Positions 1 through 64,000 of a stretch of DNA of 64,000 nucleotides are shown piece by piece. Position 1 is the first letter of the stretch; the number at the start of each line of letters is the position of its first letter. Source of the DNA: Squalus acanthias (lineage: Eukaryota); NCBI GenBank assembly GCA_030390025.1, contig JASTWF010000323.1:1-64000 (forward strand), read 5' to 3'. Made by a program: the position numbers and the translations under genes. The notes below the pieces were generated by a model. It made no database searches. It had not been told where the DNA came from and saw only the letters and a program-made list of their open reading frames with translations.

Positions 1-105
1 GTGCAGTTTTTGATCTTTATCATCTGGGTCCAGTGACAGGGTTTTCCAGCCCGTTAAAACAAACTTGCCTCGCCACTTCTCCCTGTCCCACGGTGGGATG
101 AGCAC
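1..105 (-). pseudogene. Cassette 3 exon C (C-terminal D8C half), frameshifted, cut by window edge
   Basis: Acceptor tttcag|GTGCTCATCCC. Reads AHPTVGQGEVARQVCFNGLE, then a 1-nt deletion relative to the paralogs (14 vs 15 nt before CCC TGT); the shifted frame continues PCHWTQMIKIKNC. Confidence 0.85.
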
Positions 106-197
106 CTGAAATGATGTTTGTAAATATATGTGAATGTAACCGAAGGGAAAAGTGCTGGACAGTGAATGTAAATCTGAGATTATAAGTCTGACATTAC

Positions 198-275
198 CGT
201 TTTACCAGCCTGAGAACTGTGTTAGAGCAGTGATCGCCTGGAACCTGAGTCCTGGGAATTTCCCATCCACCAGAA
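198..275 (-). pseudogene. Cassette 3 exon B (middle D8C exon), +1 frameshift and in-frame TAA
   Basis: ttccag|TTCTGGTGGATGG...AAAACG|gtaatg. 78 nt versus 77 nt in both paralogs. Reads SGGWEIPRTQVPGDHCS; the ancestral frame ends GGC TGG TAA. Confidence 0.85.
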
Positions 276-454
276 CTGGAACAACAATCACAGAGTCAGC
301 CCCTGAACTGATGGCTCTTTATTAACTGAGAGGAAGACTGGGAACTGATTGGTTGGTAAGCTCACACCGTGTTTTTACTCTTCAAGTTAGGGGCCGGGGT
401 TAAAATAGCTGGTTAGGGTTAAAGTTGGCTATGGAGATTAGTAACTATTAATAT

Positions 455-3168
455 GACAAATAGAAAAGGAGGTGGCGTATCGCTGTTAATAAGGGATGCG
501 AGCGGTAGGTAGAGATAAACGATCTTGGCTTGGCAGATCGTGATATAGAACTGGAATCAGTTTGGTTGAAGCTAAGAAAACTGCAAAGGGCGGCAAAACA
601 ATGATGGGAGTTGTGTATAGGCCACCAAACGAAATTGTAATGTAGGGCATGTATCAATCAAGAGATTAGAAGTGCATGTAACAAGGGCAATACGGTAATC
701 ATGGGGGACTTTAATCTACAATTGACTGGCAAATCAAATAACCACTGGTGGTGTGGATGACGAATTCTTGGAATGCATGCGAGATGGTTTCCTGATCAGT
801 ATGTGGAGGAACCAACCAGGGAACGGCTATTCTGTATCTGGTACTGTGTAATGAGAAAGGGCTAATCAATACTCTTGTGGTAAAGGGGCCTTTCGAGGCA
901 AGTGAACATAATATGATTGATTTTATATTAAGTTTGAGAGTGATGTAGTCCAATCTGAACCTAAGCTTCAAATCTAAACAGAGAAACTACAAAATGTATG
1001 AGGGACAAGTTGGCCATGGTAGATTGGGAGATTCCACTAAAAGGTATGAAGGTGGACATACATGGATAACATTCAAGGATATAAAGCATAATTTGCAACA
1101 AACATCTATTCATCTAGGGCATAAAATCCCAAAAGGAAATGTGATCCAACCATGGCTAACAAAATAACTTAAAGCTAGTATTAATTCAAAGTGGAAAGTT
1201 ATAAAGATGCCAGAAAAAGCGGTCAGCCTGAGGATTGAGATCGTTTTAGAATCAGCAAAGGGGAAACCAAGAATTGGTAAAGAAGGGGAAAATGGAATAT
1301 GAGCACAAACTAACGAAAATATAAATACGGATTGTGAAGCTTCTATAGGTATTTGAAAGGAAAAGACTGGCCACGTACATGTAGTCATTTACAGTGAGAG
1401 ATGGGAGAATTTATATTGGGGATGAGGAAATGGCAGAGAAATTAAATAAATACTTTGTTTCTGTCTTCACGGAGGAAGACACAAAAAAACCTCCCAGAAA
1501 TACGAGAAAACCTTGGGTGTGACGAGAATGAGGAAGTTAAAGAAATTAATATTAGGAAAAAACAGTACAGGCAAACTTAAAAGGTCTAAAAGTAGATAAA
1601 TCCCAAGGACCGGATGACCTATATCCTCGGGTTTTGAGAGAGGTGGTCATTGGAATAGAGCACGCATTGTTTGTCATCTTCCAAAATTCTATGGATTCTG
1701 GAACGATTCATGCAGATTGGAGGATAGCCAATGTAACCCTACTATTTAAGAAAGGAGGGAGAGAGAAAACGGGGAACGACAGACCTGTTAGCCTCACATC
1801 AGTATTTGGGAAAATGCTGGAATCAATTATAAAGGATCCAATAACTGGGCACTGAGAAAATAGCAGTAAGATTCAGCGGAGTCAGCATGGATTTATGAAA
1901 GGGAAATCCTGTTTGATAAAAGTATTGGAGTTCTTTGAGGATGTAACTAATGGAGTAGACAAAGGGGAACCGGTAGATGTGGTGTATCTGGAATTTCAGA
2001 AGGCCTTCGATAAGGTCCCACACAATAGGTTGGTGAACCAAAATTAGGGCACATGGAATTGGGGGTATATACTAACATGGATTGAGAGTTGGTTAACAGA
2101 CAGAAAACAAAGAGTAGGACTAAACGGTTCATTTTCAGAATGACAGACTGTAACTATTGGGGTACCGCAAGGATCGATGCTTGGAGCCCAGCTATTCACA
2201 ATCTAAAGCAATGATTTGAATGAGAGGCCTAAATGTAACGTTCTCCAAATTTGCTGATGATACAAAGCTAGGTGGTAGTGTCAGTTGCGAAGAGGATGTG
2301 AAGAGGCTTCACGGGGATCTCGACAGGCTCAGTGAGTGGGCGAGAACAAGGCAGATGGTATATAATGTGGATAAATGTGAAGTCAGCCACTTTGGTAGAA
2401 AAAAAACAGAAAGGCAGAGTATTTCCTAAATGTTGAAAGATTGGGGAATGCAGATGCTCAAAGGGTGCTGGGTGTCCTTGTACATGAGTCACTGAAAGTG
2501 AATGTGCAAGTGCAGCAACCCATTAGGATTGCAAATGGTATGCTGGCCTTCATTACAAGAGGATTTGTGTACAGGAGTAAAGAAGTCTTACTCCAATTAT
2601 AAAGGGCCTTGGTGAGACCCACACCTGGAGTACTGTGTACAATTTTGGTCGCCTTAACTAAGGAAGGATATACTTGCCATAGACTGACTGCAATGAAGGT
2701 TCACGACATTGATTCCTGGGATGGCGGGACTGTCGTATGAGACGAGATTGAGTAAACTAGGCCTATATTCTCTTGAATTCAGAAGAATGAGAGGGGATCT
2801 GATTGAAGCATACAACATTTTTCCCAGGGCTTGATAGGATGGATGCTGGGAGAATGTTGCCCTTAGCTGGGAAGTCTAGAACCATGGGCCACAGCCTCAG
2901 GATAAAGGGTAGTTCTTTCAGGACTGAGATGAGAAGAAATGTCTTCACACAGAGTGTGGTGAATATTTGGAATTCTCTATCCCAGAGGGCTGTGGAAGCT
3001 CAGTAATTGGGTATATTTCTGACTATTAAGGGCATCAAGGGATATGGCGATAGGGCCAATTAATGGAGTTGAGGCAGAAGATAGCCAGGATCTCATTGAA
3101 TGGCGGTACAGGCTCGAAGGGCCGAATGGCCTAATCCTGCTCGTATTTCTTCTACTCTTATGTTCTTA
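455..3168 (+). mobile_element. CR1 LINE, 5'-truncated (endonuclease-RT ORF2, decayed)
   Basis: ORF2 fragments ([47 protein letters not shown]) and a TTCTTATG-type 3' tail. Inserted into the 26-bp AT minisatellite and absent from the other two duplicates. Confidence 0.9.
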
Positions 3169-3300
3169 CTACTATACAAATTTAGTAACTGTTAATACTA
3201 CATTAAATTAGTAACTTTTAATACGATGTTAAACTAGTAACTGTTAACAACATACTATATCACTAACTTTAATTAAGTACTACTTAGTATAAAATTTATG
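3169..3300. repeat. Remnant 26-bp AT-rich minisatellite (ATTAGTAACTGTTAATACTACATTAA)
   Basis: Few copies, split from 437-452 by the CR1 insertion; same unit as 15062-15445 and 26510-27110. Confidence 0.75.
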
Positions 3301-5504
3301 TAAAGTTAGTTAAATAGTCCAATAAATAGAGGCATGGCAGGGCAGCTCAATCCCGTGGCATGCGCATCCTGTGCCATGTGCGAAATTCAGGACGCTTCCC
3401 ATGTCCCTGTACAAACGTGTTCAGGATGTGCCGTCAACTGTAAGAGCTCGCGCTCCGGGTTTCGGATCTTGAGCAGCCGCTGCCGTCACTGCGGTGCATC
3501 CGCCAGGGTGACAGCTACGTGGATAGCACATTTCAGCATCTGGTCACCCCGCAGCTAAGGAGTGCGCAGGCAGGACTGGGAATGAGTGACACACAGACAG
3601 AAGAGCAGGACTAATCAGGTAGTACAGGAGTCCCCTGTGTGCTTCTGTGTTCTGAGTACTGGAGAGGTCAATGGGTCCTCTGAGGACAACAGCCAGGGCC
3701 AATTCCGTGACACCACGGGTTTCTCAGCTGTACAGGGGTGGGCGGAGGAAGATAGGGAAAGCAATAGTGGTAGGGGCTTCGAGTTAGTGGGGCAGACAGG
3801 TGTTTCTGCGACCGCAGATTTGTGTCCAGGATGTTATGTTGTGTCGCTGGTTCCAGTGTTAAGGATGTCACTGAGCGGCTGCAGATCATTCTGGGGGGGG
3901 GGGGGGCTGGGTGAACAACCAGAGCTCGTGGTCCATATCGGTACCGACAACATAGGCAGAAAGAGGGATGAGGTCCTGCAGGCAGATTTTAGGGAGCGAG
4001 GAACGAGATTGAAAAGCAGGACCACAAAGGTAGTAATCTCTGGATTACTACCGGTGCCGCGCGCGAGTGAGTATAGAATTGGAGGATAGAGCAGATGAAT
4101 GCGTGGCTGGAGAGATGGTGCAGGAGGGAGGCTTTCAGATTCCTAGGGCATTGGGGCCTGTTCTGGGGGAGGTGGGACCTGTACAGGCCGGACGGGTTGC
4201 ACTTCCACAGAACCGGTACCAATCTCATCGCGGGGAGTTTTGCTATTGCTGTTGGGGAGGGTTTAAACTAAGTTGTCAGGGGGATGGGCACAAGGATGTA
4301 GCATTCAAAAGGGAGAAACAAAGGGGACAAATGGTTGCGAGTGATGCATAGTGCTAAAGTAAGAAACAGTAAGGTATTAGTTGCGTCAGACTAAGAGAGA
4401 TCACAGTATGGTCTACGACAGGTTTAAAGTGTATGTATTTGAACGCACAAAGCATATTAAACATTTTGTTGAGCTGCAGGCGCAAATAGCCATATGGGAA
4501 CATGATGTTGTGGCATTAATGGAGACCTGGCTCAAACAAGGGCAGGATTGGTTATTAAATACTTCTGGTTATAAGATGTTCAGTAAAGATATGGAAGGAA
4601 AGATAACAGGTGGTGAAGGAGAATGTTACAGTGCTGCAGAGAGAGACATGTCCTGGCAGGGGTCAAGGACGGAATCTATATAGCTTGAGATGGGAAATAA
4701 TAGTGTATTCTATAGGCCACCAACTATTGGTAAAAATATGGTGGAGCCAATTTTGCACAGAAATACAGTGAGATGCAAGAACTATAGATAAATTTTAATG
4801 GAAGAGTTCAACAATATAGTCTGGGATAGTCATATTCTAAAGGGCAGAGAGGGGGAAGGAATTTCTGAAGTGTGTTCAGGAGTACTTTCTTGATCAGTAT
4901 CTTTCTTGGCGCAACGAGGAAGGAGGCATTGCTGGATCTGGTTTTGGGGAATGAAGTAGGTCAAGTGGAGCAAAGTGCAATTAGGAGAACATTTAGGGAA
5001 CAGTGATCATAGTATCATAAAGTTTAGATTAGCTATGGAATAGGGCTGGGAACAATCTAGAGTAAACATAGTTATTTGGAGGAAGTCCAATTTCAGTGGG
5101 ATGCAAACGGATCTGACCCAGGTAAACTGGAATCAAACATTGTCATGCAAAACTGAAATTGAGCAATGGCTGCCTTTAAAGAGTAAATATTTCGGGTACA
5201 GTCGAGGTACATTTCCACTAGGGGGAAAGGTAGGGCAAATAACGTCAGATCTCCCTGGATGATGAAAGAGATAGAGCATAAGATGAAGCAGAAAAACAGC
5301 GCGTATGACAGGTGTGAGGTGGAGAATACATCTGTGAATCAGGCTAAATATAGAAAGTTCAGAGGAGAAGTGAAAAAGAAAATAAGAGGGGCAAAGAGAG
5401 GGTATTCGAATAGAATGGCAGCTAACATACGAGGTAATCCAAAAGTCTTCTATAGGTATATAACAGTAAACGGGTAGGAAGAGGAGGCTTGTGGCCAATT
5501 AGAG

Positions 5505-7520
5505 TCATAGGGGTAGAAATTAGGTCGCGCCCCATTTGGGGCGCAAATATCGTCTGGACGCAAATATTAGCGCCTGGTGCTAATTATCGGCACTGACTGG
5601 AAACTTCACTTTTTACCGCCCCGGGAGGTGAGTGGAGCGCTAAAGCAGGCGCTGCACACCTGTCTTAAGGCACAAAGGCCAAGGAGTGAGGCGCTAACTC
5701 AGAGCGCTGGCGAAGCTCATGTAATGTCAGTCAGCAATGGAACACACACACAATGGCACGGGCCAGTTCTTAAAGGGGATGGTTAATCTTGCTTTCCATC
5801 CACATCCTGTTCATTGCAGCCTTGAATCTCGGCCTGGAGAGACTTGCACATCAAATGTGCTGGAAAGAACAATGGAGAGTACCAGGCAAAGAGCTCAGAG
5901 TGCAGCTCCCACAGTCTCTGTTAAATCGATACAAGGAATGGCAAATCAAAATGAACCTGCAAAGTGCTGCTCAGTGCCCAAAACTCCTTCCCACAACGTT
6001 GAATCTCTCCAGAAGTCTCTCCCTCTCTCTCTCAGAATGCGCAGTTCAAAAATGCCACCAACAATAAAAGACAGGAAGAGGCCCCCTTTAAATAGCGCCC
6101 CCCCCCCCCAGCCCCACAGCGATTGATAGCGTTCCAGTCTTCTGGTCGTTGGATGCGCCAGGCGGTATGTCAGGGGGCGCCACTCAATTTCCGCTCCGGG
6201 GCGCCACAAGGGCGTTGCACCATGGAATGACGTCACAATCTGCGCGCGCAGGTGGTTGCAGCGGTAAGTTTTAGCGCCGCCGCACAATCTCAAGTTAAGT
6301 TCTCGAGCGGCGCAAACATCGCTGCGCCCGGGCGTTAGCGGCTTTGCGCCCCATTAGCGCCCTCTTAAGGCGCTAACGGGAGGCGCAACCAACTGAATTT
6401 TACCCTATAGAGTCATAGAGTGAAACAAAATAGAAAGAGGCCCTTCGGCCCATCGTGTCCGCGCCGGCCATCAAGCCCTGTCTATTCTAATCCCATTTTC
6501 CAGCACTTGGTCCGTAGCCTTGTGTGCTATGGCGTTTCAAATGCTCATCTAAATGCTTCTTGAATGTTGTGAGGTTTCCAGCCTCTACCACCCTTTCAGG
6601 CAGTGAGTTCCAGATTCCAACCACCCTTTGGGGGAACTTTTTTTCCCTCAAGTCCCCTCTAAACCTCCTGCTCCTTACCTTGAAACTATGACCCCTGGTT
6701 AATGACCCATCTACTAAGGGGAACATTTTCTTTCTATCTACTCTATAAAAGCCTCTCATAATTTTGTACTCCTCAATCAGGTCTCCCCTCAGCCTTCTCT
6801 GCTCTAAGGAAAACAACCCCAGCCTGTCCAGTTTCTCTTCATAGTTGAAACGCTCCAACCCAGGTAACATCCTGGTGAATCTCCTTTGCACCCTCTCCAA
6901 TGCAATCACATCCTTCCTATAGTATGGCGACCAGAATTGCATACAGTATTCCAGCTTTGGCCTAATTAGCGTTTTGTACATCTCCATCACAACCACCCTG
7001 CTCGTATATTATATGTCTCGGCTAAAGAAGGCAGGTATCCCATATGCCTTCTTAACCACATCATCATCTCTCCTGCTGCCTTCAGGGATCTATGTACATG
7101 CACACCAAGGTCCCTCTGATTCTCTGTCCATCCTAGGGTTCTACCATTCATTGAATATTCCCTTGACTTGTTAGTGCTCCCAAAATGCATCACCTCACAC
7201 TTTTCAGGGTTAAATTCCATTTGCCACTGTTCTGCCCATCTGACCAACCCGTCTATATTATCCTGTAGCCTAAGGCTCCCCTCCTCGCTCTGTACCACTC
7301 CAAAATGTTTCCTCTCTTCTGCGAACATACGGATCACACCTCCTACATTCATATCAAAATCATTAATGTACACTACAAACAGCAAGGGATCCAGCACCGA
7401 TCCCTGCGGTACACTACTGGACACAGGCTTCCAGTCTCAAAAACAACCTTCGACCATCACCCTCTGCCTCCTGCCACTAAGCCAATTTTGGATCCAATAT
7501 GCCAAATTGCCCTGGATCCC
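5505..7520 (-). mobile_element. 5'-truncated CR1 inserted antisense into the host CR1
   Basis: RT C-terminal ORFs 6487-7424 (-). Target-site duplication ATTAGAG at 5498-5504 and 7521-7527. (CTATGACT)n tail. Confidence 0.9.
5510..6406. mobile_element. Non-autonomous DNA transposon (PIF/Harbinger-like MITE), ~0.9 kb
   Basis: Imperfect terminal inverted repeats GGGGTAGAAATT ... AATTTTACCCT, GC/CpG-rich subterminal GCGC motifs, and a probable 3-bp duplication ATA (5507-5509 and 6407-6409). Superfamily is inferred. Confidence 0.7.
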
Positions 7521-9522
7521 ATTAGAGCCCAAAAAGGAGACCTTCGCATGGAGGTAGAGGGCATGGTTCCGGTGAGAAATGTGCAGTTTGCAACTGTCTT
7601 CACCAAGGAACAAAATGCTGCCACAGACATAGTGAAGGAGGAGCTGGAGGACATACAGGATGGGATAAAAATAGATAATGAGAAGGTACTAGAAAGGCTG
7701 GCGGTACTTAATGTAGGTAAGTCACCAGGACCAGATGGGATGCATCCTCGGACGCTGAGGGCAGTGGAGGAAGAAATCACAGAGGTTCAGGCCAAAATCT
7801 TCCAATACTCATTAGAAACGGGGGTGGTTCCAGAGGACTGGAGAATTGCAAAAGTTACACCCTTGTCCAAAAAGTGAGTAAAGATAAATTCAGCAACTGC
7901 AGGCCAATCTGTATTGGGGAAGCATTTAGAAATAATAATCAGGGTCAAACTTAACAGTCACTTGAACAAGTGTGGATTAATTAAGGAAGGCCAGCACGGA
8001 TTGTTTAAAGGCAAATCGTGTTCAACTAACCTGATCATTTTTTTGATGAGGTAACAGAGAGTGTTGCTGAGGGCAATGCGGTTGACGTGGTGTAAATGGA
8101 TTCCAAAATGCTATCAACAATGTGACACGTCATAGTCTTGCCAGCAAAGTTGAACCCCATGGAATAAAAAGGACAATGGCAGCATGGATACAACATTGGC
8201 TAAGTGACAGGAATCAGAGAGTAGTGGTGAAAGTTTGTCTGTCGGACTGCAGGAAGGTATACAGTGGTGTTCCCCAGGGGTCGGTTCTAGTACCACTGTT
8301 TTCCTATGTATATATTATCGAATTGGATGTGGGTGTACAGGGCACAATTTCAAAATTTGCACATGATACAAAACTTGGAACTAGAGTGAAGAGTTAGGAG
8401 GATAGTAACAGTCTTCAAGAGGACTTAGACAGGCTGGTGGAATGGGCAGACACGTTGCAGATTAAATTTAATGCAGAAAACTGTGAAGTGATACAGTTTG
8501 GTAGAAAAAAGTGTAGAGGAAATATAAACTAAAGGGTAAAATCCTAAAGGGAGACCGAGGGATACATGTGCTCAAATCGTTTAAGTTGGCAGGACAGATT
8601 GAAAAAGCTTACGGAATACTTTGTTTCATAAATAGAGGTATAGAATACAAAGCATGGACATTATTTTGAACTTAAATAAAACACTGGTTCGGCCTCAAAT
8701 GAAGTATTGTGTCCAATTCAGGGCACTGTACATTAGGAAGGATGTGAAGGTCTTAGAGAGGGTGCAGAAAAGATTTACGAAAATGTTTCCAGGGATGAGG
8801 GACTTCAGTTACGTGGATAGACTGGAGAAGCTGGGGTTGTTCTCCTTAGAGCAGAGAAGATTGAGATAAGATTTGAAAGAGGCTTTCAAAATCATGAGGG
8901 GTCTGGACAGAGTAGATAGAGAGAAACGGTTCCCATTGGCAGAAAGGGTAGAGATCCAGATGACACAGATTTAAGGTGATTGGCAACAGAACCAAAGGCG
9001 ACATAGGAAAAAAAATAATCAGCGAGTGGTTAGGATCTGGAATGCAATGCCTGAAACTTTGGTGGAGGCAGAGTCAATCACGGCTTTCAGAAGGGAGTTG
9101 GATGAGCACCTGAAAGAAAAAAAAATCAGGCCTACGGGAAAAGGGCGGGGGGATGCAACTAACTGAAGTGCTCTTGCAGAGAGCTGGCACGGGCTCGGCA
9201 AGCCGAATGACATTCTTCCGTACTGTAACCATTCTATGATTCTATGAAAGATCCACAGAGAGTAACGGTAACTAAGGCCCATCCTTTACTCTCTGTCCCC
9301 GTTCTATATTCCCCTCTTTCCCGGGTATCTCCCTGCAATCCCTCTTTCTCTCTGTCGAGCCCGGTTGTTCCCCTTTCCCTGTATCCACTCCCTGTTCCAT
9401 TGCTCTGACTGATGATCTTGGTCTCTCTGCAGTTCCCATTCCTACTCTCAACATGTTTTCGCTTTTGTACATTTACTCCTCGCTTATCGACTAGCTTATC
9501 GGTAATTTCCCCCTCACGATAC

Positions 9523-9667
9523 CTTTTAAATCTGTACCATCCGTAGGCAACATCCCAATCACACTTCACTTCGTGATAGCACTGAGTCCCACTACAGTCC
9601 GTGCTCCTCCAGGGCTGCTCCAGGACTGCGTGATGTTCACACGGGTCAGTGAGTGCGGAGTCTTCGA
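9523..9667 (-). CDS. Cassette 3 exon A (N-terminal D8C half); open, but its partner exons are broken
   Basis: cactcag|TC...AAAAG|gtatcg, 145 nt, phase 1-2. EDSALTDPCEHHAVLEQPWRSTDCSGTQCYHEVKCDWDVAYGWYRFK. Confidence 0.85.
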
Positions 9668-9719
9668 CTGAGTGAAAGAAAGATGTTTAATGTTAATATA
9701 AAATAATAAGAAAGATACG

Positions 9720-11630
9720 GGACCGACCACCCGGCATCGACCTCGGCACCGGCTACGGACATGGCGCTCCCAGCCAAATCAACCCTGCAAAGTCCTCCTC
9801 ACCAACATCTGGGATTGTGCCAAAATTGGGAGAGCTGTCCCACAGACTAGTCAAACAACAGCCTGACTTAGTCATACTCACAGAATCATACCTTTCAGTC
9901 AATGTCCCAAGCTCCTCCATCACCATCCTTAGTTATGTCATGTCCCACCGGAAGGGCAGACCCACCAGGGGTGGCGGCACCGTGGTATACTGTCGGAAAG
10001 GAGTGGGCCTAGGAGTCCTCAACATTGACCGCGTACCCCATGATGTCTCATGGCTTCAGGTCAAGTATGGGCAAGGCAACCTTCTGCTGATTACTACCTA
10101 CCGCCCTGATGAATCAGTATTCCGCCATGTTGAACACCACTTGAAGAAGCACTGAGTATAGCAAGGGCGCAGAATGTACTCTGGGTGGGAGACTTCAATG
10201 TCCATCACCAAGAATGGCTCAGTAGCACCACTATTGAACGAGCTGACCACGTCCTGAAGGACATAACTGCCAGTCTGGGCCTACGACAGGTGGTGAGAGA
10301 ACCAACACAAGGGAAAAACCTACTTGAACACGTCCTCACCAATCTACCTGTCACAGATGCAACTTTCCATGGCAGTATTTGTAGCATTGAAAACCGCAGT
10401 CATTGTGGAGACGAAGTACCGTCTTCACACTGAGGACACCCTCCATCGTGTTGTGTGGCACTACCACCATGCTAAATGGGATAGATTCTGAAATGATCTA
10501 GCAGCTCAAAACTGGGCATCCATGAGGCGTTGTGGGTCATCAGCAGTAGCAGAATTGAATTCCAACCCAATCTGTAACCTCATGGACCGGCATATCCCTC
10601 ACTCTACCATTACCATCAAGCCAGGGGACCAACCCTGGTTCAATAAGGAGTGTAGAAGAGCATGCCAGGAGCAGGAACAGGCACACCTAAAAATGAGGTG
10701 CCAAACTGGGGAAGCTGCAACACAGGACTCTATGCATGCTAAAAGGATCAAGCAACATGCTACAGACAGGGGTAAGCGATCCCACAATCAACGGATCAGA
10801 TCAAAGCTCTGCAGTCCTGCCTCATCCTGTCGTGAATAGTGATTGACCATTAAACAACTAACGGGAGGAGGAGGCTTCTTGAATATCCTCATCCTTAATG
10901 ATGGTGGAGCCCAGCACGTGAGTGCAAAAGAAAAGACTGAAGCGTTTTCAACCATGTTCAGCCAGAATTGCCGTGTTGCTGATCCATATCGGCCTCCTCC
11001 TGATGTCCCCACCATTATAGACCCAGTTTTCAACCAATTCGATTCACTCCACGTGATATCAAGAAACGGCTCAGCGCGTTGGATAAAGCAAAGGGTATGG
11101 GACCTGACAACATCTCGGCAATCGTGCTGAAGACATGTGCTCCAGAACAAGCCGCGCCTCTAGCCAAGCTGCTCCATACAGCTACAACACTGGCATCTAT
11201 CCGACAATGTGCAAAACTGTCTAGGTATGTCCTGTCCACAAAAAGCAGAACAAATCTTTAACCAGCCAATTACCGCCCCATCAGTCTGCTCTCAATCATC
11301 AGCAAAGTGATGGAAGTTGTCATCAACAGGGCTATCAAGCGGCACTTACTCACCAACAACCTGCTCACTGATGCCCAGTTTGGGTTCCGCCAAGACCTCT
11401 CTGCTCCCGACAACATCACAGCCTTTGTCCAAACATGAACAAAGAAGCTGAATTCCAGAGGTGATGGAAGAGTGACTGCCCTGGACATCAAGGCAGCATT
11501 GATCGAGTGTGGCTAGAAGGATCCCTAGTAAAACTGATGTCAATGGAAATCGGGGGGAAAACTGTCCACTGGCTGGAGTCATACCCAGCACAAAGGAAGA
11601 TGGTTGTGATGAAAGAAGGTCAATCATCTT
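9720..11630 (+). mobile_element. Non-LTR retrotransposon of a second (CR1-clade/Jockey-group) family; endonuclease plus partial RT, 3'-truncated
   Basis: EEP motifs (QPDLVILTESYL, RGGGTVVY, GDFNVHH) and RT start (KAKGMGPDNISAIVLKTCAPE, NYRPISLLSIISKVME). Sequence is unlike the dominant CR1. Confidence 0.8.
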
Positions 11631-11782
11631 GTTAACGATCCTTCAGCCAGTGGAAACAGTTTCTCTTTATTTTCTCCATCTAATCCATTCATGATTTTGA
11701 ACACCTCTATCAAAACTCTTCTTAGCCTTCTCTGCTCTCAGGAGAACAATCCCAGCTTTTCCAGTCTATTTTAAAATAGTAA

Positions 11783-12000
11783 AAATTAAAGACTTTTACT
11801 GAAATGATCTGAGATAAACAAATAAGTAAACCTCTCTCATGGGCCCATGGAAACCAGCTGGGCTTTGCTGCTGTAACATAACTTGTCTTCAGCTGCCCAG
11901 CATGAAGGGTGTAGGGAGATTGGAACTTGTAAAGGTGATTGGTCTGAGCATGATATGTTCAATATTGGGGAATGGTCTGTGTATATTGGAACTTTAATGT
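11783..12000. repeat. Duplicate of the gene's upstream region (paralog of 44905-45115 and 23345-23555)
   Basis: Shared unique sequence aaattaaagacttttactgaaatgatctgag...ccagctgggctttgctgctgtaacataacttgtcttcagct. Confidence 0.85.
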
Positions 12001-12002
12001 GC

Positions 12003-13520
12003 ATAAGGACATAAGAAATAGGAGCAGGAGTTGGCCATTCGGCCCCTCGATGCTGCTCCGCAATAAGATCATGGCTGATCATCTACTTCAACGCCACCTT
12101 CCCGCCCTATTCCCATATACCTTGTTTCCATGGTGCCCAAATATCTATCAATCTCAGGCTTAAATATACTCATCGACTGAGGATCCACAACCCTCTGGTG
12201 TAGAGAATGCCAAAGATTCACAGCCCTCCGAGTGAAGACAATTCTCCTCATCTCAGTCCTAAATGGCCGAACCGTTATCCTGAGCCTATGACCCCAATTG
12301 AAGACTCTCCAGCCAGGAAAACAGCCTCTCAGCATCTATCCTGTCAAGACCTTTAAGAATTTCATACGTTTCAATGGGATCACCTCTCATTCTTCTAAAC
12401 ATTGGAGAATATGGCCCCTTTCGACGTGATTTCTCCTCATAGGACAACACTTTCTTCATCGGAATCAATCCAGAGAACAATCGTTGCACCCGCTCTGAGG
12501 CAATTGTATCCTTCCTTAGATAAGGAGACCAAAACTGTGCACAGTACAGGTGTGGTCTCACCAGAGCCATAATTGCTGCAATAATTCCTTACTCTTATAC
12601 TCCATCCCCCTTGCAATAAAGGGTAACATACCATTTCCCCATCTAATTGCTTGTTGTACATTCAAGTTAACTTTCGGTGATTCGTGTACAAGGACCTCCT
12701 AAATCCCTCTGAATACCAACATTTATTATGTTCTCATCTTTAAAAAATGTGTTTTTTTTACCATTCTTCCTATCCAAGTGGATAATTTCACATTTCCCCA
12801 CATTATGCTCCATCTGCCACGTACTTGCTCAATTACTTAACCGGTCTATATCCCTTTGCAGCCCCCTGCGACCTCCTCACAGCTTAGAATAAGTTGAGAG
12901 GGGAAGTGAAGGTAAAAATAAGATTGGCAAAGAGTGATTATGAGAGTAAAATGGCGGTGAACATAATAGGGAACCCAAAAATGTTCTACCAGCATGTAAA
13001 CAGTAAGCGAGTGGTAAGAGGCGGGGTGGGGCCTATTAGAGACAAAGAAGGTAATATATACTTAGAGGCGCAGGGCAAGGCGAGAATAGTCAATGAGTAC
13101 TTTGTATCGGTGTTTACTAAGGAGGTGCATGCTGACAAAATATCGGTAGAAGTGGAAACGGTAGAAAGAATTGAAGGGGCGAAAATTGACAGACATGAGT
13201 TACTAGAGAGGCTTGCCATGCTTGGAGTGCACAAGTCGCCTGGGCCAAATGGCTTGCAACTCACGTTGCTAAGAGAATTGGCGGAGGAGTTAGCGGAGGA
13301 AATGTTTCCTCAAGTTCGTATTCCAATCACATTATATTTGTGTATTGTGGTTAACGACCCTTCAGCCAGTGGAAACAGATTCTCCTTATTCTCTCTATTA
13401 AAACCAGTCACGATTTTGAACACCTCAACCAAATCTCCCATAAACCTCTCTGGTCTATGCAGACAAATCCCAACTTCTCCAGTCTCTCCACATAACTGAA
13501 GTCCCTCATCCATGGCACCA
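12003..13520. mobile_element. Cluster of CR1 fragments (12003-12883 minus; ~12890-13300 plus; ~13300-13520 minus)
   Basis: RT C-terminal peptides on both strands (LYCAQFWSPYLRKD; NEYFVSVFTKE). Same arrangement at 23558-25060. Confidence 0.8.
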
Positions 13521-13879
13521 TTCTGCTTCTGTCCAATTCCATTACTTATAAATGACCTTTAAGCATCACTTCAACATTGACACATGACTGTTCGGAAGGG
13601 ATTCAACCTGTAAATATTCTCTCACTAACACTCAGTCTCCATTAAAGACCAGCCTTGGTGATGCTTGACTTTCAGTTTAAATACAGAGACCATCGCAGTC
13701 CCTTTACTGTCCCCGTGTTAGCGGGTGAGTGAAGCAGTTAGATTCTGGGACATTGACATCCCATCAGGGCACTCGCAGTGTCCCACGTCCTGGTTACAGA
13801 AACGCTCTCCCAGTAAGACCCCATCTGGAATTCTGTGTTCAATTCTGAGCAGAGCACCTCAGGAAGGATATATTGGCGA

Positions 13880-14560
13880 ACACTCCACCCCCACCCCCCC
13901 AGATTTCCTGACCTTCTCTGCCCCGCCCCGAGTTCCTGACATTTGTCCCACAGAGTTCCTGACCTATGCCCCCGAGTTCCGGACATTTGCCTCCGCAGAG
14001 ATCCTGACTTTTGTACCCTCCCAGTTCTTGGCTTTTGGCCCCCAATTTTCTGACATTTGCTCTCCCCCGAGGTCTTGACTTTTGCCCCCCAATTCCTGAC
14101 ATTTGCCCAGCTCCTAGTTCCTGACCTTTGTCCCGCGAGTTCCTGAACTTTGCCCCCCGAGTTCCTGTACTTCCCCCCCGACTTCCTGACCTTTGCCACC
14201 CACCGAGTTCATGACCTTTGTCCAACTGAGTTCCTGACCTTTTTGCCCCCCCTCGTGTTCCTGACCTATGCCAAACCCCCGATTTCCTGACCTTTGCCCC
14301 CCCCCGAGTTCCTGACCTTTGCCACCCACCGAGTTCATGACCTTTGTCCCACCGAGTTCCTGAACTTTTTGTCCTCCGATTTCCTGACCAGTGCCCACCC
14401 CCCCGTTTTCCTGACCTGTGCCCCACAAAGTTCATCACCTTTGTCCAACGAATTCCTGACCTTTCTGCCCTCCGCCGTGTTCCTGACCTCTGCCCCCTCC
14501 CCGATTTCCTGGCCTTTGCACCGCCCCCCCGAGTTCCTGACCTTTGCCCCCGCCCCCCAA
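13880..14560. repeat. GC-skewed minisatellite, ~21-24-bp variable unit (GAGTTCCTGACCTTTGCCCC)
   Basis: Tandem copies directly downstream of the exon C2 donor; source of spurious ORFs 13725-14638. Confidence 0.9.
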
Positions 14561-14566
14561 ATGTAC

Positions 14567-14731
14567 CTGTGCAATAAGCAGATTTACTCTTGGGTGTCGG
14601 CTTCAACTCATAAACGAAGTAACTGGTGCAGTTTTTGATCTTTATCTCCAGGTTCTCATCGCAGGGTTTACCAACCTTGGTAAAACAAATTGTCCCCGTC
14701 ATTTCTCCCTGTCCCACGGTGGGATGAGAAT
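14567..14731 (-). CDS. Cassette 2 exon C (C-terminal D8C half)
   Basis: gtttcag|AT...ACAG|gtacat, 165 nt, phase 1-1. SHPTVGQGEMTGTICFTKVGKPCDENLEIKIKNCTSYFVYELKPTPKSKSAYCT. Confidence 0.9.
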
Positions 14732-14823
14732 CTGAAACGAGGTTTATAAATATTGAAGAATGTACCGAGGTGAACAGTGCTGGACAGTGAATGTAAATCT
14801 GAGATTATAAAGTCTGAAATTAC

Positions 14824-14900
14824 CCTTTAACCAGCCTGGGTGCTTTGTGGAGCAGCGATCCTTTGGGACCTCAGTCTCGGGAATCTTCCATCCACCAGAA
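14824..14900 (-). CDS. Cassette 2 exon B (middle D8C exon)
   Basis: ttccag|T...AAGG|gtaatt, 77 nt, phase 2-1. SGGWKIPETEVPKDRCSTKHPGWLK. Confidence 0.9.
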
Positions 14901-15061
14901 CTGGAACAAAAATCACATAGTCAGCCCCTGAACTGATGGCACTTATTAACTGACAGAAAGACTGGGAACTGACTGGTTGGGAAAGGTCACACCATGTTTC
15001 TGCTCTGCAAGTTAGAGGCCGGGGTTAAATAGCTGGTTAGCGTTAAAGCAGTAGCTTGGAG

Positions 15062-15445
15062 ATTAGTAACTGTTAATATTACATTAAATTAGTAACTGTT
15101 AATATTATATTAAATTAGTAACTGATAATACTACATCATATTAGTAACTGTTAAAACTATCTTACATTAGTAACTGTTGATTCTATATTAAATTACTCAC
15201 TGTTAATACTACAAAAAATTAGTAACTTTAATACTATATTTAATTAGTGACTGCGAATACTACATTAAATTAGTTACTGCTAATACTATATTTAATTAGT
15301 GACTATTAATACTACATTAAATTAGTAACTATTAATACTGCATTAAATGAGTAACTGTTAATACTATATTAAATTACTAACTGTTAATAATATCTTAAAT
15401 TAGTGACAGTTAATACTCTATTAACTTAGTAAGTGTTAATAACAT
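15062..15445. repeat. 26-bp AT-rich minisatellite
   Basis: Tandem ATTAGTAACTGTTAATACTAYATTAA. Confidence 0.9.
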
Positions 15446-15509
15446 ATAATAATAACTTCAATTAGGTACCCCTGTAGTGTTAGTAAAGTTAGGTAATAGT
15501 CAGATAAAA

Positions 15510-18500
15510 AGAGGCATGTCATCTCAGTCCCAAGGATTGCGCATCCTGTGCCATGTGGGAAATCCAGGACGTTTCCCGTGTTCTGCTCAACCACGTGTGC
15601 AGCATGTGTGATCAGCTGGAGGAGCTCGCCTCCGGGTTTCGGAGCTTGAGCAGACGCTGGCGTCACTGCGGTGCATCCGCGAGGCTGAGGGATACGAGCA
15701 TAGCACGTTTCAGGAGGTGGTCACCCCGCAGATATGGAGTGCACAGGCAGAGAGGGAATGGGTGACCGTCAGACAGAAGAGGAGGACCAGGCAGGTAGTG
15801 CAGGAGTCCCCTGAGAGCATCTCGCTCACCAACCAGTATTCTGTTCTGAGTAGTGGTGAGGGCGATGGTTCCACTGCGGATTACAGCCGGAGACAAGTCC
15901 TCGGCATCACGGTTGTCTCATTTGAGTTGGGTGGACGGAAATAGGGAAAGCAATAGTGGTAGGGGTTTCGATTTAGTGGAGCAGACAATTGTTTCTGCGG
16001 CCGCAGATGTGACTCCAGGATGATATGTTATCTCGCTGGTGCCAGGTTTAAGCATGTCACAGAGCGGCTGCAGAACATTCTGATTGTGGAGGGTGAACAG
16101 CCAGAGGTCATGCTCCATATCATTATCAACGGAATAGGTTGAAAGAAGGATGAGGTACTACTGGCGGATTTTAGGGAGCTAGTAAAGAGATTAAAAAGCA
16201 GGACCTCAAAGGTAGTAATCTCTGGATTACTCCCGGTTCCATGCGCGAGTGAGTATAGCAATAGAAGGATAGAGCAGATGAATGCGTGGCTGGAGAGATG
16301 GTGCAGGAGGGAAGGCTTCAGACTCTTGGGGCACTGGGGCCTCTTCTGTGGCAGGTGGGTCCTGTACAGGCCAGGCGGGTTGCTCCTCAACAGAGCCATT
16401 ATCAATATCCTCGCGGGGAGATTTTCTCCTGTTATTGGGGAAGGTTTAAACTAAGTTGAGAGGGGTATGGGCACCATGATGTAGCATTAAAAAGGAGAAA
16501 TAACGGCCACAATGGATTGTGAGAGACGGATAGCACTAAATAAGAAATAGCAAGGTATTAGTTGGCATCAGGCTTGGAGAGAACACAGGATGGTATAAGT
16601 CAGGTTTACAGTTTATGCATGTGAACGCACGAAGCACAGTAATCAAGGTGTGTGAGCTTCAGGCACAAATAGTCACCGGGGAATATGATGTCATGGCAAT
16701 AACGGAGACCTAGCTCAAAAAAGAGCAGGATTGTGCATTACATATTCCTGGATATAAGGTGTTCAGGAAAGATAGGGAAGGAATGATAGGAGGTGGTGTG
16801 GCAGTATTGGTTAAGGAGAATGTTACAATGCTGGAGAGAGGGAATGTCCTGGAGGGGTCGAAGTCAGAATCAAATGTCTGGATTTAAGATAAAATAGAGG
16901 AGCCATTGCACTTCTGGGGCATTTTATAGGTCACCAAATAGTGGTAAAAATATGGAGAAGCAAACTTGCAGAGAAATTACAGAGAGATGCAAGAACTATA
17001 GAGTAGTGAGAATGGGGTAGCTCAACTATCCTAATATAGACGGGGATAGTAATTGTGCAAAGGGCAGAGAGGGGGACGAATTTCAGGAGTGTGTTCAGGA
17101 AATCTTTCTTGATCAGTATGCTTCCAGCCCAACGAGGAAGCAGGCATTGCTAGGTTAGCTTCTGGGGACTGAGTTAGGTCAAGTGGAGCAAGTGACAGTA
17201 CGTGAATATTTATGGAGCAGTGACATAGGATCATAAGGTTTAGATTAGCTCAGGAAAAGTACAAGGATCAATCTAGAGTAAAACTACTTAAGTGGGGGAA
17301 GGCCAATTTCAGTTGGATGAGAACGAATTTGGCCTGGATAAATTGGAATCAAAGATTGGCAGGCAAAAGTGTAATGGAACAATGGGCTGCATATCATGAG
17401 GAAATCTTTCAGTTACAGTCGAGTTACATTCACACTAGGGGGAAATGTATGGTAACTAAAGCCAAACCTCCCTGGATGACGAAAGAGATAAATTATAAGA
17501 TGAAGCATTAGAAGAGCGCGTATGACAGATGTCAGATCGAGAATACATCTGATAATCATGCTGAATATAAAAAGTTCAGAAGAGAAGTGAAGAAGAAAAT
17601 ATGAAGGGCAAAGCAGGATATGAGAACAGAATGGCAGCTAACTTAAAAGGTAATCCAAAAGTATTCTATAGACATAAAAACAGGTAGTAAGAGGATGTCA
17701 AGGACAGAATCAAATGTCTGGAGTTAAGATAAAAATAGAGGGGGCATTACATTACGTGGGTACTTTATAGACCACAAAATAATGGGACAAATATGGAGAA
17801 GCAAACTTGCAGAGACATTACAGAGAGATGCAAGAACTATAGAGTAGTGAGAATGGGGTACCTCAACTATCCGAATATAGACTGGGATAGTAATAGTGTA
17901 AAGGGAAGAGAGGGGAAGAATGTCTGGGTGTGTTCAGGAAATCTTTCTTGATCAGTATGCTTCCAGCCCAACGAGGAAGGAGGCATTTCTGGATCTGGTT
18001 CTGGGGAATGAGGTAGGTCAAGTGGAGCAAGTGCCAGTATGTGAATGTTTAGGGACCAGTGACGTAGTATCATAAGGGTTAGATTAGGTATGAAAAAGGG
18101 CAAGGATAAGAACATAAGAACATAAGAAATAGGAGCAGGAGTAGGCCAATCGGCCCCTCGAGCCTGCTCCGCCATTCAATAAGATCATGGCTGATCTGAT
18201 CCTAACCACCAATCTACTATCTATCACAGAACCATCTCCTGCATCTAACAGAATTGCACACACGAAATAGGAGCAGAATCAGGCTACACAGTCCCTGGGC
18301 CCGCTCCACTACCCACAGGGCCATGACCGATCCGAACCTAGACTCATGTCCAAATTCCTGCCCGCTCCCCGTAACCCTTAATGCCCTTTACTTCTAGGAA
18401 ACTGTCTATTTCTGTTTTAAATTTAATTAATGTTGTAGCTTCTACAGCTTTTTGTGGCAGCATATTCCATGGACCTACCACCCTCTGAGTGAAGTAGTTC

Positions 18501-20680
18501 CTCCTCATCTCAGTTTTGAAAGAGCAGCCCCTAGAGTAAAAATAATAAAGTGGAGGAAGGCCAAATTCAGTGGGATGAGAATGAATTTGGCCTGGATAAA
18601 TTGAAATCAAAGATTGGCAGGCAATGGAAAAATGGGCTACATTTAATGAGGAAATGTTTCAGGTACAGTCGAGGTACATTCACACTAGGGAGAAATGTAG
18701 TGTAACTAAAGCCAGTCCTCCCTGGATGACGAAAGAGATAGAGAGTAAGATGAAGCAGTAGAAGAGCGCGTATGACAGATGTCAGGTCGAGAATACATCT
18801 GATAATCATGCTAAATATAGAAAGTTCAGAAGAGAAGTGAAGAAGAAAATAGGGAGGGCAAAGTATAGTATGAAAATAGAATGGCAGCTAACATAAAAGG
18901 CAATCCAAAAGTATTCTATAGACATATAAACAGGTAGTAAGAGGACGGTGGTGCCGATTAGGAACCAAAAAGAGGACCTACGCATGGAGGCATAGGATAT
19001 GGCTGAGGTGCTAAATGAGTACTTTGCATCTGTCTTCACCAAGGAAGAGGATGCTGCCATTGATGTAGTGAACGAGGAGATAGAGGAGATACTGGATGGG
19101 ATAAAAATTGATAAAGAGGAGTTACTCGAAAGTAGGTAAGTGACCAGGTGCAGATGGGATGCATCCTTGAATGCTGCGGGAAGTGAAGTAAGAAATCGCG
19201 GAGGTACTGGCCATAATCTTCCAATCCTCCTTAGAAATGGGGGTGGTTCCAGAATACCGGAGCAATGCAAATGTTACAACCTTGTTCAAAAAATGGTGTT
19301 ACGATATTCCCAGCAACTACAGGCCTGTCAGTTTAACCCCGGTAGTGGGGAAGCCTTTAGAAACAGTAATTAGGAGAAAAATTAACAGTCACTTGGACAA
19401 GTGTGGATTAATTATCAAAGCTAAGACGCATTTATTAAAGGCAAATCGTACTGAACCAACTTGATCCAGTTTTCTGATGAGGTAACAGAGAGGGTTAATG
19501 TGGGCAATGCGTTAGACGTGGTGTACATACATTTCCAAAAGGCGTTCGACAAAGAGCCGTACAGCAGGCTTGCCAGCAAAGCTGAAGCCCATTGAATAAA
19601 AGGGACAGTGGCAGCATGGATACGAAATTGGCTAATTGACAGGATACAGAGAGTAGTGGTGAACAGAAGTTTGTCGGACAAGAGGAAGATATACAGTGGT
19701 TTTACCCAGGGGTCAGTTCTAGGACCCCTGCTTTTCTTGATATATTTTAATGACCTGGATGTGGGTGTACAGAGCACAATTTCAAAATGTGAACATGCCA
19801 CAAACTTGGAAGTATTGTTAACAGTGAGGAGCATAGTGATAGAATTCAAGAGGACATAGACAGGCTGGCGGAATGGGCGGACACGTGGCAGATGAAATTC
19901 AATGCAGAAAAGTGCGAAGTAATACATTCTTGTAGAAATAATGGGGAGATGAAATCGAAACTAAAGGGTACAATCTTAAAGTGGGTGCATGAACAGTGAC
20001 ACCAAGGCTTATATGTGCACAAGTCGTTGAAGGTGGCAAGACAGATTGAAAAAGCTTCATGAATAGAGGTATAGAGTAAAAAGTTTGGATATTGTGATGA
20101 AGCTGTCTAAAACACTGATTTGGCCACAACTGGAGTATTGTGTCCAATTCTGGGCACCGTACTTTACGATGAAAATGAATGCCTTAGAGAGGGTGCAGAA
20201 CAGGGTTACAAGAATGATTCCAGGGATAAAATATTTCAGTTTCGAGGATAGACTGGAGAAGCTGGGGTTGTTCTCCTTAGAGCAGAGAAGATTGAGAGGA
20301 GTTTTGACAGAGGTGTTCAAAATCATGAGGGGTCTGGACAAATTAGACAGAGAGAAACGGTCCCCAAAGGCAGAAGGTTCGAGAAACAGAAGACACAGAT
20401 TTAAGATAATTGGAAGAAGAAACAAAGGCAACAGAGGAAAATATTTTTTAATCAGCGAGTTGTTAAGTTCTGGAATGCACTGCCTGAAAGGGTGGGGGAG
20501 TCATAAGTAATAACGGCGTTCAGAAGGGAGTGGAGTGAGTACCCGTAGAAAAAATATTTGCAGGGCTACGGGGAAAGGGCAGGGGAGTGGAAATAACTGA
20601 AGTGCTCTTGCAGAGAGCTGGCACGCGTTCCACGGGCCGAATGGCGTTCTTCCGTGCTGTAACAATACTATGTATCTATG
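15510..20680 (+). mobile_element. Near full-length decayed CR1 (paralog of 3334-9246 and 27173-31077) with an internal ~0.85-kb tandem duplication
   Basis: Same ORF1/ORF2 remnants and same intronic position. Segment ~16850-17690 recurs at ~17695-18940. Confidence 0.9.
18108..18531 (-). mobile_element. Short antisense CR1 3' end inserted in the host CR1
   Basis: aagaacataagaacataagaaataggagc tail and RT end peptide FKTEMRRNYFTQRVVGPWN on the minus strand. Confidence 0.8.
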
Positions 20681-20714
20681 AAAGGCAGAGAGTACCGGAA
20701 ACCGGGGCCCATTG

Positions 20715-21660
20715 TTTACTCTCTGTCCCCGTTCTATATTCCCCTCTATCCCGGGTATCTCCCTTTACTCTCTGTCCCCGTTCTATTTTCCTCTCTATCC
20801 CGGGTATCTCCCTTTACTCTCTGTCCCCGTTCTATATTCCTCTCTATCCCTCGTAGCTCCCTTTACTCTCTGTCCCCGTTCTATATTTCCCTCTATCCCG
20901 GGTATCTCCCTTTACTCTCTAACCCCGTTCTATATTCCCCTCTATCCCGGGTATCTCCCTTTACTCTCTGTCCCCGTTCTATATTTCCCTCTATCCCGGG
21001 TATCTCCCTTTACTCTCTAACCCCGTTCTATATTCCCCTCTATCCCGGGTATCTCCCTTTGCTCTCTGTCCCCGTTCTATATTCCCCTCTATCCCGGGTA
21101 TCTCCCTTTACTCTCTAACCCCGTTCTATATTCCCCTCTATCCCGGGTATCTCCCTTTACTCTCTGTCACCGTTCTATATCCCCCTCTATCCCGGGTATC
21201 TCCCTTTTTTTCTCTGTCCCCATTCTATATTCCCCTCTATCCCGGGTATCTCCCTTTACTCTCTGTCCCCATTCTATATTCCCCTCTATCCCGGGTATCT
21301 CCCTTTATTCTCTGACCCCATTCTATATTCCCCTCTATCCTGGGTATCTCCCTCTACTCACTGACCCCGTTCTATATTCCCCTCTATTCCGGGTATCTCC
21401 CTTTGCTCTCAAACCCCGTTCTATATCCCCCTCTATCCTGGGTATCTCCTTTTACTCTCTAACCCCGTTCTATATTCCCCTCTATCCCGGGTGTCTCCAT
21501 TTACTCTCTGTCCACGTTCTACATTCCTCTCTATCCCGGGTATCTCCATTTACTCTCTGTCTCCGTTCTATATTCCCCAATATCCCGGGTATCTCCCTTT
21601 ACTCTCTGTCCCTGTGCTATATTCCCCTCTATCTGGGGTATATCCCTTTACTCCCTGTTT
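20715..21660. repeat. 49-bp pyrimidine-rich minisatellite (CCCCGTTCTATATTCCCCTCTATCCCGGGTATCTCCCTTTACTCTCTGT), ~19 copies
   Basis: Direct tandem copies; about 1.5 copies at the paralogous site 9285-9350. Confidence 0.95.
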
Positions 21661-21835
21661 CTCTCTGCAGTGTCCGGTTGTGCCCCTTCCCCTGTATGAA
21701 CTACCTTCCCTATTTTTCTGACTGAGGATCCCGGTCTCTCTGCAGTTCCCATTCCAACACTCACACTGTAATCTTTTTTGGACATTTGCTCCTCGCTCAT
21801 CGACTATTTTATCTGTAATTTCCCCCTCACGTTAC

Positions 21836-21986
21836 CTTTTAAATCTGTACCATCCATGAACAAGTTCCTCATCACATTTCCACTTCTCATGGCCGACGCA
21901 CTGAGTCCAACTACAGTCCGTGCTCCTCCAGGGCTGGTCCAGGACTGTGTGATTTACACACGGTTCAGTGGGTGCGGAGCCTGCGA
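21836..21986 (-). CDS. Cassette 2 exon A (N-terminal D8C half)
   Basis: cactcag|TC...AAAAG|gtaacg, 151 nt, phase 1-2. AGSAPTEPCVNHTVLDQPWRSTDCSWTQCVGHEKWKCDEELVHGWYRFK. Confidence 0.9.
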
Positions 21987-22558
21987 CTGAGTGACAGAAT
22001 GATGTTTCATGTTATTATAAAGTAGAGTTAATATTACACAGCGGCTTGTACACCCCGAAGCACCAATAACCTTTGTCACACTCTCCGCACTGTTAGATAA
22101 TCCTCAAATGAAAACTGGAAACTTTCCTCCCTCTCTCAACTTTATTTCCATCTCTCTCCCAGCCCAGCCTCCCCTCTAACTCTCTGTTCACTGACAGTTC
22201 TCCCTATTCTAGATCAACCCTTATCTCTCAGGTAACAGAAAGCAGCAAAGTCCTCAGCTTCACTTCGTTCAATAGAAAAGCTGGAAATGTAAAGCAGGAA
22301 TTTAGCTATTGTGTTAACCAGGCACTGTTCTGTGTCCCTAAAAGTTGGGCTCCGTTTTACTTCGATTAACACAGAGACTCAGGATGTCCGGATCACTCTC
22401 ACACTCCCCCTCTCTCCTCACAGACTGATCTCTCTGTTCTACATTAACTGTTATGTACCAGCTACAGAGCGCCGTGTGCCAGGGTAAGTTTCAGTCTGCA
22501 GCTCCCGCTGGCACATCCAAAATTTGGTCTCCTCCTCCTGCACCTGCAGACTGAGCTG

Positions 22559-22705
22559 GTGAATAGAGTGCAGATGGTGAGTGTCACTGGATGGTCAGTA
22601 AGAGATATCATGGGGTATCTCAGTCCCCAGGTGAACACTGAGCGCAAATGGTGAGGGAAACTCGATGGTCAGTGAGAGATATCATGGGGTATCTCAGTCC
22701 TGGGG
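22559..22705. repeat. 74-bp minisatellite, 2 copies
   Basis: Same unit as 32743-33106. Confidence 0.75.
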
Positions 22706-22902
22706 TGAAATTAGATTAAGAATTACTTTCTATTGCAGGTTTTCATTGAAAAACTATATATAAATATATATATATATATGAGTATTGGATATATTAATAA
22801 TAAATATATAATAAATTGGAGGCTGAATATCAAAGTTATTTTAACAGTATATTGTACAAATTGTATGATCAATATTCTGATAGAATTAATGATTATATGA
22901 AT

Positions 22903-25060
22903 ATCATAGAATCATAGAATAGTAAAGCACTGGATGAGGCTATTCCGCCCATGGAGTCTGCGCTAGCTCTTTCGAAGATCAATCCAGTTAGTCCCACTCC
23001 CCGCTCTTTTCCATATCCCAGCATTTGTTCTCCTGCAATTATTTATCCAATTCCCTTTTGAAGGCTGCTACTGAATCTGTTTCTAATACCCTATCAGGCA
23101 GTGCTTTCCAAATCCTAAACACACGTTGCATAAAAAAGCTTTATCTCGTGTCGCCTCTGGTTATTTTCCCAATCACCTTAAATCTGCGCCCTCTTGTTAT
23201 CGAACTTCAGCCAGTGGAAACAGTTTCCATATTTTCTCTATATAAACCCATCATGATGTTGATCACCTCTACCAAATCTCCTCTCAGATTTCTCTGCTCT
23301 CAGGAGAATGACCCCAGCTTTTCCAGTCTATTTTAAATTAGTCAAAATTAAAGACTTTTAAAGAAATGATCTGAGATAAAGAAATAAGTAAACAACACTC
23401 CTGGGCCAATGGTAACCAGCTGGGCTTTGCTGCTTTAACCTAACTTGTCTTCAGCTTCCCAGCATGAAGGATGTAGGGAGATTGGAACTGGGGAGGCTCT
23501 GAGCAGGTTATGGTCAATATTGGAGAATGGTCTGTATTCATTGTAACTTTAATGGGCGTAAGAACATAAGAAATAGGAGCAGGAGTAGGCCATTCGACCC
23601 CTCGAGTTTGCTTCGCAATAAGATCATTGCTGATCTTCTACCTCAGCGCCACCTTCCCGCCATAACCCATATACCTTGGTTCCATTCGTGCCAAAATATC
23701 TATCAATCTCAGTCTTCAATATATAAAATAATCGACTGAGGATCCACAATCCTCTGGTGCGGAGAATTCCAAAGATTCACAACCCTCTGAGAAAGATATT
23801 TTTCCTCATCACAGTCCTAATTGGCTGAGGCCTTATCCTGAGACTATGACACCAACTTAAGACTCTCCAGCCAGGGAAGAACAGCCTCTCAGCATCTACC
23901 CTTTAAGAATGTTATACGTTTCAATGAGATCACCTCTCATTCTTCTAAAAATTAGAGAATATGGACCCATTCGACGTGATTGCTCCTCATAGGTCAACAC
24001 TTTATTCACCGGAATCAATCTAGAGAACATTCGTTGCACTCCCTCTGAGGCACTTATTTCCATCTTCAGATAAGGACACCAAAACTGTGCACAGTACAGG
24101 TGTTGTCTCCCCAGAGTCCTATATAATTGCTGCACGAATTGCTTAGTCTGATACTCCATCCCCCTTGCAATAAAGGGTAACATACCATTTCCCCTCCTCA
24201 ATTGCTTGCTGTACCTGCGAGTTAACATTCAGTGATTAGTGTACAAGGACCTCCTAAATCCCTCTGAATACCAACATTTATTAATTTCTCAGCTTTAAAA
24301 AATGTGCTCTTTTTCCATTCTTCCTATCAAATTGGATAATTTCACATTTCCCCACATTATACTCCATCTGCCACCGACTTGCTCAATTACTTATCCGGTC
24401 TATATCACTTTGCAGCCTCCTGCGTCCTCCTCACAGCTTTGAGAGAGGATGTGAAGATGAAAATAAGATTGGCAAAGAGTGAATATGAGAGTAGAATGCG
24501 ATGAACATAAAAGGGAACCCAAAAATGTTCTACCAGCATGTAAACAGAAAGCGGGTAGTAAGAGGCGGGGTGGGGCCTATTAGAGACAAAGAGGTGATAT
24601 ATGCTTAGAGGCGCAGGGCAAGCCGAGAATACTCAATGAGTTCTTTGTATCGGTGTTTACTAAGGAGGTTGGTGCTGACAAAATATCGGTAGAAGTGGAA
24701 ACGCTAGAAGCAATGGAAGGGGTGAAAATTGATAGACAGGAGGTACTGAGAGGCTGGGTATGCTTAGAGTGGACAAGTCGCCTCGTCCAGATGGCTTGCA
24801 TACGAGGTTGCTAAGGGAATTGGGGGAGGAGTTAGCGGAAGGAAATGTTTCCTCATGTTCTTATTCCAATCACATTATATCTGAGTCCTCTGGTTACCGA
24901 CCCTTCAGCCACTGGAAACAGATTCTCCTTATTTACTCTATTAAAACCAGTCACGATTTTGAACACATCAACCAAATCTCCCATAATCCTCTCTGATCTA
25001 TGCAGACAAATCCCAGCTTCTCCAGTCTCTCCACATAACTGAAGTCCCTCATCCATGGCA
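22903..25060. mobile_element. CR1 fragments flanking a duplicate of the upstream region (23345-23555)
   Basis: Minus-strand CR1 3' ends at ~22903-23331 and ~23558-24438, and a plus-strand fragment ~24440-24845; mirrors 11630-13520. Confidence 0.8.
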
Positions 25061-25404
25061 CCATTCTGCTTCTGCCCAATTCCAGTGCATAAAATGACCT
25101 CTCAGCATCAGCTCAACACGGAAGGGCTTCAACCTGTAAATATTCTCTCAATAACACTCAGTCTCATTAAAGTCCCATCCTTGGTGATGCTTGACTTTCA
25201 GTTTAAATACAGACACCATCGCAGTCACTTTACTGTCCCAGTGTTAGCTGGTGAGCAGCAATCAGGTTGTGGGACATTGACATCTCATCAGGGCACTCGA
25301 AGTGTCCCTCGTCCTGGTTACAGAAACACTCTCCCAGTAAGACCCCATCTGAAATTATGTGTTCAATTCTGAGAAGAGCACCTCAAGAAGGATATATTGG
25401 CCAT

Positions 25405-26010
25405 CACTCCACCCGCCCCACCCCAGAATTCCTGACCTTCTCTCATCCGCCCCGAGTTCTTGGCATTTGTCCCACAGAGTTCCTGACCTATGTCCCCGAG
25501 TTCCGGACATTTGCACTCCCCAGTCCCTGACCATTACTCCCTCGAGTTCCTGATATTTGCCCCCGCCGAGATCCTGACTTTTGTACCCTCAGAGTTCTTG
25601 GCATTTGCCCCCGAATTTCCTGACATTTGCCCTCCCCCGAGGTCTTGACCTTTGCCCCCCAATTCCTCACATTTGCCCACCTCCTAGTTCCTGACCGTTG
25701 TCCCGCGAGTTCCTGAAATTTGCCCTCCCCCGAGTTCCTGTACTTAACCTCAGTTCCTGACCTTTGACCCGCCGAGTTCCTGACCTTTGCCCCAACCCCG
25801 TGTTCCTGAACTTTGACACGCCGAGTTCCTGACTTTTGCCACCCACCGAGTTCATGACAATTGTCCCACCGAGTTCCTGACGTTTTTGCCCCCCCTACTG
25901 TGTTCCTGACCTCTGCCCACTCCCCGATTTCCTGACCTTTGCCCCCCCCCCGGAGTTCCTGACCTTTGCCCCACCCGAGTTCCTGATATTTGCCCCCACC
26001 CCCACCCCTG
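25405..26010. repeat. GC-skewed minisatellite (GAGTTCCTGACCTTTGCCCC)n
   Basis: Paralog of 13880-14560, downstream of the exon C1 donor. Confidence 0.9.
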
Positions 26011-26013
26011 TAC

Positions 26014-26178
26014 CTGTGCAATAAGCCATGTCACTCTCGGGTGTCGGCTTCAACTCATAAACGAAGTAACTGGTGCAATTTTTGATCTTTATCTCCAGGG
26101 TCTCATCGTCGGTATTTCGTTTCTCGGTAAAACAAACTGTCCTCTCCACTTCTCCCTGTCCCACGGTGGGATGAGAAC
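26014..26178 (-). CDS. Cassette 1 exon C (C-terminal D8C half)
   Basis: gtttcag|GT...ACAG|gtacag, 165 nt, phase 1-1. SHPTVGQGEVERTVCFTEKRNTDDETLEIKIKNCTSYFVYELKPTPESDMAYCT. Confidence 0.92.
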
Positions 26179-26271
26179 CTGAAACGAGGTTTGTAGATAT
26201 TGAAGAATGTAACCGAGATGAACAATGCTGGACAGTGAATGTAAATCTGAGATTATAATGTCTGAAATTAC

Positions 26272-26348
26272 CCTTTAACCAGCCTGGGTGCTTTGTGGAG
26301 CAGCGATCCTTTGGGACCTCAGTCTCGGGAATCTTCCATCCACCAGAA
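26272..26348 (-). CDS. Cassette 1 exon B (middle D8C exon)
   Basis: ttccag|T...AAGG|gtaatt, 77 nt, phase 2-1; identical to 14824-14900. Confidence 0.92.
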
Positions 26349-26509
26349 CTGGAACAACAATCACAGAGTCAGCCCCTGAACTGATGGCTTTTATTAACTT
26401 ACAGAAAGACTGGGAACAGACTGGTTTGTAAAGGTGACACCGTGTTTCTGCTCTTCAAGTTAGGGACCGGGGTTAAATAGCTGGTTTTGGTTAAAGCAGC
26501 AGCTGAGAG

Positions 26510-27110
26510 ATTAGTAACTATTAATACTACATTGAATTAGCAACTGTTAATATTATATTAAATTAGTGACAGTTAATACTGCATTAAATTAGTAACTGTT
26601 AATACTATACTTGATTAGTGACAGTTAATACTACATTAAATTAGTAACTGTTAATACTATATTTAATTAGTGACTGTTAATACTACATTAAATTAGTAAC
26701 TGTTAATACTATATTTAATTAGTGACTGTTAATACTACATTAAATTAGTAACTGTTAATACTATATTAAATTAGTAACTGTTAATACTATATTTAATTAG
26801 TGACTATTAATACTACATTAAATTAGTAACTGTTAATACTGCATTAAATTAGTAACTGTTAATACTATATTAAATTAGTGACAGTTAATGCTACTTTAAA
26901 TTAGTTTCTGCTAATACTGTATTAAATTAGTAACTGTTAATATTATATTAAATTAGTAACTATTAATACTGCATTAAATTTGTAACTGTTAATACTAAAT
27001 TAAATTAGTGACAGTTAATACTACATTAAATTAGTAAGTGTTAAAACTACGATATATTAGTAACTGTTAATAATCTATTAAATTAGTAAGTGTTAATAGC
27101 ATATATTAAT
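26510..27110. repeat. 26-bp AT-rich minisatellite
   Basis: About 22 tandem copies of ATTAGTAACTGTTAATACTAYATTAA. Confidence 0.92.
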
Positions 27111-27172
27111 AACTTCAATTAGGTACCCCTCTAGAGTTAGTAAAGTTGGGTAATAGTCAAATAAATAGAGGC

Positions 27173-30100
27173 ATGGCAGCTCAGTCCCAAGGATTCCGAA
27201 TCTTGTGCCATGTTGGAAACCCAAGACGTTTCCCGTCTGCTGCACAACCACGTGTGCAGCATGTGTCGTCAGCTGGAGGGGCTCGCATCCGGTTTTTGGA
27301 GCTTGAGCAACCGCTGGCGTCACTGCGCTGCATCCGCGAGGCTGAGAGCTACGAGCATAGCATGTTTCAGGAGGTGGTTTCCCCACAGCTAAGGAGTGCA
27401 CCGGCAGAGAGGGCATGCGTGACCGCCAGACATGAGAGGGGGACCAGGCAGGTAGTGCAGGAGTCCGCTGAGAGCATCTCGCTCACCAACCAGTATTCTG
27501 TTCTGAGTAGTGGTGAGGGCGATGGTTCCACTGTGGATTACAAACGGAGCCAAGTCCACGGCATCACGGTTGTCTCATTACAGCGGGGTGGAGGATCATA
27601 GGGAAAGCAATAGTGGTAGGGGTTTCGATTTAGTGGAGCAGACAATTGTTTCTGATGCCGCAAATGTGACTCCAGGATGATATGTTACCTCCCTGGTGCC
27701 AGGGTTAAGCATGTTACAGAGCGGCTGCAGAAGATTCTGATGGTGGAGGGTGAACAGCCAGAGGTCATGGTCCATATCATTACCAACGGAATAGGTTGAA
27801 ACACGGATGAGGTGCAGCAGGCAGATTTTAGGGAGCTGGGACAGAGATTTAAAACAGGACCTCAAAGGTAGTAATCTCTGGATTACTCCCGGTTCCATGC
27901 GCGAGTGAGTATAGAAATAGGAGGATAGAGCAGATGAATGCGTGGCTGGAGAGATGATGCAGGAGGGGAGGCTTCAGACTCTTGGGGCATGGGAGACTCT
28001 TCTGGGGCTGGTGGGACCTGTACAGGCCATACGGGTTGCACCTCAACAGAGCCAGTACCCATATCCTCGCGGGGAGATTTGCTAGTGCTGTTGAAGAGGG
28101 TTTAAACTAAGTTGACAGGGGGACAGGAAGCAGGATGTAGCATTAGGAAGGAGAAGGAACGGGCACAAAGGATTGTGAGAGACGGATAGCACTAAATAAG
28201 AAAGAGTAAGATATAAGGTGGCGTCAGACTAAGAGAGAACACAGGATGGTCTAAGACAGGTTTGCATTGTATGTATGTGAACGCACGAAGCATAGTAAAC
28301 AAGGTGCAGGCGCAAATAGCCACATAGGTGTATGTGTCCATAAGGGAGACCGTGCTCAAAAAAGAGCAGGATTGGTTATTAAATATTCCTGAATCTAAGT
28401 TGTTAAGGAAAGATAGGGAAGAAAAATAGGAGGTGGTGTGGCAGTATTGGTTAAGGAGAATGTTACAGTTCTGGAGAGAAAGGATGTCCTGTAGGGGTCA
28501 AGGACAGAATCAAATGTCTGGAGTAAAGATAAAATAGAGGTGCCATTACACTACTTGGGTACTTTATAGAACACCAAATAGTGGGAAGAAAATGGAGGAG
28601 CGAACTTGCAGAGAAATTATAGAGAGATGCAAGAACTATAGAGTAGTGATAATGGGGGACTTCAACTCTCCAAATATAGACTAGTATAGTAATAGTGTAA
28701 AGGGCAGAGAGGGGGAAGATTTTCTGGAGTGTGTAAAGGAAATCCTTCTTGATCTGTATGCTTCCAGCCCAACGAGGATGGAGGCATTGCTGGATCTGAT
28801 CCTGGGGAATGAGGACGGTCAAGTGGAGCAAGTGTCAGTCCGTGAATATTTAGGGAACATTGATTATATTATCATAAGGATCAGATTAGCTATCGAAAAG
28901 GAGAACGATCAATCGAGAGTAAAATTAATTAAGGGAGGAAGGCCAATTTCAGTGGGATGAGAATGGATTTGTCCCGGGTAAATTGGAATGAAAGATTGGC
29001 AGTCAAAACGGTAATGTAAGAATGGCCTGTCTTTAATTAGGAAGTATTTCAGGTACAGTCGAGTTACATTCACACTAGGGGGAAGGTAAGGGTAACCAAA
29101 GCCAGAACTCCCTGGATGACAAAAGAGATAGAGAGTAAGATGAAGCAGTAGAAGAGCGCGTATGACAGATGTCAGGTCGAGAATACATCTGAGAATCAGG
29201 CTAAATATAGAAAGTTCAGAAGAGAAGTGAAGAAGAAAATAGGAAGGGCTAAGCACGGTATGAGAATAGAATGGCAGCTAATATAAAGGTAATCCAAAGG
29301 TATTCTATATGCATATAAATAGTAAACAGGTATTAAGAGGATGGGTGGTGCCGATTAGGGACCAAAAATGAGCCCTACTCATGGAGGCATAGGATATGGC
29401 TGAGGTGCTAAATGAGTTTTTGCATCTGTCTTCACCAAGGAAGAGGATGCTGCCATAGACATAGTGAAGGAGGAGGTAGAGGAGGTACTAGAGGGGATAA
29501 AAACTGATAAAGAGGAGCTACTAGAAAGGCTGGCTGCACTTAAGGTAGATAAGTGACCAGGACCAGATGGGATGCATCCTAGGATGCTGCGGGAAGTGAA
29601 GTAAGAAATCGCAGAGGTACTGGCCATAATCTTCCAACCCTCCTTAGAAATCGTGGTGTTGCCAGAGGACTGGAAAATTTCAAATGTTACAGCCTTGTTC
29701 AAAAAACGGTGTTAAGATAATCCCAGCAACTACAGGCCAGTCAGTTTAACCTCGGTAGTGGGGAAGCTTTTAGAAACAATAATTAGGGAAAAAATTAACA
29801 GCCACTTGGACAAGTGTGGATTAATTAAGGAAAGCTAACACGCATTTGTTAAAGGCAAATCGTGCTGAACCAACTTGATCCAGTTTTCTGATGAGGTAAC
29901 AGAGAGGGTTGATGAGGGCAATGCGTTAGACGTGGTGTACATGGATTTACATAAGACGTGCGACAAAGAGCCATATAACAGGCTTGCCAGCAAAGTTGAA
30001 GCCCATGGAATAAAACGGACAGTGGCAGCAAGGATTCGAAATTGGCTAGTGACAGGAAACAGAGTGTAGTGGTGAACAGTTGTTTGTCGGACTGGAGGAT

Positions 30101-31077
30101 GGCCTACAGTTGTTCTCCCCAGGGGTCAGTTCTAGAGCCACTGCTTTTCTTGATATATATAAATGACTTGGATGTGGGTGTACAGGGCACAATTTCAAAA
30201 TGTGCACATGCCACAAACTTCGAAGTATAGTAAACAGTGAGGCGGATAGTGATATAATTCAAGAGGACATAGACTGGCTGGTGGAATGGGCGGCCACGTG
30301 GCAGATGAAATTTAATGCTGAAAAGTGCGAAGTAATACATTCTTGTAGAAATAATGGGGAGATGAAATATAAACTAAGGGATAAAAAATCCTAAAGTGGG
30401 TGCATGAACAGAGAGACCACGGGGTATATGTGCACAAGTCGTTGAAGGTGGCAGGACAGATTGAAAAAGCTTCATGAATAGATGTATAGAGTAAAAAGCG
30501 TGAATATTAAAATGAACCTATCTAAAACACTGGTTCGGCCTCAACTGGAGTATTGTGTCCAATTCTGGACAGCGCACTTTAGGAAGAAAATGAACGCCTT
30601 AGAGAGGGTGCAGAAAAGATTTATAAGAATGAATCCGCGGATAAGGGACTTCAGTTATGATGATAGACTGGAGAAGCTGGGGTTGTTCTCCGTAGAGCAG
30701 AGAAGAGATTTGATAGAGGTGTTCAAAATCATGAGGGGTCTGGACTGAGTAAAAAGAGAGAAACGGTTCCCATTGACAGAAGGGTCGAGAACCAGAGGAC
30801 ACAGATTTAAGGTGATTGACAGAAGAACCAAAGGCAACATAGGAAAAACTTTTTTGTTCAGCGAGTGGTTAAGATCTGGAATGCAACGCCCGAAGTTGTG
30901 GTGGTGGCAGACTCAATCAGAGCTTTCAGAAGAGCGTTGGATAAGTAACCAGCGGAAAAGTAATTGCAGGTCTACGGCGAAAGGGCGGGGAGTGGAACTG
31001 GTTGATGTAATCTTGCAGAGAGCTAGCACGGGCTAGATGGGCCTAATATCCCTCTTCCATGATGTTACCATTCTATG
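27173..31077 (+). mobile_element. Near full-length decayed CR1 LINE (~3.9 kb)
   Basis: ORF1 start ATGGCAGCTCAGTCC, esterase and RT remnants (RPQLEYCVQFW), 3' end ...ccattctatg. Confidence 0.9.
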
Positions 31078-31121
31078 AAAGACTGGGACCCGCAGAGAGA
31101 ACCGGAAAATGAGGCCCATCC

Positions 31122-31850
31122 ATTACTCTCTGTCCCCGTTCTATATTCCCCTCTATCCCGGGTATCTCCTTTTACTCTCTGTCCCCGTTCCATATACCCC
31201 TCTATCCCGTGTATCTCCCTTTACTCTCTGTCCCCGTTCTATTTTCCTCTCTATCCCGGGTATCTCATTTTACTCTCTTTCCCCGTTCTATATTCCCCTC
31301 TATCCCGGGTATCTCCCTTTATTATCTGTCCCCGTTCTATATACCCCTCTATCCGGGTATCTCCCTTTACTCTTATTCCCCGTTCTATATTCCCCTCTAT
31401 CCCGGGTATCTCTCTTTATTCTCTGTCCCCGTTCTATATTCCTCTCTATCCCGGGTATCTCCCTTTACACTCTGTCCACGTTCTGTATTCCTCTCTATCC
31501 CGGGTATTCCCCTTTACTCTCTGTTCCCATTCTATATTCTCTCTATCTCGGTATCCACCTTTACACTCTGCCCTTTTCTATAATTCCCTCTATCTTAAAG
31601 AAGGAGATAGATAGATTTCGAGACACAAAAGGAATCAAGGGGTATGGGGAGAGAGCGGGACTATGGTATTGAGATAGAGGATCAGCCATGATCATATTGA
31701 ATGGCGGAGCGGGCTCGAAAGGCCGAATGGCATCCTCCTGCACCTAGGTTTCTATGTTTCTATATTTTGGGTATCTCTCCTAACACTCTGTCCCTGTTCT
31801 ATATTCCCCTCTATCCGGGGTATCTCCCTTTAATCTCCCTGTTTCTCTCT
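31122..31850. repeat. 49-bp minisatellite interrupted by a short CR1 3' end (~31590-31765, plus)
   Basis: Same unit as 20715-21660; insert reads aagaaggagatagatagattt...ggtttctatgtttctat. Confidence 0.9.
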
Positions 31851-32019
31851 GCAGAGTCCGGTTGTAACCCTTCCCCTATTTGAACTACTTGCCCTATATT
31901 TCTGACTGATGATCCCGGTCTCTCTGCAGTTCCCATTCCAACACTCACACATCCATCTGTTTTGGACATTTACTCCTCGCTTATCGACTAGTTTATCTGT
32001 AATTTCCCCCTCACGTTAC

Positions 32020-32170
32020 CTTTTAAATCTGTACCATCCTTGAACAAGATCTTTATCACTCTTCCTCTTCTCATGAACGACGCACTTATTCTTAATACAG
32101 TCCGTGCTCCTCCAGGTGTCCTCTAGGACTGTGTGATCTTCACACGGGTCAGAGAGTGCGGAGTCTGTGA
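32020..32170 (-). CDS. Cassette 1 exon A (signal-peptide end plus N-terminal D8C half)
   Basis: ccctcag|TC...AAAAG|gtaacg, 151 nt, phase 1-2. TDSALSDPCEDHTVLEDTWRSTDCIKNKCVVHEKRKSDKDLVQGWYRFK. Confidence 0.92.
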
Positions 32171-32742
32171 CTGAGGGACAGAATGATGATTCATGTTAAT
32201 ATAAAGTGCAGTTAATGTTACAATTTGGCTTGTACCCCCCGAAGCACCAAAAACCTCAGCCTCACTTTCCGCCCTGTTAGAAATTCCCCCAAATGAAAGC
32301 TGGAAACATTCCTACTTCTCTAAACCAGAATTCCTCTGTCTCCCAGCCCAGCCTCCCCTCTAACTCTCTGCTCACAGACAGTCCTCTCTATTCTAGATTC
32401 ACCCTTAGCTCTCAGCTAACAGAAAGCTACAGAAACCTCAGCTTCACTTCGTCCAATCGAAAAGCTGCAAATGTAAAGCTGGAAGTTCACGATTCTGTAA
32501 ACCAGGCTTCGTTCTGTGTCCATAAAAGTTGGTTTCCATTTTACTTCTATTAACACAGAGACTCGGGATGACCGGCTCCCTCTCACCCTCTCCCTCCCTC
32601 CTCACAGACAGTTCTCTCTGTTCTACATTAACTGTTATGTCCCAGCTACAGAACGCCGTGTGCCCGGGTAAGTTTCAGGCTGCAGTTTCCGCGGGAACCT
32701 CCAACGTTTGGGACCCTCCTCCTGCACCTGCAGACTGAGCTG

Positions 32743-33106
32743 GTGAACACTGAGTACAGATGGTGAAGGACACTCCATGTTCAGGGAGATATATCATCGG
32801 GTATCTCAATCCCCAAATGAACACTGAGTGCAAATGTTGTTTGACTCTCCATGGTCAGTGAAAGATATCATGGGGTATCTCAGTCCCCAGGTGAACACTG
32901 AGTGCAGATGGTGAGGTACACTCGATGGTCAGTGAGAGATATCATGGGTATCTCAGTCCCCAGGTGTACACTGAGTGCAGATGGTGAGTGACACTCGATG
33001 GTCAGTGAGAGATATCATGGGGTATCTCAGTCCCCAGGTGAACACTGAGTGCAGATGGTGAGTGACACTCGATGGTCAGTGAGAGATATCATGGGGTATC
33101 TCAGTC
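32743..33106. repeat. 74-bp minisatellite, ~5 copies
   Basis: GTGAACACTGAGTGCAGATGGTGAGTGACACTCGATGGTCAGTGAGAGATATCATGGGGTATCTCAGTCCCCAG in tandem. Confidence 0.9.
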
Positions 33107-33299
33107 CGATAGCGAAATTAGATTAAAAATAACTTTATGTTATTGTTTATTCATTGATAAACTATAAAATTGTATATGTATATAATTAATATATTAATAC
33201 CGAATACATAAATACATTGAAAGCAGAATATCAAAGGTATTTTAATAACATTATACAAATTGTATGATAAATATTCTGATAGAATTACTGAGTGTATGA

Positions 33300-33850
33300 A
33301 TATCATAGAATCATGGCATAGTCCAGCACTGGTGGAGGCCATTCGGCCCATCGAGACTGCGCCGGCTTTTTCGAAGATCAATCCAGTTCGTCCCACTCGC
33401 CCACTCTTTCCCCATATCCCAGCAATACTTATCCTGCAATTTTTTACACAATTCCCTTTTGAAGGCTGCTACTGAATCTGTTCCCACCACCCTATCAGGC
33501 AGTGCTTTCCAAATCCTAAACACTCGTTGTGTAAAAATCCTTTATCTCGTTTCGCCTCTGGTTATTTTCCCAATCACCTTAAATCTGTGCCCTCTTGTTA
33601 TCAACCATTCAGCCAGTGGAAACAGTTTCTCTTTATTTTCTTTATCTAAATCCTTCATGATATTTAACAACTCCGTAAAATCTCCTCTTAGACTTCTCTG
33701 CTCTAAGGATAACAACCCCAGTTTCTCCAGTCTATCCATATAACTGTAATCCCTCATCCCTGGAACCATTCCAGTAAATCTCTTCTGTGCCCTCTCCAAA
33801 GCCTTCCTAAAATGACGCGCCCAGAATTGGACACAATTCTTCAACTCTGA
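33300..33850 (-). mobile_element. CR1 3' fragment
   Basis: ORF 33542-33844 (CVQFWARHFRKALERAQKRFTGMVPG). Confidence 0.85.
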
Positions 33851-34442
33851 CCGAACTCGTGAATATGAAAAATAAATTTAAAGATAAATATAAGAATAGA
33901 ATATAAAGATTTCAAATAAATGACAATGGGAAATATAAACAAAAATACAAATGTAAATGATAATTTAAATGCACAAATACATAAATATAAGTATTAAATT
34001 AAAAAAAACAAATTCAGCACGCTAAATATTAGAAGGAAATATGTAAATATAAGTATAATATTTACAGTAAATATCAGTTTCTGTGCAAATAAAGAGCAAT
34101 GATTTCAGGGCATCTCAAAGGTAGTAAAATTTTTCAATTCAATTGCGGTGAAAACAGAGCCAAGGAAGGCTGAAAATATACAATATCAATCAATAATGCA
34201 AATGTTAAAGATATATTACAAATCCATAATAAATAATATCAATCAATAATGCAAATTTTAAAGATCTATTACAAATCCTTAATATATAATATCAATCAAT
34301 AATGCAAATGTTAAAGATCTATTACAAATCCATAATAAATAATATCAATCAATAATGCAAATGTTTAAGATCTATTACAAATCCTTAATAAATAATATCA
34401 ATCATCAATGCACATATGAATGATCTATTAAAAATCCTTAAT

Positions 34443-36690
34443 AACAACAACAATGTATACTTATATAGCGCAAATAACGCAGTAAAACGTCCCAAGGCGC
34501 TGCACAGGAGTATTTTAAGAAACAAATTTGACACCAGCCTCATAATGATAAATTAGGGCAGGTGACCAAAAGCGTGGTGAAAGAGCTATGTGGGAAGGAG
34601 CGTCTTAAAGGAGGAAAGAGAGGTAGCAAGGCGGGAGGTTTACGCCAGGAATTCCAGAACTTGGGGCCAAGGCAACAGAAGGCACAGCCACCAAAGGTTG
34701 AGCGATTTCAATCAGGGATGCTCAAGAGTCCAGAATTAGAAGAGCACAGATATCTCGGGGGTTTGTGGGGCTGAAGGAGATTACAGAGATAGGAATTGGG
34801 GAGGCCGTGGAGGGATTTGAAAACAAGGATGAGAATTTTGAAATTCGGGCGCTGCTTAACCGGGTGCCAATGCAGGTCATCGAGCAAAGGGGAGATGGGC
34901 GAACGGGACTTGGTGCGAGTTAGGACACAGGAAGCCGAGTTTTGGATGACCTCAATTTTACACAGGGTGGATTATGGGATGCCAGCCAGGAGTGCGTTGG
35001 AATAGGCAAGATGTAGCAAAGGCATGGATGAGGGTTTCAGCAGCACATGAGCTAAGGCAAGGGCAGAGACGGGCAACGTTATGGAGGTGGAAGTAGGCGG
35101 TCTTTGTCATGCTGCGAATATGTGGTCGGAATCTCATTGCATGGTCAAATATGACACCAAGGTTGCGAACAGTGTGGTTCAGCCTCAGACAGATGTTGGG
35201 GAGAGGGATGGAGTCAGTGGGTGGGTAACGGAGTTTCTGGCGGTGACGAAAATAATATCTTCGGTCATCCCAATATTTATTTGGAGAACATTTTTGCTCA
35301 TCCAGAACTATATGTTGGACAAGCAGTCTGACAATTTAGACACCGTGGAGGGGTCGAGTGAAGAGGTGGTGAGGTAGAGCTGGGTGTCGTCAGTGTACAT
35401 ATGGAAACTGATGCTGTGTTTTCGGTTGATGTCGCCAAGGGGCAACATGTAGCTGAGAAATAGGAGGGGTCAAGGATTGATCCTTGGGAGCCACCAGAGG
35501 TAACGATGCGAGAGCGGGAAGAGAAGCCGTTGCAGGTGATTCTCTTGCTAATATTAGATAGATAAGTATGGATCCAGGTGAGAGCAGTTCAACAGAGCTG
35601 GAAAACGGTGGAGAGGCGTTGGAGAAGGATGGAGTGGTCAACCGTGTCAAAGGCTGCAGACAAGCCAAGAAGGACGAGGAGAGATAGTTTACTTTTGTCA
35701 CAGCCATAAAGGATGTCATTTGTGACTTTGATGAGAGCCGTTTCGGCACTGTGGCAGGGCGGAAACCTGATTGGAGGGATCCAAACATGGATTTGCGGGG
35801 AAGATGGGCACGGATTTGGGAGGCGACAACACTTTCAAGGACTTTGGAGAGGAAAGGGAGGTTGGAGATGGAATGGTAGTTTGCAAGGACCGAGGGATCA
35901 AGGTTTGTTTTTTTGAGGAGAAGGGTGACGACGGCACATTTGAGGGCGAGTGGGACAGTACCTTTTAGAGAGAACCGTTAACAATATTACCTAACATGGG
36001 AGACGGAAAAGGAAGTTGGGTGGACAGCAGTTTGATGGGAATAGGGTCGAAGGTGCAGGAGTTGGGTCTCATGGACAAGATGAGTGCAGAGAGGTCATGA
36101 GGGAAGATTGGAGAGAAACTGGAGAAAGATGTGAGTTCAGTGCTAGGGCAGGGGGGAAATTACCGTAAGTTCGGCCTGGTTTGGTAGGGGAAGGAAGGGA
36201 AGTGGCAGAAACAGCTGAATGGATAGACTCAATATTAAAGACAAAGAAGTCAATGAGATCCTTACACTTGTTATCGGAGGTGAGGGTGGAGGAGACAGTG
36301 TAGAGCGTTTTAAGAAGACGGTTAGCAGTAGAAAATAAGACTTGGGATTTATCATGCATTCAAGAACGATTCTGAAATAATGAGCAATTTCGACAGACGA
36401 CAGCAGGACTCAATAATGCTTTCCGTGGTCCAGCCAAATCAGGCGCTGAATGGCTGAACCAGATGTTCGCCATATCCGTCCAAGTCTGGACCCTTGGACT
36501 TAAGGAAGCAAAGATGAGAGCCGTACCATGGTGAACGGCCAGAGTGACAATAAATTTTTCTAGTAGGACATAGGGCATCAAAGGTGATGTTGAGGGTGTG
36601 GTTGTGCAGATCGGTAGCTGTAGAAATGTCATGGTAAATGGAGGGTCAGAGGCTGGACAGTTGGGATTTCAGAAGTGCAGTTGTAAGAGA
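34443..36690 (-). mobile_element. L2 LINE, 5'-truncated, decayed
   Basis: RT remnant [10 protein letters not shown] (35390-35788 -). L2-type 3' end ...GCGCTATATAAGTATACATTGTTGTTG on the minus strand. Confidence 0.85.
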
Positions 36691-38958
36691 GTTGGTAGTG
36701 GGGAAATCCTGAATAAGTAATATCAATCAATAATAAAAATATTAAAAGGTCCATTACAAACCCTTAATTAATAATAATCAATAATGCAAATATTAAAAAT
36801 CTATTGCAAATCCATGATAATGCCAATATTAAAGATCTATTACAAATCAATTTTAAATAATATCAATCAATAATGGCAATATTAAAAAAATATTACAAAT
36901 GCATAATGAATAATATCAATAAATAACGCAAATAATAAAGATCTATTACAAATCCTTAATAAATAAATGGATCATTAATGCAAATATTAAAGACCTATTA
37001 CAAATCCGTAAAAAAGAACATCAATCATTAAAGTAAAAATTAAAGATCTTTTGCAAATCCATAATAAATAATTTCGATCAATAATTCAAATATTACAGAT
37101 CTATTGCAAATCTGTAATAAATCAAATCAATCAAAAATGCAAATATTAAAGATCTATGGCACATTCATAATAAATAACATGGATCAATAATGCAAATATT
37201 AAATATCTATAACAAATCCTTAATAAATAACATCGATCAATAATGCAAATATTAAAAAACGATTGCAAATCCATAATAAATAACTTCGATCAATCATTCA
37301 AATATTAAAGATCTATGGCAAATCCAGAATAAATTATATGGATCAATAATGCATATATTAAAGATCTGTTAAAAATCTTTAATAAATAACATCGATCAGC
37401 AATGGAACTATTAAAAATCTATTACAAATCCGTAATAAATGACATCAATAATGTGATATTAAAGAACTATTAAAAACCTTCAAAAATTACATCAATAATG
37501 CATATATTAAAGATCTAATACAAATCCTAAATACATGACATCAATCAATAATGCAAATATTAGAGATCTATTACAAATCCTTCATAAATAATATCAATAA
37601 TGAAAATACTAAAGATCTATTGGAAATCCATAGTAAATAACATCGATCAATAATTCAAATATTAATGATCTATTGCAAATCTTCCTAAATAAAATCAGTC
37701 AATAATGCAAATATTAAAGATCTATTACAAATCCTTAATAAATAACATGGATCATTGATGCAAATATTAAAGATCCATTACAAATCCTTAATAAATAAAC
37801 TCAATTAATAATTCAAATATTAAAGATATATTGCAATTCCACAATTAATAATATCAATAAATTATGCAAATATTAACGATCTATTACAAATCCTTAATAA
37901 ATAACATGGATCATTGATGCAAATATTAAAGATCCATTACAAATCCTTAATAAATAAACTCAATTAATAATTCAAATATTAAAGATATATTGCAATTCCA
38001 CAATTAATAATATCAATAAATTATGCAAATATTAAAGATCTATTACAGATCCTTAATAAATAACATCAATCAATATAGCAAATATTAAAGATCTATTGCA
38101 GATCCTTAATAAACAACAAGGATCATTAAAGAAAATATTACAGATCTATTAGAAATCCTTAATAAACAACATCAATCAATAATTCAAATATTAAGGATCT
38201 ATTGCAAATCCATAATAAATAACTTTGATCAATCATTCAAATATTAAAGATCTGTGTAAAATCCAGAATAAATAATATGGATCAAAAATGCAAATATTAA
38301 AGCTCTGTTACAAACCCTGAATAAATAACATCAATCAATAATACAAATATTAAAGATCTATTACAAATCTTAAAAAATAACATCAATAATTGAAATATTA
38401 AAGGTTTGTTACAAATCCTTAATACATAACATCAATAAATAATGCTAATATTAAAGATCTATAACAAATCCTTCTTAAATATATTGGATCATTAATGCAA
38501 ATATTAAAGATCTATTACAAATCCTTAATAAATAATATCAAACAGTAAAGCAAATATTAAAGATCTCTTACAAAACCCGAATAAATAACAGCGATCAATA
38601 ATGCAAATATTAAGATCTATATAGAAATCCTTAATAAATTATATCAATCAATAATGGAACTATTAAAAATCTATTACAAATCCTTAATAAATTACGTCAA
38701 TAATGGAAATATTAAAGATCTATTACAAATCCATAATAAATAACATCAATCAATAATATAAATAATATAGATCTATTACAAAGCCTCAATAAATAACATC
38801 AATCCATAATGCAAATATTAAATAATTTTTACAAATCTTTAATAAATAATATCAATAAGGTAAATATTAAAGATCTATTGCAAATACATTATATTGCAAA
38901 TCCATTATAATGGAAATATTAAAGACATATTACAAATCCATACTGAATAATATTATTA

Positions 38959-40160
38959 GTGGATGTGGTGTATTTGGACTTTCAGAAGGCTTTCGATAAG
39001 GTCCCGTATAAGAGATTAGCATGCAAAGTTAAAGCACATGGGATTGGGGATAAAGTACTGAGTTGGAAAGAGAACTGGTTGGCAGACAGGAAGCAAAGAG
39101 TTGGAATAAATGGGTCTTTTTCCGAGTGGCAGGCAGTGACTAGTGGGGTACCGCAGGGATCGGTCCTAGGACTCCAGTTATTCACAATATATATTAATGA
39201 TCTAGACGAGGGAACTAGATGTAATATCCCCAAGTTTGCAGACGACACAAAGCTGGGTGGGCGTGTGAGTTGTGAGGAGGATGCAGAGAAACTCCAGTAT
39301 GATTTGGAAAAGTTGGGTGATTGGGCAGATGCATGGCAGATGCAGTATAATGTGGATAAATGCGAGGTTATCCAGTTTGGTGGCAAAAACTGGGAGGCAG
39401 ATTATTATCTGAAGGGCTATAGATTGGGAAAAGGGGAAGTGCACCGAGACCTGGGAGTCCTTGTGCACCAGTCGTTGAAGGTAAGCATGCAGGTGCAGCA
39501 GGCGGTTAAGAAGGCAACTGGTATGTTGGCCTTCATAGCGAGAGGATTCGAGTACAGGAGCAAGGATGACTTGCTGCAGTTGTACAGGGCCTTGGTGAGA
39601 CAACACCTTGAGTATTGTGTGCAGTTTTGGACGCCTTATCTGAGGAAGGATGTTCTTGCCATGGAGGGAGTGCAACGAAGATTCACCAGACTGATACCTG
39701 GGATGGCAGGAATGACGTATGAAGAGAGATTGGGACGATTGGGCTTGTATTCGCAAGAGTTTAGAAGAATGAGAGGGGATCTAATTGAAACGTATACAAT
39801 TCTAACAGGACTAGAGAGACTAGATGCAGGAAGGATGTTCCCGATGGCGGTGGAGTCCAGAACCAGTGGTCCCAGTCTAAGGATAAGGGGCAAGCCATTT
39901 CGGACTGAGGTGAGGAGGAATTTCTTCACCCAGAGAGTGGTGAACCTGTGGAATTCTCTACCACAGAAGGCAGTTTATCAAATTCATTAAATATATTCAA
40001 GAAGGAGTTAGATATGTTTCTTAAGGCTAAGGGGATCAGGGATATGTGGAGAAAGCAGGGACAGGATACTGAATTTGGATGATCAGACATGATCTCATTA
40101 AATGGCGTTGCAGGCTCGAGGTGCCGAATGCCCTACTCCTGCTCCTATCTTCTGTTTCTA
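38959..40160 (+). mobile_element. Young 5'-truncated CR1 with an uninterrupted 343-codon RT C-terminal frame
   Basis: DVVYLDFQKAFDKVP...GVPQGSVLG...FADDTKL...LEYCVQFW, followed by a CR1 3' UTR. Confidence 0.95.
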
Positions 40161-43100
40161 CAATATCAATCAATAATGCAAATATTAAAGATCTAATACA
40201 AATCCTTAATAATAAACATGAATCATTAATGAAAATATTAAAGATCTATTGCAAATCCTTAATAAATAATATCAATCAATAATTCAAATATTAAAGATAT
40301 ATTGCAACACCATAATTAATAATCTGAATCAATTATGAAATATTAAAGATATTTTACAATCCTTAATAAATAACATCAATCAATAATGCAAATATTAAAG
40401 ATCAATTGCAAATCCATAATAAATAACTTTCATCAATCATTCAAATATTAACAATCTATGGCAAATCCAGAATAAATAATATGGCTGAATAATGCAAATG
40501 TTAAATATCTGATAAAAACCCTAAATTAATAACATCAATCAATAATGCAAATATTAAAGATCTATTAAAAATCCTTCAAAAATAACATCAATAATGCAAA
40601 TATTAAGGATCTATTACAAATCCTTAATAAATAACATCAATCAAAAATGCAAATATTAAAGATCTATTGCAAATCCATGATAATGCAAATATTAAAGATC
40701 TATTACCAATCCATAATAAATAATATCAATCAATAATGGAAATATTAAAGATCTATTACAAATCCTTAATAAATAACATGGATCATTCATGCAAATATTA
40801 AAGGTCCATTACACATCCTTAATAAATACCATCAATCAATAATTCAAATTTTAAAGAGATATTGCAAATCAATAATTAATAATATAAATAAATTATGCAA
40901 ATATTAAAGAGCTATTACAAATCTGTAAAAAATATCAATCAAACATGCAAATATTAAAGATCTATGGCAAATCCATAATAAATAATATGGATCAATAATG
41001 CAAATATTAAAGATCTATTACAAATCCTTAATAAATAACATCGATCAATAATGCAAATATTAGTGATCTATTACAAAGCCTCAATAAATAACAAAGATCA
41101 TTAATGGAAATGTTAAAGATCTATTACAAATCCTTAATACATATCATCAATCAAGAATTAAAATAATAAAGATCTATTGCAAATCCATAATAAATAACTT
41201 CGATCAATCATTCAAATATTAAAGATCTATGGCAAATCCAGAATACATAATATGGATCAATAATGCATATATTAAAGATCTGTTAAAAATCTTTAATAAA
41301 TAACTTCGAACAGCAATGGAACTATTAAAAATCTATTGCAAATCCATAATAAATGCCATCAATAATGGAAATATTAAAGAACTATTACTAAACCTTCAAA
41401 AATAACATCAATAATGAAAATATTAAAGATCTAATACAAATCCTTAATAAATAACATCAATCAATAATGCAAATATTAAAGATCTATTACAAATCCTTAA
41501 TAAATAATATCAATAATGCAAATATTAAAGATCTATTGCAAATCCATAGTAAATAACATCGATCAATAATTCAAATAGTAATGATCTATTGCAAATCTTA
41601 CTAAATAAAATCAGTCAATAACGCAAATATTAAAGATCTATTACAAATTCTTAATAAATAACATCGATCAATAAAGCAAATATTAATTATCTGTTACAAC
41701 CCCTAAATATATAACATCAATTAATATTACAAATATTGAAGATGTATTACAAATTTTAATAAATGACATCAATAATGGAAATATTAAAGGACTATTACAA
41801 ATCCTTAATAAATAACATGGATCATTAATGCAAATATTAAAGATCTCTTGCAAACCCTGAACAAATAACATCAATCAATAATGCAAATATTAAAGATCTA
41901 TTACAAATCCTTCAAAAATAACATCAATAATGCAAATATTAAGGATCTATTACAATTCCTTAATAAATAAAATCAATCGATAATGCAAATATTAAAGCTC
42001 TATTACAAATCCTTAATAAATAACATGGATCATTGATGCAAATATTAAAGGTCCATTACACATCCTTAATAAATACCATCAATCAATAATTCAAATTTAA
42101 AAGAGATATTGCAAATCAATAATATCAATAAATTATGCAAATATTAAATAGTTATTGCAAATCCGTAAAAAATAACATCAATCAATAATGCAAAAATTAA
42201 AAATATTTTGCAAGTCCATAAAAATAATTTCGATCAATAATACAAATATTATAGGTCTATTACAAATCTTAATAAATAAAATCTATAATGGAAATATTAA
42301 AGGTCCATGACAAATCCTGAATAAATAACATCAATAATGCAAATATTAAAAATCTACTGGAAATCCATAATCAATTTCTTCGATCAATAATAAAAACATT
42401 GAAGATCTATTGCAAACATTTAATAAATAAAATCAATTAATAATGCAAATATAAAAGATCTGTGGCAAATCCATAATAAATAACAATAATCAATAATGTA
42501 AATATGAAAGATCTGTTAAAAATCCTTCATAAATAATATCGAACAATAATGCAAATATTACATAGCTGTTACAATCCCTTAATAACTATCATCAATCAAT
42601 AATGCAGATATTAAATAACTATTACAAATCCCAATTAAATAACATAAATAATGGAAATATTAAAGAACTATTACAAATCCTTAATAAATAACATCAATCA
42701 ATAATGCTAATATTATATATCTGTTACAAACCCTGAATAAATAACATCAATAATGGAAATATTAAAGAACTATTACAAATCCTTAATAAATAACATCAAT
42801 CAATAATGCTAATATTAAAGATCTATTACAAATCCTTAATAAATGACATTATTCAATAAAGCAATTATGAAAGATCTATTGCAAATGCATAATAAATAAT
42901 TTCAATCAATAATGCAAATATTAAAGATCTATTACAAATCCTTAATAAATAACATCAAAGCATAATTCAAATATTAAACATCTATTACTATTCTAGAATA
43001 AATAATATCAATTAATAATTCAAATATGATATATCTTTTACAAAACCGTATAGATAATATCGATCAATAATGCAAATATTAAATATATATTGCAAATGTA

Positions 43101-43319
43101 TAATATAATCAACATTGCAATATTAAAGATCTAATACTATAACATAATAAATCATATAATTAATCATTATCAATAATGAAATTGTTAAATATCTTTTATA
43201 AATGCATTATAAATAGTATTGATCAATAATGCAGATATTAAAGATCTATTGCAAATGCATAGTTCTACATGTGATCAGTAAGTAAATGTATACTATGTAT
43301 AATATTATGTAAATATGTA

Positions 43320-44075
43320 CAGCATAAAATTACAAAGAATTTACAGCACAGAAACAGGCCATTCAGCTCAATTGGTCCTAACGGCATTTATTCTCCACAA
43401 CGAGACTCCTCCCACCATTCGTCATCTAACCCTATCAACATATCGTTCCCTTCCTTTCTCCCTCATGTGCTTATCTATAATCTATTCACCGAAACTTGTT
43501 CATGTGTTAGCGAGTTCTGCATTCTCAGCACGCTCTGGGTAAAGAAGTTGCTGCTGAATTCCCTGTTGGATTGTTATCTTATATTGATGGCCCCCTAGAT
43601 CTCGCCTCAGCTATATGTGGAAACATATTTAATACGTTTACATTCATAATTTAAAGACCTCTATCAGCCCCCCCACTCAGCCATCTCTTTTCGAGAAAAA
43701 GAGCTCCAACCAGTTTAGTCTTTCCTGAAAGTGAGAACATCTCAGTTCTGGTATCATCTTGGAAATCCTTTTTCGCACCCTCTACAGTACCTCTACATCC
43801 TTTTTTGTAATATGGAGAACTAAACTTCGCACAGTAATGATCGAATACCTATCGCAATTGCATAAGTTTTAAATCTGATCGGCCGTTCCTTCATCGTCGC
43901 TGGGTCAAAATCCTGGTGCTCCCTCCCTAACAACACTGTGGGAGTACCATTCCCACACGGACTGCGGCGGTTCAAGAAGGAGGCTCACCACCACCTTCTC
44001 AAGGGGAATTAGGGATGGGCAATAAATGCTGGCCTTGACAGCGACGCCCACATTCCATGAACGAATAACAAAAAT
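43320..44075. mobile_element. Old CR1 3' remnant (minus, ~43320-43870) and LINE/SINE 3' end (plus, ~43885-44075)
   Basis: acagcacagaaacaggccattc-type CR1 end, then ...gctcaccaccaccttctcaagggg...aataaatgctggcc...gaataacaaaaa. Confidence 0.65.
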
Positions 44076-44272
44076 TAAAAGTATAAATAATAGGAATGTA
44101 AGAATTTCAATTTAAACTCCATGTTTGAACCTCTCCAATTAGGTTTCCGCCCCTGCCACAGCCCTGAAACTGTCCTAATCAAAATCACAAGCGAGAAGTG
44201 CCTTGGGAGATTTTGCTACGTAAAGACATTAAATAAACACGGTGCAATTTGTTTATAATGAAAATTACTTAC

Positions 44273-44306
44273 TCAGGTAACCGAGAATCAGCAGCAGAGT
44301 CCTCAT
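44273..44306 (-). CDS. Leader (signal peptide) coding part of exon 44322-44273
   Basis: ctttacttccag|AATATCACCCGGTGAG ATG AGG ACT CTG CTG CTG ATT CTC GGT TAC CTG A|gtaagt. MRTLLLILGYL + phase 1, joining exon A in frame to give ...ITDSALS/DPC. Confidence 0.85.
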
Positions 44307-44686
44307 CTCACCGGGTGATATTCTGGAAGTAAAGACACGGAATTTGTATTAGAGAGAGTTGAGGGAATGGGGGATCAGAGGGAACTTTAAATAGGGAGCT
44401 GGACAAGGTATCAGTGGGTATATCTATTTATAATGGGTGAGCTCTAACTCTCTTCCTCATTGAGACCCCTCTGGGAGCTCCACCTCCTTACATGTCCTTG
44501 ATAAACACCAATTCCTGACTCTCTTTCCAGCCTCCCGTTACAGAACCCTTTCTAATATTCTAACACAATTCTTTACTGAGCACAGTATTGGGTTAGGACA
44601 AGCGCTAAACACACCCTGAGTCCCTACTCAGCAAGTGACAAACTTCTGAGATTGTTCTAAAAGTCCATTCATACAAGTCTGCTTAC

Positions 44687-44800
44687 CAGAGTCTACAAAT
44701 GATGCTTCGCTGTGTGAGACGCAGTGGGTTCAGATCACCTGCACCCTCCCAGTCTCAGCTACAATCTGCTGTGAGCGGTGCCGGACTCAGTGACAGCTCA
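44687..44800 (-). other. Putative non-coding first exon (5' end uncertain)
   Basis: Strong donor CTCTG|gtaagc at 44687/44686 in non-repetitive, relatively GC-rich sequence upstream of the leader exon's acceptor. Confidence 0.45.
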
Positions 44801-44804
44801 TCCA

Positions 44805-44910
44805 CCAACTCCGCCCACATCAGAAACACGTGTGACTGAGGGCAGTGCTGGTTGGCTGACTGAATCTGGTTTAGTAATGTTCTTTCATATAGCAGAATTC
44901 ATGCAAATTA
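44805..44910 (-). promoter_or_regulatory. Putative promoter region
   Basis: Position upstream of the putative first exon; GC-box-like CCGCCC (~44810), E-box CACGTG (~44827), octamer ATGCAAAT (44901-44908). Motif-only evidence. Confidence 0.3.
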
Positions 44911-45114
44911 AAGACTTTTACTGAAATGATCTGAGCTAAACAGTAAGTAAACATCTGTTCTGCGCCCATGGTAACCAGCTGGGCTTTGCTGCTGTAACAT
45001 AACTTGTCTTCAGCTACCCAGCATGAAGGGTATAGGGAGATTGGAACTGGGGAGGGTCTGAGCATGTTATGGTCAGTATTGGGTAATGGTCTATGTTTAT
45101 TGGAACTTTAATTG

Positions 45115-46180
45115 GCATAAGAACATAATAAATAGGAGCAGGAGTAGGCTATTCGGCCCTTCGAGCCTGCTCCACCTTTCAAGAAGAGCATGACAGATTT
45201 TGTACCACAACTCCACCTTCCCGCCCTTTCCCCATATACCTTGGTTCCCTTAGTGCCAAAATACCTATCGATCTAAGCCTTGAAAATACTCCTCGACTGA
45301 GCACCACAGCCCTCTGTTGTAGAGAATTCCAAAGATTCACAACCCTCTGAGTGAAGACAATTCTCCTCATCACAGTCCTGGACGGCCGACCTCTTATCCT
45401 GACCCTATAACCCCCTAGTTCTTGACAGGGCAGCCAGTGAAAAACAGCCTCTCAGCATTTACCCTTTCAAGCCCTTTAAGAATTTTACACGTTTCAATGA
45501 CATCACCTCTCATTCTTCCAAACTCCAGAGAATATAAGCCCATTCGTCTTAAATTCTGCTCATAGAGCAGTCCTCTCTTCCCAGGAATCAATCTAGAGAA
45601 CATTCGCTGTACCCCCTCTTGCAAGTATATCCTTCCTTAGATAAGGAGACCAAAACTGCACACCGTACTTCACCTGTGGTCTTACCATTGCCCACTGTAA
45701 TTGCAGCAAAGCTTCCTTACTCGTATACTCCAACCCTCTTGTAATAAAGGCGAACATACCATTTGCCTTCCTAAATGCTTGCTGTACCTGCATGTTAACT
45801 TTCTGTGACTCGTGTACAAGAACCCCTAAATCCCTCTGAATACCAGCATTTACTAGTCTCTCACCTTTGAAAAAATATTCTGTTTGCCCATTCTTCAAAC
45901 CAAACTGGATAATTTCACACTTCCCCACATTATGCTCCATCTGCCACCTTCTTTCTCAATCACTTAACTGTTTATATCCCTTTGCAGCCTCCTGGTGTCC
46001 TCCTCACAGCATACTTTCCCACCTTTGTATCGTCAGCAAACTTGGACACATTACACAATGCCCCCTCATCTATGTCATTGATACAGTTTGTAAATAGCTG
46101 AGGCCAAAGCACTGATCCTTGTGGCACTCCACTAGTTACACCCAGTCATCCCGAAATTGTCCTGTTTATCCCTACTTCAA
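45115..46180 (-). mobile_element. CR1 3' fragment
   Basis: ORFs 45415-45940 (RDLGVLVHESQKVNMQVQQA..YGVQFWSPYLRKD); its 3' portion is duplicated at 12003-12883 and 23558-24438. Confidence 0.88.
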
Positions 46181-46499
46181 CAAATAGATTCCTGGGATGA
46201 GAGGTCTGTCCTAAGATGAGAGTGTAAGTCGAATGGGCCAATAATCTCTGGAGTTGAGAAGAATGAGAGGTGATCCCATTCAAGCTTATAAAATTATAAA
46301 ATCCAAATACAATACAGCCACTGGTTTGCCCCTCATATACCCTGCTACTTACACCTTAAAAAACTTTATTATATTTGTTAAACATAATTTCCCTTTCATG
46401 AAACTGTGTTGACTCTGACTAATCTTATTGCGAGTTTCCAAGTGTCCTGTTAGCACGTTCTTAATAAAATATTCTACCAATTCCCCTCCTACTGATATA

Positions 46500-49400
46500 A
46501 GGCTAACTGGGCACTGAGTGTTAAAGAGAGAATATCAAAGGGTCAATCCCTCCCATATCAGTAATGTGTCAGTAATGGGCAATGGTCTATCAGTAACACA
46601 CTCCAGTGTAGTGATTTCACTAATCCTTCGAGATGCGCACTCTTGGTGATTCTTGACATTCAAATTAAATACAGAGACCATCGCAGTCCCTTTATTGTCC
46701 CAGTGTTCGGGGGTGAGCAGCAGTCAAGTTCTGGGATATTGATATCTGATAAGGGGCCTCACAGTGCCGCGTGTCCTGTTTACACAAACACTCTCCCAGC
46801 TCGCTCGCTCTCCTAACGCTAGTTTGCATATGTTGCTAAATGTACTCCTGTGCCCTTTAAAGTATATTTTCCGTGTTCCTGATATGAACAATGTATTGTT
46901 CTCAGTCTGTCAGCATCATCTGACAAACATTACATCATAGAATCATAGAATGGTACAGCAGAGAATGAGGCCATTCGACCCATCGTATCTGTGTCGACAC
47001 TTTGAAAGAGCTGTCCAATTAAACCCACTCCCCTGCTGTTTCCCCATAGACATGTAAATCATGTCCCTGCAAAAATTCCGTTTTGAAAGTTATTATTGAA
47101 TCTGCTTCCACCGCCCTTTCAGGCAGCACATTGCAGATCACAACAGCTCGCTGTGTAAGAAAATGTTTGCTCATGTCGCCTCGGGTACTTTTACCAATCA
47201 CATTAAATCTGTGTCCTCTGATTACCGACCCTTCAGCCATTGGAAACAGTTTCTCCTTATTCACTCTATCAAAATCAGTCATGATTTTGAACACCTCTCT
47301 CAAATATCTCTGCTCTAATTAGACAAACTCCAGCTGCTCCAGTCTCTCCAAATAACTGAAGTCCCTTACCCATGGCAGCATTCTGCTTCTGCCCGAATCC
47401 ATTACCCAAAAATGAACCCTCAGCAATACCTCGGGATAGGCAATAAATGTTGGCTTGCCAGCGAAGCCCACATCCCATAAACGAATAATGAACAACATTG
47501 GGATGTATAGAGAAAACAAAGATGGTGATATCAGGAAGCACTTCATCACACGAAGTGTCTTGGGATCTGGAATTCTCTCAACCTAAAAGCTGTTGAGGCT
47601 GGGGGTCAATTAAAAGTTTGAAAATTAAGATTGATAGATATTTGTTGGGTAAGGGTATTAAAGTTACCTAACCAAGGCGGGCAGATGGAGTTAAGGTACA
47701 GATCAGCCATGCTCTGATTGATTGCTGGATCAGACTCGAGGGGCTGAATTGCCTCTTCCTGTTCCTATATTTCCATGTTTCTATGACCCTAAAAATTATC
47801 TCTCTGTCTCTCTTCCCCTTAGTTTACATTTGTTTTGAAATGAGCAGCCATGAGCTTCAGCCGATCTTATCCGTGCTTTTGATTTGGATATTTCATCATT
47901 CTCCCTCTGTGCAGCCTCTGACAAACAACACGCTCCATCACCCACCCACCCCCCCCCCCCACCCCGCCCTTTTGATGGTTGACATTGTCTTGCCTCTCAC
48001 ATACAGCGTATACAATTGAAATCAGTTAGCCACATTGGGAGCAAAGATCAGGCAGATTCAGAAGTGACGATGGGTCCAGTGTGGCATCGAGTTACTTCCT
48101 TGTATGCTGGAATTAACCCATGGGGATTCACAGATTCGGCAATATGGGGAGAATGGAGATTGATAAAACTGTCGAGGACCAGGCCTTGAACATGAGCTGG
48201 TTGGGAGTGCCCTTTTCACACAGTAACTCTGAGCAATCAGGTGCTACAAAAAGATTGAAATCACTGAGAGTACGGTAGCATCGTGATTATGTCACTGGAC
48301 TATTTATCCAGAGAACGATAGTTCAAATCCCACCCCCGGAAGTTTGAGAATTTGAATTCAAGTTTAAAAATCTGGCTTTGAAAAGCCTGGTATCAGTGAA
48401 AGTGGATGACACATGTAGTCGATTTATCCTGTGAATTTTATCTCGCTAACACTCAGTGTCCATTCATGTTCACATATACATGGGTGGGATGTGACTCTGA
48501 TATAGGTGGGATGTGTGTCTGATATGGGTGGGATTTGTCTCTGATATGGGAGGGGTTTCTGTACATTGATCCCTGAATCTCTTGGCTGCTCTACAGTTCC
48601 TAGTTTCTCACCATTAAGAAATTACTCTGCTCTGTCTTTCTCAGTTCTGAAGTGGATGAACTCACACGTACATGGGCACTCAGTGTGAGAAAGAGAATAT
48701 TCACAGGGAAAATCCCTCACATGTCAGTAATGGACAATGGTCTATCAGTAACACGCTCCATGTAGATATTACAGTAAATATCGACATATACAGTCTTCGT
48801 GATTCTCGATATTTAATTTAAATACAGACACCATCGCATCCCCTTACTGTCCCAGTGTTAGTGGGTGAGCAGCAGTCAGGGTCTGAGTCATTGATATCTC
48901 GTCAGGGGCCTCACAGTCTCGTATGTCCTGGTTAGACAATCGCTCTCTCTCCTCACTCTAGTTTGCATATGTTGCTAAATATAATCCTGTGCTCTTTAAA
49001 ATATATTTCCCCTGCTTCTGATGTGAAAATTCGATAGTCACAGAGAATAGAAAGATCAGGCGGACTCAGAAGTGACAATGGGTGCCGATTGGCAGCGAGT
49101 AACTTCCTTGTATGCTGGAATTAACTCATGGGGATTCACAGATTCGGCAATATGGGGAGAATAGAGATTGCTGAAACTCTCGGGGACCAGGCCTTAACAT
49201 GAGCTGATTGGGAATGAGATGGAAAGTCAGCCAGCCCTTTTAACGCACACTGTGACACTGAGCAATCAGGTGCTACCAAAAGATTGAGATCCCTGAGGGT
49301 ACGATAGCATAATGGTTATGTCATTGGAGAATTGATCCAGAGAACGAGAGTTCAAATCCCACCCCAGAAGTTTGGGAATTTGTATTCAAGTTTAAAAGTC

Positions 49401-52400
49401 TGTGTATGAAAAGCATGGTATCAGTGAATGTGGCTGACACATGGAGTGGGTTTATCCTGTGAATATTCTCTCGCTAACATTCATTGTCCATAAATGTTCA
49501 AAAGTACATGGGTGGGATGTGACTCTGATGTAGGTGAGATTTGACTCTGATATGGAGGGAGTTGTTTCGGCTATGGGAAGGATTTGTATACATGGATTCC
49601 TGAATCACTTGGCTCCTCCAATGTTCCTAGATTCTCACCATTTAGAAAATACTCGGAACTATCTTTCTCAGGTCTGAAGTGGATCAACTCACACGTTCAT
49701 GGGCACTGAGTGTTAGAAAGGTAATATTCACAGGGTAAATCCCTCTCATGTCAGTAATGTATCATTAATGGGCAATGGTATATCAATATTTCTGTCTAAT
49801 GTAGAGCTTACCTTAATACTTCGACATACACACTCTTGGTGATTCTTGATATTTAATTTAAATACAGAGACCATCGCAGTCCCTTTACTGTCCCATTGTT
49901 AGTGGGTGAGCAGCAGTCAGGGTCTGGAACATTGATATCTGGTCAGAGGCCTCACAGTGTCGCGTTTCCTGGTTACAAAAACAAGCTCCCAGCTCGCTCT
50001 CTCTCCTCACTCTAGTTTGCTAATGTTGCTAAATGTACACTTGTGCCTTTAAAAAAAACTATTTTTCCGTGCTTCTGATGTGTAGAATTTATTGTTCTAT
50101 GTCTGTCAGCATCATCTAACAAACATTACATCATAAAATTCTAGAATGATACAGCACAGAAGGAGGCCATTCGGCCCATCGTGACTGTGCCGGCTCTTTG
50201 AAAGAGCTGTCCAATTAATCCCACTCCCCTGCTCTTTCCCCATAGTCCTGTAAATCATATCCCGTCAAAGAATTATCCAATTGCCATTTGGAATTTAGGA
50301 TTGAACCTGCTTCCAGTGCTCTTTCAGCAAGTGCATTCCAGATCACAACAACTCACTGTGTAAATAAAAATGTTTCCTCGTATCGCCTCTGGTTCTTTTG
50401 CCAATCAACTTAAATCTGCGTCCTCTGGTCACTGACCCTTCTGCCACTGGAAACAGCTTATCCTTATTTACTCTATCCAAATGATTCATGGTTCTGAACA
50501 CCTCAATCAAATCTCCTCTTAATCTTATCTGCTCCAATGAGAACAAACCAGATTCTCCAGTCACTCTACAGAACTGAAATCCCTTATTCCTGCTAACATT
50601 CTAATAAAGATTCTCTGCACCCTCTCCATGGCATTGACAAGCTGCCTAAAATGTAATGCACAGAATTGAACTCTATACTCCAGCTGAGGCCTACCTTGTG
50701 CTTTATAAAAGTTTAGCGATAACTTCCTTGCTTTTGTACACTGTGCTGCGACAATAAAGTTCAGGATCCCGAATGTTTTTTTGTCAGCCTTCTCAACTTG
50801 TCCTTCCAAGATCTGTGACCATACAGCCCCAGGACTCTCTGTTCCTGCACACCCTTTAAAATTGTAACATTTCGTTCACATTGCCTCTACTCATGTTTCC
50901 TACCAAAAGGTATCACCTCACAACAAACACACACCTTTTACAGGCTGACATTGTCTTAACCTCTGGTGTGTAAAGAAAACAAAGATGGTACCACTTCCAT
51001 TTGCCTCTCTGGATCATTCTGCTTCTGCTTGTTTCTATTATCCTAAAATGCCCTCTCAGCATCACCTCAACACTGACACATCACTGACACGGGAGTGAGC
51101 CAACCTGTAACCATTCTCTCGCTGACACTCAGTGCCCATGAAAGTTCCAGCCTTCTTGATGTTTGACTTTCAATTTCAATACAGAGACCATCGCAATCCA
51201 TTTACAGGCACATTGTTCACGGGCGGGCTGCAGTCAGTGTCTGGAACATTGACATCCGGGTCCTCGCAGTTTCCCATGTCCTGGTTAAAGTAACACTCTC
51301 CCAGTACGACATAATCTGCAGTAGTTGTGTTCACTTCTGGGCCCCGCACCTCAGGAAGGATATATTGGCGTTGGAGGGGTTTCAGCGCAGATTCACAAGA
51401 ATGATGCCGGGTATTAAAGGGTTAAGTTATGAGGACAGATTGCATAGACTAGGCTTGTATTCCCTTGAGTATCGAAGGTTAAGGAGTGAACTAATTGTAG
51501 TGTTTAAGATGTTTTAAGTAATTGATAGCGTAGATAGAGATAAACGATTTCCTCTGGTGGGGGGAGTCCAGAACAAGGGGCATAATCATAAAATACGAGC
51601 TAGGCCGTTCAGTGGTGATGTCAGGAAGCACTTCTTCACACAAAGAGTAGTGGAAATCTGGAACACTCTCTCCCCTAAAACGCTGTTGAGGCTGGGGGTC
51701 AATTTAAAGTTTGAAAAATGAGGTTGATATATTTTTGCTGGGTAATGGTATTAAGTTTATGGAACTAAAGCGGGTAGATGGAAATAAGGTACAGATCAGC
51801 CAAGATCTGATTGAATGCTGGAGCAGGCTTGAGGGGCTCCATTGCCTCTTCCTGTTCCTATGCTTCCATCTTTCTAAGACTCTATAAATTCTCCGCGCTG
51901 TCTCTCCTCACTTTAGTTTGCATTTGTTGTGAAATGAGCAGCTCTGAGCTTCAGCAGATCTTATTCGTGCTTTTGATCTGGACAGTTCATTGTTCTCAGT
52001 CTCTGAGCAGCCTCTGACAAGCAACAAGCTCCCACCTTTTTGAAGGCTGACATTGTTTTGCCTGCTGCACACAGCGTACAACATTCAAATCTGTTAGTCA
52101 CAGAGGATGGAAGGATCAGGCGGACTCAGAAGTGAAAATGGGCTCAGATTGGCAGCGAGTAACTTCCTTGTATGCTGGAATTAACCCATAGGGATTCACA
52201 GATTCGGCAAAATGGGGAGAATGGAGATTGATGAATCTATCGGGGACCGGGTGTTATTAGGAGCTGCTTGGGAGTGAGATTCAAAGTCAGTGCAAGCCCT
52301 TTTAACGCACACTGTAACACTGAGCAATCAGCTACTACAAAAAGATTGAGATCACTGAGGGTCCGGTAGCATAGTGGTTATGTCACTGGACTATTGATCC

Positions 52401-55400
52401 AGAGAACGAGAGTACAAATCCCTCCTCGGAAGTTTGAGATATTTGAATTCAAGTTTAAATAACTGGGTATGAAAAGCCTGGTATCAGTGAAAGTGGGTGA
52501 AACAAGGAGTGGATTTATCCTGTGAATATTCTCTCGCTAACAATCAGTGTTCATTAATGTTCAAATATTCATGGGTGGGATTTGTCTCTGATATCGGTGG
52601 GATTTGACACTGACTTGGGAGGGATTTGTCTCTGATATGTGTGAGATTCGTCTCTGATAAGGGAAGGATTAATGTGCATGGAACCCTGAATCACTTGGCT
52701 CCTCCACAGTTCCTAGATTCGCACCATTTAGAAAATAATCTGATCTATTTTTCTCAGGTCTGAAGTGGATGGACTCACACGTTCATGGGCACTGAGTTTT
52801 CGAAAGTGAATATTCAGTGTAAATCCCTTCAATATCAGTAATGTATCATTAATGGGCGATGGTCTATCAATATCTCTGTCTAGTTTACAACTTACATTAA
52901 TCGTTCGACATACACACTTTTGGTGATTCTTGACATTTAATTTATACAGAGAACATCGCAGTCCCTTTACCGTCCCAGTATTAGTGGGTGAGCAGCAATC
53001 AGGGTCTGGACATTGATATCTGATCAGGGGCCTCACAGTGTCGCGTGTCCTGGCTACACAAACACTCTCCCAGTTCGCTCTCTCTGCTCCCTCTAGTTTG
53101 CCTATGTTGCTGAATGATCCCCTGTGCTCTTTAAATGTTCTTTTCCGTGTTCCTGATGTGAACAATCTATTGTTTTCAGTCTGTCAGCATCATCTGACAA
53201 ACATTACATCATAGAATCATTGAATGAGACAGCACAGAAGGAGGCCATTTGGCCCATCATGCCTGTGCCGCATCTTTGAAAGAGCTGTCCAATTAATCCC
53301 ACTCCCCTGCTCTTTCCCCATAGAGCTGTAAATCATATCCCATCAAAAATGTATCCAATTCCCTTTTGAAAGTTACTATTGAACGTATTTCCTGTGCCAT
53401 TTCAGGCAATGCATTCCAGATCACAAAAACTCGCTGTGTATAAAACATATTTCCTCATGTCGCCTCTGTTTTTTTTTTCCAATCACCTTAAATCTGTTTC
53501 CTCTGGTTACCGACCCTTCAGCCAGTGGAATAATTTTCTCCTGATTTACTATATCAAAACCATTCGTGATTTTGAACTCCTCTATCAAATCTCCAATAAT
53601 CCTCTCTGCTCTAAGCAGACAAATCCCAGTATCTCCAGTCTCTCCACATAACTGAAGTCCCTCCAACATGGCACCATTCTGCTTCTGCCTAATTCCATTA
53701 CGAAAAAAATCCCTCTCAGCATCACTTCAATACAGACACATTACTGAAAAGGGAGGGATTCAACCTGTCACCATTCTCTCGCTAACACTCATTGCCCATT
53801 AAAGTTCCAGCCTTGCTGATGCTTGACATTTAATTACAATACAGAGACCATCGCAGTCCTTCTACTGTACCCGTGTTAGTGGGTGAGCAGCAGTCAGTGG
53901 CCTCACAGTGTCCCATGTCTTGGTTACACAAACACTCTCCCAGTAAGACCCCATCTGAAGTAACTGTGTTCAATTCTGGGCCCCGCACCTCAGGAAGGAT
54001 ATATTGGCCTTGGAGGAGGAGCAGCGCCGATTCACCAGAATGATACGGGGTTCAAAAGGGTTAAATTATGAGGACAGGGTGCATAGACTAGGCTTGTATT
54101 CCCTTGAGTATAGAAGATTAAGGAGTGAACCAATTGTAGTGTTTCAGATGATTAAAGGAATTGATAGGTTAGATAGAAATAAACTATTTCCTCTGGTGGG
54201 GGGAGTCCAGAACAAGGAGCATAATCTTAAAATTTGAGCTAGGCTGTTCAGTGGTGATGTCAGGAAGCACTTATTCACACAAAGGGTTGTGGAAATCTGG
54301 AACACTCTCTCCCCCAAAACGTTGTTGAGGCTGGGGATCAATTAAAAGTTTGAAAACTGAGATTGATATATTTTTGCTGGGTAAGGGTATTAAGGTTACG
54401 GAACCAAGGCGGGTAGATTGAATTAAGGTACAGATCAGCCATGATCTGAGTGAATGCTGGAGCAGGTTTGAGGGGCTGAATTGCCTCTTCCTGTTCCTAT
54501 GTTTCCATGTTTCTATGACCTTAAAATTTCTCTCTCTGTCTCTCCTCACTCTAGTTTCCATTTGTTGTGAAATGAGCTGCTGTGAGCTTCAGCAGATCTT
54601 ATCCGCGCTTTTGGTTTGGACAGTTCATTGTTCTCAGTCTCTTAGCAGCATCTGAAAAACAACAAGCTCTCACCTTTTGAAGGCTGACATTGTCTTGCCT
54701 GACGCACACAGTGTACAACATACAAATCTGTTAGTCACATGGGATGGAAAGATCAGGCGGACTCAGAAGTGACAATGGGTTCAGATTGGCAGCGAGTAAC
54801 TTCCTTGTATGCTGGAATTAACCCTTGGGGATTCACAGATTCGGCACCCTGGGGAGAATAGAGATTGATTAAACTAGAGGCGACCAGGCCTTAACATGAG
54901 CTGGTTGGGAGTGAGATGGAAAGTCCTTGTCAGCCCTTTTAATGCACAATGTAACACTGAGCAATCAGGTGCTACAAAAAGATTGAGATCACTGAGGGTA
55001 CGGTGGCATACTGGTTATGTCACAGGAATAATGATCCAGAGAACGAGAGTTCAAATCCCACACCGAAGTTTGAGAATTTGAATTCAAGTTTAAAAAACTA
55101 GGTACGAAAAGCCTGCTATCACTGAAAGTGACTGACACATGGAGTGGATTTATCCTGTGAATATTCTCTCGCTAACATTCAGTGTCCATAAATGTTCAAA
55201 TATACATGGGAGGAATTTGTCTCTGATATAGGTCGGCTTCGACACTGATTTGGGAGGGATTTGTCTGAGATATGTGTGAGATTTGTCTCTGGTATGGGAA
55301 GGAATTGTGTCTATGGATTCTGAATCTCTTGTCTCCTCCGCAGTTCCTATATTCTCAGCATTTAGAACATACTCTGATCAATCTTTCTCAGGTCTGAAGT

Positions 55401-58400
55401 GGATGAACTCACAAGTTCATGAAAACTGAGTGTTCGAAAGAGAATATTCACAGGGTGAAACCCTCCAATATCACTAATGTATTATTAATGAGCGATGGTC
55501 TATCAATATCTCTGTCTAGTGTACAGCATACATTAATCCTTCCACATACAGGCTCTTGGTGATTCTTGACATTTAATTTAAATACAGAGACCATCGCAGT
55601 CCCTTGACTGTCTCAGTGTTAGTGGGTGAGCAGCAGTCAGGGTCTGAAACATTCATATCTGGTCAGGGGCCCCACAGTGTCGCGTTTCCTGGTTACACAA
55701 ACATTCTCTCAACACTCTAGTTTGCATATGTTGCAAAATGTTCTCCTGTGCCCTTTAAAATATCTTGTCCGTGCTCCTGATGTGAACAATCTATTGTTCT
55801 CAGTCTGTCAGCATCATCTGAGCTGTACAATTAATCCCACTCCCCTGCAATTTCCCCATAGACCTGTAAATCATATCCCGTAAAAAATATATCCAATTCC
55901 CGTTTCAAAGTTACTATTGAACCTGCTACCAGCGCCCTTTCAGGCAGTGCATTCCAGATCACAACAACACGCTGTGTAAAAAAAAATGTTTCCTTATGTC
56001 GCCTCTGGTTCTTTTGCCAATCACCTTAAATCTGCGTCCTCTGGTTACTGACCCTTCTGCCACTAGAAAGAGCTTATCCAGAGGCACTCTATCAAAACTA
56101 TTCATGGTTTTGAACTCCTCAATCAAATATTATCTTAATCTTCACTGTTGTAAGGAGAACAAACCCAGCTTCTCCAGTCTCTCCAATGAACTGAAGTCCC
56201 TCATTCCTGGTAGCATTCTAATAAATCTCCTCTTCACCCTCTCCATGGCCTTGACAACCTGCCTAAAATGTGCTGCCCAGAATTGGACACAATACTCCAG
56301 CTGGGGCCTAATCTGTGTTTATAATGTTTTACCAATAACTTCCTTGTTTTTGTATTCTGTGCCGTGACTAATAAAGGTCAGAAACCCGAATGAGTTTTTA
56401 ACAGCCTTCTCAACGTGTTCTTCCAAAATTTGTGTACATACAGCCGCAGGTCTCTCTGTTCCTGCACCCCCTTTAAAATTTAGTTCACATTGCCTCTCCT
56501 CATTTATCCTACCAAAATGTATCACCTCACAACAAACTCCCACTTTTTACAGGCTGACATTGTGTTACCCTCTGATGTGTAGAGAAAACAAAGATGGATG
56601 CCCTTCCATTTGCCTCTCTGGATCATTCTGCTTCTGCCCGATTCCATTACCCAAAAATGACCCTCAGCTTCAGCTCAATACTGACACATTACTGACACGG
56701 GAGGGATTCAAACTGAAAATATTATCCCGCTAACACTCAGTGCCCATTAAAGACCCAGCCCTGGAGATGCTTGCCATTCAATTTAAGTACAGAGACCATC
56801 GCAGTCCTTTTACTCTCCGAGTGCTGGTGAGTGAGCAACAGTCAATGTCTGGGACATTGACATTCGGTCAGGGCCTCGCAGTGTCCCACGTCCTGGTTAC
56901 ACAGACACTCTCCCAGTACGACATAATCTGGAGTAACTGTGTTCAATTCTGGGCACCGCACCTCAGGAAGGATATATTGGCCTTGGAGGGATTGCCGCGC
57001 AGCTTCACCAGAATGATACCGTGTCTAAAAGGGCTAAATTATGAGGACAGGTTGCATCGACTAGGCTTGTATTCCCTTGACTATAAAATATGAGGGAGTG
57101 AATTATTGTAGTGTTTTAGAAGATTAAAGGAGTTGATAGGGTAACTAGAGATTAACTTGTTCCACTGTTGTGTTGGGGGTGGGGGGGGGAGTGGGTGCGG
57201 GGAGGGGGGGGTGGTGGTGTTCAAAACAAGGGGCATAATATTAAAATTACAGCTGGGCCGTTCAGTGGTGATACAAGGAAGCACTTCTTCACACAAATTG
57301 AAGTGGAAATCTGGAACTCTCGCCCCCATAAATCTGTTGAGACTGGGGGGGAAATAAAAATTTTGGAAACTGATATTGATAGATTTTTTGGCGGTAAGCT
57401 TATTAAAGTTACGTAACCAAGGGGGTTCGATGGAATTAAGGTACAGATCAACCTGTACCTGATTGAATGCTGGAGCAGGCTTGAGGGGCTGAATTGCCTC
57501 CTCCAGTTCCTAAGTATCCATGAATGTATGAACCTAAAAATTCTCTCTCTGTCTCTCTACCCTTTAGTCTGCATTACCTGTGAAATGAGCAGCTGTGAGC
57601 TTCAGCAGATCTATTATCCGTGCTTCTGATTTCGTTAATTTATTTTTCTGTCTCTGAGCATCCTCTGACAAACAACACGCTCCCTCCCACCTTTTGAAGG
57701 CTGCAATTGTCTTGCCTGCAACACACAGCGTACAACATTCAAATCTGTTAACCACATTGGAAGCAAAGTTCACGCAGACTCAGTGTGGCATCGAGCATGT
57801 TCTTTGTATGCTGGAATTAACTCACAGGGATTCACAGATTCGTCAACATGGCTCAAAATGGCGATTGATGAAACTATCGATGATCAGGCCTTGAACATGA
57901 GCTGTTTGAGAGTGAGAAGGAAAGTCAGTCAGCCCTTTTAAATCTGTAACACAAAGCAATCAGGTGCTACAAAAAGATTGAGATTACTCAGGGGACGGTA
58001 GTCTAGTGTTTATATCACTGGACTGTTGATTCAGAGAACTAGAGTTCACATCCCACCCTGATAGTTTGAGAATTTAAATTCAAGTTTAAAAATCTGGTTA
58101 TGAAAAGCTTCGTATCAGTGAAATTAGCGGACACATGGAGTGGATTTATCCTGTGAATATTCTCTCGCTTGCACACAGTGTCCATTAATGCTCAAATATA
58201 CATGGGTGGGATGTGTATCTGATATAGGTGGAATTTGACACTGAATTGGGAGGGATTTGTCTCTGATATGGGAGGGATGTATCTCTGATATGGGAAGGAT
58301 TTATGTAAATGGATGCCTGAGTCTCTTGTCTACGCCACAGTTCCTAGCTTCTTACCATTTAGAAAATACCCTGATCTATCTTTCTGAGGTCCGAATTCAG

Positions 58401-61400
58401 TGTAATCACACATTAATGTGCACAGAGTGTTAGAATATGCACAGGGTAAATCCCTCCCATATCAGAAGTGTGTCATTAATGTGCGATGCTCTATGAATAT
58501 CTCTTTCCAGTGTACAGCTTACACTGATCCTTCGACATACATACTCTTGGTGATTCTTCAAGTTTAATATAATACAGAGACAATCATAGTCCCTTTACTA
58601 TCCCAGTGTTAGTGGGTGAGCAGCAGTCAAGGGTCTGGTACACTAATATCTGTTTAACGGCCCCACAGTGTCGCGTGTACTGATTACACAAACATTCTCG
58701 TTGCTCGCTCTCTCTCCTCACTCTAGTTTGCATATGTTGCTAAATGTTCTCCTGTGCCCTTTAAACTATCTTGTCCGTGCTCCTGATGTGAACAATCTAT
58801 TGTTCTCAGTCTGTCAGCATCATCTGAGCTGTCCAATTAATTCCAATCCCCTGCAATTTCCCCATAGACCTGTAAATCATATCCCGTCAGAAATGTCTCC
58901 AATTCCCTTTTTAAAGTTACTATTGAATCTGCTTCCAGTGCCCTTTCAGGCAGTGCATTCCAGATCACAACAACTCGCTGTGTAAAAAAAAAAGTTCCTT
59001 AAGTCGCCTCTGGTTCTTTTGCCAATCACCTTAAATCTGTGTCCTCTGGTTACTGACCCTTCTGCCACTAGAAAGAGCTTATCCTGATTCACTCTTTCAA
59101 AACTATTCATGGTTTTGAACACCTCAATCAAATCTTCTCTTACTCTTCTCTGCTCTAAGGAGAACAACCCCAGCTTCTCCAGTCTCTCCACAGAACTGAA
59201 GTCCCCCATTCCTGATACCATTCTAATAAATCTCCTCTTCACCCTCTCCATGGCCTTGACAAACTGCCTAAAATGTGCTCTCCAGAATTGGTTACAATAC
59301 TCCAGCTGAGGCCTTGCCAGTGCTTTATAAAAGTTTATCAATAACGTCCTTGCTTTTGTATTCTGTGCCGCGAGTAATAAAGCTCAGAATCCCGAATGTT
59401 TTTTTAACAGCCTTCTCAACTTGTCCTTCCAAGATTTGTGTGTATACAGCCGCAGGTCTCTCTGTTCCTGCACCCCCTTTAAATTTAGTTCACATTGCCT
59501 CTCCTCATTTATCGTAACAAAATGTATCACCTCACAACAAACTCCCACTTTTTACAGGCTGACATTGTGTTACCCTCTGATGTGTAGAGAAAACAAAGAT
59601 GGATGCCCTTCCATTTGCCTCTCTGGATCATTCTGCTTCTGCCCGATTCCATTCCCCAAAAATATCCCCTCAGCATCAGCTCAATACTGACACATTACTG
59701 ACACGGGAGGGATTCAACCTGAAAATATTATCTCGTTAACACTCAGTGCCCATTAGAGACCCAGCCCTGGTGATGCTTGGCTTTAAATTTAAGTACCGAG
59801 ACCATCGCAGTCCTTTTATTCTACGAGTGCTGGTGATGAGCAGCAGTCAGTGTCTGGGGCATTGACATTCGGTCAGGGCCTCGCAGTGTCCCACGTCCTG
59901 GTTACTCAGACACTCTCCCAGTACGACATAATCTGGAGTACTGTGCTCAATTCTGGGCACCGCACCTCAGGAAGGATATATTGGCCTTGGAGCGGGTGCA
60001 GCGCAGATTCACCAGAATGATATCGTGGCTAAAAGGACTAAATTATGAGGACAGGTTGCATAGACTAGGCTTGTATTCCCTTGACTATAGAATATGAAGG
60101 AGTGAATTATTGTATTGTTTAAGATGATTACAGGAGTTGATAGGGTAACTAGAGCTCAACTCTTTCCACTGGAGTTGCGGGGCGGGGGGAGGGTGGCGGA
60201 GTTCAGAACAAGGGGCATAATCTTAAAATTAGAGCTGGGCTTCAGTGGTGATATCAGGAAGCACTTCTTCACACAAATTGTAGTGCACATCTGGAACTCT
60301 GTCCCCCATAAAGCTGTTGAGGCTGGGGAGGTAAATTAAACGTTTGAAAACTGATATTGATTGATTTTGTTGCGGTAAGCTTATTAAAGTTACGTAACCA
60401 AGGGGGTAGAAGGAGTTATGGTACAGATCAACCATGACCTGATTGAATGCTGGAGCAGGCTTGAGGGTTTGAATTGCCTCCTCCAGTTCCTAAGTATCAA
60501 TGTTTGTATTACCCTAAAAATTCTCTCTCTGTCTCTCCTCCCTTTAGTTTGCATTAGCTGTGAGAAGAGCAGCTGTGAGCTTCAGCAGATCTAATACGTG
60601 CTTCTGATCAGGTTAGTTGACTGTTCTGTCTCTGAGCAACCTGTGACAAACAACACGCTCCCTCCCACCTTTTGAAAGCTGACATTGTCTTGCCTGCAAC
60701 ACAAAGCGTACAACATTCAAATCTGTTGACCACAGTGGAAGCAAAGATCACGCAGACTCAGAAGTGACAATGGGTCCAATGTGGCAGCGAGTTACTTCCT
60801 TGTATGCTGGAAATAACCCATGGGGATTCACAGATTCGGCAATATGGGGAGAATGGATTTTGATGAAACTATCGGGGACCGGGCCTTGAACATGAGCTGG
60901 TTGGGAGTGAGATTGAAAGTCACTCAGCCCTTTTCACACAGTAACTCTGAGCAATCAGGTGCTACAAAAAGAATGAGATCACTGAGGATACGTTTGCCCA
61001 GTGGTTATGTCACTGGACTATTGATCCAGAGAACGAGAGGTTAAATCCCACCCTTGGAAGTTTGAGAATTTGAATTCAAGTTTAAAAATCTTGGTATGAA
61101 AAGCCTGGTATCAGTGAAAGTGGCTGACACATGGAGTGGAATTATACGGTGAATATTCTCTAGCTAACACACAGTGCCCATTAATGTTCAAATATGCATG
61201 GGTGGGATGTGTATCTGATATAGGTGGAATTTGACACTTATTTGGGAGGGATTTGTCTATGATATGATGGAAGTGTCTCTGATATGGGAAGGATTTATGT
61301 AAATGGATACCTGAATCTCTTGGCTACTCAACTATTCCACGCTTCTTACCATTTAGAAAATACTCTGATCTTTCTTTCTCAGGTCGGAATTCAGTGAAAT

Positions 61401-62410
61401 CACATGTTCATGGGCACAGAGTGTTAGAAAGTGAATATTCACAGTGTAAATCACTCCCATATCAGTAGCGTGTCATTAATGGTCGATGGTCTATCAATAT
61501 ATTTTTTCCAGTGTACAGCTTAAAGTAATCCTTCGTCATACACACTCTTGTTGATTCTTGACATTTAATTTAAATAGAGAGACCATCGCAGTCCCTTTAC
61601 TGTCCCAGCGTTAGTGGGTGAGCAGCAGTCAGGGTCTGGGACATTGTTATCTCGTCAGGGGCCTCACAGTGTCGCGTGTCCTGGTTACACAAACACTCTC
61701 CCAGCTCGCTCTCTCTCCTCAGACCAATTTGCATATGTTGCTAAATGTATTCCTATGCTTTTTAAAATAACTTTTGCGTGCTTCTGATGTGAACAATCTA
61801 TTGTTGTCACTCTGTCAGTAACATCTGACAAACATAAAATAATAGGATCATCAAATGGTACAGCACAGAAAGAGGCCATTCGCCCCATCGTGCCTGTGCT
61901 TGCTCTTTGAAAGGGCTGTCCAATCAATCCTACTCCCCTGCTCTTTCCGCATAGACCTGTAAATCATATCACTTCAAAAATAATCCGATTCCCTTTTGAA
62001 AGTTACTATTGAATATGCTTCCAGTGCCCTTTCAGGCAGTGCATTTCAGATCACAACAACTCGCTGTGTAAAGAAAACGTTTCCTCTGGTTCTTTTGTTA
62101 ATCACTTTAAATCTGTGTCCTCTGTTCACTTACCATTCTGCCACTGGAAACAGATTGTCCTTATTCATTCTATCAAAACGATCCATGATTTTGAACACCT
62201 CAATCAAATTTTTTCTCAATCTTCTCTGCTCTAAGGAGAAAAACTCCAGATTATCCAGTCTCTCCATAGAACTGAAGTCCCTCATCACTGGTACCATTCC
62301 AGTAAACCTCCTCTGCACCCTCTCCGTGACATCCTTCCTAAAATGTGTTGCCCAGAATTGAACGCACTATTCCAGCTGAAGCTTAATTAGTGTTTTTTTT
62401 TAAGTTTATC
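46500..62410. repeat. Composite ~3-kb tandem macrosatellite (5-6 diverged units of CR1 fragments, SINE head and unique spacers)
   Basis: Landmark ...cttccttgtatgctggaattaac recurs near 48095, 49100, 52160, 54800, 57805 and 60795 (spacing about 1.0, 3.1, 2.6, 3.0, 3.0 kb). Confidence 0.9.
52360..52500 (+). mobile_element. tRNA-derived SINE head (one per macrosatellite unit; also ~48270, 49298, 54997, 57991, 60987)
   Basis: A-box-like GGTAGCATAGTGG and B-box-like GTTCAAATCCC (intact in several copies), followed by gaatttgaattcaag. Confidence 0.65.
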
Positions 62411-63859
62411 ACAACTAAACATCGAATGCTGATATTTCTGCGATGGATTTAAAGGGCGAGGTTAATCCACTCAGTTGGAAGTGTGAATGAGACCGTGAGC
62501 TGAAAGAAGCGCACTTGGAGCCGAGAGCCTGGAACACGCAGTGTAACCGAGCATAAACACTCCTGCACAGACCAGACTTCACATTTTTCCCACTTGGCAC
62601 AAAAGGCAGATATTAATTACAACAATTCATTTGATTTGATTTGAAATAGTTTAGTTAATAAATTGAATCATGTTTCTCTAATTGTATTTCCCAACTCAGA
62701 TTGGAGGACTCATTTATGTTCTTCCAATGAGCACCTGAACCTCATCCGGCAACGTAATGTCTGCGACTGGTGAAGGATGGCCTTTGAAAACAACAGGAAG
62801 AGAGCTCAGAGGCCGGGGGCCAAGGGAGCAGTGCGTTCTGCAACCAATCGCGGTTCTTGAGTCGGCCAGACAGTTGAGTCAGTGTGAACCCCTGTTAAAT
62901 TATTTATCTTTTTAAAGTTAATTCAAGATTTCTTTTGTCAATGAAACAGTTTAACATTTTTCACTGCTGTGTTTTCATTGAGTTCTTAATGTGAGTTTCA
63001 GACACTTCAGTTTTAAATGGACTAAGTGTTGAAATGTCTTTAATTTTCCTCTTTCCATGTCGCTGTGAGTAAAATTACACAGATTGATTTCCCCTCATTA
63101 TGTATCAGTTTGTTATATTTAGAGGGACAATGCCTCACCTTTCTGCACCTTTAGGAGTTAAAGTAACATCCTTCCTGTTTGTAGTGAGTCACATTCTGTA
63201 CTGGGGGAGACAGCTGGAGCATTCAGCCTTCAAAATTCTTATCCTCTTGTTCAAAACCCTCCATGGCCTCATCCCTCCCTATCTCTGTGACCTCCTCCAT
63301 CCCTACAACTCTGTTAATAAGGATAAACTATTTAACTTGTCAGGAGGGTCGGTAACCAGAGGACACGGATTGAAGGTAATTGGAGAAAGAACCAGAAGCA
63401 ACACGATGGGAAAAAATTCACACAGCAAGTTGTTATGACCTGGAATTAACTGCCTGGAAGAGCGGTGGAAACAGATTCAAAGAAACTTTATAAAGGGAAT
63501 TGGGTAAATAATTGAATTGGAAAAAATTGCAGGGCTGAGTCTATGAACTGTGCACTCCTTCAACTCTTTCCTCTTGTGCAACCCCCACTGCCTTCGCTCC
63601 AGCATTGGCGGCCGTGCCTTCAGTTGCCGAGGCGCTAAAATCTCTGACCTGTTTCAATGTCTCCTTCTTTGGCTCAGTGTCAACGTTTGACTGATTCCGT
63701 TCTTGTGACGTGCCTGGGACGTTTTCCTACGCTGAAGGCGCTATGTAAATGTCAATTGCTGTTGCTGTGCTACCATTGGCTCAGCTTTGCCGGACAGAAT
63801 CAGCCAGGGACGGCGGTGGTGCTGCTCCCCATGATAGAAATGCTGCCAGCTCGCTTTAG

Positions 63860-64000
63860 AGGCTCACAGCTCAGAATTACCACTTGGCAAGGTACTGGAG
63901 GGCAAACAGTGACTGGGGCCGAAGCCCACCATCACAAAGCACCTTCAGTATAGGCTCACAGCTCAGAATTAGCACTTGGCAACGTACTGGAGGGCAAACA
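63860..64000. repeat. Start of a ~92-bp tandem repeat
   Basis: aggctcacagctcagaattaccacttggcaaggtactggagggcaaaca at ~63860 recurs at ~63952; cut by the window edge. Confidence 0.7.

Follow-up and report, generated by a model that had tools for sequence, protein, structure and literature searches.

A shared leader-removing deletion and probable internal domain-repeat expansion in a uromodulin-type D8C gene of Squalus acanthias

The window analysed here, the whole stretch of 64,000 nucleotides at the start of Squalus acanthias contig JASTWF010000323.1, carries on its minus strand a gene composed of a single leader exon and three D8C (uromodulin-type) modules, each divided over three exons (Table 1). 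A module measures 151 + 77 + 165 = 393 nt (for the third, 387 nt would be expected) and is symmetric: both bounds lie in phase 1 and the length is divisible by three. GT-AG is found at every exon junction within the window, and the exon B-C stretch of module 1 scores as D8C (PF23283; 30 bits against a cut-off of 27). The leader is the only exon found on the minus strand of the window that combines an ATG, a hydrophobic stretch and a phase-1 donor, and it matches the leaders of relatives (E 1e-8 to a Heptranchias model); judged from these features, it is genuine. A second leader-like exon was sought within the window, units 2 and 3 included, and was not found. A search of Rfam gave a single weak tRNA-like match (31 bits).

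Table 1. Features of the D8C locus, in order of position within the window.
Feature	Position	Strand	Remark
Module 3 exon C	1-105	-	cut by window edge; -1 frameshift
Module 3 exon B	198-275	-	78 nt; +1 frameshift; TAA at 204-202 in ancestral frame
Module 3 exon A	9523-9667	-	145 nt, in frame
Junction J3, unit 3	11770-11782		13-nt filler at reported deletion
Upstream flank (44905-46013) copy, unit 3	11783-12886		
Module 2 exon C	14567-14731	-	165 nt
Module 2 exon B	14824-14900	-	77 nt; identical to module 1 exon B
Module 2 exon A	21836-21986	-	151 nt
Junction J3, unit 2	23332-23344		13-nt filler at reported deletion
Upstream flank (44905-46013) copy, unit 2	23345-24437		
Junction J2	24438-24857		~420-nt LINE piece in place of 46013-47173-equivalent stretch
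Junction J1	25403-25416		post-exon C intron minisatellite joined to truncated CR1 of upstream 3-kb array (54009-equivalent)
Module 1 exon C	26014-26178	-	165 nt; phase-1 donor
Module 1 exon B	26272-26348	-	77 nt
Module 1 exon A	32020-32170	-	151 nt; starts with signal-peptide end
Interval absent from copies 2 and 3	33736-44904		CR1 tail, 53-bp satellite (three blocks), LINE pieces, leader
Leader exon	44273-44322	-	50 nt; ATG at 44306; 11 codons + 1 nt; phase-1 donor; single occurrence
Putative proximal promoter and candidate non-coding exon	44687-44908	-	octamer 44901-44908, TATA-like word, donor after 44687
Upstream array of ~3-kb units	46508-62411	-	five units hold candidate non-coding exon with GC donor
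Candidate 5' exon	48106-47994	-	GC donor
Candidate 5' exon	52174-52062	-	GC donor
Candidate 5' exon	54811-54699	-	GC donor
Candidate 5' exon	57810-57716	-	GC donor
Candidate 5' exon	60806-60694	-	GC donor

The leader and modules 1 and 2 form an open reading frame. In a rough simulation, the chance that both modules stayed open with intact splice sites was ~0.0006 under neutrality since their split. Module 3 is damaged by two frameshifts and one stop; compensation between the frameshifts was ruled out, as the spliced frame ends at codon 365 (position 56). Today's transcript would be expected, from the sequence, to skip the decayed module or to end prematurely: the symmetric phases leave room for skipping, which the dead module 3 may require. 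As it stands, this module makes a simple constitutive chain non-productive, which speaks against the explanation preferred below. The number of cysteines is odd in both module 1 (7) and module 2 (9), and the two modules differ at 43 non-synonymous versus 7 synonymous positions (pN 0.140 > pS 0.084); both properties also fit decay. Their B exons show 0 differences over 77 positions, but the neighbouring short intron is nearly identical too, so this identity was not used as proof of purifying selection.

CpG dinucleotides are not enriched in the putative promoter upstream of the leader (o/e 0.43 vs. 0.46 window-wide), and the donor hexamer of the candidate first exon occurs eight times on the minus strand; these two checks gave no independent support for a promoter at 44.9 kb. 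Octamer-driven promoters of the immunoglobulin type carry the octamer at a fixed distance from a mapped start site, where it is bound by Oct factors; the likeness here lies in the motif. Further upstream, the five candidate 5' exons of the array resemble the 5' extension of a Pristiophorus model. Their homologues are absent from units 2 and 3, and no signal of selection was detected on them (identity 0.84–0.85 vs. 0.76–0.88 in the flanks).

The original prediction described a junction in both downstream copies, where a CR1 fragment truncated at the equivalent of 33735 is joined to DNA equivalent to 44905 onwards, and this was confirmed. The CR1 ends at 11769 in unit 3 and at 23331 in unit 2, the 44905-type DNA starts at 11783 and 23345, and the fillers in between differ at 2 of 13 positions. 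Units 2 and 3 hold the sole occurrences in the window of the 19-nt junction string, even with up to three mismatches allowed. Because the CR1 is continuous past 33735 in copy 1, as it is in the three other CR1 copies compared (62k, 13k and 59k), the polarity of the event is that of a deletion. An unrelated insertion of 11 kb was ruled out, since the CR1 is unbroken only in copy 1 and the interval contains the leader of the family. The ~11-kb interval is thus truly missing from both downstream copies, as had been proposed, and the leader went with it. The right breakpoint had been placed within an octamer: the start of the shared match does lie inside ATGCAAAT at 44901-44908, but this motif has 47 occurrences across the window, of which 44 fall within the satellite and 3 outside it.

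The figure of 11 kb is the present-day size, and the interval is probably in part younger than the deletion. It includes 5,630 nt of 53-bp satellite and ~3,460 nt of LINE-derived DNA, including a CR1 at 38947-39987 that is probably a later insertion, because its 347-codon frame is still open (P ~0.001 under neutral decay since the split of copies 2 and 3). The filler is supported neither as a templated copy nor as the mark of a breakpoint at 44883: copy 3 matches this candidate at 9 of 13 positions and copy 2 at 7 of 13 (shuffle fractions 0.08 and 0.94, respectively), and no convincing template was found elsewhere in the window.

Two more junctions, J1 and J2, which had been missed at first reading, are common to copies 2 and 3, like J3. 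The J1 join recurs at ~13878-13893 and the LINE piece of J2 at ~12887-13300. From its sequence, J1 would be compatible with a partial duplication or with a deletion between two whole genes.

Divergence along the copies shows a switch in topology. The closest pair over the flank is copies 2 and 3, which are 11.4% apart and differ from copy 1 by 18.2% and 16.2%; for the array-derived piece, the values are 8.2% versus 16.0% and 16.6%. In four blocks of the body, on the other hand, copies 1 and 2 are 9.1–13.6% apart, versus 15.6–19.9% to copy 3. Counts of odd-one-out sites for copies 1/2/3 are 116/65/43 (flank) and 277/275/573 (body), with a Fisher p of 3e-21. Copy 2 combines the two patterns as a hybrid, with a flank sister to that of copy 3 and a body sister to that of copy 1. 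We infer that this mosaic is the signature of an unequal crossover; gene conversion could have increased the resemblance between copies 1 and 2. The deletion happened a single time and was copied later; the hybrid was born without a leader. The introns were duplicated along with the exons, with collinear alignments over kilobases, LINE pieces included, as is characteristic of tandem duplication at the DNA level. A module tree of 38 rows placed the window modules in no starred group, with the partial module 3 on a long branch, and was uninformative on their origin.

Several related models exist in elasmobranchs, annotated as uromodulin-like, GP2-like or uncharacterized, with 1–4 D8C modules and a Ser/Thr stalk (for example, XP_067884563.1 of Heterodontus, XP_078055451.1 of Mustelus and XP_032880858.1 of Amblyraja). 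The combination of a signal peptide with PF23283 modules is present in the Squalus gene, which shares the same leader and D8C module, the signal-peptide tail at the start of internal modules, and the lack of a detected ZP domain (0 of 20 relatives by Pfam). Unlike these models, the Squalus locus has a readable genomic history, with flank relics in introns and three shared junctions, and a broken module 3; the stalk and C-terminus, if existing, lie beyond the window. Among the shark and ray relatives, all automatic gene models, 13 of 20 have 2–4 D8C stretches, and in 12 of these 13 the modules adjoin directly. The number of modules differed in none of six pairs of isoforms or adjacent accessions. 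One of three same-species runs (X2; run type presumed RNA; stretch examined 21700-32400) gave a contig joining the exon C donor at 26014 exactly to the exon A acceptor at 32170, which may derive from a paralogue or a back-spliced circle. Among the joints listed (15 of 58), exon C to exon A is the only module-level junction, and the module 1 to module 2 join (26014 to 21986) is absent. Together, gene models and contig suggest that modules are chained in one mRNA in this family, the contig not being assignable to a locus.

The locus is probably a case of internal domain-repeat expansion; the shark gene concerned would encode a secreted protein bearing uromodulin-type D8C/D10C heads. In the proposed order, a tandem duplication of the 5' part of the gene, starting in the upstream flank or a 5'-UTR intron and reaching into the intron that follows exon C, would have created J1. 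The single deletion recorded at J3 would then have taken out the second leader region, so that exon C could be joined in frame with the exon A that follows, giving a two-module gene under the upstream start. The loss of the leader probably enabled this chaining, because a leader retained between modules brings a stop within seven codons (at its seventh codon when inserted after exon C). The mosaic would result from an unequal crossover close to where the module begins, which duplicated the junction block along with the greater part of module 1; its product, copy 2, would never have had a leader. The expected product is a single mRNA with the leader and the modules in series, module 3 having decayed afterwards. 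Most likely, through the shared deletion a partly duplicated gene became a chain of repeated uromodulin-type domains of the ordinary kind, rather than a cassette from which one unit is chosen.

The duplicates had been regarded as whole genes, which is not borne out: no stalk or C-terminal exon lies between the modules. In copies 1 and 2, the last exon of the module is separated from the flank of the next unit by ~610–690 nt, nearly all minisatellite, and tblastn over the window, whose end truncates copy 3, gave no convincing match to a stalk or C-terminus between units. A fusion of whole tandem genes, with J1 as a deletion of the upstream gene's stalk, C-terminus and spacer and J3 as the deletion of the downstream leader, is unlikely for want of such a relic, and it requires one extra large deletion. 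It would account for the end of a Heterodontus model, which resembles an element of the upstream array (E 3e-18), as expected for whole genes with that spacer, and for divergences to copy 1 that are similar in flank and body (16–20%). Even so, copy 2 would come from the crossover and the product would be a chain. Loss of autonomy holds insofar as modules 2 and 3 lack a leader of their own and their secreted products depend on the upstream one; it did not occur in two duplicates separately, copy 2 being a crossover hybrid born without a leader.

The proposed cassette gene, with a single leader spliced to chosen modules, or regulated skipping, and thus variable heads on a common stalk, fares worse and is improbable. 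The uniform 1/1 phases, by which any skip preserves the frame, the need to skip module 3 for a full-length product and the excess of non-synonymous differences between modules 1 and 2 are in its favour; the chained models of relatives, their constant module numbers and the exon C to exon A read junction point to chaining instead. In clustered protocadherin and UGT1 arrays and in chelicerate sDscam 5' cassettes, each unit retains a start of its own, and the choice among units is made through promoters. The Squalus locus resembles them in its tandem N-terminal units, which precede a 3' part presumed to be common, but the anatomy is opposite: the downstream units have lost leader and flank, and the window has a single leader-like exon, homologues of the upstream exons being absent from units 2 and 3. 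As for Dscam1-type splicing of one unit per mRNA, the phases pose no barrier to joining, the pairs of relatives agree in module number, and the reads cover a stretch beyond which the leader lies. An intermediate between array and cassette, in which leader loss left a single signal peptide to serve three diverging D8C heads, module skipping is required and the five tandem candidate 5' exons are possibly alternative starts, is likewise doubtful. Nor is it probable that the gene is a decaying pseudogene whose rearrangements are neutral and which is dying out within a birth-and-death family: the triple damage to module 3, the unpaired cysteines and the lack of excess silent change would fit, but leader, modules 1 and 2 and splice sites are intact, although a recent death is possible.

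Domain-repeat expansion by internal duplication has been described elsewhere. In the passages concerned of Bjorklund et al. 2006 (PMC1553488) and of a study on TGF-beta receptor ligand-binding domains (PMC13187141), a multi-exon extracellular domain is copied together with its introns and expands mid-array, as here; for TGFBR2, the latter passage reports the chained form as the main one and skipped forms as marginal. Unlike the cases in these passages, the first duplication here took in the leader and the 5' flank, so that a leader-removing deletion was needed. For mammalian APOBEC3, the relevant part of PMC2612020 describes unequal crossing-over that duplicates or deletes tandem modules with their flanks, and multi-domain proteins formed by the combination of single-domain units; artiodactyl units also yield single-domain proteins there, whereas the downstream Squalus units have no leader. 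The decoy module of human GP2/UMOD, termed D10C in the text of PMC8930769, belongs to the same domain family (PF23283). No ZP or EGF part is seen here, and motif mapping suggests that the C2-C9 pair and C7 are missing from module 1, and C9 from module 2.

Among the literature matches listed, none dealt by its title with the shark D8C family or the J3 junction. The locus appears to be a domain-repeat expansion of the ordinary kind whose history is well preserved, with cassette use possible. On the preferred reading, it is a worked example of an N-terminal extracellular domain becoming a repeat, through 5' duplication, a leader-removing and frame-rescuing deletion, and unequal crossover. The order of these events is readable because the fossil upstream flank sits inside introns, which is uncommon. 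The same reading would also account for the signal-peptide remnant at the start of internal modules in this family. No new expression mechanism is demonstrated, and the finding would gain weight if module choice were true: should splicing pick different heads per cell, the locus would represent a shark system of secreted decoys or receptors with variable heads, caught as it forms and with its founding breakpoints still readable.

The gene lies on the minus strand, with a leader exon and three modules of exons A, B and C, numbered from right to left. Exons B and C together score as the uromodulin-like D8C domain (PF23283). Each module is 393 nt long, with phase 1/1, and the leader and modules 1 and 2 together form an open frame. 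Module 3 is dead: exon B has gained one nucleotide and, read in the ancestral frame, contains a TAA (204-202), exon C has lost one nucleotide, and the spliced frame ends in a stop at codon 365. The B-C intron of module 1 (26179-26271, 93 nt) is stop-free and in frame, so its retention would preserve the frame; that of module 2 is 92 nt long. A scan of the window found a single leader-like exon. Of the 21 homologous proteins retrieved, 20 belong to sharks and rays and one to a coral. In elasmobranchs, the usual architecture is a signal peptide followed by one to four D8C modules, then a Ser/Thr stalk and, at the end, a short C-terminal part. Excluding the coral, 13 of the 20 relatives carry two or more modules, and none of the 20 matches a ZP domain. 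No paper on this shark D8C family was among those listed by searches of open-access text.

Exons of the gene and rearrangement junctions of its repeated units
Feature	Position	Strand	Remark
Leader exon	44322-44273	minus	ATG 44306; matches leaders of shark and skate models
Module 1 exon A	32170-32020	minus	
Module 1 exon B	26348-26272	minus	
Module 1 exon C	26178-26014	minus	
Module 2 exon A	21986-21836	minus	
Module 2 exon B	14900-14824	minus	
Module 2 exon C	14731-14567	minus	
Module 3 exon A	9667-9523	minus	
Module 3 exon B	275-198	minus	
Module 3 exon C	105 to window edge	minus	
J1			minisatellite joined to array CR1; common to copies 2 and 3
J2			420-nt LINE piece replacing 46013-47173; common to copies 2 and 3
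J3			reported deletion junction; common to copies 2 and 3

Self-comparison of the window revealed three tandem units within 1-33.7 kb; a 53-bp satellite follows at 34-43 kb, and an array of 3-kb units occupies 46.5-62.4 kb. The comparison also recovered the junction J3 reported for both downstream copies: in copy 3, CR1 ends at 11769 and is followed by a 13-nt filler and, from 11783, by DNA of the 44905 type; in copy 2, the same elements meet at 23331 and 23345. The two 13-nt fillers mismatch at two positions. With up to three mismatches allowed, the 19-nt junction string is absent from the rest of the window. CR1 continues past 33735 in copy 1, as in three other CR1 copies among the matches listed; hence, the difference is a deletion in copies 2 and 3. 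The piece originally removed was probably smaller than the ~11 kb missing today: satellite accounts for 5,630 nt of the missing interval and encloses a CR1 with an intact 347-codon frame (P ~0.001 under neutral decay since copies 2 and 3 split). This reverse-transcriptase piece (38947-39987, plus strand) is probably young. The right breakpoint does fall in the octamer at 44901-44908, as the match common to the copies begins inside it. Only three of the 47 occurrences of this sequence motif in the window lie outside the satellite, which argues that the coincidence, though spotted after the fact, is real at the sequence level. The AT-rich satellite (blocks 34171-34450, 36701-38950 and 40161-43260) occupies the intron after the leader, with 44 perfect octamer motifs. 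Adjoining J3 in unit 3, a LINE-derived piece (9700-11620) stands in place of ~1.2 kb of intron.

The duplicates had been taken for whole genes, which the extent of copies 1 and 2 does not support; copy 3 runs into the window edge within exon C. In copies 1 and 2, exon C is followed by about 610-690 nt, nearly all minisatellite, and then directly by a piece of the upstream array. No stalk or C-terminal exon was detected by tblastn of the 21 relatives and of stalk and C-terminal pieces against the window; the best match, of 13 residues at E 0.025, lay outside the units. The little room between units is the stronger argument, since stalk exons are short and variable. A fusion of two whole genes is, on this anatomy, unlikely.

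Nor do the data support the original proposal that both duplicates lost autonomy. Copies 2 and 3 are 11.4% divergent across the upstream flank, where either lies 16-18% from copy 1; for the array-derived piece, the corresponding figures are 8.2% and 16.0-16.6%. The grouping reverses in the gene body: over four blocks, copies 1 and 2 are the closest (9.1-13.6%), with copy 3 at 15.6-19.9% from either. Sites at which copy 1, 2 or 3 is the odd one out number 116/65/43 for the flank and 277/275/573 for the body (Fisher p 3e-21). Copy 2 switches similarity somewhere from 23331 to about 20264, and the signal is mixed near exon A. Such a flip is expected if an ancestor with two modules underwent unequal crossover. 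Copy 2 would then be a hybrid that never had a leader, only one ancestral copy having lost it. The gene's 5' part would have been copied in tandem, one deletion would have removed a leader, and the crossover would have made copy 2. Gene conversion may have contributed too, for example near exon B. This exon is identical between modules 1 and 2 (0 of 77 differences), with a nearly identical B-C intron (26170-26420 vs. 14723-14972), against 15-17% divergence in exons A and C; the identity may reflect a conversion tract or constraint.

The leader exon, 50 nt long with its own acceptor, would introduce a stop at its seventh codon if inserted after exon C; by the computed frame, its removal would allow in-frame splicing from exon C to the following exon A. 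The downstream copy would have lost autonomy, as originally proposed, if the first duplicate had carried a working proximal promoter. The putative promoter region has a background CpG content, and the donor hexamer of the putative first exon occurs eight times on the minus strand. In five units of the upstream array, a candidate exon of 95-113 nt ends in a GC donor and matches the N-terminal extension that, in a Pristiophorus model, continues into the leader (scores of 44-83, where 20 shuffles reached at most 21-37). No such exon lies inside units 2 or 3, so the duplication may have been intragenic from the start. The candidates are no better conserved than their flanks. The five tandem non-coding candidates (47994-60806, minus strand; a truncated sixth starts at 49114) could form a series of alternative 5' exons. 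The last 70 residues of P0010, a Heterodontus model, match an array element (46734-46931, copies to 61833) at E 3e-18. They are probably spacer annotated by mistake, a hint that another shark order has tandem genes separated by this kind of spacer. A weak tRNA-like Rfam match (52362-52431, plus strand, 31 bits) is probably SINE-derived.

A true cassette gene, choosing among modules, would profit from module phases that permit skipping, and the dead module 3 also favours skipping. However, of the 13 relatives with several modules, 12 have them directly adjoining in automatic models and one has a stalk in between, and module number differs in none of six isoform or adjacent-accession pairs, leaving aside one identical protein from a second assembly and one stalk-only model on another contig. 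We regard such a gene as possible but improbable. Arrays of the Pcdh/UGT1 type, in which each unit keeps its own start, have the opposite anatomy to the Squalus acanthias locus. Three same-species runs were aligned to 21700-32400. In one of them, X2 (RNA by guess), one contig joins 26014 to 32170, exactly exon C donor to exon A acceptor, and a second joint spans exons B and C; the former, at 90% likeness, may stem from a paralogue or a back-spliced circle. No joint from module 1 to module 2 was present among the 15 listed of 58. In Mustelus P0001-P0003, P0009 and P0013, internal modules begin with Asp-Pro, as stalk exons do, and lack the usual linker, suggesting a separate origin via a chimeric exon.

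Recent decay of modules 1 and 2 is possible, given their pN of 0.140, nominally above a pS of 0.084, and odd cysteine counts (seven and nine). By motif mapping, one unpaired cysteine is kept in each; these could pair between modules or be a sign of decay. The D10C disulfide pattern (PMC8930769) was mapped onto the modules by inference. With the lesions of module 3, these features would suit a decaying pseudogene, but modules 1 and 2 are intact (P ~0.0006 under neutrality) and look maintained, which leaves that reading a slim chance.

Exon duplication is an established route to extracellular domain expansion (PMC1553488), and partial duplicates are common (PMC3449122). Domain duplications of TGF-beta receptors give chiefly chained forms, with skipping marginal (PMC13187141), and unequal crossover duplicates and deletes modules in APOBEC3 (PMC2612020). 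The original interpretation is supported in part: the deletion and the leader loss stand, and whole-gene duplicates are not supported. The most probable reading of the locus, at moderate confidence, is an ordinary domain-repeat expansion whose history can be read unusually clearly.

What the first reader, a model, noticed from the sequence alone, without database searches (positions are those of the whole stretch)
14567..32170. Strong excess of amino-acid-changing differences between cassettes 1 and 2; exons diverge faster than the adjacent intron
Hand alignment. Exon A: 20 replacement vs 2 silent codon differences (26/151 nt). Exon C: 15 replacement vs 1 silent (24/165 nt). There are no indels or stops. 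The 92-93-nt B-C intron differs at only about 6 positions. Changes cluster in patches (SWTQ/IKNK, WKCDEE/RKSDKD, MTG/VER, KVGKPC/EKRNTD, KSKS/ESDM), many of them charge changes, while WRSTDC, GWYRFK and YFVYELKPTP are invariant. Inference: positive selection on a ligand-binding surface, as in host-pathogen arms races.
Basis: partly seen in the sequence, partly recalled or inferred. Interest (0 to 1): 0.8.

Follow-up and report, generated by a model that had tools for sequence, protein, structure and literature searches.

The report
Fast-changing loops of shark uromodulin-like domains
Two tandem three-exon units of a shark gene encode uromodulin-type domains whose conserved frame barely differs while a few loops differ strongly, likely because selection diversifies surfaces that are predicted to meet microbes, but the two-copy evidence alone is borderline and the low intron divergence likely reflects sequence exchange between copies.

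Summary
The units are D10C (uromodulin/GP2-type) domains behind an intact leader exon, in a multicopy shark-and-ray family with no ZP domain in 31 of 31 hits.

Pairwise dN/dS is about 2 but not significant (p 0.07-0.10). The whole domain differs at 12.7%, the LINE copies at 12.9%.

A narrower claim survives. Sites conserved across 51 relatives differ at 3/43 (P=0.003 low), the others at 32/87 (P=0.035 high). M1a-vs-M2a gives p=0.017 for the pair and 0.003 with a third unit. Conversion and multi-base changes weaken these tests.

The ligand is unknown. Only paralogs are seen spliced in RNA contigs, and the third unit is broken. The scan already noted this pattern elsewhere in this genome (e1-7851652). 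Eight literature searches returned no paper on the shark family.

The parts
44273..44322 (-). Intact leader exon; ATG at 44306, signal-peptide-like MRTLLLILGYL, phase-1 GTAAGT donor
   Evidence: tblastn to P0023, 82% over 17 aa; frame and donor; same N-terminus in family consensus
32411..32447 (-). Decayed leader-like relic upstream of unit c2 (no ATG, stop; weak match, recognised through its position homologous to the c1 relic)
   Evidence: score 30, not above background by itself
32020..32170 (-). Unit c2 exon A (151 nt; two codons longer than in most relatives; Cys2 replaced by Ser; no sequon at the GP2 N65 position)
27173..31077 (.).
26272..26348 (-). Unit c2 exon B (77 nt), identical to c1 exon B
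26150..26389 (.). Low-divergence tract (10 of 240 columns differ from c1) covering exon B, the B-C intron and flanks; likely gene conversion
26014..26178 (-). Unit c2 exon C (165 nt); Pfam D8C_UMOD E=0.003, below the curated cut-off; Cys99 replaced by Asp (Cys in 50 of 51 relatives)
22227..22303 (-). Decayed leader relic upstream of unit c1 (start codon, frame and donor lost)
   Evidence: score 57; best other 250-nt tile 31
21836..21986 (-). Unit c1 exon A (151 nt); N-H-T sequon aligned with GP2 N65
   Evidence: paralog RNA contigs begin and end at these limits
15520..20680 (.). LINE copy in intron A-B of c1, with an internal duplication of about 1.2 kb that was left out of the divergence count
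14824..14900 (-). Unit c1 exon B (77 nt)
14567..14731 (-). Unit c1 exon C (165 nt), phase-1 donor
   Evidence: paralog RNA contigs leave the genome at 14567
9523..9667 (-). Third unit c0 exon A (145 nt, open, usual family length)
198..275 (-). Unit c0 exon B, broken (78 nt: one extra base, and a stop in the family frame)
1..105 (-). Start of unit c0 exon C, one base short, cut by the window end

Best explanation
The two units are tandem three-exon D10C domains behind one intact leader exon, and their differences fall mainly at sites that vary across the shark-and-ray family, likely because diversifying selection acts on loops predicted to be exposed while gene conversion likely evens out and shuffles pieces between copies. 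Shown: exon structure and phases, homology to the GP2/uromodulin D10C domain, protection of conserved sites, a low-divergence tract over exon B, and spliced paralog transcripts with B-to-C, C-to-tail and one C-to-A join. Inferred: that this gene is spliced leader-c2-c1, that its product is a secreted mucin-stalked protein, and that the loops and a switchable N-glycan site (the GP2 N65 position, present in c1 and absent in c2) face microbial adhesins or proteases, as for GP2, uromodulin and zebrafish omcins. The selection may be historical, because the downstream unit c0 is broken.
For: Homology; the model of relative P0025 matches the GP2/UMOD structures (E 3.5e-10). Differing sites have family entropy 1.86 vs 0.94 (p=1.5e-6). 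Conserved sites differ at 3/43 vs 11.2 expected (P=0.003); others at 32/87 vs 22.1 (P=0.035); without exon B, 32/70 vs 17.8 (P=0.004, post hoc). pN at non-conserved sites is 0.19-0.24, pS 0.08-0.10, background 0.123. M1a vs M2a: p=0.017 (pair), 0.0035 (three units). Joint chance of no stop and no frameshift under neutrality is about 0.126 x 0.156 = 0.02. Conversion: exon B 0/77 (0 of 20000 simulations), whereas c0 differs from c1 at 17/77 in B and 11/91 in the intron. All four combinations of two patch types occur among Mustelus domains. A c2-type EKRN patch occurs in other copies in DNA and RNA contigs. Among contigs laid on c1, listed variants fall at 37 of 242 exon sites and 2 of 92 intron sites (40 of 55 rows shown).
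Against: Pairwise omega is not significant (p=0.07-0.10); M1a vs M2a on A+C alone gives p=0.066. Whole-domain pN 0.142 is not above background (p=0.17). The two best-supported selected codons in the pair (95, 126) are triple-base changes; adjacent mismatches are enriched in exons (14 vs 7.9 expected) and background (136 vs 102); pS also rises to 0.15-0.22 at the most variable sites (small counts). Conversion can mimic positive selection (passage in PMC3924837). N:S among contig variants is 32:6, not significant (p=0.22). In c0 comparisons the intron after exon A differs at 19-20%, as much as exon A. c2 has lost Cys99, c1 has D76 (G in 50 of 51 relatives), both have odd cysteine counts (9 and 7), and c0 is broken, all compatible with decay. 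No listed RNA contig matches c1 or c2 exactly; their exon A is 145 nt with 16-18 other letters.
Confidence: 0.6

Rival explanations
1. Patchwork without positive selection on this pair: short conversion tracts imported loop variants from older, more distant paralogs, and loops simply tolerate change (omega about 1) while the frame is purified.
For: Both residues are seen in other relatives at 25 of 35 differing sites. The c2-type patch is shared with other copies. Multi-base clustering and raised pS at the most variable sites. Mosaic patches in Mustelus.
Against: Import from older copies should raise silent and flanking intron divergence too. Overall pS is 0.08-0.10 and the introns next to exons A and B differ at 11-12%. 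The B-C intron varies little across the contig pool. It leaves open why patches are retained only in exons.
Confidence: 0.22
2. The gene is dead or dying: c1 and c2 evolved under constraint at first and then neutrally, so omega near 1 plus chance gives the pattern.
For: Whole-domain divergence equals LINE divergence. Lost conserved Cys99 and Gly76. c0 is broken directly downstream. No listed RNA contig matches exactly.
Against: All six exons are open with AG/GT sites; joint neutral chance about 0.02. Conserved sites are protected (P=0.003). The leader is intact. Omega is about 2, not 1 or below.
Confidence: 0.12
3. Many copy-private letters are assembly errors or a chimera of collapsed copies.
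For: The best runs hold only 0.46 of the sampled words. No listed contig reproduces c1 or c2 over the variable patch. The background ts/tv ratio is low at 0.65.
Against: Errors would not spare conserved codons, exon B and the reading frame. The c2 patch is present in contigs of DNA runs from two samples and of one RNA run. The runs may be of another individual or species.
Confidence: 0.04
4. Selection is real but the partner is not a microbe, for example gamete or self-recognition proteins.
For: D10C relatives belong to ZP-module proteins, and reproductive proteins often evolve fast (own knowledge, no call). The tissue of the RNA runs is not on record.
Against: The relatives with tested function in the papers read (GP2, uromodulin, omc5) are antimicrobial epithelial proteins. 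This rival overlaps with the best explanation on everything except the target, so its weight is partly inside that estimate.
Confidence: 0.1

Closest known systems
D10C domain / decoy module of human GP2 and uromodulin (PDB 7P6R/S/T, 7PFP; PMC8930769, abstract and first part of the text read)
   Same: Sequence homology of exons A, B and C. Fold match for relative P0025. Cysteines 1, 4, 5, 8 and 10 kept. c1 has a sequon aligned with GP2 N65, the FimH-binding glycan site. The exon-C patch lies between Cys5 and Cys7, the region of the Bence Jones protein epitope in uromodulin.
   Different: No beta-hairpin before the domain. Cys3, one of Cys6/7 and Cys9 absent, an extra Cys pair (24, 29). Several domains in tandem; no ZP domain listed for 31 of 31 relatives; multicopy and highly variable instead of single and conserved.
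Zebrafish omcins (PMC11415648; abstract, introduction and results 2.1-2.6 read, parts 1-2 of 5, plus a term search)
   Same: Tandem D10C domains, clustered lineage-specific duplication; omc5 protects against bacteria.
   Different: omc5 has EGF IV, a ZP module and a predicted GPI anchor, and the family is described as teleost-specific. 'Shark', 'cartilaginous', 'positive selection' and 'nonsynonymous' do not occur in the main text; supplements not opened.
Automatic RefSeq/UniRef models of sharks and rays ('uromodulin-like', 'GP2-like', 'OIT3-like', 'uncharacterized'; P0001-P0031)
   Same: Same leader (MRTLLLILG..), 1-4 D10C domains at 41-52% identity to the read-through query, same variable positions, Ser/Thr-rich tail.
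   Different: c1 and c2 carry a two-codon insertion in exon A and lack Cys9; the tail exons of this gene would lie outside the window. The models are unreviewed predictions.
Conversion-plus-selection pattern of duplicated genes, e.g. primate red/green opsins (passages of PMC3924837)
   Same: Introns homogenised, exon patches kept different.
   Different: Here a whole exon (B) is homogenised too, the family has many copies, and no functional residue is known.

Membership tests
D10C/D8C domain (Pfam PF23283) | Sequence homology to the GP2/UMOD domain | tested here: met
   Exon A E=1.8e-4 and B+C E=9e-6 to 7P6R; single exon C Pfam E=0.003, below cut-off; 31 of 31 relatives carry PF23283
D10C/D8C domain (Pfam PF23283) | D10C fold | tested here: inconclusive
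   Met for relative P0025 (mean pLDDT 62.9, Foldseek E 3.5e-10); spliced c1 and c2 were not folded
D10C/D8C domain (Pfam PF23283) | Ten cysteines in five disulfides (1-8, 2-9, 3-6, 4-10, 5-7) | tested here: not met
   c1 has 9 Cys and c2 has 7, two of them family-specific; 3, 6 and 9 absent in both, 2 and 7 also in c2 (numbering by alignment)
GP2/uromodulin decoy module | Disulfide-bonded beta-hairpin before D10C | tested here: not met
   Only 8 cysteine-free residues precede Cys1 in exon A, and the leader would join directly
GP2/uromodulin decoy module | High-mannose glycan bound by FimH | not testable with these tools
   Sequon present in c1 at the N65 position, absent in c2; Asn in 23 of 51 relatives
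Omcin / GP2 / uromodulin proteins | EGF + ZP module + GPI anchor | tested here: inconclusive
   The 3' end of this gene is off the window; no ZP family listed for 31 of 31 relatives; paralog RNA contigs run from exon C into a DP-type tail exon
Chondrichthyan D10C + Ser/Thr-stalk proteins (automatic models) | Leader MRTLLLILG, tandem D10C domains with the extra Cys pair | tested here: met
Gene under positive selection | Whole-domain dN/dS significantly above 1 | tested here: not met
   omega 2.0-2.1, p=0.07-0.10
Gene under positive selection | Site class with omega above 1 | tested here: met
   M1a vs M2a p=0.017 (pair), 0.066 (A+C), 0.0035 (three units); own implementation without recombination or multi-base terms; M7 vs M8 not run
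Gene under positive selection | Replacement rate above the neutral non-coding rate | tested here: inconclusive
   All A+C sites P=0.10; non-conserved sites P=0.035
Gene under positive selection | Variable sites on a solvent-exposed ligand-binding face | not tested
   No coordinates available to scripts; only alignment to GP2 features described in PMC8930769

The most novel reading that the evidence does not exclude
Sharks and rays have turned the uromodulin D10C domain from a glycan-presenting decoy into a hypervariable recognition scaffold: many germline copies, diversified by selection on loops and reshuffled by gene conversion, form a secreted innate repertoire that binds microbial proteins directly, with this locus stringing two different specificities on one chain.
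Probability: 0.17. Interest if true: 0.75.

Novelty: new variant of a known kind. Interest (0 to 1): 0.4.

Why it matters
Fast-evolving mucosal defence families are common, and tandem D10C clusters with an antibacterial role are known from zebrafish. What my searches did not find in print (open-access library only) is a shark-and-ray D10C family without ZP or anchor, or site-specific selection on D10C loops. If the loops bind microbes, it would add a variable innate component to the oldest jawed-vertebrate lineage and give D10C a protein-binding role. This pair is one modest data point for that; the strong test needs the whole family.

Tried and rejected
No whole genome is held, so no DNA of paralogs or orthologs was available for codon models; homologs came as proteins only. 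Pfam found nothing for 4 of 5 single exons. The B-C intron was rejected as a neutral yardstick. Separate genes per unit were considered: c1 and c2 have only decayed leader relics, and the block homologous to the gene's upstream region ends before the leader. tblastn found no further D10C exon and no convincing tail exon elsewhere in the window; a motif scan of the spacers for a tail-exon start found none. No joint from c2 exon C to c1 exon A was listed (242 joints not shown); missing cover is not evidence. The fold search gave no match for the C-terminal part of P0025. Look-ups of earlier findings by near place, words and sequence were empty. The opening idea that exon A differences are ancient subtypes shared with Mustelus was not tested by a tree; it rests on a few motifs only.

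Full report
Anatomy. The window holds a minus-strand gene: an intact leader exon (44322-44273, MRTLLLILGYL, phase 1), then three units of exons A, B and C. These are c2 (32170-26014), c1 (21986-14567) and c0 (from 9667, running off the window). Splice sites of all A and B exons and of C1 and C2 are AG/GT, and phases allow leader-to-A and C-to-A joins. c2 and c1, with their introns and spacer, are a tandem duplicate of about 10-11.5 kb. Exon B of c0 has one extra base and a stop in the family frame, and its exon C lacks one base. Decayed leader relics lie about 240 nt before exons A of c1 and c2 (the c2 relic is not significant alone).

Identity. The contiguous B-intron-C frame of c2 found 31 proteins among 74 candidates (196-2000 residues only). 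All are from sharks and rays, and all list PF23283 (D8C_UMOD) as their only Pfam family. They consist of a leader, 1-4 domains and a Ser/Thr-rich tail. Exons A and B+C match human GP2, and a model of relative P0025 matches the GP2 and uromodulin structures. By alignment to the disulfide list in PMC8930769, both units lack Cys3, Cys6 and Cys9; c2 also lacks Cys2 (absent in 12 of 51 relatives) and Cys7 (kept in 50 of 51). c1 has a sequon at the position of GP2 N65, the FimH-binding glycan site, and c2 does not. The beta-hairpin of the decoy module is absent.

Checking the observation. Codon counts are exactly as reported. Non-coding background, with tandem arrays and the duplicated part of the c1 LINE left out, is 832/6780 (12.3%); the LINE copies alone give 499/3863 (12.9%). 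Exon A is 17.2%, exon C 14.5% and the whole domain 12.7%. The B-C intron (5/92 plus one indel) lies with exon B in a tract of 10 differences in 240 columns, below any background window of that size (minimum 15). c0 differs from c1 at 11/91 in this intron and 17/77 in exon B, so the c1/c2 identity is best read as conversion after duplication. This is inference, and general conservation of the intron contributes, since it also varies little among contigs. Pairwise dN/dS is 1.75-2.3 by counting and 2.0-2.1 by maximum likelihood, p=0.07-0.10.

A better test. I classed sites without using c1 or c2, from 51 distinct domains cut by pattern from the 31 proteins (21 from Mustelus; some domains were missed by the pattern). 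At 43 sites conserved in 90% or more of relatives, 3 differ; at the other 87 sites, 32 differ. Laying real background mismatch patterns on the exons, which keeps their two- to three-fold overdispersion, gives 11.2 and 22.1 expected: P=0.003 (fewer) and P=0.035 (more). Leaving out exon B, a choice made after seeing it, gives P=0.004. All A+C sites together give P=0.10. My own codon site models give M1a vs M2a p=0.017 for the pair, 0.066 for A+C and 0.0035 with c0 added. Purifying selection on the frame is thus well supported, and positive selection on the variable sites moderately.

Results against. The top codons of the pair are triple-base changes, mismatches cluster, and pS rises at the most variable sites. 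A passage in PMC3924837 states that conversion patterns can be misread as positive selection. In c0 comparisons the intron after exon A (19-20%) differs as much as exon A. Variants among contigs are 32 replacement to 6 silent, not significant (p=0.22; 40 of 55 rows shown). Gly76 in c1 and Cys99 in c2 are near-invariant residues that have been lost.

Public runs. Four of 20 listed runs were laid, all as contigs, with RNA status a guess. In X8 and X10 one contig each covers exactly exon A's limits with a 6-base gap and 16-18 other letters. X8 shows a joint skipping the B-C intron. Three plus four contigs leave at the exon C donor into a tail-type exon (hand-translated DPKTVPNQEP), and one X8 contig runs from an exon C end into an exon A start. 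So the family is spliced as predicted, including domain-to-domain, but the transcripts seen are paralogs, not c1 or c2. DNA runs give many different contigs per site, consistent with a multicopy family (summed depth is not a copy number). The loop between Cys5 and Cys7 appears in several versions, among them a c2-like EKRN form in X1, X3 and X10, the last with the cysteine kept. Among Mustelus models all four combinations of two patch types occur, which suggests shuffling, though these are automatic models.

Mechanism. Most likely (0.6) this is one locus of a birth-and-death family of secreted D10C proteins on a mucin-like stalk. Conversion homogenises parts, purifying selection keeps the frame, and diversifying selection drives exposed loops and toggles a glycan site. 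The microbial target is inferred from GP2, uromodulin (PMC8930769) and omc5 (PMC11415648). If all exons in the window were spliced in order, the break in c0 would truncate the protein before any tail; skipping c0 keeps the phase. Whether the gene is alive now is open.

Literature and novelty. Searches for D10C/decoy, shark with uromodulin, omcin, uromodulin with positive selection and conversion artefacts returned no paper on this family; subscription papers are mostly not held, and no supplements were opened. Other hits were seen as listings only. Earlier notes of this scan report the same family and the same exon-versus-intron pattern at other places in this genome. I saw them after my analyses and did not test their loci. 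Verdict: a new variant of a known kind, real but statistically modest at this locus; interest 0.4.

Noticed in passing
window 22227-22303 and 32411-32447: Decayed copies of the leader exon shortly before exons A. A contig in each of X1 and X3 skips 22073-22596, the stretch holding the c1 relic, so some copies may lack it.
   Followed up: partly
window 44905-46013 vs 23345-24437 and 11783-12886: The spacers between units contain a block about 80% alike to the region upstream of the gene's leader, ending at the same point. The units likely arose from duplication of the gene's 5' part with loss of promoter and leader.
   Followed up: partly
window 26179-26271: The c2 B-C intron is 93 nt, in frame and free of stops, so retention would add 31 residues. 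One X10 contig covers it unspliced, but also upstream intron (pre-mRNA or DNA).
   Followed up: partly
non-coding c1/c2 alignment: The transition/transversion ratio is only 0.65 (328/504), low for a vertebrate; unexplained.
   Followed up: no
window 22425-22490 and 32610-32675, + strand: A short stretch with plus-strand acceptor- and donor-like ends (GTAAG) in both units; no RNA contig cover in bin 22336-22494.
   Followed up: partly
window 46508-62400: Five to six degenerate tandem units of about 3 kb upstream of the gene, sharing a 160-nt element with the spacers; no D10C exons.
   Followed up: no
window 34175-43256: 53-nt satellite arrays (about 5, 41 and 60 copies) inside the first intron; an assembly join here could separate the leader from c2.
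   Followed up: no
P0025 residues 176-228 and relatives: A conserved C-terminal strand-helix-strand module after the stalk, with no fold match in the PDB search of the whole model.
   Followed up: partly
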